NCBI GenBank assembly: GCA_965552055.1
Contig: CBEVQO010000002.1
Location: 224,001-288,000 of the forward strand
Length of the DNA: 64,000 nucleotides
Origin: an uncultured bacterium
GTDB lineage: Bacteria > Hydrothermota > UBA3073 > NMUJ01 > CBEVQO01
Direction of reading: 5' to 3'
Translations under genes and position numbers: made by a program
The notes under the pieces: generated by a model
Seen by the model: only the letters and a program-made list of their open reading frames with translations
What the model was told of the DNA's origin: nothing
Database searches by the model: none
Shown here: piece by piece, positions 1 through 64,000 of the stretch
Layout: the number at the start of each line of letters is the position of its first letter
Numbering within the stretch: the first letter of the stretch is position 1

Positions 1-2
1 AT

Positions 3-2444
3 GGTGATACTACAAATTTTGACTGGATTGCAGAATCAAATCAAAGTTATGCATGCATGGGAGAGTGTATCTCCACCGGAGATTTTAACGGAGATGGATA
101 CGATGATATCGCTATCGGTGCATCGTATTACGATAATCCTCAAACGAGTGAAGGAGCCATATTCGTATGGTATGGCTCTGGAACAGGGATAAATAATGGA
201 ATATATGGCAATCCATCAAACTGCAATTGGAAAGCAGAATCCGACCAGAATTATGCCCATTTGTATCAATGTGCAACTGGAAATTTCAACGGAGATAATT
301 ATGACGAAATACTCACAGGGGCAATATATTTCAGCCGTGGAGAAAAAGATGAGGGAGCGGTTTTTATGTGGGAAGGTTCACCAACAGGTTTAAATAACGG
401 GGTAAATGGTGATACCACAAATTATAGCTGGATAGCTGAATCTAACGAAGCATATTCGGATTATAAGACATGGTTTGGATACTCTATTGCTTATGGAGAT
501 TTCAACAACGATGGATATACGGACATTGCAGTAGGAGCTCCATGGTATTCACATGGTGAATCTTATGAAGGCGCGGTTTTCGTATGGTATGGAACAGAAG
601 AAGGATTTGAAAATAGAGAAACCGGCAATCCACTTAATTGCGACTGGATGGCAGAATCAAATCAAAGTGAAGCTCGCATGGGATATGCTTTAACTGTAAA
701 TGATTTCAATGGCGATGGATACGATGATATTGCTGTATCTGCACCTCGATATTCAAGGGGCGAGAGTGATGAAGGAGTTGTATTTGTATGGTATGGTTCG
801 GCAATTGGATTAAACGAAGGAATAAATGGTGATACAACAAACTTTGACTGGATAGCAGAATCTAATCAGCCTGGAGGATGGTGGGCAATACCATATTTTG
901 GCTGTGAGTTAAGTTCCGGCGATTATAACGGAGATGGATATAGTGATATAGCAGTTGGTGCAAAATATTTCTCAAATGGAGAGACATACGAAGGAATAGC
1001 ATTTGTATGGTATGGCAGTAATAATGGCTTAAACAACGGAGTAAACGGTGATACGACAAATTATAACTGGAAAGCAGAGTTAAACCAGGCAGATGCATAT
1101 GTAGGGAATGCAATAGCATCGGGTGATTTCAACAACGATGGATACGACGATATAGCTATCGGTGCATATTGTTATGATAACGGTCAATCTGATGAAGGCA
1201 TGATTTTTATATGGTATGGAAATGAAAATGGGTTAAATAATGGCACAAATGGTGATGGGACAAATGCAAACTGGATGGCTGAAGCTAATTTAGATGATGC
1301 TTGCTTCGGTTATTCAATAGCTTCCGGTGATTTTAATGGCGATGGATATTATGACATCGCTATCAGTGCAGCTGAGTATTCAAATCCAGAATCCCAGGAA
1401 GGGGCAGTATTTGTGTGGTATAGTTCAGCAACAGGATTTGGATTGCAAGGTAATCCTTCAAATTGCGACTGGAAAGCAGAACCAGACCAGTCAGAAGCAT
1501 TTTATTATGCAAAAGTAACGACAGGTGACTTAAATGGAGATGGATACGACGACATAATAATAGGAGCATACGATTATGATAATGGTGAAGAAGACGAAGG
1601 AGGTATTTTTGTATGGTATGGCTCAGCATCAGGCTTAGGAGAAGATGGCAACCTATTTAACTATGACTGGCATGTTGAAAGCAATCAGGAAAACGCTTAT
1701 CTGGGATACAGTGTTTGTGCAGGAGATGTGAATGCAGATGGAGGTGCTGATATACTATCGGGCGCAGTTCAATACACAAACGATGATTATCTGGAAGGTG
1801 CAGTATTCCTGTGGCTAAGTGAAGTGCCTTTAATACCTGACATATGGATAAGTGATACTTCTCACAATTTTGGTGAGGAATTATGTGCAGGAGATACCAT
1901 ACTCTGGAGATTCTACATAAAAAACAAAGGAAATGGAGATTTAAGCATAGATAGTATTATCTCATCCAATCCGGTTTTCGGAGTATATGCACCCATTTTT
2001 AAACTCATCTTATCACCAGGTGACAGCGTGAGTGTCGCGGTCTATTGCGCAGCTCAGGATACAGGCTCATACGAAGGCACTCTGACAATCTACTCAAACG
2101 ACCCTTATAAGCCAGCAGTTGATATTAAACTTTATGCAAAAGTTATCGCAATTGCCGAAAAGTTACCCGAAAAATTCGAATTGAAAGTAAAGCCAAATCC
2201 CATTTTATACAGCGCAAAAATACATTATTCCGTGCCTGCTAAAACTCATGTTAAAATCAGCATTATCGACATAACAGGAAGATGCATAAACAAAATTGTT
2301 GATAAAGATGTGCAACCCGGCTATTATACAGAAACATGGAAATTAAAAGACAAAAACGGTAATAATATCTCTCCCGGAATCTACTTTGTGATAATGGAAA
2401 GCAGTGAATTCAGATTAATTCATAAAGCTATTATAATGAGATAA
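3..2444 (+). CDS. FG-GAP (integrin-alpha beta-propeller) repeat surface protein with Ig-like domain and T9SS/FlgD-like C-terminal domain; 5' end outside window
   Basis: Repeated GDFNGDGYDDIAIGA...EGAVFVWYG units about 70 aa apart; frame open from base 3; C-terminal PNP...DITGR...PGIYFV. Confidence 0.9.
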   Translation, partial: GDTTNFDWIAESNQSYACMGECISTGDFNGDGYDDIAIGASYYDNPQTSEGAIFVWYGSGTGINNGIYGNPSNCNWKAESDQNYAHLYQCATGNFNGDNYDEILTGAIYFSRGEKDEGAVFMWEGSPTGLNNGVNGDTTNYSWIAESNEAYSDYKTWFGYSIAYGDFNNDGYTDIAVGAPWYSHGESYEGAVFVWYGTEEGFENRETGNPLNCDWMAESNQSEARMGYALTVNDFNGDGYDDIAVSAPRYSRGESDEGVVFVWYGSAIGLNEGINGDTTNFDWIAESNQPGGWWAIPYFGCELSSGDYNGDGYSDIAVGAKYFSNGETYEGIAFVWYGSNNGLNNGVNGDTTNYNWKAELNQADAYVGNAIASGDFNNDGYDDIAIGAYCYDNGQSDEGMIFIWYGNENGLNNGTNGDGTNANWMAEANLDDACFGYSIASGDFNGDGYYDIAISAAEYSNPESQEGAVFVWYSSATGFGLQGNPSNCDWKAEPDQSEAFYYAKVTTGDLNGDGYDDIIIGAYDYDNGEEDEGGIFVWYGSASGLGEDGNLFNYDWHVESNQENAYLGYSVCAGDVNADGGADILSGAVQYTNDDYLEGAVFLWLSEVPLIPDIWISDTSHNFGEELCAGDTILWRFYIKNKGNGDLSIDSIISSNPVFGVYAPIFKLILSPGDSVSVAVYCAAQDTGSYEGTLTIYSNDPYKPAVDIKLYAKVIAIAEKLPEKFELKVKPNPILYSAKIHYSVPAKTHVKISIIDITGRCINKIVDKDVQPGYYTETWKLKDKNGNNISPGIYFVIMESSEFRLIHKAIIMR

Positions 2445-2543
2445 TAAAAATTAAAAGTGCTGAAAATATTAACCTTGTAGAAATGAGTCACGGAGAGCGA
2501 AGCCCTCCAAAAAATCTTTGGGTGGGATAAACAAATTAAAAAC

Positions 2544-2570
2544 TTGACATTCCTGTAAAAGATATATCAA
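2544..2570 (+). promoter_or_regulatory. Putative promoter TTGACA-N15-TATCAA for hutU
   Basis: Perfect -35, weak -10, SD GGAGG downstream. Confidence 0.5.
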
Positions 2571-2588
2571 TTAATGAAGGAGGGGATT

Positions 2589-4256
2589 ATGGCTATTGAA
2601 GTTAAAGAAAAGCCCATAATAAGGGCGCCAAGGGGGACGAATCTTTCGTGCAAAAACTGGCAGATTGAAGCAGCTATGCGAATGCTCATGAATAACCTTG
2701 ACCCTGATGTTGCTGAACTTCCGGAAGAATTAATTGTTTATGGTGGTGCAGGGAAAGCTGCACGCAACTGGGAATGCTTCTGGGCTATCGTAGATTCACT
2801 TAAAAAACTGGAACCAGATGAAACTTTGCTTATACAATCGGGTAAACCTGTTGGTATCTTCAAAACATTTGAGCATGCTCCCCGTGTGTTAATCGCAAAT
2901 TCTCTACTGGTTCCCGCATGGGCAAACTGGGATTATTTCAGAAAACTTGAAGCAATGGGATTGATAATGTATGGTCAGATGACAGCAGGTAGCTGGATTT
3001 ATATCGGTACACAGGGGATAATTCAGGGCACCTACGAAACTTTTGCTGCATGTGCAAGGAAGCATTTTGGTGGAAGTTTAAAAGGAAAATTTGTACTTAC
3101 TGCAGGGATGGGAGGAATGTCAGGAGCACAACCACTTGCAGTAACGATGAACGAAGGCGTAATACTGGATGTAGAAGTTGACCCAAAAAGAATTGAAAGA
3201 AGGGTAAAACAGGGCTTTTGCGATGTAATGGTTTATGACCTTGATGAAGCTCTTAAACTCGTTGACGAGGCACTTAAAAAGAAAGAGCCAAAATCAATCG
3301 GACTTGTGGGGAATGCTTCCGAAATACATCCAGAACTTGTGAAAAGAGGAATAATACCTGATGTCGTAACAGACCAGACATCAGCTCATGATGAATTAAA
3401 TGGATATGTCCCCGGAGGTATTTCACTTGAAGAAGCAATAGAATTGCGCCATAAAAATCCAAAAGAATATATTAAGAGGGCTTATGAATCTATGGCACGA
3501 CATATGGAAGCAATTCTTGAGATGCAAAAACAGGGTGCAGTTGCTTTTGATTATGGTAACAATTTGCGTGGTCAGGCATATAAAGCAGGTGTAAAAGATG
3601 CGTTTAAAGTACCGGGATTTGTTCTTGAATACATTAGACCCATGTTTTGTGAAGGAAGAGGTCCATTCCGCTGGGTTGCACTATCTGGCGAAAAAGAAGA
3701 TATTTATAAAACAGATGAAGAAGTTTTAAAATTATTCCCCGAAGATGAAACTTTAAGGCGCTGGATTAATCTTGCGCGCGAAAAGGTACCCTTCCAGGGG
3801 TTGCCTGCTCGTATTTGCTGGCTCGGATATGGCGAGCGCGCAGAGTTTGGATTGAGAATAAATCATCTTGTGAGAAAAGGAGAATTAAAAGCACCAATTG
3901 TAATAGGAAGAGACCACCTTGATACTGGTTCTGTTGCATCACCGAATAGAGAAACCGAAGGCATGAAAGATGGTAGTGATGCTATAGCTGACTGGCCAAT
4001 TTTGAATGCCCTCTTAAACACGGCATCAGGTGCAACATGGGTATCTGTGCATCATGGTGGAGGCGTTGGAATAGGATACTCCATCCATGCTGGTCAGGTA
4101 ATAGTTGCAGATGGCACAGATGAGATGGACAAAAGATTAGAAAGAGTTTTAACAAATGACCCGGGAATTGGAATAGCAAGACATGCAGATGCGGGATATG
4201 AAAAAGCGATCGAAGTAGCAAAAGAAAAAGGCATAAAAATACCGATGATGAAATAA
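2589..4256 (+). CDS. hutU: Urocanate hydratase
   Basis: [43 protein letters not shown] motifs; start placed at ATG after GGAGGGG. Confidence 0.97.
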
Positions 4257-4265
4257 GGAGGGAAA

Positions 4266-4538
4266 ATGAATTTAATCACATTCTTGCAGGTACTTGGACT
4301 TGTAGGTGTATTCGCATCGATTCTGGGAGCATGGCTCAGCTGGTCTGCAAAATATAACGGCAAACTAACAAGGGAATTGATAAAAGAAGAAAACAAGCAA
4401 ACAAGGGAATTGATAAAAGAGGAAAATAGGCAAACAAGAGAATTGATTGAAAGAGTCACAGAAAAAATAGCCGCTCTCATAGTAAGCGAAGGTGAAAAGA
4501 CAAGAGAATTGATAAAAAAGATGATGGAAAATGAATAA
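4266..4538 (+). CDS. Small membrane-anchored coiled-coil protein with 11-aa repeats
   Basis: SD AGGAGG; N-terminal hydrophobic helix; TRELIKEENKQ repeats. Confidence 0.75.
   Translation: MNLITFLQVLGLVGVFASILGAWLSWSAKYNGKLTRELIKEENKQTRELIKEENRQTRELIERVTEKIAALIVSEGEKTRELIKKMMENE
4368..4466 (+). repeat. 33-bp coding tandem repeat (ACAAGRGAATTGAT...) at 4368, 4401, 4434, with a further copy at 4500
   Basis: Seen directly. Confidence 0.85.
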
Positions 4539-4848
4539 AATCAGGAAAAAATTAAAAAAGTTAGGCAAGAAAGTTGGTCTTAAATATTTCAATAAAAATA
4601 TGGGGAAAGAAGCAATTTTAAGATACGAGAACTCCTTCTTCCTGAAACCTTATATCGCATTTAAAACACCCACAAAAGAAAACAAATCTATAATGTGCTT
4701 TGCTGATACATTAAGAAATATAATAGCTTCGGGGAAAATTTATCACACTCCAAAAGGCGATATCGGACCAGAAGAAGCTCTTATTGCATTCCTTAAATGG
4801 GAAATAGAAAGACTACCTCGACCGGGTGCCATAAAAAGAATAAAATAA
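4531..4848 (+). CDS. Hypothetical basic protein
   Basis: 105-aa ORF overlapping the upstream stop. Confidence 0.55.
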   Translation: MNKIRKKLKKLGKKVGLKYFNKNMGKEAILRYENSFFLKPYIAFKTPTKENKSIMCFADTLRNIIASGKIYHTPKGDIGPEEALIAFLKWEIERLPRPGAIKRIK

Positions 4849-4976
4849 TGCCGGTAAGAGTATTTATAAAAATCAAATTCAAAGATAAGGAGATTGACTC
4901 ACCCGCGCTGGTGAACACAGGCTACGAGACAGAATCTCCCGAATTAATGATACCAAAAACACTTGCTAAAAGGTAA
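4848..4976 (+). pseudogene. Truncated archaeal-type clan AA aspartic-protease-like fragment (42 aa)
   Basis: MPVRVFIKIKFKDKEIDSPALVNTGYETESPELMIPKTLAKR*; ALVNTG motif; TAATG coupling to upstream gene. Confidence 0.5.
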
Positions 4977-5024
4977 GAAGCAGTGTTAATCCGAAATATT
5001 GGACATAAAATTAAATTTTTTGAC

Positions 5025-5051
5025 TTGACTTTATTGTAAAAAGAGTATAAT
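5025..5051 (+). promoter_or_regulatory. Promoter TTGACT-N15-TATAAT
   Basis: Near-consensus hexamers upstream of SD AAGGAGG and GTG 5073. Confidence 0.75.
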
Positions 5052-5072
5052 TGTGGAAAATAAGGAGGGGGT

Positions 5073-7004
5073 GTGAAATACTCGAGTGATAAAATTAAAA
5101 CCGTAGGATTTTTTGGTCAACATGGGAGCGGTAAGACGCAGTTAGCTGAAGCTCTGCTTTATAAAGCAGGGGTAACGGATAGATTGGGCAGACCAGACCA
5201 GGGCACATCCATCCTCGACTTCGCTAAAGAAGAACAGGACAGAAAAGCTACACTGAACCTGAAAGTCGGTTATCTCGAACATGATGGTGTCCTCCTGAAC
5301 CTGATAGATACCCCTGGATTCATGGACTTCTGGGGCGATATAGCATCTGCAACTCGTGCAATAGAACTCGGAGTTATTGTTGTAGACGCTACAGCTGGTG
5401 TGGGTCCTGTAACAGAAAGAGCATACGAAGCACTTATAGAAAGAAAAATTCCAATTTTATTTTTCATAAACAAAATTAAATCAGAAAAAGCAAATTTACA
5501 AAATGTATTTGATGAACTTAAAAATACTTTCGACAAAGAAATTATTTATTTAACTTCGCCGGATGATGCAAAATGGATACTTGACTCTGATTCAGAATTT
5601 AAAGAAAAATTAATAGAAGCAATCGCTGAAACAGAAGACGAACTGACAGAAAAATATCTGGAAGGTGAAGAATTTACTACCGAAGAAATACAAAAAGGTT
5701 TACAAAATTTATTAAGACAGGGAAAAGTACTTCCTTTAATGTTTGGTGATGCACTCTCTGACTTCGGGATAGACGAATTTTTAAAAAGATTAATTGAATT
5801 AACTCCAAATGTTCAGAGCGATAGCGATAAAGTGGTAGCATTTTGCTTCAAATCAACGGCAGACCCCCATGTCGGACAGATAAGATTTGTAAAAGTATTA
5901 TCAGGGACTGTAAAACAGGGAGATACACTCTGGAATGCAAATGAGCAAGCAGATGAAAAAATAAACCAGATTTTTATGGTGTGCGGTAAAAATCGCCAAG
6001 AAGTACCAGAAATTGTAGCAGGACAAATCGGTGCACTCGTAAAATTAAAGGTAACAAAAACAAATCACACGATATGCTCAAAAGATGGTATAGAACCACT
6101 TGAACCCATAAAATTCCCAGAGCCCCAGGAGAAAACAGCAATTATACCGAAGACAAGAAAAGACGAAGAAAAAGTAATGGAAGGATTAACAAGATTACAG
6201 GAAGAAGACCCATCTTTCAAATTCTACTTCGATACAGAATCCCAGCAAACTATAATTGTTACAATGGGAGATATGCATCTCGATGTGATATTGTCTAAGT
6301 TGAAAGCAAGATTTGGAGTTGATATTACCACACAGCGTCCAAAAATTCACTACAGAGAAACATTTAAGCGCACTACTTCTGCTGAAGGCAAATATAAGCG
6401 TCAAACAGGTGGCAGGGGTCAATACGGACATACGATTATAAGATTTGAGCCATTACCAAGAGGAAGCGGATTTGAATTCACAGATACCATTAAAGGTGGA
6501 ATAATACCTGCACGCTTTATACCAGCTGTTGAAAAAGGCTTAAGGGAAGCTATGAAAAAGGGACCACTCGCAGGTTACCCCACAACCGATATAAAAGCAA
6601 CGCTTTATGATGGTTCATTCCACGAAGTTGACTCATCGGATATTGCATTCCAGATTGCAGCTGCTATGGCTTTCAGGAAGGCAGCAGAAACAGCAGACCC
6701 AACTTTGCTCGAACCCATCATGGAAGTTGAAGTAGTGGTACCAGAAGAAGTTATGGGCGATGTAATGGGCGACCTTAACAGTAGAAGGGGTAAAATTTTG
6801 AATACCGAAAGAATCGGAAGATATTGTAAGATAAAAGCACATGTGCCGGAAGCAGAGTTATACAAATATTCTGCGACATTAAATTCATTAACAGGAGGCA
6901 GGGGCACATATACTGCGAAATTCTCACACTACGATGAAGTACCCAAAGAAATCCAGAAAAAAATAATAGAAGAAAGACAAAGAGAAAAAGAAGAAAGTAA
7001 ATAG
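5073..7004 (+). CDS. fusA2: Elongation factor G paralogue (EF-G2-like)
   Basis: GQHGSGKT P-loop, DTPG, QTGGRGQYGH, DGSFHEVDSS, LLEPIM; degenerate G motifs and stand-alone location. Confidence 0.9.
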   Translation: MKYSSDKIKTVGFFGQHGSGKTQLAEALLYKAGVTDRLGRPDQGTSILDFAKEEQDRKATLNLKVGYLEHDGVLLNLIDTPGFMDFWGDIASATRAIELGVIVVDATAGVGPVTERAYEALIERKIPILFFINKIKSEKANLQNVFDELKNTFDKEIIYLTSPDDAKWILDSDSEFKEKLIEAIAETEDELTEKYLEGEEFTTEEIQKGLQNLLRQGKVLPLMFGDALSDFGIDEFLKRLIELTPNVQSDSDKVVAFCFKSTADPHVGQIRFVKVLSGTVKQGDTLWNANEQADEKINQIFMVCGKNRQEVPEIVAGQIGALVKLKVTKTNHTICSKDGIEPLEPIKFPEPQEKTAIIPKTRKDEEKVMEGLTRLQEEDPSFKFYFDTESQQTIIVTMGDMHLDVILSKLKARFGVDITTQRPKIHYRETFKRTTSAEGKYKRQTGGRGQYGHTIIRFEPLPRGSGFEFTDTIKGGIIPARFIPAVEKGLREAMKKGPLAGYPTTDIKATLYDGSFHEVDSSDIAFQIAAAMAFRKAAETADPTLLEPIMEVEVVVPEEVMGDVMGDLNSRRGKILNTERIGRYCKIKAHVPEAELYKYSATLNSLTGGRGTYTAKFSHYDEVPKEIQKKIIEERQREKEESK

Positions 7005-7012
7005 GGGGTAAA

Positions 7013-7696
7013 ATGAAGCGTTATCTTTTTATACCTTTGTTATTTGTAGCCAGGATCTACGCAATACAGGCTGATGTTAGCGTCTATTTCTCGCCCAAAG
7101 GCGGATGTGAACAGGCTATTATGCAGGCAATTAACGATGCAAAAAAGAACATACTCATAGCAATGTATCAGTTCTCGGATTACGATATTATAACAGCTGT
7201 TAAAGAAGCAAAGAAAAGAGGCGTTAATATTGAAATAATAGTTGATGGCGATGCTGTGCAAAATTTCAGAGAATTAATGGAAGAGTTAATATCAGCAGGT
7301 ATTCCCGTAAAATTCACATTCGGCAAAGGCATAATGCATAACAAATTCGCAGTAATTGACACTCAAATTGTAATAACAGGCTCTTATAACTGGACGAAAA
7401 ATGCAAGGGAAGATAATTTTGAAAACTTACTGGTTATAAAATCGCCGGAAATTGCTTTAATTTATGCAAAAGAATTTGCAAAGATAAAGCAAACAGCCGC
7501 TGATTTGCCAGCAGGAGCGGTTAGAGGGGGTGCAGAACCCGAATATAAATATGTGGCGAGCAAATATTCTAAAGTTTTTCATTATATATGGTGTCCTTTA
7601 GCACGCAAGATTGCTGAGAAAAACAGAATATACTTTAAAACAAGGGAAGAAGCGATAAAGAGCGGAAGAAGACCCTGCAGGAAGTGCAGACCCTGA
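7013..7696 (+). CDS. Secreted PLD-family (Nuc-like) nuclease with C-terminal Ada-type metal-binding domain
   Basis: Signal peptide; YFSP, HNKFAVID, TGSYNWT; C-terminal VFHYIWCP...EEAIKSGRRPCRKCRP. Confidence 0.85.
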   Translation: MKRYLFIPLLFVARIYAIQADVSVYFSPKGGCEQAIMQAINDAKKNILIAMYQFSDYDIITAVKEAKKRGVNIEIIVDGDAVQNFRELMEELISAGIPVKFTFGKGIMHNKFAVIDTQIVITGSYNWTKNAREDNFENLLVIKSPEIALIYAKEFAKIKQTAADLPAGAVRGGAEPEYKYVASKYSKVFHYIWCPLARKIAEKNRIYFKTREEAIKSGRRPCRKCRP

Positions 7697-8436
7697 TGGA
7701 AATATACTTTTTGGGAACAGGTACAATCACACCCAATCCCCGCAGAGCACCCCCGGGAATCATACTGAAACTTGACAATTACTGCTTGCTTTTTGACTCA
7801 GGACCAGGAACCGTCCATAGAATGAAAAAAGCGGGTTTCTCGTTCAACGACATCGATATTTTACTTTACACACATTTCCATATAGACCACATAGGTGACC
7901 TTCCTTCTTTTATCTTCTGCACAAAATATCACCTCGCACCCAGGGAAAAACCTTTAAAAATAATAGGTCCAAAAGGTATAAAAGAATTTTATTTCAAACT
8001 TTTAGAGGCTTATGGTGAGCAACTCGAAGTAAAGTATAAACTAACATTCAAAGAAATGGCAAGGGGACGCTTCATAACTCCTGATTTTTCTATTTTCTCG
8101 GAACCCGTTGAACATACGAGAGAAAGCATAGCATATAAAGTCATAAAAGATAACAAAACTTTTGTATATTCAGGAGATACGGATTATTGCAAAGGTCTCA
8201 TTCGCCTTGCAAAAAATGCAGATATCCTGATACTTGAATGCTCTTTGCCACGCAAAATGAAAGGACATCTTGATCCGGAACATTGCGGTAAAATCGCAGC
8301 AGAAACAAATTGTAAAAAGTTAGTTTTGACTCATTTTTATCCAGAGACAAACCCCGATGAAGCCATTGAAATTTGCAGAAAATATTACTCGGGAGAAATT
8401 ATAGCAGCAGAAGATGGAATATGTATTACAGTCTGA
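7696..8436 (+). CDS. MBL-fold metallohydrolase (RNase Z/AtsA-like)
   Basis: FLGTG, THFHIDH, YSGDT, LVLTHFYP. Confidence 0.85.
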   Translation: MEIYFLGTGTITPNPRRAPPGIILKLDNYCLLFDSGPGTVHRMKKAGFSFNDIDILLYTHFHIDHIGDLPSFIFCTKYHLAPREKPLKIIGPKGIKEFYFKLLEAYGEQLEVKYKLTFKEMARGRFITPDFSIFSEPVEHTRESIAYKVIKDNKTFVYSGDTDYCKGLIRLAKNADILILECSLPRKMKGHLDPEHCGKIAAETNCKKLVLTHFYPETNPDEAIEICRKYYSGEIIAAEDGICITV

Positions 8437-9241
8437 AACAATAAAATGGCTAAAATTACATCTGACAGAAGGAATTGGATTAAACACTTTTTTAAAATTG
8501 CTTTCACAATTTCACGATATAGATAACATATTGAAAAATTTAAAAAATCTTCCAAAAGATGAAGAGATAGAAAAATTAACTTTTGAATTAGCGAGAAACC
8601 AAGTTAAAATTTTAAAACTTACAGATGTGGATTATCCTGAAAAATTAAAAGAATTGTTAAAACCACCGCCCATTCTATATCTTAAAGGTAATTTTGAAAT
8701 TCTAAAAAGTGACAGAATGATAAGCATCATTGGTGCAAGATTGTGTTCTTCTTTTGCTTTTGATATAGCTTTTGATATTGCACATAAATTGTCAAAAATG
8801 GGCTATTGCATAGTAAGCGGATATGCACAGGGTATAGACACCGCTGCTCATTGTGGTGCACTCTCTGCAAACGGCAAAACGATAATGGTTATTCCTTTCG
8901 GCATATTAAATTTCAGATTGCATCCTGAAATCAAAAAATATAATGAAAAAATAAAAGAAAATACTCTCATAATATCGGAGTGCAGACCTTATGAAACATG
9001 GCATCGGGGCTTTGCATTACGCCGCAACAGAATAACAGCAGCTTTGGGCAACGCATTAATAATTGTGGATTCAGGACACAAAGGAGGAGTGATAAAAACA
9101 GCAGAATTCGCCAGAGCATTAAATAAAAAAATCTTCTTATTTGAAGGTTGTAAAAGAGAAAATGACAAAATATTAAAGCAAATGGGGGCAAAACTTTTCA
9201 AAAATATCTCCGAAATTCTATGCGAGTTCGCCGTTCATTAA
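8414..9241 (+). CDS. dprA: DNA-processing protein DprA
   Basis: YPEKLKEL..PPPILYLKG, IVSGYAQGIDTAAH, RRNRITAAL. Confidence 0.9.
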   Translation: MEYVLQSETIKWLKLHLTEGIGLNTFLKLLSQFHDIDNILKNLKNLPKDEEIEKLTFELARNQVKILKLTDVDYPEKLKELLKPPPILYLKGNFEILKSDRMISIIGARLCSSFAFDIAFDIAHKLSKMGYCIVSGYAQGIDTAAHCGALSANGKTIMVIPFGILNFRLHPEIKKYNEKIKENTLIISECRPYETWHRGFALRRNRITAALGNALIIVDSGHKGGVIKTAEFARALNKKIFLFEGCKRENDKILKQMGAKLFKNISEILCEFAVH

Positions 9242-10473
9242 TTTCAATCTTATTCTTATGCTTTTGCATTCGTTTTTTACTTTTGATAAAAAGTCCGACT
9301 CATGATGCCACTGCACCGCACGAATTATACGAGGAAATTGAATTATTAAGAGATCCTCTAAAAACCATCTCTGACTCGCAAGAATATAAAGCACTCGCAA
9401 AAAACTTACTAAAAGGCAAATACACATGGAAAGAAAAACCTGTCTCATTTAGACCACCGGGTTATCCTTTGTTTTTATCTTTTTGCTTGTTAGTAACCCG
9501 TAATGAATTTTTCCCTTTATTCATCCAAATAATTTTAAGTGTTATCAGTGCTTTTTTAATTTTCATTTTAGGTAAAGAAGTAAACGAAAAAGCAGGTCTT
9601 TTTGCTTCTCTCTTATTTTCAATTGACATGGTTTCTATTTATTATTCTACAAATTTTATGTCAGAAACTTTATTTTTATTCTTGCTTTTGCTTTCTGTAA
9701 TTTATTTTAAAAGAAACAATTTGTATCTTTCTGGCTTATTACTTGGCTTTTGTGCTCTTACCCGTGCTATTGCTCTTTATTCTTTTATCGTATTTTTACC
9801 GTTTATTAAAAACTGGAAAAAGGTTTTAAAATTTTTGTCCTTTTTCTTTATTCCAATACTTCCATGGCTTATCAGGAATTATCTCACATTTGGAGTGCCC
9901 TGTTTTACAAGTGTTCAGGGATACAATTTGCTGTATCACAATGCTGTTATCACTGAAAATTCATCCCGTAATCGCTCAGAAATTGTGCTAAAATTTAAGG
10001 AAGAATTACTAAAAGAAGACACCACTTCTAATCCTTTAAAATTATCTTTAACTGCCCAGAAAATTGCTTTGAAAAAAATTTTAAGAAAGCCCTTCAGATA
10101 TATTTCTTTGGGCTTATTTCAGGGTTTATTAAATGTGTTTCGGACTCACGGAGAAGAAGTTGCTTTAAGACTCTGCGGTTATGAAACTTACAGTTTGCCA
10201 CTTTTGGAAATTAAAAAATTGAACTTAAAACGCACTACAAAAATTTTTGCTTATTCTTTTGTTTGCATCGAAACTTTAATAAATTTGTTTGCTCTCATTT
10301 GTTTCATTTTGGGCATCATAAAACTTGGAAGAAAAGTTAATTTTTTATACCTTGGGATTGTACTTTATTTCTTTTTATTATCTTTACCTGTTACCAGTGG
10401 GAGATTTAAACTTCCTTTTATGCCTTTTATTTACTTAATCGCCGGGAGTTATCTTTTTGGTCGTGATAATTAA
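9220..10473 (+). CDS. GT-C fold membrane glycosyltransferase (GT39/ArnT/PMT-like)
   Basis: [27 protein letters not shown]; multiple TM helices. Confidence 0.8.
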
Positions 10474-10844
10474 CCTTTTTTAGAAACGCCTATTCTTTTT
10501 CCTCTTGGTCCTTTTCTTGTGCGTGCATTCGTGCGAGTACGCTGACCCCTCACAGGAAGCCCTTTCTCATGCCTTATTCCTCTATAGCATTTTATCCTTA
10601 TCAGACGCTTTATATTTTCAGCAACTTCCATTCGCAGAGCACCTTCCACTTTGTATTCGTTCTCAACTATTCTTTTTATCGCATCAATTTCATGGTCAGT
10701 AAGCTCGTGAGTTCGCTTCTCAGGGTCAACCCCTGCTTTCTTCAATATCTTCATCGCGGTTGTATTTCCTATTCCGTAAATGTAAGTTAATGCTACTTTT
10801 ATTTTTTTATTATCGGGTATATTTACACCTGCTATTCTTGCCAT
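10470..10844 (-). CDS. rpsM: 30S ribosomal protein S13
   Basis: [27 protein letters not shown]. Confidence 0.98.
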
Positions 10845-10957
10845 TACCCCTGCCTTTGTTTATGTTTCGGATTCTTACAAATTACATACAATTTACCCCG
10901 TCTCTTCACTATCTTACAACTTGCGCATAATTTTTTTATAGAAGACCTTACCTTCAT
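10844..10957 (-). CDS. rpmJ: 50S ribosomal protein L36 (below ORF-track cutoff)
   Basis: Hand translation [37 protein letters not shown]. Confidence 0.97.
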
Positions 10958-11175
10958 AGCCTCCTCACCAACCTACCTCTTGTCAAATCATAAGGCGATA
11001 ATTCAACAACAACTCTATCACCCGGCAAAATTCTTATAAATTTCATACGAAGCTTACCAGCTACATAAGCGAGCACTGTTTGACCTGTATCCAGCTTAAC
11101 TCTGAACATCGGTCCTTTCAGCACTTCCACAACTTCTCCTTCTACAGTTATTGCCTTTTTCTTTTTATCACTCAT
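10954..11175 (-). CDS. infA: Translation initiation factor IF-1
   Basis: [22 protein letters not shown]. Confidence 0.97.
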
Positions 11176-22358: not shown

Positions 22359-23996
22359 ATGAATGACTTTGACAGGGAAATAGAAATCTCCAAAAATATA
22401 TTTCAGAATATTTTGACAAATTGGAAGAAAGATTCCCGGGTGGTAATTTACTTTCCAGAGATAAAGAAAAAAGTTCCGCAAAATTACTGGCTGGGTGTAG
22501 GTGCACTTAACTGGACTGGCATGGCAGAAGGAGTAACAGGTTTGCTAACGGAATATGGACTTGATATAGCTTCGATACACGGAACCATACAAAAGATTGG
22601 CAGAACACCCATTGGTTTGCTTTCACTCGCAATAAACATCAAATCAAAGAAAGACCTCGAAAAATTAGAAGATAAACTCCCGGAAATAAAAGAGAAAATA
22701 ACAAAGATATCGAGAAGGACTACAAAAAAGAGTGAACTTCTGGCACATGAAACAAGAAAAATAGAAAGATTTGATGATGTTATGGAAATTTTCGAAAAGA
22801 AATATAAAAGGGTACCTTCTGGCTTGATTACTGAAGCCGTCAAATTCTTTATAGCGCGTACAGAGGCGTATCTTACAGAGAGAAAACCAGAAGACCTCGC
22901 AAAGATAATATCGATGAATTACAGATTGATAAACAGGGTAAACAGAAGTGGCGGGGAACCGCAGGTCGATGCACATCATCTTGAAACTGTAAAGGAAAAA
23001 CTAACAGGAGTAACTGTTGCTGGCTTCGATAAAGATATCACTCTGGCAGATGTCCTTGAAGGAATCGCAGATGCAATACCTGACTATGTAATCAAATACA
23101 ACAAAGAATTTACAACACCCGACGGAATACTTGTATGCAGGATAGAGCTCGATGGATTCCTGCCTCTCAAAAAATTGAAGACATCGATAAAAAGGAGACT
23201 TAAAATAAGGGAAATCGAGAGAATCAGATATTGTGAGCTATTCGGTGGAATCGAGCATTTAGCACGCGCAATCTTACCTGTATTAATAAGAGATTACGAC
23301 CAATCAAAAATAACCCAGGTATCGATAAATCCCTGTGCAATATCTCCCAAAGAAATAACATTAAAAATCCTCATAGTAGGTAAGGACTATGACCCGAAAC
23401 TTTGTGTAGCATCTCTCAGCAGGATAAAGGGCTTCGTTGTAAGGGGATATGAAACACCCCAAACTTTAAAGAGAACGGTTTGCTTCATAGACCTTGTAGT
23501 AAACGCAAAACAATTTCCAAATCCAGAGCGAATACACACCGAAATAAAAAAGGCACTCAAAAATGTTATCGGAGAATTCAGAGATTTCGATGAAGGAATG
23601 AGAACAGAAGATACAAAGCGATTCGAAAATCTAAAACAAAATTTACCAACTATACCAAGAGACCTTCTAAAAAAGATATACTATGGACTCGAAGATTTTT
23701 ATAGATTAACTTTTGATGAAGAGGAAATAAGAGAAATAGTCAGGATTGGACTTTCTCTTTTGCCAAAAGAAAAAGGAATGGAAATCGTAAGATTAAATGG
23801 TGCTACACTCGTTGGCATTGCACAAAACGAAGATATCTTTAATTTGCTTATCCATAAGCTGAAAAATTATGAAAACATTGTAAATCACATAATATTTGGA
23901 AGAAAGCACATTTATTTAGTGAGAATCTCAAAGAATAATCAATCTGTCCCCGAAGAAGAGATAAAATCTTTCTTGACTTTTCTGGAAAATGCATAA
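22359..23996 (+). CDS. Hypothetical protein, possibly with ACT-like domains
   Basis: 545-aa ORF; WTGMAEGVTGLLTEYGLDIASIHG resembles an ACT repeat. Confidence 0.6.
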   Translation: MNDFDREIEISKNIFQNILTNWKKDSRVVIYFPEIKKKVPQNYWLGVGALNWTGMAEGVTGLLTEYGLDIASIHGTIQKIGRTPIGLLSLAINIKSKKDLEKLEDKLPEIKEKITKISRRTTKKSELLAHETRKIERFDDVMEIFEKKYKRVPSGLITEAVKFFIARTEAYLTERKPEDLAKIISMNYRLINRVNRSGGEPQVDAHHLETVKEKLTGVTVAGFDKDITLADVLEGIADAIPDYVIKYNKEFTTPDGILVCRIELDGFLPLKKLKTSIKRRLKIREIERIRYCELFGGIEHLARAILPVLIRDYDQSKITQVSINPCAISPKEITLKILIVGKDYDPKLCVASLSRIKGFVVRGYETPQTLKRTVCFIDLVVNAKQFPNPERIHTEIKKALKNVIGEFRDFDEGMRTEDTKRFENLKQNLPTIPRDLLKKIYYGLEDFYRLTFDEEEIREIVRIGLSLLPKEKGMEIVRLNGATLVGIAQNEDIFNLLIHKLKNYENIVNHIIFGRKHIYLVRISKNNQSVPEEEIKSFLTFLENA

Positions 23997-23999
23997 TAT
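23973..23999 (+). promoter_or_regulatory. Internal promoter TTGACT-N15-TAATAT for the lpt-rpoN operon
   Basis: -10 overlaps the upstream TAA; GTG 24005 lies 5 nt later. Confidence 0.65.
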
Positions 24000-24004
24000 T
24001 AAAT

Positions 24005-24508
24005 GTGAAAAGGTTTTTGAAAATACTCATTATTTTTATAGTATTCGGATGCCAGTCGAGGAATTTTAAAGAAATTGATAAAAATTTGCCTGATGAAGAA
24101 ATTTCAAATTTTAAAGTTCTATATTCTGTAAATGGAATAAGGAGATGGGAGTTATGTGCCGGGCATGCATTTTCTTTTGGCGATACCACACTTATTTACG
24201 GAGTTACGCTTTCAATTTACGATTCACTTGGTAATTTTGACCTCAAAATAACAGCGGACAGCGGAATCCTGTATCAAAATAACATGGAAGCACTAGGAAA
24301 TGTTACAGCAATATCTAAAGACTCTATTATTCTTAAAACCCATAAATTACAGTGGATAGATGATGTGAAGAAAGTTTATTCTCCCGAAGTTTTAATAATA
24401 AAAGAAGGCAAAAGAATAAGGGGAAAAGATTTTGAAAGCGACCAGACACTCAGCAAAATAAAAATGAGGAGCATTTATGGTGCTGGCAATGATACTTGCG
24501 ATAAATAA
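24005..24508 (+). CDS. lptC: LPS export protein LptC
   Basis: N-terminal anchor/lipobox, ITADSG, LKTHKLQW, IRGKDFESD; context with lptB. Confidence 0.8.
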   Translation: MKRFLKILIIFIVFGCQSRNFKEIDKNLPDEEISNFKVLYSVNGIRRWELCAGHAFSFGDTTLIYGVTLSIYDSLGNFDLKITADSGILYQNNMEALGNVTAISKDSIILKTHKLQWIDDVKKVYSPEVLIIKEGKRIRGKDFESDQTLSKIKMRSIYGAGNDTCDK

Positions 24509-25208
24509 GATGAAAGCAGATTCTATAATTTACAGTAAGAATGCGATAAAATTACTGGGAAATGTGAAACTGTGTACGGAAGATACAATGACAATAAATT
24601 GCCCGGAAGCAGTCATAAAAGGCGATACCATAATTTTTGCAAAAGGTTTTTTCGTGCAAAAAGGCAAAACAAAGTGTAAATCTAAATTCGCAAAATGCTC
24701 GGGAAATATTACAGAACTTAACGATTTTGAAATTGTATCGGAAAATATTAAGATAAAAGCAAAATATGGGATTTATTACAGAAAAGAAAATGCTTTTAAA
24801 TTCACAGAAAATATCTATTATCAGGATACTTTGAATCGAATAAGAATTGAAGGTGATACTGGCTTTTATTCTTTAAAAACCAAATCAGGCTGGATAAAGA
24901 ATGGCACTTTCTTTAGCGAAATAGATTCTGCCTATCTTTCTTCTAACATCTTAAAAATCAAAGGAGATACTCTCGCGATAGGTACAGGTAACTGCATTTT
25001 TAAGCAGGGAAGTTATGTATGCAAATCAGAAACCGTTTTTTATTTTCAAAAGAAAGGAATATCTATTTTTTCTCCTCAATCTGTCTTTTATGGCAAAGGA
25101 GATTCCTTATGTGGTAGAAAATTAACTGTATGGCTAAAGGACGGCAAAATACAAAAAGTAGAAATTAAAGGTCCTGTGGAGGGTGTAAAATGGATTACCT
25201 CAAAGTAG
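24477..25208 (+). CDS. LptA/OstA-like beta-jellyroll protein
   Basis: ADSIIY, LLGNVKL, beta-rich repeats; between lptC and lptB. Confidence 0.65.
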   Translation: MVLAMILAINKMKADSIIYSKNAIKLLGNVKLCTEDTMTINCPEAVIKGDTIIFAKGFFVQKGKTKCKSKFAKCSGNITELNDFEIVSENIKIKAKYGIYYRKENAFKFTENIYYQDTLNRIRIEGDTGFYSLKTKSGWIKNGTFFSEIDSAYLSSNILKIKGDTLAIGTGNCIFKQGSYVCKSETVFYFQKKGISIFSPQSVFYGKGDSLCGRKLTVWLKDGKIQKVEIKGPVEGVKWITSK

Positions 25209-25912
25209 AAAATATTGAGAAAAGGTATGGAAAAAGGAAAGTTGTCAACAATGTAAGTCTTGATGTAAAATCAGGTGAAGTCGTTGGCTTACTTGGTCCA
25301 AATGGTGCAGGCAAAACCACAACTTTTTATTCCATAATAGGATTAATAAAACCAGATAAAGGCAAAATTTTTATAAATGATAAAGATATAACGAGATTAC
25401 CTATGTATATGAGAGCAAGGCTTGGTATTGGCTTTTTACCTCAGGAAAGCTCTGTATTTCGCAAATTAACGGTTGAAGAAAATTTACTATGCGTTCTTGA
25501 ATTTATCGAAAAGGATAAGAAAAAAAGGAAAGAGATTGCCGAAAAACTGCTATTACGCTTTGGTATTGCGCATCTCCGTAATAATCTCGCTTATACGCTA
25601 TCAGGAGGCGAAAGAAGAAGAGTAGAGATAGCAAGGGCACTATGCACCAATCCCAGATTTTTACTGATGGATGAACCATTCACAGGGATAGACCCCATTA
25701 CGCAAAAGGAAATTCAAAAAATAATACTTGAACTTAAAGAAGACGGAATAGGAATTTTAATAACGGACCACAATGTAAGGGAAACACTTGAAATAACGGA
25801 CAGAGCATATTTGATGTATGATGGTAGAATCCTGTTGAGTGGCGATAGAGATACTGTGATAAAAGATTTAACTGCAAAAAAAGTTTACTTTGGTGAAGAT
25901 TTTTCAATGTAA
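25190..25912 (+). CDS. lptB: LPS export ABC ATPase
   Basis: GPNGAGKTT, LSGGERRRVEIAR, DEPFTGIDP, ITDHNVRETL. Confidence 0.96.
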   Translation: MDYLKVENIEKRYGKRKVVNNVSLDVKSGEVVGLLGPNGAGKTTTFYSIIGLIKPDKGKIFINDKDITRLPMYMRARLGIGFLPQESSVFRKLTVEENLLCVLEFIEKDKKKRKEIAEKLLLRFGIAHLRNNLAYTLSGGERRRVEIARALCTNPRFLLMDEPFTGIDPITQKEIQKIILELKEDGIGILITDHNVRETLEITDRAYLMYDGRILLSGDRDTVIKDLTAKKVYFGEDFSM

Positions 25913-25923
25913 AGGGGGGCAAA

Positions 25924-27255
25924 ATGGAGCATCGTCTTGAGCAATCACATGAATTGAGACTGGAATTCCGCTTATCACCACAATTACTCGAAACATTAAA
26001 GATATTGCAAATGCCTAAACTTGACCTTAAGCAATTCATACAGACGAAAATCGAAGAAAATCCTTTTATAGAAAGAGATGAAGAACCCGATGAAACAGAG
26101 ATATCCTTTGAAGAAGAACTAGAAGAAGAATTATTCTCTTACCCGATTTCATTCTCGGTTGAATCAACTCCTCTTGAAGATAGAGAGATGCTAATCGGTG
26201 CAGAAAAAACTTTAAAAGAGCATCTTAAAGAACAGCTCCACATATCTGCGAAGTCACAAAAAGAAATAGAAATAGGAGAATTCATCATAGATAGTCTGGA
26301 CGATGATGGATTCCTGAAAATCAGTTTAAAAGAGATTGCAGATAAATTCGGTGTCAAACCGGAAGAAGTTGATGCAATCAGAAAAAAGATACAAATGTTC
26401 GAACCAGTTGGAACGGCTTCGTTTGATGAAAAAGAATGTATTTTAACGCAATTGAAAGCAAGGGGCTTCAAATCGGAAGAAGCATTAAAAGTATTGAACG
26501 AATTCTTCGAAGAATTACACGAAAAGAAATTTCACAAAATATTGAAAAAAGTTAAAAATATCGACATCGAATTTCTTGAGAATTTATCAAAAACCATCGA
26601 AATATTGAACCCCCATCCCGGTAGAGTTTGGAGCAAGGTAAACGATTATATAAGCCCTGACATTATTATAAAAAAAGTAGGAAATGAATGGATACCAATA
26701 ATAAATGACGAATTTTTACCGAAGATAAAACTTAACAATGTTTATAGAGAATTGCTCGAAAATCCAAAGAGATTCTCAAAAAGAGATAAAGAATTTCTCG
26801 AACAGAAGTACAACGAAGCTAAAGCAATATTAATGGGGATTGAAAAAAGAAGAGAGACATTGCTGGCTATTGCACGCTATATAATTGATAAAGAAAAAGA
26901 ATTCTTTGAAAAAGGCAAAAAATATTTCAAATGTTTGACCCTTGAAGAAGTAGCAAGGGAAATAGGTAGAGACCCTTCTACTGTTTCTCGTGCATGCAAA
27001 GGTAAGTATATACAGACACCTGTTGGCATTTTCGAGCTCTCTGACTTCTTTGGTAGTGGTAAATTTAGAGATTGGGCAGCTATAAGCAACAGGATAAAAG
27101 AATTAATTGAAAAAGAAGATAAAGAACAACCACTTACCGATGAGGAAATCGCCAGAATTCTGCGAAGAGAGGGCTATAACATCGCCCGAACAACCGTTGT
27201 TAAATACAGAAAAATGCTCGGAATACCGGGGTCCCGTGAGCGCAAAAGGAAGTAG
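25924..27255 (+). CDS. rpoN: RNA polymerase sigma-54
   Basis: LSPQL..ILQM, ENPFIE, STVSR, RpoN-box-like ARTTVVKYR; follows lptB. Confidence 0.93.
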   Translation: MEHRLEQSHELRLEFRLSPQLLETLKILQMPKLDLKQFIQTKIEENPFIERDEEPDETEISFEEELEEELFSYPISFSVESTPLEDREMLIGAEKTLKEHLKEQLHISAKSQKEIEIGEFIIDSLDDDGFLKISLKEIADKFGVKPEEVDAIRKKIQMFEPVGTASFDEKECILTQLKARGFKSEEALKVLNEFFEELHEKKFHKILKKVKNIDIEFLENLSKTIEILNPHPGRVWSKVNDYISPDIIIKKVGNEWIPIINDEFLPKIKLNNVYRELLENPKRFSKRDKEFLEQKYNEAKAILMGIEKRRETLLAIARYIIDKEKEFFEKGKKYFKCLTLEEVAREIGRDPSTVSRACKGKYIQTPVGIFELSDFFGSGKFRDWAAISNRIKELIEKEDKEQPLTDEEIARILRREGYNIARTTVVKYRKMLGIPGSRERKRK

Positions 27256-27583
27256 AATTTTACCATTCTTATGGAGCGCAGTTATTCTCACTTTCTCTTC
27301 ACTCCCGCATATTGAAATCCCTGGTCCCGAATTTAATTTAAAAGACAAATTAGGGCATTTCGCAGAGTATGCGATTCTGGGATATTTAATGATTTTAAGT
27401 AGATGGAAGAAAAAGGTTTATTTTGCCTGGGGACTGTGCTTACCCGCTTTTGACGAATTGCATCAACTTTTTATACCCGGGAGGGAAGCAGATATTTTTG
27501 ATTTCCTATTTGATATTCTTGGAATTTTTGTTATCTATTCTTTTTTCTTATGTGTGCGGAGCCAGCGTATTACTTCATCGTAA
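27236..27583 (+). CDS. VanZ family membrane protein
   Basis: DKLGHFAEYAILG, DELHQLFIPGR; start uncertain. Confidence 0.8.
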   Translation: MSAKGSRILPFLWSAVILTFSSLPHIEIPGPEFNLKDKLGHFAEYAILGYLMILSRWKKKVYFAWGLCLPAFDELHQLFIPGREADIFDFLFDILGIFVIYSFFLCVRSQRITSS

Positions 27584-29244
27584 GGCAAAGTATTAAGGAC
27601 ATCTCCCTTCGATAACCAGCCTCTTCTCGCAGTTCCTATCCCATATCTTATAAATCTCATCATGCCGAGATTATGAGCATCCGAACCTATCATTATCATA
27701 ACGCCAGCTTCTTTTGCTTTTCTCGCATTTATATCGTTTAAATCAAGGCGATCAGGGTAAGCATTTATCTCAAGAGCGGTATTTGTCTCTTTTGCTTTTT
27801 TAATCACAGCATCTATATCTACCTGATAACCTGCTCTTTGTGATATTAATCTACCTGTAGGATGGGCAATTACATCAATATAAGGATGCTCACATAACCA
27901 GAATATAACATCTGTCATATCACGCTTAGCAGAAGTATGAATACCTGCTATGACCAAATCCATTTTCTTCAAATATTCGACAGGAATATCTATTTCTTTT
28001 TCCCTGATCTCAAGTTCTATTCCTTTCAAAATTTTTATACCTACTTCTTTTTCCACTCTTTCAATCTCTTCCCATTGTTTTTCCAATCTTTCGGGTGTTA
28101 TTCCATGGGCATATTTTGCTGATGCAGAGTGGTCTGTTATTGCAATATATTCGTAGCCCATTTCTTTTGCGAACTCGGCAATCTCTTTTATAGTGGCTGT
28201 GCCATCAGAATAACGAGAATGAATATGAAGGTCTCCTCTTAAATCATTATAATCTATCAAATCAGGAACTTTTCTGTGCTGTTGAGCATACTCTATTTCG
28301 CCTCTGTCTTCTCTTATCTCCGGTGGTATCCACGGCAAGTCGAAGACACCATAAACTTCTTCTTCCGTAAGACCCGCTATCTTCTCTTCTCCTCTGAATA
28401 CACCATATTCGCTAACTTTCAAATTCTGAGATTTTGCTATTGTCCTCAACTTTATATTATGGGCTTTTGAACCGGTAAAATATTGAAGAGCAGCACCAAA
28501 ACTTTCTTCAGGTACTATTCTCAAATCAACCTGATAACCGCCCTTTACAATTATTGAGCCCTTTGTTGTGCCTTTTGCAAGAACTTTTTGAACATCAGGG
28601 AATTTACAAAATTTCTCGATTATTTTTTCACCATCTTTTGCAGTAGCTAATACATCAATATCACCAACCGTTTCTTTCATCCTTCTAAGGGAACCTGCAG
28701 GTGCTATCTGGTTTACATCTTCCTTTAAATATTCAATTATCTTTTCAACAAGCGGAAGTGCAATACTTATCGGTATTCTTTCTGCCCTTTGTTTAAATAT
28801 TTTTAAGCCTTCCTTTATATTTTCTACTTTTTTCTGTCCCATACCCGGTAAACGAGCAAGCGAACCATCTTCTATTACTCTTTCGAGGTCCTTTAGTGTC
28901 TTTACTCCAAGTTTATCATACGCGAGTTTCAAAGTACGCGGACCCAACGATTGCACATCCATAAGCTCAAGCAATTCTTCGGGTACACCCTGCATCGCTT
29001 CCTCATATTTTTTCATCCTACCTGTTCTTAAGTATTCGTCTATTTTCTTGGCAATACCTTCACCTATCCCCGGTATCTCACGCAGTTTGCCTTTCTTCCA
29101 AACTTCTTCAATATCAACCGTCAAATCCTTAATCACCCTTGATGCCTTTTTGTAAGCAAGTACTTTAAACTGATTCTCGCCTTTAAACTCCAGTGCTTTA
29201 CCTATTTTTTCAAATATTTCTGCTAACTCTTTATTTTTGCTCAT
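27535..29244 (-). CDS. polX: DNA polymerase X with PHP domain
   Basis: GSLRRMKETVGDID, YFTGSKAHN, DLHIHS, GSDAH. Confidence 0.95.
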   Translation of the reverse strand: MSKNKELAEIFEKIGKALEFKGENQFKVLAYKKASRVIKDLTVDIEEVWKKGKLREIPGIGEGIAKKIDEYLRTGRMKKYEEAMQGVPEELLELMDVQSLGPRTLKLAYDKLGVKTLKDLERVIEDGSLARLPGMGQKKVENIKEGLKIFKQRAERIPISIALPLVEKIIEYLKEDVNQIAPAGSLRRMKETVGDIDVLATAKDGEKIIEKFCKFPDVQKVLAKGTTKGSIIVKGGYQVDLRIVPEESFGAALQYFTGSKAHNIKLRTIAKSQNLKVSEYGVFRGEEKIAGLTEEEVYGVFDLPWIPPEIREDRGEIEYAQQHRKVPDLIDYNDLRGDLHIHSRYSDGTATIKEIAEFAKEMGYEYIAITDHSASAKYAHGITPERLEKQWEEIERVEKEVGIKILKGIELEIREKEIDIPVEYLKKMDLVIAGIHTSAKRDMTDVIFWLCEHPYIDVIAHPTGRLISQRAGYQVDIDAVIKKAKETNTALEINAYPDRLDLNDINARKAKEAGVMIMIGSDAHNLGMMRFIRYGIGTARRGWLSKGDVLNTLPYDEVIRWLRTHKKKE

Positions 29245-29253
29245 TTCAATTCA

Positions 29254-29487
29254 TCATAAAGGATTAGCCAGAGATGTCCTGGGGGTAGCGCAATCAGTAA
29301 ACTGTAGTATGAAATTCAGTGCTGTTTGTTCATCAGGAGCTTCATAGATTATTATGAAGTCAGGCTTGCCGAATAACTGCATTTTGTATTTTATCACAAC
29401 ATTCTCAGGGACCTTTGGATTCCTCATTTTATATATCATCTCGTCTGCCTTACCTGGTATTATATCAAATTGTGTCATGAATAACAT
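29254..29487 (-). CDS. Small GYD/ferredoxin-like fold protein
   Basis: LFGKPDFIIIYEAPDE motif. Confidence 0.55.
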   Translation of the reverse strand: MLFMTQFDIIPGKADEMIYKMRNPKVPENVVIKYKMQLFGKPDFIIIYEAPDEQTALNFILQFTDCATPRTSLANPL

Positions 29488-29488
29488 T

Positions 29489-30382
29489 TTACCCCCCTTT
29501 TCCAAACATTTCTACATATTTTTGTAACTCCTCATAATTTCTGTTCACCCACTCCTGAAATTCTTTTATTTCTTTCTCACCCCAATGTTTAAATCTCCCC
29601 TGTAATTTTATGTATTCCTCAACGGGTTTTCCTTTTCCCTTTATCGTTATCCTCCATTTACCATCTTCCACTTCTATTAGAGGGAAAATATTGCACTCAA
29701 CTGCTAATCTTGCAACTTTTATGGTGTAATCCGGACGCATCTTCCAGCCAGTAGGACAGGGTGCGTAAACCAGTATAAATTTTAAGCCCTTCTTTTCTTT
29801 TGCTTTCTTTATTTTTCTCACAAAATCTTCTGGATATGCAACATTCACTGTAGCAGCATAGGGTATTTTGTGGGCTACCATTATTTTGAATAGGTCCTTT
29901 TTAGGGTCTTCTTTTGGAAAGCGATAAGGAGTCGTTGTCGTCCATGCACCTTTCGGTGTAGCAGAACTTCTCTGTATTCCGGTATTCATATATGCTTCAT
30001 TATCGTAGCAAATATAAAATATATCCTCGCGACGCTCAGCAGCACCCGATAATGCCTGAATACCTATGTCATAAGTACCTCCATCACCTGCCCACGCAAC
30101 AACCTGTGTCTCCGTATCTCCTTTCATCAGCAAAGCATTTTTCACACCCGATGCAACAGAAGCAGCAGCCTCAAAAGCACAGTGCAAAATCGGAACCCCA
30201 TAAGAAGAATATGGAAAAGGACCATCTATCACGGTGCAACAGCATGCAGGTATCACGAGAACCGTTTTCTTTCCGAGTGCCTTAAGGGTGTAGCGTAAAG
30301 CAAGAGTAGCTCCACAGCCCCAGCATGCAAGATGCCCAGGATTCATTATCTCTTCTTCCGGAATTGTTAATTTTACACTCAT
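29489..30382 (-). CDS. porB: Pyruvate/2-ketoisovalerate:ferredoxin oxidoreductase beta subunit
   Basis: GHLACWGCG, GDGGTYDIG, DNEAYMNTGIQRS, PCPTGW. Confidence 0.93.
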   Translation of the reverse strand: MSVKLTIPEEEIMNPGHLACWGCGATLALRYTLKALGKKTVLVIPACCCTVIDGPFPYSSYGVPILHCAFEAAASVASGVKNALLMKGDTETQVVAWAGDGGTYDIGIQALSGAAERREDIFYICYDNEAYMNTGIQRSSATPKGAWTTTTPYRFPKEDPKKDLFKIMVAHKIPYAATVNVAYPEDFVRKIKKAKEKKGLKFILVYAPCPTGWKMRPDYTIKVARLAVECNIFPLIEVEDGKWRITIKGKGKPVEEYIKLQGRFKHWGEKEIKEFQEWVNRNYEELQKYVEMFGKGG

Positions 30383-30789
30383 TTTGCCTCCACTTTTACT
30401 TGGCTTTCAATAAACTTTGCTACTGCTTTCAAAAGGGGACGGAAATCATCCCTTAGCCCCCTTATCTCATCAACAAGCAGTTTCACAACTTCACATGTTC
30501 TCTCACTGGCTACCGCCGCCCTTTCAGATGCTGTAGCAGCTCTCTCCGCCGATTCAGCAGCTCCCTGTGCCGCCACAGCAGCCTTCTCCGCCGCCACAGC
30601 TGCCCTCGCACCCGCCTCAGCAGCACGCTCCGCTGCCATAACTGCTCCCTCACTCGCATTTATTGATTGTATCGTAAGTAAAAGCTGTAAGTCGCTCTTC
30701 GTTAACTCGCTTTCCTTCTTACCTATCTTCTTTAACATATCTTTCAATACAGGATACAGATTTATTATTGTCCCTACATCGAGTGCCAT
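30379..30789 (-). CDS. Hypothetical protein with Ala-rich heptad repeats
   Basis: AERAAEA/AEKAAVA/SERAAVA repeats; SD GAGGGAG; own promoter. Confidence 0.7.
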   Translation of the reverse strand: MALDVGTIINLYPVLKDMLKKIGKKESELTKSDLQLLLTIQSINASEGAVMAAERAAEAGARAAVAAEKAAVAAQGAAESAERAATASERAAVASERTCEVVKLLVDEIRGLRDDFRPLLKAVAKFIESQVKVEAK

Positions 30790-30801
30790 CTCCCTCTATT
30801 T

Positions 30802-30828
30802 ATTTTATACATTTTACTCATTTGTCAA
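30802..30828 (-). promoter_or_regulatory. Promoter TTGACA-N15-TAAAAT
   Basis: Internal to the por operon, 1 nt after the MNT stop. Confidence 0.75.
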
Positions 30829-30829
30829 C

Positions 30830-31144
30830 TCATTTTATCAAAATCCCTTCACAAAGACCTTTCTTTAACAAATACTTACTGTCTTTCCATTTTTCAAATT
30901 CGTCTGTAGTATAACAAAAAGGCATTAAAAATTCTTCCTCATCCCAAAATTTATAAACAAAACTCATCCTATCGGGAAATTTCATACCCTTAAAATCATC
31001 CGAAACTATTATTACATCAATATCGGAGTGTTTAAAATAATCTCCACGAGCCCTCGAACCTATCATTATCATTTTTTCAATCTTTATATCCTTCTCCAAA
31101 TTTTTCTTTAAAGTTTTTAACTTCTCAAACGCCCTTCTATCCAT
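30830..31144 (-). CDS. Minimal nucleotidyltransferase (MNT antitoxin)
   Basis: GSRARGD...SDIDV. Confidence 0.9.
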   Translation of the reverse strand: MDRRAFEKLKTLKKNLEKDIKIEKMIMIGSRARGDYFKHSDIDVIIVSDDFKGMKFPDRMSFVYKFWDEEEFLMPFCYTTDEFEKWKDSKYLLKKGLCEGILIK

Positions 31145-31497
31145 TTCAAAATTTTCTCACCCTCTTTTATCCTTTCTTCAGCTTTCTCTTTATCATAAAT
31201 CTCATAAGGAATGCTATTTGCAGCATTTGGATATCTCGTCATAACATAATCAGGCGTTATATCCCTCAAAATATCAATAAGCTCTTCATTAAGCCCAAGT
31301 TCTTTACCCAATCTCACAAGATTATGAGACTTCGGGAGTTCTCCTTTTTCTTTCAAATAAAGTGCTTTCAAAGCTTTCTCAATTGACTGCTCAACCTGAA
31401 AACATGCCCATTCATAATCACCTGATGATAAACTGTGTCTCGCAGCTTCTAAATCCCTTTTCGACTGCTCCCACCACGCCTGTATCTCCTCCCTCAT
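31117..31497 (-). CDS. HEPN domain protein
   Basis: WACFQVEQSIEKALKA, SHNL, TRYPN. Confidence 0.9.
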   Translation of the reverse strand: MREEIQAWWEQSKRDLEAARHSLSSGDYEWACFQVEQSIEKALKALYLKEKGELPKSHNLVRLGKELGLNEELIDILRDITPDYVMTRYPNAANSIPYEIYDKEKAEERIKEGEKILKWIEGRLRS

Positions 31498-32720
31498 CCC
31501 ACTTCAAGATAATGAATTTTCCTGCCTGTTTTCTCAGAAATAAGAGTTTCAAAACTTTTGCCTTCATGCTCTTTCTTAACACCTACCCATACTAAATCCT
31601 CAGGTTCTTCAGATTTTAAAGTATAATCAACAATTTGCTCAAGTGTCTTCAAAGTAACATCCCTGCCACCAAGTCCCGCTACAAATCCCCACACAGGTGG
31701 TCTCATATCACTGTTATAAAGAGAAGATTTCACCTCTTCAAAGAAAATACCACATTGACCAAAGGAAATATTCCTGTCAATAACAGCTACTTTTTTTGCA
31801 CCGGAAAGAATATCTCTTACTTCTTCAACAGGAAAAGGTCTAAATACCCTTATTTTTAAATTGCCAATTTTAATTCCCTTTTCCCTTAAAATATCCACCA
31901 TATATTTCATCGTGCCAGCAATAGTGCCAGATGTAACAGTAATAATATCTGCATCCTCACATTTATAAGCTTCGGTAAGCCCATAGTATCTGCCAAAAAG
32001 TTCGCCATATTGTTTTCCATATTCTTTTATTAACTTTTTAGCTTTTTCCATTGCTTTCTCAATCTTATATCTCAGTTCAAAATACCATGTAGCATCTGTA
32101 AGTCCTCCGAATGCCGAAGGTTTATCGGGGTCAATCTTATATGGCGGATTAAAAGGAGGCAAATATTCGTCAACTTTATCTTGCTCCGGAATATCAACAA
32201 CTTCATAGGTATGTGAAAGGAAAAATGCATCAAGCACAACCATACTCGGTAAAAGAACCTCTTCACCCACTTTATACGCCTGAATAACAGTATCAAGCGC
32301 TTCCTGATTATTTTCACAATAATACTGGATTATACCTGTATCTCTTTGCGAAAGAGAATCAGTTTGCTCTGTCCATATCGACCACGGAGGTGCCATTGCC
32401 CTGTTTATATTACAGAGAACAATAGGATGCCTGCCACCAACAGCCCAGTGTATCATCTCATGCATAAGCGCCAAGCCCTGAGCTGATGTAGCAGTAAAAG
32501 CACGAGCTCCTGCAGCAGATGCACCTATGCACGCAGCAAGTGCAGAATGCTCGGACTCAACCTTTATGAAGCGGGCTTTGAGCTCACCGGATGCACACAT
32601 CTCAGAAAGCAGCTCAACAACCTGTGTCTGAGGAGTAATGGGATAGGCAGCAATAACTTCCACACGGGATAATTTGGCACCATAAGAAAGAGCATGATTG
32701 CCCATTAAAACTTTCTTCAT
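31494..32720 (-). CDS. porA: Pyruvate/2-ketoisovalerate:ferredoxin oxidoreductase alpha subunit
   Basis: AYPITPQT, VESEHSA, FRPFP, GLGGRD. Confidence 0.94.
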   Translation of the reverse strand: MKKVLMGNHALSYGAKLSRVEVIAAYPITPQTQVVELLSEMCASGELKARFIKVESEHSALAACIGASAAGARAFTATSAQGLALMHEMIHWAVGGRHPIVLCNINRAMAPPWSIWTEQTDSLSQRDTGIIQYYCENNQEALDTVIQAYKVGEEVLLPSMVVLDAFFLSHTYEVVDIPEQDKVDEYLPPFNPPYKIDPDKPSAFGGLTDATWYFELRYKIEKAMEKAKKLIKEYGKQYGELFGRYYGLTEAYKCEDADIITVTSGTIAGTMKYMVDILREKGIKIGNLKIRVFRPFPVEEVRDILSGAKKVAVIDRNISFGQCGIFFEEVKSSLYNSDMRPPVWGFVAGLGGRDVTLKTLEQIVDYTLKSEEPEDLVWVGVKKEHEGKSFETLISEKTGRKIHYLEVG

Positions 32721-33004
32721 CGCCCCTCCCTTACTGCTTCTATAGCACCTCTTGGACACTCAACTATACAAATACCACAACCCTTACAATACTCATAATC
32801 AATAACAGGTTTATCTTCCTCAATTTTTATCGCTGGCTCAGGACAATACTTCCAGCATATCATACACTTTATGCATTTCTCATAATTTATAACAGGTCTT
32901 ATAACTCGCCAGGATGAGGTCTTATTCCATCTCATCGTCTTCAAAGATACAGCAATCTCTGGCAATTCATCAACATCTTTAAAAGTAATTTTTTCTTCCA
33001 TCAT
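32717..33004 (-). CDS. porD: Oxidoreductase delta subunit (2x4Fe-4S)
   Basis: WRVIRP, CIKCMICWKYCP, CKGCGICIVECP. Confidence 0.93.
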   Translation of the reverse strand: MMEEKITFKDVDELPEIAVSLKTMRWNKTSSWRVIRPVINYEKCIKCMICWKYCPEPAIKIEEDKPVIDYEYCKGCGICIVECPRGAIEAVREGR

Positions 33005-33009
33005 ACCTC

Positions 33010-33330
33010 CTACTTAAACCAGCCTTCTTTTTTCATAATTTCAGTGGAAATCCTGATAGAAGGACCATCACCCCTCGCAACAGAAACAGCAACATTACTG
33101 CCTGCCACTCTCTTTATTTCTGCTACATCTTCATGAGTAAAGCCCGGACACAACAAAATAGAATGGATTTTCTCTTTTTCAACAAATTCCTTACAAACTT
33201 CTACGGCTTCTTTTTGATTTCTCACAACCACCACAAACAATTTATAGTAGTGCGGGGTCTCAATAGTACATCGATACTTATTTGCATCACCATCGGGTGC
33301 ATGTGCTATGAAAAGTGTTTTAAATGCCAT
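33010..33330 (-). CDS. DUF6506-like protein
   Basis: LFIAHAPD, ILLCPGF, VARGDGP. Confidence 0.65.
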   Translation of the reverse strand: MAFKTLFIAHAPDGDANKYRCTIETPHYYKLFVVVVRNQKEAVEVCKEFVEKEKIHSILLCPGFTHEDVAEIKRVAGSNVAVSVARGDGPSIRISTEIMKKEGWFK

Positions 33331-33878
33331 TACATTATCACACTGTTATATGCTTCTTCAGCGGCTTTCGCATTCTCCTCGGGCTTAGCAGGGACATTTT
33401 CTTTTATAGCTTCGATAACAGAAGATAGTTTAACAATTCCCATAACTCTGGCAAATGCACCAAGCATAGGAGTGTTAACAATGGGAGCAGCTTTTGAACC
33501 CAAGCCATATTTAAGAGCAATACCTGTAGCATCAACAGTAGCAACTTTGTATTTTTGGGGAAAGTTAAGTTCATCAGGTTTTCTCACAGTGTTTATTATT
33601 ATCCAGCCACCTTCTTTTAATCCAGCAGTGACATCAATGGCTTCGAGCAACGCAGGGTCAAGCACAACGATGTGGTCCGGCTCATATACTTTGCAATGCA
33701 ATATTATCGGTTTGTCATCAATCCTTATGAATGCATAGACAGGAGCACCTCTTCTTTCGACACCAAACTCAGGAAATGCCTGAACCCATTTGCCTTCCTT
33801 CAAAAGTGCATCAGCAAGTGTCTTTGCAGCAACCACCGTCCCCTGACCACCTCTACCATGAAATCTTATTTCAATCAT
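33330..33878 (-). CDS. porC: Oxidoreductase gamma subunit
   Basis: [28 protein letters not shown]. Confidence 0.94.
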
Positions 33879-33885
33879 GACACAA

Positions 33886-33912
33886 ATTATAATCCCATTT
33901 TCAGTTTGTCAA
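33886..33912 (-). promoter_or_regulatory. Promoter TTGACA-N15-TATAAT, leaderless por operon
   Basis: Both hexamers perfect; ATG 7 nt after the -10, no SD. Confidence 0.85.
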
Positions 33913-33931
33913 TCATTTTTTTATAAAATTA

Positions 33932-34398
33932 TTAGCCCCTCCTCCCTGTCCCCACCACCCTCTTGCACACCCCTCGCTACGCAGGACACAGACCTCACCC
34001 TATCATCGCTCCTTAAACGCTTTACCCGTAATCAGTCAAGTTCCCAACCAGAAACCTCTTTCCCACCTCAAACCCTCACTCGCTTCCATTCCGCTATCCA
34101 GCAACCAGCCAAACACTCATCTCAAAATGCAGTCCCACCTCCTGCTCTCATCAGCACCTATCCGCAAACCACCTTTAATAAGCGCAGTCCGCAACCCAAA
34201 CCTTTATCCCATCTTGAACTCTTAATCGCTCTCATTGCGTTATTCAGCAGTCAATCTGATACTTCCCTCAAAATGTGGTCCCGCTCTCACTCCTATCAGT
34301 AAAAGAACTCCTCATCTGCTCCCAAAATGTGGTTCCGCTTTCAGCGCTCGGGGTGTTGACCTACAACCCATATGTAACATGCTCGGCTCCGCCTCGCA
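33932..34398 (-). repeat. Structured intergenic element, long copy
   Basis: Ends shared with 62881-63041 (TTAGCCCCTCCTCC..CTGTCCCC; CAACCCATATGTAACA.GCTCG); C-rich plus strand; internal direct repeats. Confidence 0.75.
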
Positions 34399-34406
34399 AT
34401 AATTTC

Positions 34407-34434
34407 TTGACAAATTTCGTATTTAAGTTATATT
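34407..34434 (+). promoter_or_regulatory. Promoter TTGACA-N16-TATATT for the R-M operon
   Basis: Only 16-bp spacer instance found; no SD before ATG. Confidence 0.65.
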
Positions 34435-34437
34435 AGG

Positions 34438-35694
34438 ATGAGTGCAATGAATAACTGGGCTAGAATAATAATCGGTGATAGTAGAAAAATGATAGAAGTC
34501 GAAAATAACAGCATAGATTTGATTGTTACATCTCCTCCTTATTGGCATATTAAAGATTACGGAGTTGAAGGACAAATCGGATATGGTCAAAGTTTACATG
34601 AATACTTCAAAGATTTATACAGAGTATGGAAAGAGTGCTACAGAATTCTTAAGCCCGGAAGAAGATTATGTATAAACATAGGCGACCAGTTTGCTCGCTC
34701 TGTAATTTACGGCAGATATAAAGTTATCCCCTTGCATGCTGAACTTATAGCACAATGTGAGGACATAGGTTTTGATTTTATGGGTTCAATAATCTGGCAG
34801 AAGAAAACCACAATGAACACCACTGGCGGAGCAAATGTAATGGGCTCTTATCCCTATCCACCTAATGGAATGATTGAGATTGATTATGAGTTTATACTTA
34901 TTTTTAAAAAACCCGGAAAAAATGGAAAAGTCCCAAAAGAAATTAAAGAAAAGTCTAAACTAACTAAAGAAGAATGGAAAGAGTATTTCTATGGACACTG
35001 GTATTTTGGTGGAGCAAGGCAGTTAGAACACGAAGCCATGTTTCCAGAAGAATTACCAAAAAGGCTGATAAAAATGTATACTTTCATAGGAGAAACTGTT
35101 CTTGACCCTTTCCTCGGTAGCGGAACTACTGTAAAAGCAGCATTAAACCTGCATAGGAATGCAATAGGTTATGAAATAAACGAAAAATTTCTGGATGTGA
35201 TAAAGGAAAAACTCGGTTTAAAACAAAATTTGCTTCAATTTAATAAAAACATTCAGATAATAAAGCGAGGAAAAACAATAAAAGTTGATGCGGTTAATTA
35301 TATCCCAAGGATTAAAGATGCCAGACCAAGAATAGACCCCAAGAAATTTAATTTTAAAAATGACAGACTTTATAAAGTTGTTGATATTATAGACGAACAA
35401 ACCATTAAATTAAACACAGGTCTGCTTGTTAAATTTTTGGGAGTTAAAATAATCAAAAAGGAAGAAGCGTTAGAGTATCTAAGGAACCGCATTTTGAAAA
35501 AAGAAGTTTATCTTAAATTTGACAACCATAGTGACAATATCATAGATGAAAACACCGTCAGCGCTTATGTTTATTTAAAAAATAAAATATTTGTAAATGC
35601 CTATCTCATCAGGTCTGGAATGGCCAAAGCAGACAGGACAAAAGAGTATAAGTATAAAACAAAATTTATTGAATTAGAAAAAGAGCTAAAATAA
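34438..35694 (+). CDS. Beta-class N4/N6 DNA methyltransferase (SPPY, probably m4C) fused to a degenerate SNase-like domain
   Basis: TSPPY precedes DPFLGSGTT; C-terminal KVVDIID...KFLGV...AYVYL...FVNAYLIRSGMA. Confidence 0.9.
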   Translation: MSAMNNWARIIIGDSRKMIEVENNSIDLIVTSPPYWHIKDYGVEGQIGYGQSLHEYFKDLYRVWKECYRILKPGRRLCINIGDQFARSVIYGRYKVIPLHAELIAQCEDIGFDFMGSIIWQKKTTMNTTGGANVMGSYPYPPNGMIEIDYEFILIFKKPGKNGKVPKEIKEKSKLTKEEWKEYFYGHWYFGGARQLEHEAMFPEELPKRLIKMYTFIGETVLDPFLGSGTTVKAALNLHRNAIGYEINEKFLDVIKEKLGLKQNLLQFNKNIQIIKRGKTIKVDAVNYIPRIKDARPRIDPKKFNFKNDRLYKVVDIIDEQTIKLNTGLLVKFLGVKIIKKEEALEYLRNRILKKEVYLKFDNHSDNIIDENTVSAYVYLKNKIFVNAYLIRSGMAKADRTKEYKYKTKFIELEKELK

Positions 35695-36362
35695 TGGCAA
35701 AAGAGTGGATATTAAATATGGCAACAAACAGATGGGGATTAAATAAAGAGAATAGCGTCGGTCCCGTATCCCAATGGATTCGTGAATGCAGCCCAAAAAC
35801 AATTAAAGATTGGGAAGAATTCTATTACAAAAAACTCGCTGATTTCCTTAAAAGCAAAGATATCTCTTTATCCCCTAAGGAATACCTCGAAGATCTCGGA
35901 AGAAAACTATATGTGAAAATTACAGAAGTTATCCAGGCAGAAATTGAGGAAGTAACAGAGGAAGATTGTATCGAATATATTTACAACCTTGTAATTAACA
36001 GAACTTATGACGGCTATCTAACAGAAATAAAAACAATATACGGGAAATTACAAAGAGATTTGGGTGTAGAGATAAAACCTGCACCGGATGAGTGGGATAG
36101 ACTTTATAATGTGGATTTTTACATTCAGGTTGGGGAGAAATACATTGGTTTGCAAATAAAACCCATAACCTATGAGCAAACGCCAGAGATTTACAGATGG
36201 AAAGAATGGCTTAGCAGAACACATAAAAAATTTGAACAAAATTTCGGCGGAAAAGTATTTATTGTATTTTCAATCAAAAAAGATAACAGGAAAGAAATTT
36301 ATAACTCTGAAGTAATTGAAGAAATAAGAAAAGAAATTGGAAGACTTAAAGGGAGTAAGTAA
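35694..36362 (+). CDS. Type II restriction endonuclease, MjaI-like family
   Basis: VGPVSQWIREC, WEEFYY, VDFYI...GLQIKP PD-(D/E)xK-like core; coupled to MTase. Confidence 0.75.
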   Translation: MAKEWILNMATNRWGLNKENSVGPVSQWIRECSPKTIKDWEEFYYKKLADFLKSKDISLSPKEYLEDLGRKLYVKITEVIQAEIEEVTEEDCIEYIYNLVINRTYDGYLTEIKTIYGKLQRDLGVEIKPAPDEWDRLYNVDFYIQVGEKYIGLQIKPITYEQTPEIYRWKEWLSRTHKKFEQNFGGKVFIVFSIKKDNRKEIYNSEVIEEIRKEIGRLKGSK

Positions 36363-36364
36363 AC

Positions 36365-37369
36365 ATGTCTGAATTCAGACAGAATTTTATCACAAAGGAA
36401 TGGGTGATAATAGCACCTGAAAGGAAAAAGCGTCCGCATGACTTTAAAAAAGAAGAAACACAAACTAAAATCCCGGAATACGATAAAAATTGTCCTTTTT
36501 GTCCGGGAAATTACTCTGAAAAATATGAAGAAACGCTTTTTGAAATAAAAGAAGGCAATAGATGGCTCTTAAGGGTTGTGAAAAACCGTTATAGCGCGCT
36601 TCATCCCGATACAGAACCCATGCGTCAAAGAGAAAAATCATATTTAAAAGTTATGGGATATGGATTTGCAGAAGTGATAATAGAATCGCCTTATCATAAT
36701 AAAAATTTCTCAAATTATACACTTTCTGAAATTAAAAATATCTTGCTTGCATATAAAAATCGCTACGATACACTATCACAATATCATCCAAAAATTGATT
36801 TGATTTTGATTTTCAAAAATTATGGAAGATATGCAGGAACTTCTTTGATTCATCCTCATTCTCAAATCATTGCCACACCCATAGTGCCACTTTCTTTACG
36901 CACGGCTCTTCTCGAAGCACGGGTATTTTGCGATGAACAGGGAATATGTCCATTCTGCCAGATGATTAAAGAAGAAAAAGAGCAAAATGTAAGAGTACCT
37001 TATGAGAATGAAAATTTTATTGCAATATGTCCTTTTGCATCACGAACACCATATGAAGTGTGGATTCTGCCGAAGCGCCATAGCGCAAAATTTGACTTTA
37101 ACGATGAAGAATTAACGGATTTTGCAGATATTTTATCAAAAATTTTAAAAGCGTTACATAAAATTTTCCCCGATTTATCATATAATTATATTATAAAGTC
37201 GGCTCCAATTGAAGACCACAATGTTGAATATTTTCACTGGTATTTAGAAATTTTACCACGCCTCACAATGCCAGCAGGATTCGAAATGGGCTCGGGTATC
37301 TACATAAATCCCACACCACCAGAAGAAGCATCAAAAGAGATAAAAGAAAGAATAATAAATTATGACTAA
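36365..37369 (+). CDS. galT: Galactose-1-phosphate uridylyltransferase
   Basis: WVIIAPERKKRP, CPFCPG, AGTSLIHPHSQ, AGFEMGSG. Confidence 0.92.
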   Translation: MSEFRQNFITKEWVIIAPERKKRPHDFKKEETQTKIPEYDKNCPFCPGNYSEKYEETLFEIKEGNRWLLRVVKNRYSALHPDTEPMRQREKSYLKVMGYGFAEVIIESPYHNKNFSNYTLSEIKNILLAYKNRYDTLSQYHPKIDLILIFKNYGRYAGTSLIHPHSQIIATPIVPLSLRTALLEARVFCDEQGICPFCQMIKEEKEQNVRVPYENENFIAICPFASRTPYEVWILPKRHSAKFDFNDEELTDFADILSKILKALHKIFPDLSYNYIIKSAPIEDHNVEYFHWYLEILPRLTMPAGFEMGSGIYINPTPPEEASKEIKERIINYD

Positions 37370-38402
37370 ATACATCTGGATTGACATAGATAACGCACCT
37401 CATGTCTTGTTCTTCAGACCTTTTTTAAAAGAGTTTAAAAAACGAAAAGAAAATGTACTTTTAACCATTAGGTATCACGAAAAACTCATTCAACTACTTT
37501 CAATTTATGGAATAAACGAATATTCGGTTATAGGATGTCATCCGGGTAGAAATAAAATAAAAAAGGCATTGAATTTATTTATCCGGGCGTATCTGTTAAA
37601 CAAATTGGTAAATCTACCGATAAAAGTTGCAGTTGCATCTTCACGAGGGATTGTATTACCCGCTTACTTACACAAAATACCGTTAGTAATACTTTACGAT
37701 TACGAGTATATGTTTGACTGGCTTTACAGAAAATTCGCAACAATAATTGGCATGCCAGAAGTCGTAAGTAAAGAATATCTAAATAATTTGAAAAAAGAAG
37801 GAGTTAAATATTTCCTTTATCCGGGGATAAAAGAAGGTGTCTATCTGTTTGACTTTCAGCCGCAGAATTTCCGCTTACCAGATATTGACTACTCAAAATG
37901 TGTGATTTTGATACGCCCACCGGCTACTACTGCACATTATCATAATCCTGAAAGCGAAAAAATATTTGCCGAAATTATTGATTATTACAAAAATTCAAGG
38001 GAAGTGGAAATCTTAATAATTCCGAGAAGTGAAAGAGAAATCAATATACTTTTTAAAAAATACTTTAATGTAAAGAATTTACACATATTAAAAACTGCTG
38101 TAGATGGTCCTACTTTAATATGTAATGCAGATGCTGTGATAAGTGGGGGAGGCACAATGGTTCGAGAAGCTTGTGTGCTGGGAATACCGGCTTACAGCTT
38201 CTTTAAAGGCAAAAAAGGAGGCGTTGACAAATACCTGGAAAAAGTTGGACTCTTAAAATTTATAAATTCAGCGGAAGATTTGAAAAAAATTAAATTCAAG
38301 AGCAATAAAGAAGAAGCAAAAAAATTGAGAGAAATCGGCAAAATGGGTTTCAAAAAAATCATCGAAGTGATAGAAGAAGTTAGTAAAAGACGCTATGATT
38401 GA
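37362..38402 (+). CDS. DUF354 family GT-B-like protein
   Basis: IWIDIDNAPHVLFF, SGGGTMVREA. Confidence 0.85.
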   Translation: MTKYIWIDIDNAPHVLFFRPFLKEFKKRKENVLLTIRYHEKLIQLLSIYGINEYSVIGCHPGRNKIKKALNLFIRAYLLNKLVNLPIKVAVASSRGIVLPAYLHKIPLVILYDYEYMFDWLYRKFATIIGMPEVVSKEYLNNLKKEGVKYFLYPGIKEGVYLFDFQPQNFRLPDIDYSKCVILIRPPATTAHYHNPESEKIFAEIIDYYKNSREVEILIIPRSEREINILFKKYFNVKNLHILKTAVDGPTLICNADAVISGGGTMVREACVLGIPAYSFFKGKKGGVDKYLEKVGLLKFINSAEDLKKIKFKSNKEEAKKLREIGKMGFKKIIEVIEEVSKRRYD

Positions 38403-39097
38403 ATTTTAGTTTTTAACCTTAATCTTTCAATTACCGCTTTCATTTCCTCACTTAATCCTGCTTTTATCTCTGTCTCTTTCTTTGTAAAAGGATGGACAAA
38501 TTTCAAACTAAAAGAATGAAGTGAAAGAGCTTTTGGATGTGCTTTAATTATTGGCTCAAATATTTCCTTATACTCTTCCGGTAAACTTTTATTGTAAACA
38601 GGGTCAACTGCTATTGGATAGCCAATATATTTCAAATGCACCCTTATTTGATGGGGACGTCCTGTTAGTGGCAAAATCGATAGTAATGTAAATCTTTTAA
38701 ATCTTTCCATGACTCTATATTTTGTAACAGCTGGCTTACCATTTTCCGCAACCTTATATTTGCCTTTGCGCCCCTGTCTTATTGGCTTATCAATGGTGCC
38801 GTCATACTCAACATCGCCCATCACAATGCCTATATACCTCTTTTTTACCTTCCTGTGTTCAAAAAGAATGCACATTTCCCTGTGCGCTTCTGATGTCTTT
38901 CCAAAAATAACAAGCCCACTTGTACCCCTATCTATCCTGTGAATCACCCATAATCTTCTTCCGAATTTTTCTTCTAAAATTCTTCTTAAAAATGGTTCAT
39001 CTTTATCAAACCTCCCGGGTATTACAAGTAAACCATGGGGCTTTGAAACTCCCAGAAGATATTCATCTTCGTAAACTATTTTGACTTTATCTATCAT
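38393..39097 (-). CDS. RluA-family pseudouridine synthase
   Basis: HRIDRGTSG, TGRPHQIRVH. Confidence 0.93.
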   Translation of the reverse strand: MIDKVKIVYEDEYLLGVSKPHGLLVIPGRFDKDEPFLRRILEEKFGRRLWVIHRIDRGTSGLVIFGKTSEAHREMCILFEHRKVKKRYIGIVMGDVEYDGTIDKPIRQGRKGKYKVAENGKPAVTKYRVMERFKRFTLLSILPLTGRPHQIRVHLKYIGYPIAVDPVYNKSLPEEYKEIFEPIIKAHPKALSLHSFSLKFVHPFTKKETEIKAGLSEEMKAVIERLRLKTKIQS

Positions 39098-39720
39098 AAT
39101 TTATTTTTAGCACCGATAACAACGAAACCACCTTCACCATACCCCTTCTTAACGGGTTCAATCTCCTTTATGTTTTGCGGTAAATCAAAAATTGTCTGAT
39201 AAAATTCAAAATCACAAAAGTCAAACTTTGAAAGCATCTCAATAACTTCTTCTGTTGAATAAAATTTAGCATATTTATAAAATTTGCTTTTCTTTCTGGA
39301 ATAAAATTTGCCAAGAAAACTCTCCTTATCAATGAAACCTATTATTATCTTACCATCATCTTTTAAAACTCTTTTTGCCTCCTTTATTAAACTTTCGGGC
39401 TGTTTAACAAAACAAATGGTAACAATAATTAACACAAAATCAAATGTTGAATTTTTGAATGGCAGATTTTCTCCTTTTGCTATACAAATTTTCATGCCTC
39501 TTTTATATGCTATTTTTGCCATATTATAAGCGGGTTCTACCCCGTATTTTACGCCAAGCGGAACACCAAATCTACCTGTACCAGCGCCTATTTCAAGACC
39601 TATACCTTTACCAATAAGTTTTTTAACGGCATGCAGTTCGGATTTGTAAACTTTATCATATTTCTCAAACCATTCATCATATTCCTTTGCATACCTTTCA
39701 AAAAGTTCTATTACTTTCAT
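39094..39720 (-). CDS. Class I SAM-dependent methyltransferase
   Basis: YDEWF, LEIGAGTGRF, ENLPF. Confidence 0.9.
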   Translation of the reverse strand: MKVIELFERYAKEYDEWFEKYDKVYKSELHAVKKLIGKGIGLEIGAGTGRFGVPLGVKYGVEPAYNMAKIAYKRGMKICIAKGENLPFKNSTFDFVLIIVTICFVKQPESLIKEAKRVLKDDGKIIIGFIDKESFLGKFYSRKKSKFYKYAKFYSTEEVIEMLSKFDFCDFEFYQTIFDLPQNIKEIEPVKKGYGEGGFVVIGAKNKL

Positions 39721-39934
39721 TTTTCATAGAAATTTGTGCTACAATTAATTCTTTTTCTTCTGGAATCTCTTTTCCTTCTTCTCGCATTACTTCGATATGT
39801 AATTGAATTGCTTCTTTTATATTCGTTATAGCTTCCTCAATAGTTTCTCCCTGTGAGTAACAACCGGGGAGTGCAGGTACCTCTACCCAATATCCGCCTT
39901 CTTCTGCCTTATGGATTATTACCATAAATTTCAT
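39698..39934 (-). CDS. hicB: HicB-family antitoxin (no adjacent hicA)
   Basis: GGYWVEVPALPGCYSQGETIEEA. Confidence 0.9.
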   Translation of the reverse strand: MKFMVIIHKAEEGGYWVEVPALPGCYSQGETIEEAITNIKEAIQLHIEVMREEGKEIPEEKELIVAQISMKNESNRTF

Positions 39935-39942
39935 TCAATTTT

Positions 39943-40677
39943 TCAATGATGAATTATTGATTTATAAACTATGAGTAGGGCGAGTGCGACAACGAGCACC
40001 GATAATCCACTTTCAAGCCATACAGGTTTTGACTTTAAGGCAACTTTACTACCCAAGAAAGCACCTATCATCGAACCAGCTAATACGCTCACAGCAGGTA
40101 GCCATTTTATATCTCCACGATGCCAGTAAATAAAACATGCAGATAACGCAGTAAAAATTGTAACAAATAAAGATGTAGCAATGGATTTATGAATGTCAAT
40201 ATTTAAAGCCCTTAAAAACGCAGGAAAAAGAGAACCACCACTCCCTCCTCTCATACCGGTGATTAAATTTATCAAAAAAGCACCAAATAAAACTTTATTT
40301 GAAGTAGCCTTTAACTTTTTTGTAAAACTCGGAGCAATTCTATGAAGATAAATCCCGGATACAGTTAAAATTGTTATTATGAGGAATATTATTGCGAGAA
40401 TCAATGTCGGTATAAAACCAACAAGATATGCACCCGTAATGGAGCCAGCAATCCCTCCTATAACCATATAAATTGATAATTTAAACTCAATGTTTTTACG
40501 ATGACTTATAGCACCCACAAGTGAAGAAAAGGGTATCACAAAAAGATTTATCCCGTATGCAGTTAATAAAGGCAAACCCGCAACCGTAAGCAAAGGAATA
40601 CGAACAGAACCACCCCCTATGCCAAACATGCCACTCATAAAACCAGCAAAAATGCCTATGAGAAAATAAATAAACAT
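39943..40677 (-). CDS. TauE/SafE family transporter
   Basis: GFMSGMFGIGGG, GMRGGSGG, IATSLF. Confidence 0.88.
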   Translation of the reverse strand: MFIYFLIGIFAGFMSGMFGIGGGSVRIPLLTVAGLPLLTAYGINLFVIPFSSLVGAISHRKNIEFKLSIYMVIGGIAGSITGAYLVGFIPTLILAIIFLIITILTVSGIYLHRIAPSFTKKLKATSNKVLFGAFLINLITGMRGGSGGSLFPAFLRALNIDIHKSIATSLFVTIFTALSACFIYWHRGDIKWLPAVSVLAGSMIGAFLGSKVALKSKPVWLESGLSVLVVALALLIVYKSIIHH

Positions 40678-41114
40678 TAAGTTTTTGCTCTATCAACCAC
40701 CGCAGCTGTTAGCGTGCCTTCAGCTACAAGAGTATCATCAACATAGCTTTTTGCTTCCATCACAAAAAGATTTCCTCTCTGCCTTACGATTTTTACAACA
40801 TTTCGTAAAGTATCACCCGGGCGAACGGGCTTTCTGAATTTAACTTTATCGATACCAGCGAAATAGCCTATTTTATTTTCTTTATCCTCAATTTTACTCA
40901 TCATAAGTAAGCCACCTGTCTGTGCCATTGATTCAACGATTAGCACTCCGGGCATTATGGGGTCACCGGGAAAATGTCCCTGAAAGAAAGGTTCATTTAT
41001 CGTTACATTTTTTATTGCTACTATCTCGTCTCCCTTAATCTCAAGGACTTTATCAACAAGCAAAAAAGGATACCTGTGCGGTAAAAACTCCATTATTTTG
41101 AAAATGTCCATCAT
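40677..41114 (-). CDS. fabZ: 3-hydroxyacyl-ACP dehydratase
   Basis: [27 protein letters not shown]. Confidence 0.97.
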
Positions 41115-42421
41115 AACACCCCCCTTGCTCCAAGATAAACCTTTAAACCCTCTTCCCTGAATCCTTCGTAATACTCATACTCCTGATTCAAAATATTTTT
41201 TATCTTTAAAAAAATTATAACACCAAAAGGGGTATAAAATTCTCCTGCCAGATTCAAAAGCAAATAAGATTCCATTTTTTGCCTGTAATTAAATTGTGAT
41301 TCAAAAATTCCTGCAAAATTTTCACCCCTTAGTTTATAATTGATTGCAATTCTCAACAATGGAAGATATAAAGGTCTGCCAAAGAAACACAAATTTGCCT
41401 CTCCTTCAAAATCTTTATAGAAAGATTTAAGCCATAAAAAAGATAAAGAAGTATCACTCATACCATATCCCGTATCTTTCTTAACAAAATACAAATATTT
41501 ATCATAAAAAGTAATGCCCGTCTTTATAACGGGTAAATCACTTATCTTCATCCCTGCATTTACTTTTATCTGCGAAAGACATACAGGAGAATAATCCGCT
41601 ATAAATGGATTTTCAAAGATAACATCGGATAATTTATAAAGCACATTTTGTCTCATAAATTCTATTTCTGCATTCTTATACTCGAGATAAAATCTCAATC
41701 CGGCATTTAAAGGATAATAAAATGATACACCGAATTTGCCGAAGTATTCAAGATATTCAAAAGAGGTGGTTGCGAATAATGAAAAATAATTCAAAGTATC
41801 GAGCAAAGTAAAATTAAGCCCACCATCCACAGGATAACCTTTATAATCGAAATTTCCTTTTAAATGGAAGGAAAAACCCTGCTCTGTGAGTTTACCTTCT
41901 TCGGTATAAAAAACATCACAAAAGCCCATAACATTGGAGCCAAAAACAGCACCCAAACCCGCTTTACCACACACAATATCGCACTCAGATAAGTTCAAAC
42001 TATCGGCACGCTTCACTCTATTTTTTAAAAAATCACAATAAAGCAAAAATTCGGGCTCAGATTCAACACGCATTAACCTTAACCCACCATATAACCCCGA
42101 TTTATATCTCCCGATATCCGAAAATAATCCAAAAGATACACCAGCCCATCTATAAGCACCTGTGACCAAGCTGTAATAAGAGCCAAAAAATCCTTTGTAA
42201 GTGATACGCCAGTTCTTTTTAATTTTCTCTGGCAGATAAAAACTTATTTTCCCGATTTCTGGAAGAAAAGGCTCAAACCCTGCTTTGCTGAACACAACAT
42301 TTATCTCCGATGGAGTCAAATCTGGTTTCTCAATTTCAAGCACGATTTTCCTTTCACCATAAATAACAACTTCTGGTAATTCAAGTGCTTTAACTTCTGC
42401 TATGAAAAACAAAAAAATCAT
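41111..42421 (-). CDS. Putative outer-membrane beta-barrel protein
   Basis: LPEVVIYG near N-terminus; KNILNQEY...VYLGARG barrel-like end; aromatic alternation. Confidence 0.55.
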
Positions 42422-45012
42422 CGTAAGTGCTTTTTGGCTTCTTTCACAAGGTCTTTTCTATCACCCCTATCCACAACCATTTTATACAACCTTTTTGCTT
42501 CTTCTTTTTTGCCGAGTTTCTCAGCACATTGAGCAGCTTTAAAAAGTGCAGGGCTTATCCATTTGCTTTCCCTTATGTATTTCACTTTTAAATAAGCCCT
42601 CATCGCTTCTTTATAATTGCCCGATTTAAAATATGCTTCACCGATTTTATACTGGGCTTCCGGCTTCAATGTAACATCTTCAATTTGACCGAACAAAGTA
42701 ATCGCCATCTTATAATTTCCCTGTTCAAGATAAATATCGCCAAGAACCAATTGTGCCTTTTCTTTCAAATCTTTTCTTTTTTTAATCACTTCATTTAAAA
42801 TCGCTTCCGCCTTTAAAATTTCACCTTTCTTCCAGTAACATTTTGCTAGATAAATTTTTGAATCACCAAAATCTATTTTTTCAAAAAGAGAAAGTGCCTT
42901 ATCATACTCCCCACGTTCAAAATAAAGAATACCCATTTCATATCGGGCTTTTTTAGCATAATTTGTTTCAGAATATTTTTCTATCAATTTTTTCAATATT
43001 TTTTCTGCATCTTCCTTTTTATCAAGTTTAAGATAAGTTTTTGAGAGCCAGTACATACAATAAGGAGTTTCACTTTGTTTATAGAATTCAACAGCGATTT
43101 TATACTCGCCCTGATTATACGCAATATCTCCTGCTTTCGCACAGATAAGGTCACACAATTTTTCACCTTTAAATCTATCAATGTAAGATTGGGCAAGCTT
43201 CTTGAAAGAACCCTTACCTGCAGAATAATAGCGTGCTTCCAGTAATCCCCCTATTGCCCTTATCGCCCTATCAGGATATTTAACACCAAATACCCTCAAT
43301 GCCTCTCTATAAGCGAGTTCCGCTTCTGAATATTTTTTCATATCAAAATAGTTATCACCAATTACGCATCGTGCTTCGTAAATGTATTTTGAATCAGGAT
43401 AGTTATCAATGAGTTCATTCATCTCTTTTATTGATTTTTCATATTTCCCGAGATGCCTGTAAGCCATACCGATTAAATATTTTGCCTCACTTGCTTTCTC
43501 ATGCAAAGGATAGTGCTTTATAAAATTACGAAAACTGCGGATACAATACCAGTATTTGCCGAGATTAAAGTAAATCTCACCTATCCTGTATAAAGGAATA
43601 GCACCTTTACATTTTGAATACCATTTTATTGCTTCATCATACTTTTTCTGCAAATAACAAATATTTCCAAATTCAAAAAATGCCTCTTCAGATGGATACT
43701 TATCAACTAAAATTTTGCCAACTTTATAGGCTTCTGCATAATCTCCCAATTTTGTCAAACAATACATTTTGCCCATCAATGCTTTTCCTTCAAATTCCTT
43801 TGATTTCGAAGCTATTTCATAATCTTTTAACGCTTCTTTATAATTTCCTTTTTTATAATTTATTTCTGCAAGCAAGAAATATTTTCTTTCATCATCTTTA
43901 CTATATTTTTTGATATATTCTTCGGCACTATCGAGTTCGCCTTTTTTGTAATAACTCAATGCGATGTAATAGAGCAAATTTTCATCTTTTTTCTCATCAT
44001 AAATTTCTTTATATCTTTTTATTGCACCGTCATAATCTCCCTTGTTAAAGCATGCATGTGCAGAATAAAGGCGCGCTTCATCCGTGCCCGATTTGTCAAA
44101 ATATTCAACTGCTTTTCCATAATCCTTTATTTCAAAGTATAATTTTCCTATTTTCTCATAAGCAATGGGTTTTAATTCTTCATTTTCTTCTACCGCCTTT
44201 TTATAAGAATCAATCGCACTTTTTAACTTTTTCATTTTGTAATAACAATCTCCAATTCTTATCCATTTTTCTGCTTCTTCAAGTTTTTGATATTTTTCTA
44301 TCGCTTTTTCATAGTTGCCTATTTTTTGATAGCAATCTGCAATCATCATCTTTATCTGAGGATATTTTTCTGCTTTTTCTTCAATTTTTGACAGTAAATC
44401 AAGTGCTTCTTTATATTTGCCCATAGCGTAATAAGATGATGCAAGCATAACTTCTGCTTCTAACTTATATTTATCTTCTTTAACTTCTTTCAAATATTTA
44501 ACAGCACTATCATATTGAGAAAGCTTAAAATAACAATATCCTGTGGAATATACAGCATAATCTTTGTATTTGCCTTTTTGCAATTTCTTGTAATATTTTA
44601 TTGCCGATTTGAAATCTTTATTTTTAAAATAAGCCTCTGCAAGCCAGTAATTCACATCTTCTGGATAATATTTCTCTACTTCTTTAAAAATTTTTAGGGA
44701 TTTTTCAAAATCACCGAGATAAAAATAACATTTGGCAAGATTTAATTTTGCTTCTTTTACAAATTTACTTCTTGGATAAACTTTTAAAAAGTTTTCGATT
44801 TCTTTAACTGCTTTATCGTATTTTTTTAATTTATAAAGACAGAGTGCGGAATAATATTTTGCATCTTCACATAAATTTGATTGAGGATAATTTTTTAAGA
44901 ACCGTAAAAATTCTTCTCTGGCAAGTTCATAAAGTCCATCATTGTATAAACCTACTGCAAAATTAAAATCTTCCTGAGGAGTGGAAAGCAATATAAAAAG
45001 CAAAAAAATCAT
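42418..45012 (-). CDS. Large TPR protein (BamD/CpoB-like repeats)
   Basis: Many TPR units, FLKNYPQS, AQYKIGEAYF. Confidence 0.9.
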   Translation of the reverse strand: MIFLLFILLSTPQEDFNFAVGLYNDGLYELAREEFLRFLKNYPQSNLCEDAKYYSALCLYKLKKYDKAVKEIENFLKVYPRSKFVKEAKLNLAKCYFYLGDFEKSLKIFKEVEKYYPEDVNYWLAEAYFKNKDFKSAIKYYKKLQKGKYKDYAVYSTGYCYFKLSQYDSAVKYLKEVKEDKYKLEAEVMLASSYYAMGKYKEALDLLSKIEEKAEKYPQIKMMIADCYQKIGNYEKAIEKYQKLEEAEKWIRIGDCYYKMKKLKSAIDSYKKAVEENEELKPIAYEKIGKLYFEIKDYGKAVEYFDKSGTDEARLYSAHACFNKGDYDGAIKRYKEIYDEKKDENLLYYIALSYYKKGELDSAEEYIKKYSKDDERKYFLLAEINYKKGNYKEALKDYEIASKSKEFEGKALMGKMYCLTKLGDYAEAYKVGKILVDKYPSEEAFFEFGNICYLQKKYDEAIKWYSKCKGAIPLYRIGEIYFNLGKYWYCIRSFRNFIKHYPLHEKASEAKYLIGMAYRHLGKYEKSIKEMNELIDNYPDSKYIYEARCVIGDNYFDMKKYSEAELAYREALRVFGVKYPDRAIRAIGGLLEARYYSAGKGSFKKLAQSYIDRFKGEKLCDLICAKAGDIAYNQGEYKIAVEFYKQSETPYCMYWLSKTYLKLDKKEDAEKILKKLIEKYSETNYAKKARYEMGILYFERGEYDKALSLFEKIDFGDSKIYLAKCYWKKGEILKAEAILNEVIKKRKDLKEKAQLVLGDIYLEQGNYKMAITLFGQIEDVTLKPEAQYKIGEAYFKSGNYKEAMRAYLKVKYIRESKWISPALFKAAQCAEKLGKKEEAKRLYKMVVDRGDRKDLVKEAKKHLR

Positions 45013-45434
45013 TTTTCAAAAAGTTTAGAAAAAGTGTCAATTATCACCCTTGCATACTTAAAACCCGCTTTTACCATATCAACATTCACCCCTCCTCTGT
45101 AATAGCCAAAAATATGAAGGTTTTCGTAAACGATTCTGAAAGCTGCGAGCAATTTACCATTGTGAGGCGCTTTCTTCAACCAATCTCTGTATCCCTGATA
45201 AGAAGTGGGCAATTCCGATGGCTTTTTACCTTTGCTTAAAATAAAAGCATCAATAGCGAATAATGCGGATAAATATCCAATAGCACATGCTTCTCTTACT
45301 TTTTTGCCATCTTTGTAAATTCCATATTCAACCGGAACTTCCTTCAAAATATTTTTTGCATTTTTATAATACCTTTTGGCTTCTGCTATCGCTTCTTCCA
45401 CACTTACAGGTCTATCTTTATCTCTTTCATCCAT
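45009..45434 (-). CDS. DUF5618-like protein
   Basis: EAKRYYKNAK, YKDGKKVREAC, YENLHIFGYY. Confidence 0.65.
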   Translation of the reverse strand: MDERDKDRPVSVEEAIAEAKRYYKNAKNILKEVPVEYGIYKDGKKVREACAIGYLSALFAIDAFILSKGKKPSELPTSYQGYRDWLKKAPHNGKLLAAFRIVYENLHIFGYYRGGVNVDMVKAGFKYARVIIDTFSKLFEK

Positions 45435-45439
45435 CTCTT

Positions 45440-45466
45440 ATTTTAACAAAAAGTTTATATTGTCAA
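45440..45466 (-). promoter_or_regulatory. Promoter TTGACA-N15-TAAAAT, probably leaderless
   Basis: -35 contains the upstream TGA stop; ATG 5 nt after the -10. Confidence 0.75.
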
Positions 45467-46014
45467 GAAATTTTACTTATCAGTTTAACAAAATAGTAAA
45501 TTTTACATGAATGTTCGAGCATACATGTGTAAAAGAAAGCTTCTTTTAAATTTTCGCCAACTGTGAAAACACCATGTCCTCTTATTATAACAGCATTCAC
45601 AGTTGAAAGTGCATCTGCTACTTTTAAAGCAAGTTCATGACTGCCAGATTCTCCTTCAACTATTGGGACTTCTTTTAAAAATCTTTTTGTCTCATAATCA
45701 AGGGGGACATATTTTTCCTTGCATAATATCGACATTATTACAGAAAAAATTGGGTGCGAATGAACGATTGCTCTGGCTTTTGTCTTTTTATAAATCTCCC
45801 TGTGAAGAGGTAATTCCACCGATGCAAATTTATCTTTATCTGTTTTCTCAAATATTGGCAATTTTATTAAATCTTCCTTTTTTAATTCCGAAAGAACAGT
45901 CCCTGTTTTTGTTATTATCAAAAAATTATCCACCCTTACGCTAATATTACCGAAAACAGAATAAGTTAAACCTTCTTCTTTCAATTTTTTACCTATTTCA
46001 ATGATTTCTTTCAT
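45463..46014 (-). CDS. Class II aldolase/adducin family (FucA-like)
   Basis: GNISVR, SVELPLH, VHSHP, RGHG. Confidence 0.9.
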   Translation of the reverse strand: MKEIIEIGKKLKEEGLTYSVFGNISVRVDNFLIITKTGTVLSELKKEDLIKLPIFEKTDKDKFASVELPLHREIYKKTKARAIVHSHPIFSVIMSILCKEKYVPLDYETKRFLKEVPIVEGESGSHELALKVADALSTVNAVIIRGHGVFTVGENLKEAFFYTCMLEHSCKIYYFVKLISKIS

Positions 46015-46020
46015 TTCTTA

Positions 46021-46047
46021 AATTTATTTCAAATATGCATTTGACAA
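46021..46047 (-). promoter_or_regulatory. Promoter TTGTCA-N15-TAAATT, probably leaderless
   Basis: ATG 46014 lies 6 nt after the -10; no SD. Confidence 0.55.
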
Positions 46048-46058
46048 GAAAAAAATTC

Positions 46059-46085
46059 TTGACAATCGGATATAAAGTTTAAAAT
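46059..46085 (+). promoter_or_regulatory. Promoter TTGACA-N15-TAAAAT
   Basis: Upstream of SD AAGGAGG. Confidence 0.75.
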
Positions 46086-46103
46086 AATATAAAAGGAGGG
46101 GGT

Positions 46104-48785
46104 ATGAAGAAGGCGTTAATAATATTAGGTCTAATGGGGGCAGTAGATTTATGGAGCTATCGGATATTTAGATGTGAACCCATTCTGCCTACTTCGAATA
46201 TGTTGGATTTGATAAGAGAAGATAGTGTAAAACTCCATGGTTATGTTTATTTTCTAAAGCATCCGGATAGTATAAGAGCAGACACATTTCCTGATTTTCC
46301 CTCGTCTTCGGAATGGATTGGATGGGATCCGAGTGCAGGTAGGGTTTGTTTTAGAGTAAACGCCGATAGTGAAAACCTTCCAAAAAGTAAAAATGTGGGA
46401 GATACCTGTATTTTTGTAATTATGACTGAAAGATTTTCCGGTACATTAAATCATGTTGGATATTATGCTGTTATAAATGACACCTTTACTGGAGCAACTG
46501 AAGATTTTACTAATCCCTGTTCTCTTAGAGTTATGCCTTATCCTGTTGTAGTAGAAACCAAACCTAACTGTGTAAAGCTTGCATGGAAAAAAGCAAAAGT
46601 AGATTCTGGTACACCTCCGATGAAACTCGTAGAAGGTTATCAGGTGTGGAGAAGTGAAGATGGAATTAATTTCTCGATCCTGTGCACTCTGGTTACAGAT
46701 ACATTTTATGTAGATTCCATTACTTACGGCACGAAAAAATATTTTTATGCATTAAAAATCGTGTTTGCTGGGAAAAATGCCACATGGTATCTATCCCGTG
46801 CTACTTCAGTAAAGCCCAAATATGACGCAGGTGTAGTTGAAAAAATTGAACCTGCTAAATGGGTTGAAGAAGATGATACTATTTATCCATCGGTAATAAT
46901 AGAAAATGAAGGATTTGATACAACTGAGACCATATTCGTTTATATAAGGATCGATAGTAATAGTGTGGTGGTTTATAACGATACTGTGAAAATAGCTCAC
47001 TTACCTCCGAATTCGATTGACACAGTTACATGTGATAAAAGCTGGGTACCGGGTATTCAGGGCAAGGAATTTAACTTTGTCTGCTATGTTGTGACAGATA
47101 GTGATGGATATGTCTATAATGACACATTGAAGGATACGGTCAGAACCTATTTTCACGATTTAAATGCAATAAATATCGAATTCCGTGAAGAACAATACTG
47201 GGACTTACAGGATACACTCCTGCGTCCTTATTTCCCGACAAGGTTATGGGTCTTTGTAATGAATGAGGGAAACGCTCCGGAAGAAAATTACATTGTTGAA
47301 ATCTGGGTGGATAGTGATACTGTGAATGTTTTTTATAAAGCAGATACACAGCATTCTCCTCTGACACCTGGTGACACTGCAGAAGTATGGTTCGATGGAT
47401 GGAGTACAGGTGCGCCTCATATTACTTATACTTTCAGAGGGAAAGTTACTTCGCTACGCGATAAGGTAAACGATAACGACACTGTATCGTGGAGAGCCAA
47501 AACGATTGCTCTTGATGTTGAAATAGATAGTATCATCTTTCCTTCGCCAGATGGTAGTGATTCACTGGAACCTGATACTATCCATCGCCCAAGAATAAAA
47601 GTGAAAAATAACTCAAAAATTGTATTATATAGATTGTGGATTAAAACCATTTATAAATTCGACACAGTGATGCATACGATTGACAGCACACTTGCAGGTG
47701 ATAAAATTTACCCAGATGCTTCAATCGAAGTAGTATGCAAAAAATGGGACCCGAAGAATATAGGTGGTAAAGAATTCAATCTTACCTTTATTAATCTAAC
47801 AAGAGGAGATACTTTCAATCATAATGATACAGCTTCTGTAAACTTTTACACTTATCTCCACGACCTCTGCATTACGAGAATAATTTTCCCGGACACCGTT
47901 TATCCCGGTCTATCATATATACCTTATTGCGTAATTTATAATAGAGGCGATAAAACTGAATCTAACATAAAAGTATTCTGTACCGTAAACAAGGAGACAC
48001 TTGAGGCTGTTTATTACGATACTATAACAATATCTTCCCTTGCTAAAAATGATTCCTCTTTGTGCGAATTTGCACCCTGGCAGGCAGGTAACGACAGAAA
48101 GTATAGAGTAGCATTTAGACTAATTCACGATAAAGACCTTGTTTATACAAATAACCAAATGTCGAAGTATGTGTTCAATTTGTTACACGATATTTCTGTT
48201 GATAGCATATTTATACCTGATACCTGCATAATAGACAGTTCTTACTTACCTTTTGTTAAATTAAGTAATAAGGGCAATTTCACAGAATATCAAATAAAAG
48301 CGGTCGCTTCAATTCTCTATGGTAAAGATGAAGTTTACAGAGATAGTGTCCTTATAAATGAATTACCCATTGGCGGTATATTTACACATTTCTTTAAAGA
48401 ATTTGTCCCGAATAACAGAGGAGATTATATCCTGGTGACAAAAGTAGATTATGATGACAACTGGACACTGAACAATACATTAACCAAGTCGTTTGTAGCA
48501 ATTGAATATGGTATTGAAGAACCTCTAAGCACATACTCTGTTAAAATAATGGGAGAAAATCCTGCGATTAATAGTATGTCCCTAATTTATACCCTGCCGG
48601 AGAAATCAATGGTAAAAATTTATCTGGTAGATGTTTGCGGCAGATTAGTAAAAATGCTCGAAAATTCGGAAAAAGATAAAGGTAGATATACAATAAAATT
48701 GTTTAATTTGCCGGCAGGAATTTACTATTGCGTGTTCAAACTGGGAGATAAAAAATTCATAAAGAAAGTAATTTTCATAAAATAA
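46104..48785 (+). CDS. Secreted multi-domain protein (FN3-like plus CARDB-like repeats, T9SS-type CTD)
   Basis: Signal peptide; repeated HDxxxxxI...NxG...NDT modules; DVCGRLV...LPAGIYY. Confidence 0.8.
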   Translation: MKKALIILGLMGAVDLWSYRIFRCEPILPTSNMLDLIREDSVKLHGYVYFLKHPDSIRADTFPDFPSSSEWIGWDPSAGRVCFRVNADSENLPKSKNVGDTCIFVIMTERFSGTLNHVGYYAVINDTFTGATEDFTNPCSLRVMPYPVVVETKPNCVKLAWKKAKVDSGTPPMKLVEGYQVWRSEDGINFSILCTLVTDTFYVDSITYGTKKYFYALKIVFAGKNATWYLSRATSVKPKYDAGVVEKIEPAKWVEEDDTIYPSVIIENEGFDTTETIFVYIRIDSNSVVVYNDTVKIAHLPPNSIDTVTCDKSWVPGIQGKEFNFVCYVVTDSDGYVYNDTLKDTVRTYFHDLNAINIEFREEQYWDLQDTLLRPYFPTRLWVFVMNEGNAPEENYIVEIWVDSDTVNVFYKADTQHSPLTPGDTAEVWFDGWSTGAPHITYTFRGKVTSLRDKVNDNDTVSWRAKTIALDVEIDSIIFPSPDGSDSLEPDTIHRPRIKVKNNSKIVLYRLWIKTIYKFDTVMHTIDSTLAGDKIYPDASIEVVCKKWDPKNIGGKEFNLTFINLTRGDTFNHNDTASVNFYTYLHDLCITRIIFPDTVYPGLSYIPYCVIYNRGDKTESNIKVFCTVNKETLEAVYYDTITISSLAKNDSSLCEFAPWQAGNDRKYRVAFRLIHDKDLVYTNNQMSKYVFNLLHDISVDSIFIPDTCIIDSSYLPFVKLSNKGNFTEYQIKAVASILYGKDEVYRDSVLINELPIGGIFTHFFKEFVPNNRGDYILVTKVDYDDNWTLNNTLTKSFVAIEYGIEEPLSTYSVKIMGENPAINSMSLIYTLPEKSMVKIYLVDVCGRLVKMLENSEKDKGRYTIKLFNLPAGIYYCVFKLGDKKFIKKVIFIK

Positions 48786-48794
48786 GGAGGGGGC

Positions 48795-51698
48795 ATGAGG
48801 AAGTTTGTCTTATTAATTGGCTTTATCAGTGTTAATTTGTTTGGAGTCACAAACATCTACAAAATGAAGATCGAAAAACTGAAACTCGACAGAAGCTCTT
48901 TATTGCAGGCAAAGGGCAAAGTGTTTTCTCTAAATCTCAAGAAAGTATCTTTTTCTAAAGGTTTATACAAATCGGATACCGTTGATGAATATGGCTATAC
49001 TGCTGTAACGATTTCTCCTGGTAAATGGGTAGAATTGAAGGAAATGGGCAGCGCCGTTGAAGTGCCTGCCGAGGACTTTGATGTCGGAGAATACCCCGGT
49101 GACGATGCATTAGCAGGGCCTTTTGACATCGGGTTTGATTTTCCGTTTTACTGGTACAGATGCTCGCAATTTTACATAAATGTAAATGGTGCAATTTCTT
49201 TTTCCGATACAATACAGTATGCACCACAATGGAGTGGCATTCAGACAACATTGATCCCCTCTCCGAAGCGCCCAAATGACCTCGTAATACCGCTGGGAGG
49301 GGACCTGACACTTGTCAGTGATTATCCAACTGCTCTACCAGGTGCAAGAATCCTTTATTACACAAATAACAAAGACACCCTTATTGTTCAATGGGATAGC
49401 TTAAGAGAATGGACTACGGGAGGTCCACAGAATGCTTTTACCTTTCAATTAATTCTTTGCAAAACGGATAGTTCTATTACCTTTAATTACAAAATTGTTG
49501 AAACAAATTTAAGTATGAGAAACTGTGTCGGAATAGAAAATATTTACGGTAATATTGGAATTCAATACTTAAGAGATACCACCATAAACATCCTTTTACC
49601 CGGGAGGTCCATCAAATTTATTCCTCCTGCCGAAGGAAAACCAATTCATGATGTTACTGTTATTGCAGGAATTGATGAATACAGTCAGTTTTACTTCCTG
49701 TCACCCTACAGTGTGTTTAATATCGGTTTAACAAAAGTTCAGAATTTAGGTAACTATAGTGAAAGTTTCCCTTGTGTATGTCAAATAGTTGATGCAGCTA
49801 AAAATATCGTTTTCATTGATTCGGCTATTATTGCACAGCTGGATTCTGGTGCGACCGCTTATGGTAACTTTAACCATTACTGGATTGTCACCGAGGGCAC
49901 GGGCGATTATAATGCGAGATTTATTGCACAATTGAAGACCGACATTGTAGCCCGAAATGATACCTTAATTGTACCGATCAGAGTAGTGGAACTACCGGAT
50001 CTACTTTATTATGATGATAGTAGCCCAGAATATTTGTATGCCTTCAGATACGAAAGCACAGCGATTGCAGTAGAATATGTTCCCCCTGCCGGAGAATACA
50101 TGATTGATTTTGTGGTCGCAATAGTGGGGTCGTATGAAGCAGGGAACAAGCCCTTCAGATTTCTCATAATGGACGAAATAGATACAACAGGATTTGGACA
50201 TATCATCTGGGATACCGTTGATATCTCACCTCCTGCAGGTTATTATGCGTATTATGTTTATGACTTTTTGAGAAATCCATTGATTATTAAAAAGCCCACC
50301 ATTTACCTTGTTTACCAGCAATTGCAAAATTCGACCCCCGGTCACTTCGATGTACCTGTGCTATTCGAAGACGCTAACCCTCCTCATGCAAATCGTTATT
50401 TTGTATATTCCCCGGGATACGGCTGGTCAAGACCATCGGAATATATGGACCAATTCTTCTGGGTATGGATATCTCCCATACCAGAAAGAGATGTCTCTAT
50501 CCTTAAAATATTGTCACCTAAAGGCTTTGTCGCCGAAACAACAACTTATACTCCAACAGTAAGAATTAAAAGCTTCGGCAAGGAAAATGTTGATTGTAAA
50601 TTAAATGTCAAAATAATAAATAAAGCAAGCGGCGATACGATATACGATGAAATCGTTGATGTTCCTTCATTAAGTTTTCAGGAAATACGCGATATCAAAT
50701 TACCTGCATTTACAACGGGTTTAGCAGGAGAGGAATATCGCATAGAAGCCAGAACAATCCTTGATTTCGATGAAAGAACATTTAACGATACTATGTCAGC
50801 GGAAGCAGAAGTAACAGGCAGAGATTATATATTGTGGGATCCATCCGGCACAGGATACCATTTATACGAATTACTAAAAGAACTCGGGCATTTTGGACTG
50901 TACTGGACAGGAAATCTTTCAGAAATCTCCATTCTTGACCAGTTCCCTGTATTGTTCATCACATGTGGCAAATATGACGGAGGATATGTAATTCAAGAAT
51001 CTTCTCCTGATGCCCAAGCTATACGCGAATTCCTCGAAGCCGGTGGTAAAGGAATTTATATAGAAGGTGAAAAAGTATGGTACACCGACCCCGTTCAATA
51101 TAATGGTATGGAATTATTGCCTCTGTTCGGTTGTACTTCTGGAGGTGCAAGGGGACCTTTCTGGGAAATTCACGGAGTAACAGGTTCTCTCTGTGAAGGT
51201 TATTCATTCGATTTAACAGCTACTGCTTCAATGTCGAATAATTATTTTGTTCCTTCACAAGCAGAAAGTGCATTCTATGACAATGTGAAAAAATATGTAA
51301 GAAGTGTGTATTATGAAGCCGATAAATACAGGGCATGGGGAACTTCTGTGCCTATCACCTACCTGCCAGATACGGGGACAGCCTATGTAAATGTAAAACA
51401 GCTTTACGAATTGATCTATGAATTCCTGACCTATCAAATTCCGACAAAAGAACTAAAAGAAAATCTCATCGCCCTGCAAAAATGCAACATATATCCTAAT
51501 CCCACAAAAGGCATATTGAAAATTTATTCCAGCAGACCCGCGGATATCGAAGTATTTGACATAAACGGAAGAAAAATCAAAAGCTTATCGGCAAAACCCG
51601 AGAAGGGCGAAATAAAAATTAATTTGAAAGAATTACCAGCAGGTGTTTATTTCGTTAAAGTAAATCGCAAAATCTATAAAGTTAATCTGGTAAAATAA
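48795..51698 (+). CDS. Secreted multi-domain protein (NIDO-like, CARDB-like, T9SS-type CTD)
   Basis: Signal peptide; IGFDFPFY..NGAISF; IYPNPT...DINGR...LPAGVYFV. Confidence 0.8.
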   Translation: MRKFVLLIGFISVNLFGVTNIYKMKIEKLKLDRSSLLQAKGKVFSLNLKKVSFSKGLYKSDTVDEYGYTAVTISPGKWVELKEMGSAVEVPAEDFDVGEYPGDDALAGPFDIGFDFPFYWYRCSQFYINVNGAISFSDTIQYAPQWSGIQTTLIPSPKRPNDLVIPLGGDLTLVSDYPTALPGARILYYTNNKDTLIVQWDSLREWTTGGPQNAFTFQLILCKTDSSITFNYKIVETNLSMRNCVGIENIYGNIGIQYLRDTTINILLPGRSIKFIPPAEGKPIHDVTVIAGIDEYSQFYFLSPYSVFNIGLTKVQNLGNYSESFPCVCQIVDAAKNIVFIDSAIIAQLDSGATAYGNFNHYWIVTEGTGDYNARFIAQLKTDIVARNDTLIVPIRVVELPDLLYYDDSSPEYLYAFRYESTAIAVEYVPPAGEYMIDFVVAIVGSYEAGNKPFRFLIMDEIDTTGFGHIIWDTVDISPPAGYYAYYVYDFLRNPLIIKKPTIYLVYQQLQNSTPGHFDVPVLFEDANPPHANRYFVYSPGYGWSRPSEYMDQFFWVWISPIPERDVSILKILSPKGFVAETTTYTPTVRIKSFGKENVDCKLNVKIINKASGDTIYDEIVDVPSLSFQEIRDIKLPAFTTGLAGEEYRIEARTILDFDERTFNDTMSAEAEVTGRDYILWDPSGTGYHLYELLKELGHFGLYWTGNLSEISILDQFPVLFITCGKYDGGYVIQESSPDAQAIREFLEAGGKGIYIEGEKVWYTDPVQYNGMELLPLFGCTSGGARGPFWEIHGVTGSLCEGYSFDLTATASMSNNYFVPSQAESAFYDNVKKYVRSVYYEADKYRAWGTSVPITYLPDTGTAYVNVKQLYELIYEFLTYQIPTKELKENLIALQKCNIYPNPTKGILKIYSSRPADIEVFDINGRKIKSLSAKPEKGEIKINLKELPAGVYFVKVNRKIYKVNLVK

Positions 51699-52345
51699 GG
51701 AAGCAATTTCTTCAACCTCTTCTTAATTTTCTTTTCTCTTTTATGAAAATAAAAATAATGTGTTTGATTTATATTTGCCTGATATAATCGCAAAAGCATG
51801 TTTAACTTATAAAATAAAAACATGCCTTTTATCAAATTAAATTTTTTGTTTTTCACATCCTTACAAATGGAATACAGCAAATAACTGGCTGCGCACAAAA
51901 AGGTCATCCCCTTTAAAATACAGCCCTCGAGAATAAGCCCACTGCCCGGCAGCAAATAAGCCAGAACCGAATAAAAATTCGAACCGCTTCGCACATACAT
52001 ACATATTGCTTTAAAAGTGTCAATCAACCCTCCCCCCTGATATTTTAACAGATTAGATACTTCCTCATAATTTCCTGCCAATAAATAAAAATATATCGCC
52101 TTTTCATTTAAATAATCTATAAGCGAAGGTTCTTCTGAATAGTTTAATGCAATGGAAAGACATCGGAATCCTTCTTTATATCTACCGGTCATAAAATAGC
52201 ATGTCGATAGCCTATCATAAATTCTTACAAATTCCGAAGCATTTTTAGCAAATGTCAAAATCCTTTTGTATTCTTTTATTGCGAGAGCATATTCCCCCCT
52301 TGCGAAAAGCGAATCAGCAAAAAGTGAAAAAACAAAAATTATCAT
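51674..52345 (-). CDS. TPR-containing membrane protein
   Basis: ADSLFARGEYALAIKEYKR; LLPGSG plus TM helix. Confidence 0.65.
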   Translation of the reverse strand: MIIFVFSLFADSLFARGEYALAIKEYKRILTFAKNASEFVRIYDRLSTCYFMTGRYKEGFRCLSIALNYSEEPSLIDYLNEKAIYFYLLAGNYEEVSNLLKYQGGGLIDTFKAICMYVRSGSNFYSVLAYLLPGSGLILEGCILKGMTFLCAASYLLYSICKDVKNKKFNLIKGMFLFYKLNMLLRLYQANINQTHYFYFHKREKKIKKRLKKLLPYFTRLTL

Positions 52346-53058
52346 GGCAATTTAATAGCATTTTGTTTTTTCACCTTTCTGCAAAATTCCCTTTTACTTT
52401 TCCAGTTATAATATTTAGCCGAAGTATAAGCCCCATAAAGTTCTCCGAGATATAAAGAAAAAGATAATGCTCCAAAGAAATAAAGTTTAAAATTGTCTTT
52501 AGTTTTATAACCCAGATATGCGAATGAAGAAAAAATACAAAGCATACCCAATGATGCTACTCCATCCCAAATTCTACCTGCATAAACCCTGCCTGCTCCC
52601 GGTAATAAAGCCGATAAAAATAGAGCACACAGGGGAAAACGATGAGAAGGTTTACCACGAAAAGATAAAAATTTGCGTGCTTCCCTGTATCTCCCAGCAT
52701 ACAAATAAATAAGCCCCATTAATTTCTCATCCTTCCAGTATTTTAACGCAGAATCCCATTGCCCTTCAAAAAAATATAACTTGCCAAGTTTTAACCTATA
52801 CTTCTCATCTTTTTTATTAATCCTTTTTAACTCATTTAACGCTTTTTGAAATTGACGGGTTTTCAAATATAACTCAAATACAACATAATGTAAACTATCT
52901 TTCAAATTTTTGTCTTCAGTTAAATAAATTGCTCTTAAATATTCGCATATTGCATTTTTATAATCTTTTTGTTCTTCAAGATATTTTGCAAATTTTAAAA
53001 TTTTAGGAATTGAAGTAAATAAATCACTCTCTATAAAAATCACAAATAACAGGCACAT
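52342..53058 (-). CDS. TPR-containing membrane protein
   Basis: TPR units; LSALLPGAGRVYAG plus TM helices. Confidence 0.7.
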   Translation of the reverse strand: MCLLFVIFIESDLFTSIPKILKFAKYLEEQKDYKNAICEYLRAIYLTEDKNLKDSLHYVVFELYLKTRQFQKALNELKRINKKDEKYRLKLGKLYFFEGQWDSALKYWKDEKLMGLIYLYAGRYREARKFLSFRGKPSHRFPLCALFLSALLPGAGRVYAGRIWDGVASLGMLCIFSSFAYLGYKTKDNFKLYFFGALSFSLYLGELYGAYTSAKYYNWKSKREFCRKVKKQNAIKLP

Positions 53059-53386
53059 TTTTAAAACTCTTTAAAGTGTGGCGTTCCGGAGGGTCCCACA
53101 ATTTCCATCCCCTCTTTTTATCATAAGCCCAGCCATAATCTCTTGCGTAAATGCGAGCAAATGGATTGCATCTTATAAAGCGGTCAAAAGCCATAAAAAA
53201 GCCCCAAAATTTATAGCGCTTTATAGATTGATAAGCATAATGAGAACATGAAGGAATAAAATTACAAACATCACCAAAAATGCCCGAAAAAGTGCGTTGA
53301 TAAACTTTTATGCAAAAAGTGGTAAAAGATATGGGTAGTGCTTGCGGTGGTAAAGTATCGGTTAATATCACAAAAAGTATTACCAT
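53024..53386 (-). CDS. yidD: Membrane protein insertion efficiency factor YidD-like
   Basis: YQRTFS, CNFIPSCSHYA, DRFIRCNP. Confidence 0.85.
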   Translation of the reverse strand: MVILFVILTDTLPPQALPISFTTFCIKVYQRTFSGIFGDVCNFIPSCSHYAYQSIKRYKFWGFFMAFDRFIRCNPFARIYARDYGWAYDKKRGWKLWDPPERHTLKSFKNVPVICDFYRE

Positions 53387-53982
53387 TGCTCTTCTTTTAT
53401 TTTCACATCCTCTGGCAATTCTATTTCAAAAATAGATGCGCTATCTACAACTTCTCTTACATTCATAAAAAACATTTTGTAACTATATTTTTGAGGATAA
53501 AAAACTTCTATTAAAATTTTTGAAGGGAAAAAATCCGTTGTTAATTTTTTGAAATCAAAAATTTTTACCCTTGCAATCGGTTTATTCTTAAATTCCTGAT
53601 AAACTTCGGTTATATGCTTTTTCCACTTTTTTATCAAAATGGCATTTCCTTTGTTATCATTGTAATAACAAAAGATGGTATCTTTTTTTGTTTTCTTCAT
53701 TATTAGGTTAAAACCTAGCTTTTGCAATATTTCAAATTCATTCTTAAACAAAAAGTTTTTTGTCGGATCAAAAGTTTTTGTTGTGAATCTGAAAGCGAGT
53801 TTGCGTTCGGGATAATAAACCAGAGTAGTATTTGCGTTCACGGTTATTATTTGATTTAAAGGATAAGAAACTTCATATTTTATTTTTCTCTTTTCTTTAT
53901 CAAAATATAACTTCCCTTTTACCGTATCTTTTTCAATTTGTATGAAATCAGCTTTTATTAACAATATCAAATAAACTATCAC
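53380..53982 (-). CDS. LolA-like periplasmic protein
   Basis: ADFIQ..VKGKLYF..KYEVSYPLNQII..VYYPE..FEIELPEDVKI; start placed at GTG 53982. Confidence 0.55.
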   Translation of the reverse strand: MIVYLILLIKADFIQIEKDTVKGKLYFDKEKRKIKYEVSYPLNQIITVNANTTLVYYPERKLAFRFTTKTFDPTKNFLFKNEFEILQKLGFNLIMKKTKKDTIFCYYNDNKGNAILIKKWKKHITEVYQEFKNKPIARVKIFDFKKLTTDFFPSKILIEVFYPQKYSYKMFFMNVREVVDSASIFEIELPEDVKIKEEQW

Positions 53983-53984
53983 AT

Positions 53985-54410
53985 TTAATAGGCATAAGTA
54001 GTTGCAGATGCAGCGATGTAATAAATGTAACAGCAATAAAATGCAGCATATGCGATACCGCTCACTATACAACCTATAGTCGCCATACGGACCTGTTTAT
54101 CGCGACCTGCTTTCTTATAAGCAGCTGTATACAACTGAATCCATTCCGGGTCTTTGCCTATCAGTGTCGTTGCCGATGGAGTAGGCTCTATTAGATACGC
54201 AGCAAGAATCCCCCATATTCCGAGGAAAAATCCAGCTGCAAACCATAGCGTGCCATTTACCTCGGCTTCTGCATCCGTTTTACCCTGAGTGTAAGCATCT
54301 GTAACTTCGCCAGCATATTCTTCGCCATAATACTCTTCGTGATACTTGTATTCCTGAGCATACGCCGTCCCCACACTTATTGCGATGACAAAAGGCAATA
54401 TCTTCAACAT
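53985..54410 (-). CDS. Hypothetical exported/membrane protein
   Basis: Signal peptide AYA, SD AGGAGG, two hydrophobic segments. Confidence 0.75.
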   Translation of the reverse strand: MLKILPFVIAISVGTAYAQEYKYHEEYYGEEYAGEVTDAYTQGKTDAEAEVNGTLWFAAGFFLGIWGILAAYLIEPTPSATTLIGKDPEWIQLYTAAYKKAGRDKQVRMATIGCIVSGIAYAAFYCCYIYYIAASATTYAY

Positions 54411-54428
54411 AACTCACCTCCTTTCGCT

Positions 54429-54455
54429 ATTTTAAACATTTTATATGGTTGTCAA
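54429..54455 (-). promoter_or_regulatory. Promoter TTGACA-N15-TAAAAT
   Basis: Upstream of SD of the 54410 gene. Confidence 0.75.
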
Positions 54456-54469
54456 TAAAAATTTTAATG

Positions 54470-56122
54470 TTATTTTATCCCTAATAATTGTTTTGCGTGT
54501 TCGATAGCAGAAGGTGTTATCTTTTTACCCGATAATAACATTGCTATTTCTTCAACTCTTTCTTCATAAGATAAAGGTTTGGCAAAAGTAAAAGTTCTTC
54601 CTTCTTTCTCTTCTTTCCATACTTTTATATGATGGTCTGCTTTTGATGCAATCTGGGGTAGATGTGTAATGCATATTACCTGATGATGTTGTGATATTAC
54701 TTTTAACTTTTCACCAATAGTATCTGCTATTTTACCACTTGTTCCAATGTCTATTTCATCAAATATCAAAATGGGTATTTCATCGAGTTCCGCGAAGACG
54801 GACTTAAGAGCCAGCATGCATCTTGACAGTTCGCCACCTGATGCAATTCTACGCAAATGCAAGGGCTTTTCCCCTGGATTCGCAGAAAACAAAAATTCTA
54901 CTTTATCTATACCATAATGAAAAGGGGGACGAGTTTCAATCTTTATTTTAAAACAGGCTTTAGGCATACCAAGGAGTTTTAACTCCGATTCTACCTTTTT
55001 CTCAAGATTTCTCGCACCCTTTTTACGCTCATGTGAAACCTTATTACTCAATGCGTAATACTCTGATTCTAATTCCCTTATCTCATTCTCAAGATTTTTG
55101 ATACCTTCTTCGCTTTCTTCGAATGATGCCAATATTTTTTTTAATCTTTCACCGTATTCGAGAATTTCCTTTACAGATTTTCCAAATCTATCTTTCAATT
55201 CCTGAATTTGCATTTTTCTTTTTCTCAATTCTTCCAATTTTTGTGGGTCATATTCGAATTTATCACGGAAATCTGCGATAGATTTTGCGATTTCACTTGC
55301 ATTTATCAAAATATCTTCTATTTGCTTCGCATAATCTTCAAACTCTTTCACATTATTGGATAATTCTTTCAAATTGAAAAGCACCTTTTTAAGCATATCG
55401 ATAACGGCATCTTCCCGTTCATATAGCAAATTTATTGCTTCATCAATTAAAATTTTATTTTTCTCATAGTTTTCAAGCAAGTTCAATTCCTTTTCTATTT
55501 CTTCATCTTCTCCTTCATATAAATTCGCATTTTCTATCATCTCCAGCTGGAATTCATAAAATTCTTTTTGCTTTTTAAATTCTTCAAATTCTTTTTTCAT
55601 CTTTTCGAGCTTTTCTTTTTTATCGTTTATTTCGAGCCATAGTTTTTTTAATCTTTCTCTTTCTTTTTGTAATTTACAGAAAGCATCCAGTATTTCTAAT
55701 TGCTTTTCTGGTTTCAGCAAAGATTGATGCTCATGCTGTCCGTGCATATCTATTAATTCATCGCCTATCTCTTTTAAGAATTTGAGAGATACAGGCTCGT
55801 TATTAACCCAGCATCTTGATTTACCCTGTAAAGAAATAACCCTTTTTACATAAATTGTGTTATCTTCCACATCTATTCCTTTTTCCTTTAAATAATTTTT
55901 TAATTTTTGAGAAATCTCAAATGTTCCTTCAATTACCGCTTCCTTTTCACCTGTTCTAACAGAAGACCTATCCCCTGCCTCCCCTATTAATGCGTTTATA
56001 GCATCAACGATTATCGTTTTGCCGGCTCCTGTCTCGCCTGTCAAAATATTTAAACCTTTTTTAAAATTTAGATATAGCTCACCTATTAATGTAAAATTCC
56101 TGACATGTAAATCTAATATCAT
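54470..56122 (-). CDS. recN: DNA repair protein RecN
   Basis: LTGETGAGKT, HGQHEHQSL, ASGGELSR, FDEID, ITHLPQIA. Confidence 0.97.
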   Translation of the reverse strand: MILDLHVRNFTLIGELYLNFKKGLNILTGETGAGKTIIVDAINALIGEAGDRSSVRTGEKEAVIEGTFEISQKLKNYLKEKGIDVEDNTIYVKRVISLQGKSRCWVNNEPVSLKFLKEIGDELIDMHGQHEHQSLLKPEKQLEILDAFCKLQKERERLKKLWLEINDKKEKLEKMKKEFEEFKKQKEFYEFQLEMIENANLYEGEDEEIEKELNLLENYEKNKILIDEAINLLYEREDAVIDMLKKVLFNLKELSNNVKEFEDYAKQIEDILINASEIAKSIADFRDKFEYDPQKLEELRKRKMQIQELKDRFGKSVKEILEYGERLKKILASFEESEEGIKNLENEIRELESEYYALSNKVSHERKKGARNLEKKVESELKLLGMPKACFKIKIETRPPFHYGIDKVEFLFSANPGEKPLHLRRIASGGELSRCMLALKSVFAELDEIPILIFDEIDIGTSGKIADTIGEKLKVISQHHQVICITHLPQIASKADHHIKVWKEEKEGRTFTFAKPLSYEERVEEIAMLLSGKKITPSAIEHAKQLLGIK

Positions 56123-56823
56123 TCTTCCCAGAAGAGGATTCTACCGCATTGCTGGCAAATTATTAATTTTTCTCCTTTCCTTACTTCGTTGATAATCTGA
56201 GGGGGTACTACGGCGTGGCATCCTGAGCAATATCCTTTATTTACATTGGCAATGCCTATGCCATTTCTAATAGCCCTTATTCTTTCATAGCGATTTAAAA
56301 CCTTTTTATCAATTTTTGATGATAATTTTTGCCTCTCCTCTTTCTTGCTTTTCAACTTATCTTCAATTTCTTTTAATTTGCGATTTAATTCTTCTTTTTT
56401 CTTTTCAAAAGCCTTTTTTGCCTCCTCGAGTTCTTTTTCAGCATTTTTGATCTCTTTGCTCAAATTATCCATATTTTCCATCAGTTTTAATCTCTCTTCT
56501 TCCATCAATGAAATTCTTTCCTCTTCATGTTTTATTTCATTAGTTATGGAAATGTATTCTTCATTTGTTTTGACCTGCAGTAATTGTCTTTTATATTTTT
56601 TAATTTTATCCTGCACCTCTGCAATATCGATATCCAAACGGGCGTCTCTCTTTTTTACTTTCTCAAGTTCTTCCTTTTTCTCGGATAATTTTTTCTCTTT
56701 CTCTGCTATTATTTTTTTTGCATTCTCTATCTCTTTTGGTATTCTTTCCTTTTCTTTCTCTATTTCCTGAATTTTATTATCTAATTTTTGTAAATTCCAT
56801 AAATTTTTAAGCTGCTCCTTCAT
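56119..56823 (-). CDS. Coiled-coil protein with C4 zinc ribbon (DUF164/CT398-like)
   Basis: LQKLD, long coiled coil, CSGCH...CQQCGRIL. Confidence 0.9.
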   Translation of the reverse strand: MKEQLKNLWNLQKLDNKIQEIEKEKERIPKEIENAKKIIAEKEKKLSEKKEELEKVKKRDARLDIDIAEVQDKIKKYKRQLLQVKTNEEYISITNEIKHEEERISLMEEERLKLMENMDNLSKEIKNAEKELEEAKKAFEKKKEELNRKLKEIEDKLKSKKEERQKLSSKIDKKVLNRYERIRAIRNGIGIANVNKGYCSGCHAVVPPQIINEVRKGEKLIICQQCGRILFWEE

Positions 56824-56825
56824 TT

Positions 56826-56901
56826 TGGTGGGCAGGGCCCGATTCGAACGGACGACCTTCTGGATGTGAACCAGACGCTCTAACCACTGAGCTACCTGCC
56901 C
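56826..56901 (-). tRNA. tRNA-Val(CAC), CCA encoded
   Basis: GGGCAGG/CCTGCCC acceptor stem, TCTGG-TTCACAT-CCAGA anticodon arm, TTCGAAT T-loop. Confidence 0.97.
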
Positions 56902-56910
56902 TCACTCTCT

Positions 56911-56937
56911 ATTATAACAATTATCATAATTTGTCAA
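56911..56937 (-). promoter_or_regulatory. Promoter TTGACA-N15-TATAAT for the tRNA-Val operon
   Basis: Both hexamers perfect; 9 nt before the tRNA 5' end. Confidence 0.88.
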
Positions 56938-56951
56938 GTGAAAATTTCAAA

Positions 56952-56978
56952 TTGACAAAATTAAAATCTCATTATTTA
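56952..56978 (+). promoter_or_regulatory. Promoter TTGACA-N15-TATTTA, probably leaderless
   Basis: GTG 56984 lies 5 nt after the -10; no SD. Confidence 0.6.
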
Positions 56979-56983
56979 TTTGT

Positions 56984-57505
56984 GTGAATGTTTTAATCAC
57001 GGGAAAACCGGGTGTCGGAAAGACGACCCTTATCCTGAGAGTTTTAACAAAATTGAAACGAAAAGCATCTGGTTTTTACACACAGGAAATCAGGGAATTC
57101 GGAAGAAGAACGGGCTTTGAATTAATCACACTAAAAGGAGACAGCGAAATACTGGCAGATGTGAATCTTGACTCCCCATATAAGGTGGGCAAGTATAAAG
57201 TTAATCTGAAAGCAATGGAACTGGCATGTAAAGCAATAGAAGAAGGCTTAAAAGAAGGAAATCTAATAGTAATAGACGAAATTGGCAAAATGGAACTTTT
57301 TTCTTTTCGCTTTCAGGATTTAGTACTCGAAGCACTTGACTCAGATTGCGATGTTTTGGGAACGATAATGTTAAGACCTCATCACTTTACAGACCAGATA
57401 AAAAGAAGAAAAGATGTAAAACTTTACATTTTGACACAGGGAAATTTCAAAGAAATTTTCGAAAAAATACTTTCCGATTTTTCGATAAAAAATGGGCAAA
57501 TGTAA
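56984..57505 (+). CDS. THEP1-type NTPase
   Basis: ITGKPGVGKTT, GFYTQEIRE, VIDEIGKMEL. Confidence 0.93.
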   Translation: MNVLITGKPGVGKTTLILRVLTKLKRKASGFYTQEIREFGRRTGFELITLKGDSEILADVNLDSPYKVGKYKVNLKAMELACKAIEEGLKEGNLIVIDEIGKMELFSFRFQDLVLEALDSDCDVLGTIMLRPHHFTDQIKRRKDVKLYILTQGNFKEIFEKILSDFSIKNGQM

Positions 57506-58517
57506 AAACTGTGGAAAAGAGTCCCCTGAAATATCAGATGTTATAGGTTTTTGTGCTGACTGTATAAGAAAAGGCGAAGCAGATTTATCTTTGCTTCATA
57601 AAAAATCAAGGGAAATCTTTGGATTACCTCCTTTTCCTCCCAAATCAGAAAATGGTATTAAATGTGGGATGTGTGTTAATGAATGCATATTGAATGAGGG
57701 CGAAACAGGGTATTGTGGCATCCGCAAAAATATAAATGGCAAAATCGTTACAATTGCAAATGGTCATCTTGACTATTACTTTGACCCGCTACCGACAAAT
57801 TGCGTAGCTGAATGGGTTTGCCCGGGCAGATTCGCTTATGGATACAAGAATCTCGCGGTATTTTACAGAGCTTGTACCTTCAATTGTTTATTCTGCCAGA
57901 ACTGGCATTTTAAACAGGGGAGCATTAGAGAAGTGCCACCCGATGTGCTTGCAGAAGAAGTTGATGATAGAACATTTTGCATCTGCTATTTCGGAGGTGA
58001 CCCCACTCCTCAACTACCGCACGCAATAAAAACATCCAGACTCGCATTGCAAAAAAGAAAAATAAGAATTTGCTTCGAAACAAATGGAACTATGAATAGA
58101 AATTTACTCGAAGAAGCAGCGGAAATAGTTTTTGAATCAGGTGGATGCATCAAATTTGATTTAAAAGCATACACAAAAAATCTAAATGTGGCACTTTGTG
58201 GTATCACAAATGAAAGAACTTTTGAAAATTTTGAATATCTTGTAAAATATTTTAAGAAGAGAAAAGAGCCTCCTTTCCTTGTAGCAAGCACCTTACTGGT
58301 ACCGGGATATGTTGACCTTTATGAAGTGGAACAGATTGCGAAATTTCTATATAAACTTGACCCTGATATTCCTTATTCTTTACTCGCTTTTTATCCTTCT
58401 TTTATTTTAAATGACTTACCCACAACAAGCAGGGAACATGCCTTTGCTGCAAGAGATATTGCCCTGAAAATAGGTTTAAAAAGGGTAAATATCGGAAATA
58501 TACATCTGCTAAGGTGA
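57492..58517 (+). CDS. Radical SAM protein, PFL-activating-enzyme-like with N-terminal Cys motifs
   Basis: CTFNCLFCQNW, YFGGDP, ETNG, STLLVPGY. Confidence 0.9.
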   Translation: MGKCKNCGKESPEISDVIGFCADCIRKGEADLSLLHKKSREIFGLPPFPPKSENGIKCGMCVNECILNEGETGYCGIRKNINGKIVTIANGHLDYYFDPLPTNCVAEWVCPGRFAYGYKNLAVFYRACTFNCLFCQNWHFKQGSIREVPPDVLAEEVDDRTFCICYFGGDPTPQLPHAIKTSRLALQKRKIRICFETNGTMNRNLLEEAAEIVFESGGCIKFDLKAYTKNLNVALCGITNERTFENFEYLVKYFKKRKEPPFLVASTLLVPGYVDLYEVEQIAKFLYKLDPDIPYSLLAFYPSFILNDLPTTSREHAFAARDIALKIGLKRVNIGNIHLLR

Positions 58518-58523
58518 TAATCT

Positions 58524-59078
58524 TCATCTCCATTCTCCCACTATTTCTGTATATTTATCTCCCCGTGTTAGAGATTTTGTTATAGTAATTTTTAAATCTT
58601 TGCAGCCTGATATTTCCAGTGCTCTCTCAATCCATCCTGCAATCCTGTATTCAACAACAATTTGCGGCTTGCCAAATTCTGTTATATGTAAAACAGCTCT
58701 ATTTTTACCCCTCTCCACTACTTCCATTTTTGATGGTCTGTAATAATTGGAGAAAATGGCGCTCGCTCTGTCAATTATAAACCCTGGTGAACCTATTTTT
58801 ACAAAAACTTTATAGATTCCTCTGAGGGCAAAATCAGCACTGAATCTGCCAGCTTCCCAAGCACCCCTTAGGTCTCCATTGTAAAAAAGTTCGCAAATCT
58901 TTAGTGTTGGAATAATGAAAGCTTCTTCTAAGGGATACCATATTGCAGCTAGTATTGGCTTTGTCATTATCTCTCGAGATTTCGGTGGCAAAGAATTCAA
59001 CCATTCTTCATACCTTTCGCCAAATTTTTCTTTAACAAAAAGAGGTATGCTCTCTACAGCTGTGCCTTTCACTTCCAT
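58524..59078 (-). CDS. Hypothetical protein (DUF2378/V4R-like ligand-binding fold)
   Basis: VKGT, WYP, GRFSA, IAGWIERALE. Confidence 0.6.
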   Translation of the reverse strand: MEVKGTAVESIPLFVKEKFGERYEEWLNSLPPKSREIMTKPILAAIWYPLEEAFIIPTLKICELFYNGDLRGAWEAGRFSADFALRGIYKVFVKIGSPGFIIDRASAIFSNYYRPSKMEVVERGKNRAVLHITEFGKPQIVVEYRIAGWIERALEISGCKDLKITITKSLTRGDKYTEIVGEWR

Positions 59079-59079
59079 T

Positions 59080-60576
59080 TTATCCCCCTATCAATTTCGA
59101 TATTCTTTCTTCTATTTTTTTACTCAGTTCTTCTGTGATACTTTTAACTGCTTTTTGTAATGCTGTTTTACTGGCTTCTTCTTCCGATGCACCAAATCCT
59201 TTTACATTTACCTTCTTGATATCAAAAAGTATCTCCCCTGATTTCACATAGACCGCCCTTATCGAAACATCTGCACGAGAATGTGGCATACCGGTAACCT
59301 TCTCGCCAGTAGGCAGCTCAACTACATCTCCAAGATACTCAGACCTCGCAATACCAACGATAATGATATCCGCATCTGTCTTATCCTTTATCTCCTGTAA
59401 CATAGCCCTATCACCGTAAAACGCACCTTTAACCATCGAAGGATTTATAACATTAACAATCTCAGGAGCAGTTATAACATTGAATTTGTTTTTCAACATC
59501 TCCTCTGTTAAACATTGTTCAACCACAGATGGCACCTGTAATTTCCCGTTGATTTCTTCATAAACCCTTACAAGTATTTTCAACAAACGCCTGGGGGATA
59601 TTGCTTCGCACATAAATCTCACAAATAAACCTTTTAAGCCATCAAGATGCGAAGTTATATCGGTTATCGCTGTATCACCCATAATTTCTCTTTTCATAAT
59701 TTTTGTATCAAAACTTGCATTTATTATTCCTTTTCCTTCACTTTTTATCTCATAAACTTTACATTCTGCTACACCGTTTTTATCCGTTCGCGAAAGTGTA
59801 TCATATTTTGCATCAACGCCCTCTATTTTAAATCTAACAGGTATATTTACAAGTGGTTTATTTTCTCTTTCTATTTTTACTTTCAAAGGAAAATTTAATC
59901 CCTTTCCGCACAGAGTTTTTTGATTGTCACCTCCTTCTTTTTTAATCGTAATATTTGCGAATGCACGCTCAATTTCTATATCAACATCAGAAAGAGATAT
60001 TTTTTTCTCTTCAAAGAAAAATGGTCTGCCCGAAATTATCCTTGCATCTTCCTCAAATCCCATAGCCATCAAAATCTTATTCCTTGCTTTCAAAAGCAAA
60101 GATAAACCTTTTGTGAAAAAACCTTCATTAAGCAATTTTTTACCTTCATCGTATAATTTCTCTGCCTCATCATAATAAATGCTTGCCTTTTCAAAAAGGA
60201 GTTTACTGCTAAGCATACGATTAAGCACAGCAACGGCATACACTACCTTCTGCTTTTTGCTAACACCTACTTTCGCAAGTTTAACGCCTTCAAGCACATT
60301 TGAAACAAGGACTTTTGTCAACATTTCATAGTCCGAACTTATTTTTTTGCCTTTCTGTTGCAGTTTATCGATAAATTCGGCTTTTATCTTAACTCTTATC
60401 TGCTCGCCTATATTTGCGTATGCTTTGTTTTTCGCTATATCTTTGCATTTTTCTACATCACCATAAAGAGGTGCAACACCCACCCCAACGATATAACGGG
60501 TCTCCGGATACTTCTTCTTGATTTTGGTAATCTCTTTCTCATAACCTGCTATCAAACAGAGTATAAGCATAAACAT
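59080..60576 (-). CDS. LPP20-like domain exported protein with Ig-like and C-terminal alpha/beta domains
   Basis: YIVGVG..AKNKAYANIGEQI; GGDNQ..RTDKNGVA; ADIIIVG. Confidence 0.6.
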   Translation of the reverse strand: MFMLILCLIAGYEKEITKIKKKYPETRYIVGVGVAPLYGDVEKCKDIAKNKAYANIGEQIRVKIKAEFIDKLQQKGKKISSDYEMLTKVLVSNVLEGVKLAKVGVSKKQKVVYAVAVLNRMLSSKLLFEKASIYYDEAEKLYDEGKKLLNEGFFTKGLSLLLKARNKILMAMGFEEDARIISGRPFFFEEKKISLSDVDIEIERAFANITIKKEGGDNQKTLCGKGLNFPLKVKIERENKPLVNIPVRFKIEGVDAKYDTLSRTDKNGVAECKVYEIKSEGKGIINASFDTKIMKREIMGDTAITDITSHLDGLKGLFVRFMCEAISPRRLLKILVRVYEEINGKLQVPSVVEQCLTEEMLKNKFNVITAPEIVNVINPSMVKGAFYGDRAMLQEIKDKTDADIIIVGIARSEYLGDVVELPTGEKVTGMPHSRADVSIRAVYVKSGEILFDIKKVNVKGFGASEEEASKTALQKAVKSITEELSKKIEERISKLIGG

Positions 60577-61381
60577 CTTTTCCTCCTTTTATTTTCATAA
60601 AATTCTTATAAGATTCTCTAACTCTATCTGCTGGTCTTATCTCAAAAATATAATAAGGGTCATGAGTTTCCATTATCTTCAAATATTTTCGAAAATTAAC
60701 ATTGCCTTTGCCAACAACATTGTGCTCATCATAATCACCTTTATTGTCATGCAAATGTACTTCTATCACTCTATCCAGGTGCTTTTCAAAAAATTTCTCC
60801 TCTCTTTCTCTTTCCTTATTTTTCCTCAAATTTGTATGTCCCCAATCCCATGTTAATTTTGCTGGTTTAAACTCATTCAATATCTTCTCCACAATCTCTT
60901 TACCCAAATCCGTTTTCACTGCCCCTGCATTCTCAATTGAAAGATATGGAGATTTATCTTTCGCATAAACAAAAACCTCGCATAGAGCATCGTAAACAAT
61001 ATTTTTAAACTCATCGGGAAAAAAATCATGTAATTTTTGAATCTTACCAAGATATGATATTGTGCAGGAATCCCCTATATGCATCGTTATTACTTTAATT
61101 TTTAATTCATCTGCAAAATCTATTATCTCTTTCATAATTTCAATACTTGCATTTACATAATGTTTTTCAAAAAAGAAGAAAGAAAGGGTATTCGGTGCGT
61201 GAAGCAAAATATCAATATCGCTATTTTTTATTGCGTTGTAATTTTCTTTTTTTATCCTATCTGGATAAAAATTTGGGTCTGTTAAATTAATTTCGATACA
61301 ATTAAATCCTTCTCTCTTTGCATTTGCGATTATATCTTCCAATCCGGCATCTTCGAACATTATCTGAAATCCTATTTTCAT
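60539..61381 (-). CDS. Sugar phosphate isomerase/epimerase TIM-barrel (AP endonuclease 2 family)
   Basis: LHAP, IEN, DWGH, VHLHDN...DEH. Confidence 0.85.
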   Translation of the reverse strand: MKIGFQIMFEDAGLEDIIANAKREGFNCIEINLTDPNFYPDRIKKENYNAIKNSDIDILLHAPNTLSFFFFEKHYVNASIEIMKEIIDFADELKIKVITMHIGDSCTISYLGKIQKLHDFFPDEFKNIVYDALCEVFVYAKDKSPYLSIENAGAVKTDLGKEIVEKILNEFKPAKLTWDWGHTNLRKNKEREREEKFFEKHLDRVIEVHLHDNKGDYDEHNVVGKGNVNFRKYLKIMETHDPYYIFEIRPADRVRESYKNFMKIKGGKDVYAYTLFDSRL

Positions 61382-62817
61382 TTTTCATTCCCAAGATAAA
61401 CTTTTTTCCAGTATTCTTCTGTCATCTTACCTATTATTTCACCATATTCTATCAATCCTTTTCTGTATTCTTCATCCTGCAATGCATCTTCTGCTTCCTT
61501 ATAAATTCCTCTTGCCCCTGTTTTCTTTATTATTTCGTAAATTTTCGCATAATGGTCTCTTATTATACACTGCCTTAACAAATTTCCTGCTTTATCCGGT
61601 GGCTTTGCATAGTAATATTCATCCTGCCATTTTCTTATTTCTTTAAAAAATGGAGTATTTATAGCGTCATCAAGATTTCCTCCTTTTTTATAAAGTTCTT
61701 TGAGATTTGTAACAGAATATGGTATGAACACACATGGCATTACATCAGCATCCCAGTTTATGTGGAAATATCCGCAAGCCCTTGCACCTGATATGCATCC
61801 GTCACTCGCAGTACCTGAATTCCAGAAATCAGCAATAAAATAACGCTTCTCCCTTACTAAACGCCATATATGATTGAATAACTTTAAGCGCTGCTCGGGC
61901 GTCGGCAACATGGATAAAGTATATTCCCTTCCTATCGGCATATAGTGGAAAACCCAGGCGTATATTGCTCCCTGTTCTTCAAAATAGAAATCCCAGAAAT
62001 CATCACGCAAAAGTATATCGGCATTTTCCCTGTAAGCAGTATAAGAAATACCAAAAGGCACTCCTTCTTCCCTCATATATTCCATCGCCGACATTATCTT
62101 TTCAAATACTCCTTTGCCCCTTCTTTCATCTGTTTCTTTCTTAAATCCCTCCACTGAAACTGCTGGCGTTATATTTCCGAGTTCTGACAATCTTTTTGCC
62201 ATTTTCTTATCAATAAGCGTCGCATTAGTATACATCAGGAAGTAACAATCGGAATGTTTCTCTGCAATATCAAGAAATGTTTTACCCTGACTGCGATACA
62301 AAAGGGGTTCGCCTCCTGAAATAACAAAGAAATTGGAGCCCCACAAATCTTTCGCTTCCTGAATTATTCTGTCAAAAATATCAAATTCAAGATGATTTGC
62401 TCTCTTCTCGGATGCCGCCGCATAACAGCCCTTACAGTGAAGATTACATGCCCATGTAGGACTTATCGTGATAAACATTGGGGGACGCCTTCCATATTTC
62501 TCCATGTATAATCTCCTTTTATAGAATCCCCCGAAAAATACATTTCCAAGAAACACTTTAAATAGTCCTTCGGCTGATTTGCGTGATAAATGCCCTCTTT
62601 TAAATGCCCTGTTAATGCTGTGTAAAAGTGCCCTACCCATATAGTATTTATCCATCTGCACCCTTTTGGGACGATTATCAGGGTTGCCTATTATCAAATC
62701 TTTGTATATCTTCCATTCCATCAATTTCAATATATTTTCTCTTGCGTAATTATTGGAAAGTGCAATGGCTCCTGCTTTTATGATAAAGTCAGCAGTTAAT
62801 TTTTGCGTCCTTCTCAT
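61378..62817 (-). CDS. Radical SAM protein with SPASM/twitch-like C-terminus
   Basis: CNLHCKGCYA, SGGEP, GCISG, MPCVF. Confidence 0.9.
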   Translation of the reverse strand: MRRTQKLTADFIIKAGAIALSNNYARENILKLMEWKIYKDLIIGNPDNRPKRVQMDKYYMGRALLHSINRAFKRGHLSRKSAEGLFKVFLGNVFFGGFYKRRLYMEKYGRRPPMFITISPTWACNLHCKGCYAAASEKRANHLEFDIFDRIIQEAKDLWGSNFFVISGGEPLLYRSQGKTFLDIAEKHSDCYFLMYTNATLIDKKMAKRLSELGNITPAVSVEGFKKETDERRGKGVFEKIMSAMEYMREEGVPFGISYTAYRENADILLRDDFWDFYFEEQGAIYAWVFHYMPIGREYTLSMLPTPEQRLKLFNHIWRLVREKRYFIADFWNSGTASDGCISGARACGYFHINWDADVMPCVFIPYSVTNLKELYKKGGNLDDAINTPFFKEIRKWQDEYYYAKPPDKAGNLLRQCIIRDHYAKIYEIIKKTGARGIYKEAEDALQDEEYRKGLIEYGEIIGKMTEEYWKKVYLGNEK

Positions 62818-62835
62818 AATTCCCTCCTTTGTTTT

Positions 62836-62862
62836 AAGATAATGAATTTACAGAAAAGTCAA
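62836..62862 (-). promoter_or_regulatory. Promoter TTGACT-N15-TATCTT
   Basis: Upstream of SD AGGAGG of the radical SAM gene. Confidence 0.65.
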
Positions 62863-62880
62863 GCAAAAATTTGTTTATTT

Positions 62881-63041
62881 TTAGCCCCTCCTCCGCTGTC
62901 CCCGCCTTCCCGATTAAGTCAGCCCACTACTACAGCTAAAAATACGCAAATAGCAAATAAAGCCACAAACCCTGCCACAACCTTAAACCCGTAATGGGCT
63001 GACATATCAACCCATATGTAACAGGCTCGCTTTCGCTCGCA
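62881..63041 (-). repeat. Structured intergenic element, short copy
   Basis: Same ends as 33932-34398; inverted repeat 62918-62930/62991-63003. Confidence 0.75.
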
Positions 63042-63066
63042 TTAAAAATTTAATAAAAAATTAAAA

Positions 63067-63588
63067 TTATTTTAATAAGTTCAAAATCGCAGTAATTAAA
63101 GTGCCAACTATCCCTGATATTGCACCTATCAATAGCCACATTAATTTGTCAATCCTCCTGTTAGTTTCATCTATCCTCCTGTTAGTTTCGTCAACCCTCC
63201 TGTTAGTTTCCGCTGTCCTTTCATCAATCCTCTTATTAGTTTCATCTATCCTCTTATTAATTTCTGCTGTCCTTTCGTCTATTCTCTTATTAGTTTCATC
63301 TATTCTCTTGTTAGTTTCATCTATTCTCTTATTAGTTTCAACAATCTTTCTGTTAGTTTCTGCTGTCCTTTCATCTATTCTCTTATTTATGTCATTTATC
63401 GCTTTCTGGAACTCTTCTTTAGTCACGAATTTATCTAGTTTCTCTTCTATTCTTATCACCCTACCTGCTGTGCTCAGCTCAAATTTCTTGAACATGTCTT
63501 CTTCTACCAATGCCTCGGTAAGAATTTCTTTCACTACTTTCCTCGCCGCTTCTTCTAACCTCTCTTTCTTAATTTTTACTTCAGACAT
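63067..63588 (-). CDS. Tail-anchored coiled-coil repeat protein (DUF1640/MempromCC-like)
   Basis: FVTKEEF neck motif, RIDETNK heptads and RIDERTAETNR hendecads, C-terminal TM, SD AGGAGG. Confidence 0.8.
   Translation of the reverse strand: MSEVKIKKERLEEAARKVVKEILTEALVEEDMFKKFELSTAGRVIRIEEKLDKFVTKEEFQKAINDINKRIDERTAETNRKIVETNKRIDETNKRIDETNKRIDERTAEINKRIDETNKRIDERTAETNRRVDETNRRIDETNRRIDKLMWLLIGAISGIVGTLITAILNLLK
63147..63385 (-). repeat. 21-bp/33-bp coding tandem repeats
   Basis: Plus-strand TTAGTTTCATCTATYCTC(T/C)T units seen directly. Confidence 0.85.
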
Positions 63589-63605
63589 CTTTCCCTCCTT
63601 AATGA

Positions 63606-63632
63606 ATATTAATCACAATTCTGATTTGTCAA
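63606..63632 (-). promoter_or_regulatory. Promoter TTGACA-N15-TAATAT
   Basis: Upstream of SD of the 63588 gene. Confidence 0.7.
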
Positions 63633-63639
63633 ATAATTT

Positions 63640-63675
63640 TGTAATAAGCTCGGCTACACTTCGCATTAAAAATTT
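63640..63675 (-). repeat. Degenerate third copy of the element's hairpin end
   Basis: TGTAATAAGCTCGGCTACACTTCGCATTAAAAATTT versus TGTAACAGGCTCGCTTTCGCTCGCATTAAAAATTT. Confidence 0.6.
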
Positions 63676-63686
63676 TTATTTTATAC

Positions 63687-63713
63687 TTGACGAAAAAATA
63701 ATTTCATTAAAAT
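63687..63713 (+). promoter_or_regulatory. Promoter TTGACG-N15-TAAAAT for acpP-fabF
   Basis: Upstream of SD AAGGAGG. Confidence 0.7.
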
Positions 63714-63734
63714 AGGGTGCAAAAGGAGGGTGTT

Positions 63735-63974
63735 ATGGCAGTAAGGGATAAAGTAATTGATTTAATAGCGCAGCAACTTGGAGTCGAGAAATCCAAAATA
63801 ACGGATGATGCCAAATTCGTTGACGACCTCGGAGCAGATTCACTCGATATAACCGAGATGATAATGAAACTGGAAGAAGAATTCAAAATCGAAATTCCCG
63901 ATGAAGATGCACAGAAGCTCGACACGGTTGGCAAAGCAATTGAATACATTGAAAAGAAAGTAGCGGGTAAATGA
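63735..63974 (+). CDS. acpP: Acyl carrier protein
   Basis: [22 protein letters not shown]. Confidence 0.97.
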
Positions 63975-64000
63975 GAAAGGTTGTAATAACGGGCATAGGA
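63971..64000 (+). CDS. fabF: Beta-ketoacyl-ACP synthase II, first 10 codons only
   Basis: [14 protein letters not shown] overlap with acpP. Confidence 0.8.

Follow-up and report, generated by a model that had tools for sequence, protein, structure and literature searches.

Consensus promoter boxes set 15 bp apart throughout the genome of an uncultured vent bacterium

Results

Can a bacterium run its ordinary genes from promoters whose consensus boxes lie two base pairs closer together than the usual 17 bp, and what would then set the distance? The question was raised by a window of 64,000 nt (contig CBEVQO010000002.1, positions 224,001-288,000) in the genome of an uncultured vent bacterium (assembly GCA_965552055.1; hereafter G000), for which the initial annotation listed 17 promoter-like sites with 15-bp spacers and one exception. 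In all 17 the boxes lie exactly 15 bp apart. Every -10 begins with TA and 14 of the 17 fit TAnnnT, the -7 T being absent at 2544, 56952 and 21034; the -35s are TTGACA-like, with one mismatch at 22311 and 46047. On the plus strand, TTGACA-N15-TATCAA (2544..2570) precedes a urocanase gene, TTGACT-N15-TATAAT (5025..5051) a gene of the EF-G family and TTGACA-N15-TAAAAT (46059..46085) the gene for an 893-aa CARDB/secretion-tail protein. The -10 of TTGACA-N15-TATTAT (22327..22353) ends 5 nt before the ATG of a 545-aa ORF, likely leaderless; TTGACT-N15-TAATAT (23973..23999) and TTGACA-N15-TATTTA (56952..56978) stand equally close to GTG starts, the latter that of an NTPase gene, and an SD sequence lies downstream of TTGACG-N15-TAAAAT (63687..63713).

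On the minus strand, TTGACA-N15-TATTTA (21008..21034) lies before the gene for ribosomal protein L4, and TTTACA-N15-TAAAAT (22285..22311) before an aminotransferase gene, back-to-back with the site at 22327. TTGACA-N15-TAAAAT recurs at 30802..30828 (upstream of an ORF of 136 aa that has an SD leader), at 45440..45466 (DUF5618 gene, ATG 5 nt past the -10) and at 54429..54455 (before a 141-aa ORF), where an independent contig spans the site gap-free. TTGTCA-N15-TAAATT (46021..46047), back-to-back with the site at 46059, is separated by 6 nt from the ATG of a class II aldolase gene; TTGACT-N15-TATCTT (62836..62862) precedes a radical SAM gene and TTGACA-N15-TAATAT (63606..63632) a 173-aa ORF. Two sites had been described as perfect TTGACA-N15-TATAAT, and both are: 33886..33912, with the ATG of a POR-family oxidoreductase subunit gene 7 nt past the -10, and 56911..56937, which ends 9 nt before tRNA-Val and is spanned gap-free by contigs of three runs. 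TAAAAT is indeed the most frequent -10 (6/17). The exception, TTGACA-N16-TATATT (34407..34434, plus strand), precedes a gene for an N6/N4 DNA methylase and another for a restriction nuclease of the MjaI type; its proposed tie to accessory genes gains some support from the composition of genes behind 16- and 17-bp sites, which is less typical. A strict scan of the window returned a few further TTGACN..TAnnnT sites at 14-18 bp, mostly intragenic.

The 15-bp spacing in G000 is real and genome-wide. The two boxes of a sigma70/sigmaA housekeeping promoter, TTGACA and TAnnnT, are both present, whereas the spacer falls outside 17 +/- 1 bp: the genome-wide histogram proposed initially as a check peaks at 15, not 17, with 253, 47 and 17 occurrences of TTGACA-N-TAWAAT at 15, 16 and 17 bp. 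The corresponding genome-wide counts are 121/27/7 for TTGACA..TATAAT and 416/93/106 for TTGACA..TAnnnT; 47 of the 60 gene-proximal 17-bp sites use the same -35 as a 15-bp site. With operon leaders anchored on TTGACW and the -10 left unconstrained (n=405), T, A and T occupy the 15-bp positions in 90%, 85% and 74%. The 15-bp form is found at 276 of 688 operon starts (40%), as against 2 in the shuffled control. Judged by position, both rRNA promoters carry it (two N15 sites upstream of 16S), as do 17 of the 26 tRNA/tmRNA leaders with TTGACW. Examination of the remaining 364 leaders of G000 did not reveal a second promoter motif, and a shifted -7 T (TAnnnnT) proved weak (44/72 vs 150/345). From their sequence and placement, TTGACA/TAWAAT boxes 15 bp apart are likely the housekeeping promoters of this organism.

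The spacing might also have been misread, the true -10 lying two bases further downstream. The ATGs of leaderless genes contradict this: they peak at gaps of 5 and 6 nt past the -10 (73 and 37 of 253 sites, of which 59 and 30 open ORFs of at least 80 aa) and leave no space for a downstream -10, which was therefore rejected. This peak, taken as a proxy for the transcription start site (TSS) in G000, is at most 1 nt off the TSS position known from 49 species, as given relative to the -10 in section 17 of PMC12641261. The extended -10 is displaced as well. TGnn outnumbers the TGn of sigma70/sigmaA promoters by 82 to 25 in G000, with G at 50% three bases before the -10. The TGnn:TGn ratio is 8:188 in a 17-bp genome (G065) and 88:20 in G017, whose RpoD carries E458D; the excess is absent from the E458D genomes G003 (15:15) and G010 (8:16).

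Among relatives, TTGACA-N15-TAnnnT promoters dominate in G000 and in its sister family, which likewise peaks at 15 bp (40/23/17 at 15/16/17 in G001; 21/7/3 in G070, a partial sequence). Comparable 15-bp counts were found in none of the other 259 genomes of the phylum that were searched, and the mode in the relatives sampled is mostly 16 or 17 bp. The trait marks one order of a phylum that is probably WOR-3. The -10 is TAWAAT in G000 but TAWWTT in the sister family. The idea of TAWWTT sites as a class apart, with a spacer of their own, was considered and dropped, the mode tracking that of TAWAAT in 4 of 5 genomes, with G050 split 41/42. Phage contigs searched with one narrow pattern for 15-bp promoter clusters gave 5 isolated matches and no clusters.

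The RpoD-type sigma of G000 (protein P0001, contig C7, 57373-59100) is encoded after dnaG and possesses regions 1.1, 1.2, NCR and 2-4, region 1.1 being duplicated. It scores below the NCBIfam cut-offs for RpoD (TIGR02393, 284.8 vs 354 bits; PRK05658, 369.7 vs 555) and keeps the conserved melting aromatics of region 2.3 and an intact -35 recognition helix. Its sequence departs at 14 of 82 conserved columns, as against 0-7 in 34 relatives (counts that leave out the RpoDs of G011 and G018, both of which are in the RpoD trees). The departures comprise 5/13 columns in 2.4-3.0, 2/5 in 3.2, 1/22 in sigma4 and 2/19 in 2.1-2.2. The sigma3.0 helix is one residue shorter than in 87/87 scorable homologues and 30/30 scorable relatives, the deletion mapping to a predicted helix at 413-430. 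Residue 458 (E. coli numbering) is N, in place of E in 86/88, and the 3.2-4 linker has 44 residues vs 42 in 99/102. Three unique indels and the substitutions cluster where sigma contacts the spacer. At an 80% threshold, G010, G017 and G003 come next in the degree of change of 2.4-3.0; they form a single clade with a 16-bp mode in which the short sigma described below is weak or not found; a 17-bp family (f12) likewise has 3 changes there. The RpoD/RpoB distance to class relatives is about 1.4-1.9 for G000 vs 0.5-1.05 among others, and a search for this RpoD in GTDB genomes returned 4 distant loci only.

The initial annotation overlooked another candidate: in the sister family, the one RpoD-like sigma to be found is a short protein. 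The short sigma of G000 (272 aa, C5:66580-67398, with degP on one side and an M23 peptidase gene on the other) lacks region 1.1 and the C-terminal helix; homologues carry only the Pfam domains r1.2, r2, r3 and r4, and 1 of 120 matches in a homologue search was named Bacteroidetes.

Discussion

Going by these sequence comparisons, we put at about even chances that RNA polymerase reads the 15-bp spacing by means of an RpoD remodelled in regions 2.4-3.2. In such an RpoD the domains that read the -35 and the -10 would be held 2 bp closer together. Its changes might alter the path of the DNA past sigma3, with the TG of the extended -10 moving one base upstream (TGnn), as well as the docking angle of sigma4, so that a difference of about 69 degrees and 2 bp would be taken up with no activator involved. 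In favor of RpoD remodelling, column departures in RpoB (15/283) and RpoC (18/377) are within the relatives' range, and a review (PMC4496709) states that the distance between sigma4.2 and sigma2.3 largely dictates spacer length. Against it stand the linker between sigma3.2 and sigma4, which is longer rather than shorter, the usual positioning of sigma4 by the flap, the 3 changes in 2.4-3.0 of the 17-bp family f12 and the lack of a TGnn excess in the E458D genomes G003 and G010; the comparison, moreover, amounts to about two independent events. The initial annotation had proposed either a different sigma geometry or an obligatory remodelling factor; the former fits the RpoD changes, whereas nothing points to the latter, since the flap tip is without indel and CarD was not found in the five genomes searched. 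Because no RpoD was found in the sister family, whose mode is also 15 bp, RpoD remodelling cannot account for the whole order; the order's short second sigma may be compatible with 15-bp spacing and may have replaced RpoD there.

The fast evolution of RpoD in G000 also fits release from duty. The short sigma may have taken over housekeeping transcription in the ancestor of the order, with an intrinsic 15-bp preference, leaving RpoD to drift in G000 and to be lost in the sister family, in parallel to sigmaABfr of the Bacteroidota; we regard such a takeover as possible, with a probability well short of even. It is suggested by the failure to find RpoD in 3/3 sister-family genomes (99, 87 and 66% complete; searched with TIGR02393, PF04542, PF04545 and proteins), which nevertheless peak at 15 bp, although these are draft assemblies; in the 2/2 where dnaG was found, other genes flank it on intact contigs. 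The short sigma is also fairly slow in the order (1.17 vs 0.97 for RpoB), where RpoD is fast, a pattern resembled by family f15 with its 16-bp mode, and in G000 it retains TRERVRQ, WW and H455. The same protein has N383H, R385K and Y425V, however, where RpoD keeps all three, and RpoD's sigma4 is nearly intact, unlike that of a decaying gene. G000 itself has RpoD, so that the short sigma is not its sole RpoD-like sigma. Further points against a takeover are the different -10s of the two families and the phylum-wide occurrence of the short sigma, 17-bp genomes such as G002 included. A phylum-wide 15-bp regulon of this sigma was ruled out, as the 40 N15 sites of other genomes (G008, G023, G007, G014, G021 and G002) have unrelated genes or none downstream. 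Codon adaptation was uninformative for ranking the two sigmas, the outcome varying with the reference set.

A ruler set for any sigma by the core polymerase or an unrecognised bound factor, for instance through small changes in the beta-prime zipper or where the flap arm begins, would explain 15 bp in two families with different sigma sets by a single event. Two changes are common to the order, E>D in the zipper (RpoC 33) and K>R in the flap arm (RpoB 822), while R>K at the zipper arginine that contacts the spacer (RpoC 38) is confined to G000; PMC10216364 and PMC4496709 describe the zipper as touching the spacer backbone. Yet these changes are conservative, the flap K>R is present in 16-bp G010 too, comparison of RpoB and RpoC revealed no indel in the flap tip (a check proposed initially), zipper or zinc domain, and a CarD/TRCF-domain search of five genomes found a long Mfd-sized ORF only and no CarD, all of which makes a core ruler unlikely. 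The presence of reverse gyrase in G000, G001 and G070, as against 0/18 other class members searched, raises the thought that a relaxed or overwound chromosome favors short spacers, as relaxation does according to PMC9303308. Reverse gyrase is not a sufficient cause, however: G006 (2/1/20) and G020 (0/2/28) have it and peak at 17, 16-bp G017 lacks it, and G000 also encodes gyrase. Moreover, for 15 bp to match the twist of 17 bp takes about 13% overtwist, which far exceeds physiological supercoiling, and we consider topology improbable. Hardly credible is the view that the sites are not promoters, or that the pattern was created by homopolymer collapse, by a family of repeats or by operators of a regulator that resemble the boxes. 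The spacers are AT-rich, with runs, but those without a run above 3 still count 96/15/4 at 15/16/17 bp, and contigs of four runs show no indel in any spacer between 45000 and 63999, observations on which homopolymer error in the assembly was rejected. The sites are also oriented and lie upstream of rRNA, tRNA and leaderless starts, their spacer sequences are diverse, and 15 bp recurs in another family.

A broader reading, which we consider possible but clearly less likely than not, is that WOR-3 reset the sigma70 ruler repeatedly (17, 16 and 15 bp, with fixed boxes) and that RpoD was displaced here by a short paralogue. The result would be a thermophilic holoenzyme reading consensus promoters orthogonally by spacing alone. 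This would be a second replacement of a primary sigma after that in Bacteroidota, caught in mid-course, with RpoD drifting in G000 and already lost from the sister family.

A spacer of 17 bp passes for nearly constant in bacterial transcription, and promoter finders rest on it. The ProFinder preprint (10.64898/2026.09.23.753901) reports a median of 17 in each of 49 genomes, 99.2% falling within 16-18; its scan of the domain permitted 16-18 bp only; a 2026 pan-bacterial catalogue, having searched 16-18 bp only, concluded that the canonical spacer is domain-wide. Our literature search did not turn up a 15-bp housekeeping optimum. If RpoD was remodelled for 15 bp, the supposed constant would break. 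The genome-wide 15-bp spacing itself shows that entire lineages can escape promoter prediction and metagenomic expression screens. A free-living 15-bp lineage with 16- and 17-bp relatives and identical boxes makes the parts of the sigma/core ruler testable, with candidate residues now reduced to a short list, and may supply spacing-orthogonal sigma/promoter pairs.

Known systems share some of these features. The canonical promoters of sigma70/sigmaA, as in E. coli and B. subtilis, have TTGACA/TAWAAT boxes, an upstream AT-rich tract and a place before rRNA, tRNA and housekeeping operons in common with G000, whose leaderless ATGs suggest that transcription may likewise start 5-7 nt past the -10; but their modal spacer is 17 with TGn, as opposed to 15 with TGnn. 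SigmaABfr, described in PMC6847099 as the Bacteroidota primary sigma, is a short housekeeping sigma without region 1.1, in a lineage whose promoters follow a grammar of their own. It is resembled by the sister family, in which a short RpoD-like sigma alone was found; sigmaABfr, however, reads TTTG/TANNTTTG at -33/-7, whereas G000 and the sister family keep TTGACA/TAnnnT and change the distance alone. Group 3 sigmas such as sigma32 and sigma28, with a hexamer-equivalent spacing of about 15-16 bp, are alternative factors that recognize boxes of their own and serve small regulons, in contrast to the sigma70 boxes and whole housekeeping set of G000. They show that the orientation in which sigma4 docks on the flap tip can vary, according to PMC10216364 and PMC12784957. 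Promoters of the MerR type also combine consensus boxes with suboptimal spacing, but they are few and regulated and their spacers long, whereas the spacers of G000 are short and genome-wide, with no activator identified. MerR-type regulators remodel 19-bp promoters through an activator bound to a palindrome in the spacer. As for the orthogonal promoter code that the initial annotation put forward, sigma70 promoters with 15 bp still function in E. coli, as stated in PMC9303308.

Spacer length in the window and across the genome

The initial annotation had placed the -35 and -10 boxes of 17 promoter-like sites 15 bp apart, and at 17 of 17 both boxes were found at that distance. TAnnnT fits 14 of the 17 -10 boxes, the T at -7 being missing from three. 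The one exception, at 34407, does have a 16-bp spacer and lies upstream of a methylase and an MjaI-type nuclease. The genome-wide histogram peaks at 15 bp, not 17. In the assembly (G000; 2.23 Mb, 15 contigs, 97% complete), TTGACA..TATAAT occurs 121, 27 and 7 times, and TTGACA..TAWAAT 253, 47 and 17 times, with spacers of 15, 16 and 17 bp (N15, N16 and N17). Genes (2012) were predicted with a simple purpose-made caller; TTGACW-N15-TAnnnT lies within 110 nt of the start of 276 of 688 operon-first genes (shuffles give 2.2), N16 being found at 42 and N17 at 55, and 47 of 60 N17 matches are an alternative reading of an N15 site. When 405 leaders were anchored on TTGACW only, the 15-bp positions carried T in 90%, A in 85% and T in 74%.

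A homopolymer artefact was ruled out, as spacers devoid of runs longer than three bases still gave 96/15/4 sites at 15/16/17 bp. Assembly indels were likewise rejected for positions 45000-63999, where contigs from four runs, one of which may be the source sample, differ by indels at 11 places, none within a spacer. The sites at 56937 and 56952 are spanned gap-free by pieces from three runs.

Promoter character of the 15-bp sites

Two tandem TTGACA-N15 sites precede the 16S gene, and TTGACW occurs within 50 nt of 26 of the 47 tRNA and tmRNA genes. These 26 leaders carry TA at N15 in 22 cases, and TAnnnT at N15 in 17, at N16 in none and at N17 in three. Among the 253 strict sites, an ATG follows the -10 box after 5 nt in 73 and after 6 nt in 37, starting an ORF of at least 80 aa in 59 and 30 cases, respectively. 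Since a transcript cannot start within its own start codon, a -10 box shifted two bases downstream would leave just 3-4 nt; the ATG peak thus disagrees with the alternative, raised in the initial annotation, that the real -10 lies two bases downstream. Transcription starts centre 7 bp past the -10 across 49 species (PMC12641261, accessible portion), which puts the N15 register within one base of normal. The extended -10 TG is found one base upstream of its usual place (TGnn 82, TGn 25). The 15-bp sites are almost certainly promoters. Leaderless genes appear to be very common in this genome, with an ATG 5-6 nt past the -10 at 110 of 253 strict sites.

Median hexamer-composition percentiles of genes behind 15-, 16- and 17-bp sites were 0.54, 0.33 and 0.23 (n = 290, 42 and 11), the latter two being lower than the first (p = 0.0008 and p = 0.017) on a score that also takes in start-codon and SD terms. 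The suggested link between non-15 spacers and accessory genes gains from the less typical composition, which fits acquired DNA, but is weakened by the mixed score.

Distribution among relatives

In the 262 genomes of the phylum with a completeness of 70% or more, TTGACA-N15-TAWWWT was counted 348 times in G000, 62 and 48 times in the two from the sister family (1.4 and 1.2 Mb), and elsewhere no more than 34 times, in a 3.3-Mb genome. Partial sequence gives the sister family a mode of 15 (40/23/17 in 499 kb of G001; 21/7/3 in 234 kb of G070), with TAWWTT as the -10. Forty relatives were scored at 15, 16 and 17 bp: family f4 is nearly pure 17 (3/5/265 in G055), G017 of family f17 nearly pure 16 (5/224/17), many are mixed 16/17, and in family f3 sites are sparse and no mode stands out (16/9/4, 12/12/4, 7/15/8). 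This natural 15/16/17 series makes the shifted sigma70 system directly testable. Datasets carrying matching sequence are mostly hydrothermal-vent metagenomes, and the phylum is probably WOR-3, a label borne by two homologues, the best named one among them, out of 120 listed for the short sigma factor discussed below.

In their accessible portions, a survey of 49 TSS-mapped species gives 17 bp as the predominant spacer (PMC12641261), and ProFinder puts the median at 17 for each genome, with 99.2% within 16-18 bp, concluding that the canonical spacer is valid domain-wide from a scan of 56,742 genomes that admitted 16-18 bp only (10.64898/2026.09.23.753901). In Bacteroidota it is the boxes themselves that a short primary sigma alters (PMC6847099, in part). 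The literature searched, mostly outside subscription journals, yielded no description of 15 bp as a housekeeping optimum, and a term search of the WOR-3 isolate paper (PMC12285271) returned neither "promoter" nor "sigma". The 15-bp spacing is a real and new variation on the sigma70 promoter system, and one that would surprise specialists.

Candidate determinants of the spacing

Spacing, genomic placement, phylogenetic limits and sequence changes are direct observations; the ruler itself is probably set by a sigma factor rather than by core polymerase or topology. The accessible part of a review attributes spacer length largely to the sigma4.2-sigma2.3 distance and notes sigma4 rotation (PMC4496709). 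Alignment with relatives revealed no indels in the flap tip of RpoB or in the zipper and zinc domain of RpoC, and departures from conserved columns (RpoB 15/283, RpoC 18/377) are inside the relatives' range. A few conservative changes in the zipper and flap arm are common to the order; R>K at a zipper arginine is confined to G000. Stand-alone CarD was found in none of G000, G001, G070, G017 and G065, whose PF02559 matches are Mfd-sized frames of 839-1010 aa only. Sister-family genomes do not have rpoC directly behind rpoB, the genes lying on separate contigs (C18 and C31 of G001; L072, L244), and in G001 another gene comes after rpoB. DNA topology may contribute, as relaxation favours short spacers (PMC9303308, in part) and reverse gyrase is present in G000 and two sister genomes. 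It does not suffice: reverse gyrase also occurs in 17-bp genomes (G006, G020) and in 16-bp G010, 16-bp G017 lacks it, G000 also has gyrase, and an overtwist of about 13% would be required.

The dnaG-linked RpoD of G000 (575 aa; L001:499-2226, G000:C7:57373-59100) scores under NCBIfam cut-offs, and no homologue comes nearer to it than some 35% along its length. Of 82 conserved columns it departs from 14, where 34 relatives depart from 0-7 (a comparison omitting G011 and G018), with changes concentrated in regions 2.4-3.0 (5/13) and 3.2 (2/5) and sigma4 spared (1/22). Of RpoD and the flap tip, which the initial annotation proposed to align for indels, the former alone has them: its sigma3.0 helix lacks one residue relative to 87/87 scorable homologues (32 of 120 being unscorable) and 30/30 scorable relatives, and the 3.2-4 linker is longer by two residues. 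RpoD also has N in place of E458 (E. coli numbering). An AlphaFold2 model (mean pLDDT 83.9, pTM 0.54) keeps helix 413-430, leaves 462-489 unresolved and is uninformative on domain angles. Regions 2.4-3.0 are next most altered in the 16-bp clade G010/G017/G003, and G017 combines E458D with TGnn over TGn (88:20); however, the TGnn excess is absent from G003 and G010, and 17-bp family f12 also carries three changes in 2.4-3.0. Residues 1-116 comprise two tandem region 1.1-like domains (37% identity over 51 aa, E 4e-10) sharing a fold in the predicted model, the second being an insertion unique to G000 among 35 aligned RpoDs.

The ruler might instead be set by a short RpoD-like sigma (272 aa in G000, encoded between degP and an M23 peptidase), of which versions of 270-320 aa occur in most of 41 genomes. 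RpoD was not found in the three sister-family genomes (G001, G070, G105; L220, L221, L104), where the degP-linked protein is the only RpoD-like sigma found, beside an ECF-sized one, and dnaG, in the two genomes where it was found, sits on intact contigs between a nadB-like and another gene. If RpoD is truly gone there, the short sigma must read the 15-bp promoters of that family. In G000, moreover, it evolves relatively slowly and RpoD fast. However, 17-bp genomes conserve it too, other genomes showed no sign of a 15-bp regulon, the -10 differs between the two families, and the G000 RpoD, judged from its sequence, looks remodelled rather than decayed. For G000 the short sigma is a rather doubtful candidate; that remodelled RpoD would set the ruler there is about an even proposition. 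In family f15 (G011, G018) RpoD is fast-evolving and the short sigma slow, and the dominant class in G011 is TTGACA-N16-TAWWTT (72, against 22 with a 17-bp spacer), which may mark another takeover by the short sigma.

Other features of the window

Putative promoters stand back to back at 22285-22353, 46021-46085 and 56911-56978, their divergent -35 boxes just 11-15 bp apart, a closeness that would make two polymerases compete. The ribosomal cluster at 20326-22267 starts at L4 with its own putative promoter, and what lies upstream is an aminotransferase rather than rpsJ-rplC. Positions 46104-48785 encode a protein of 893 aa that contains CARDB and, at its C-terminus, a sorting domain like those of type IX secretion.
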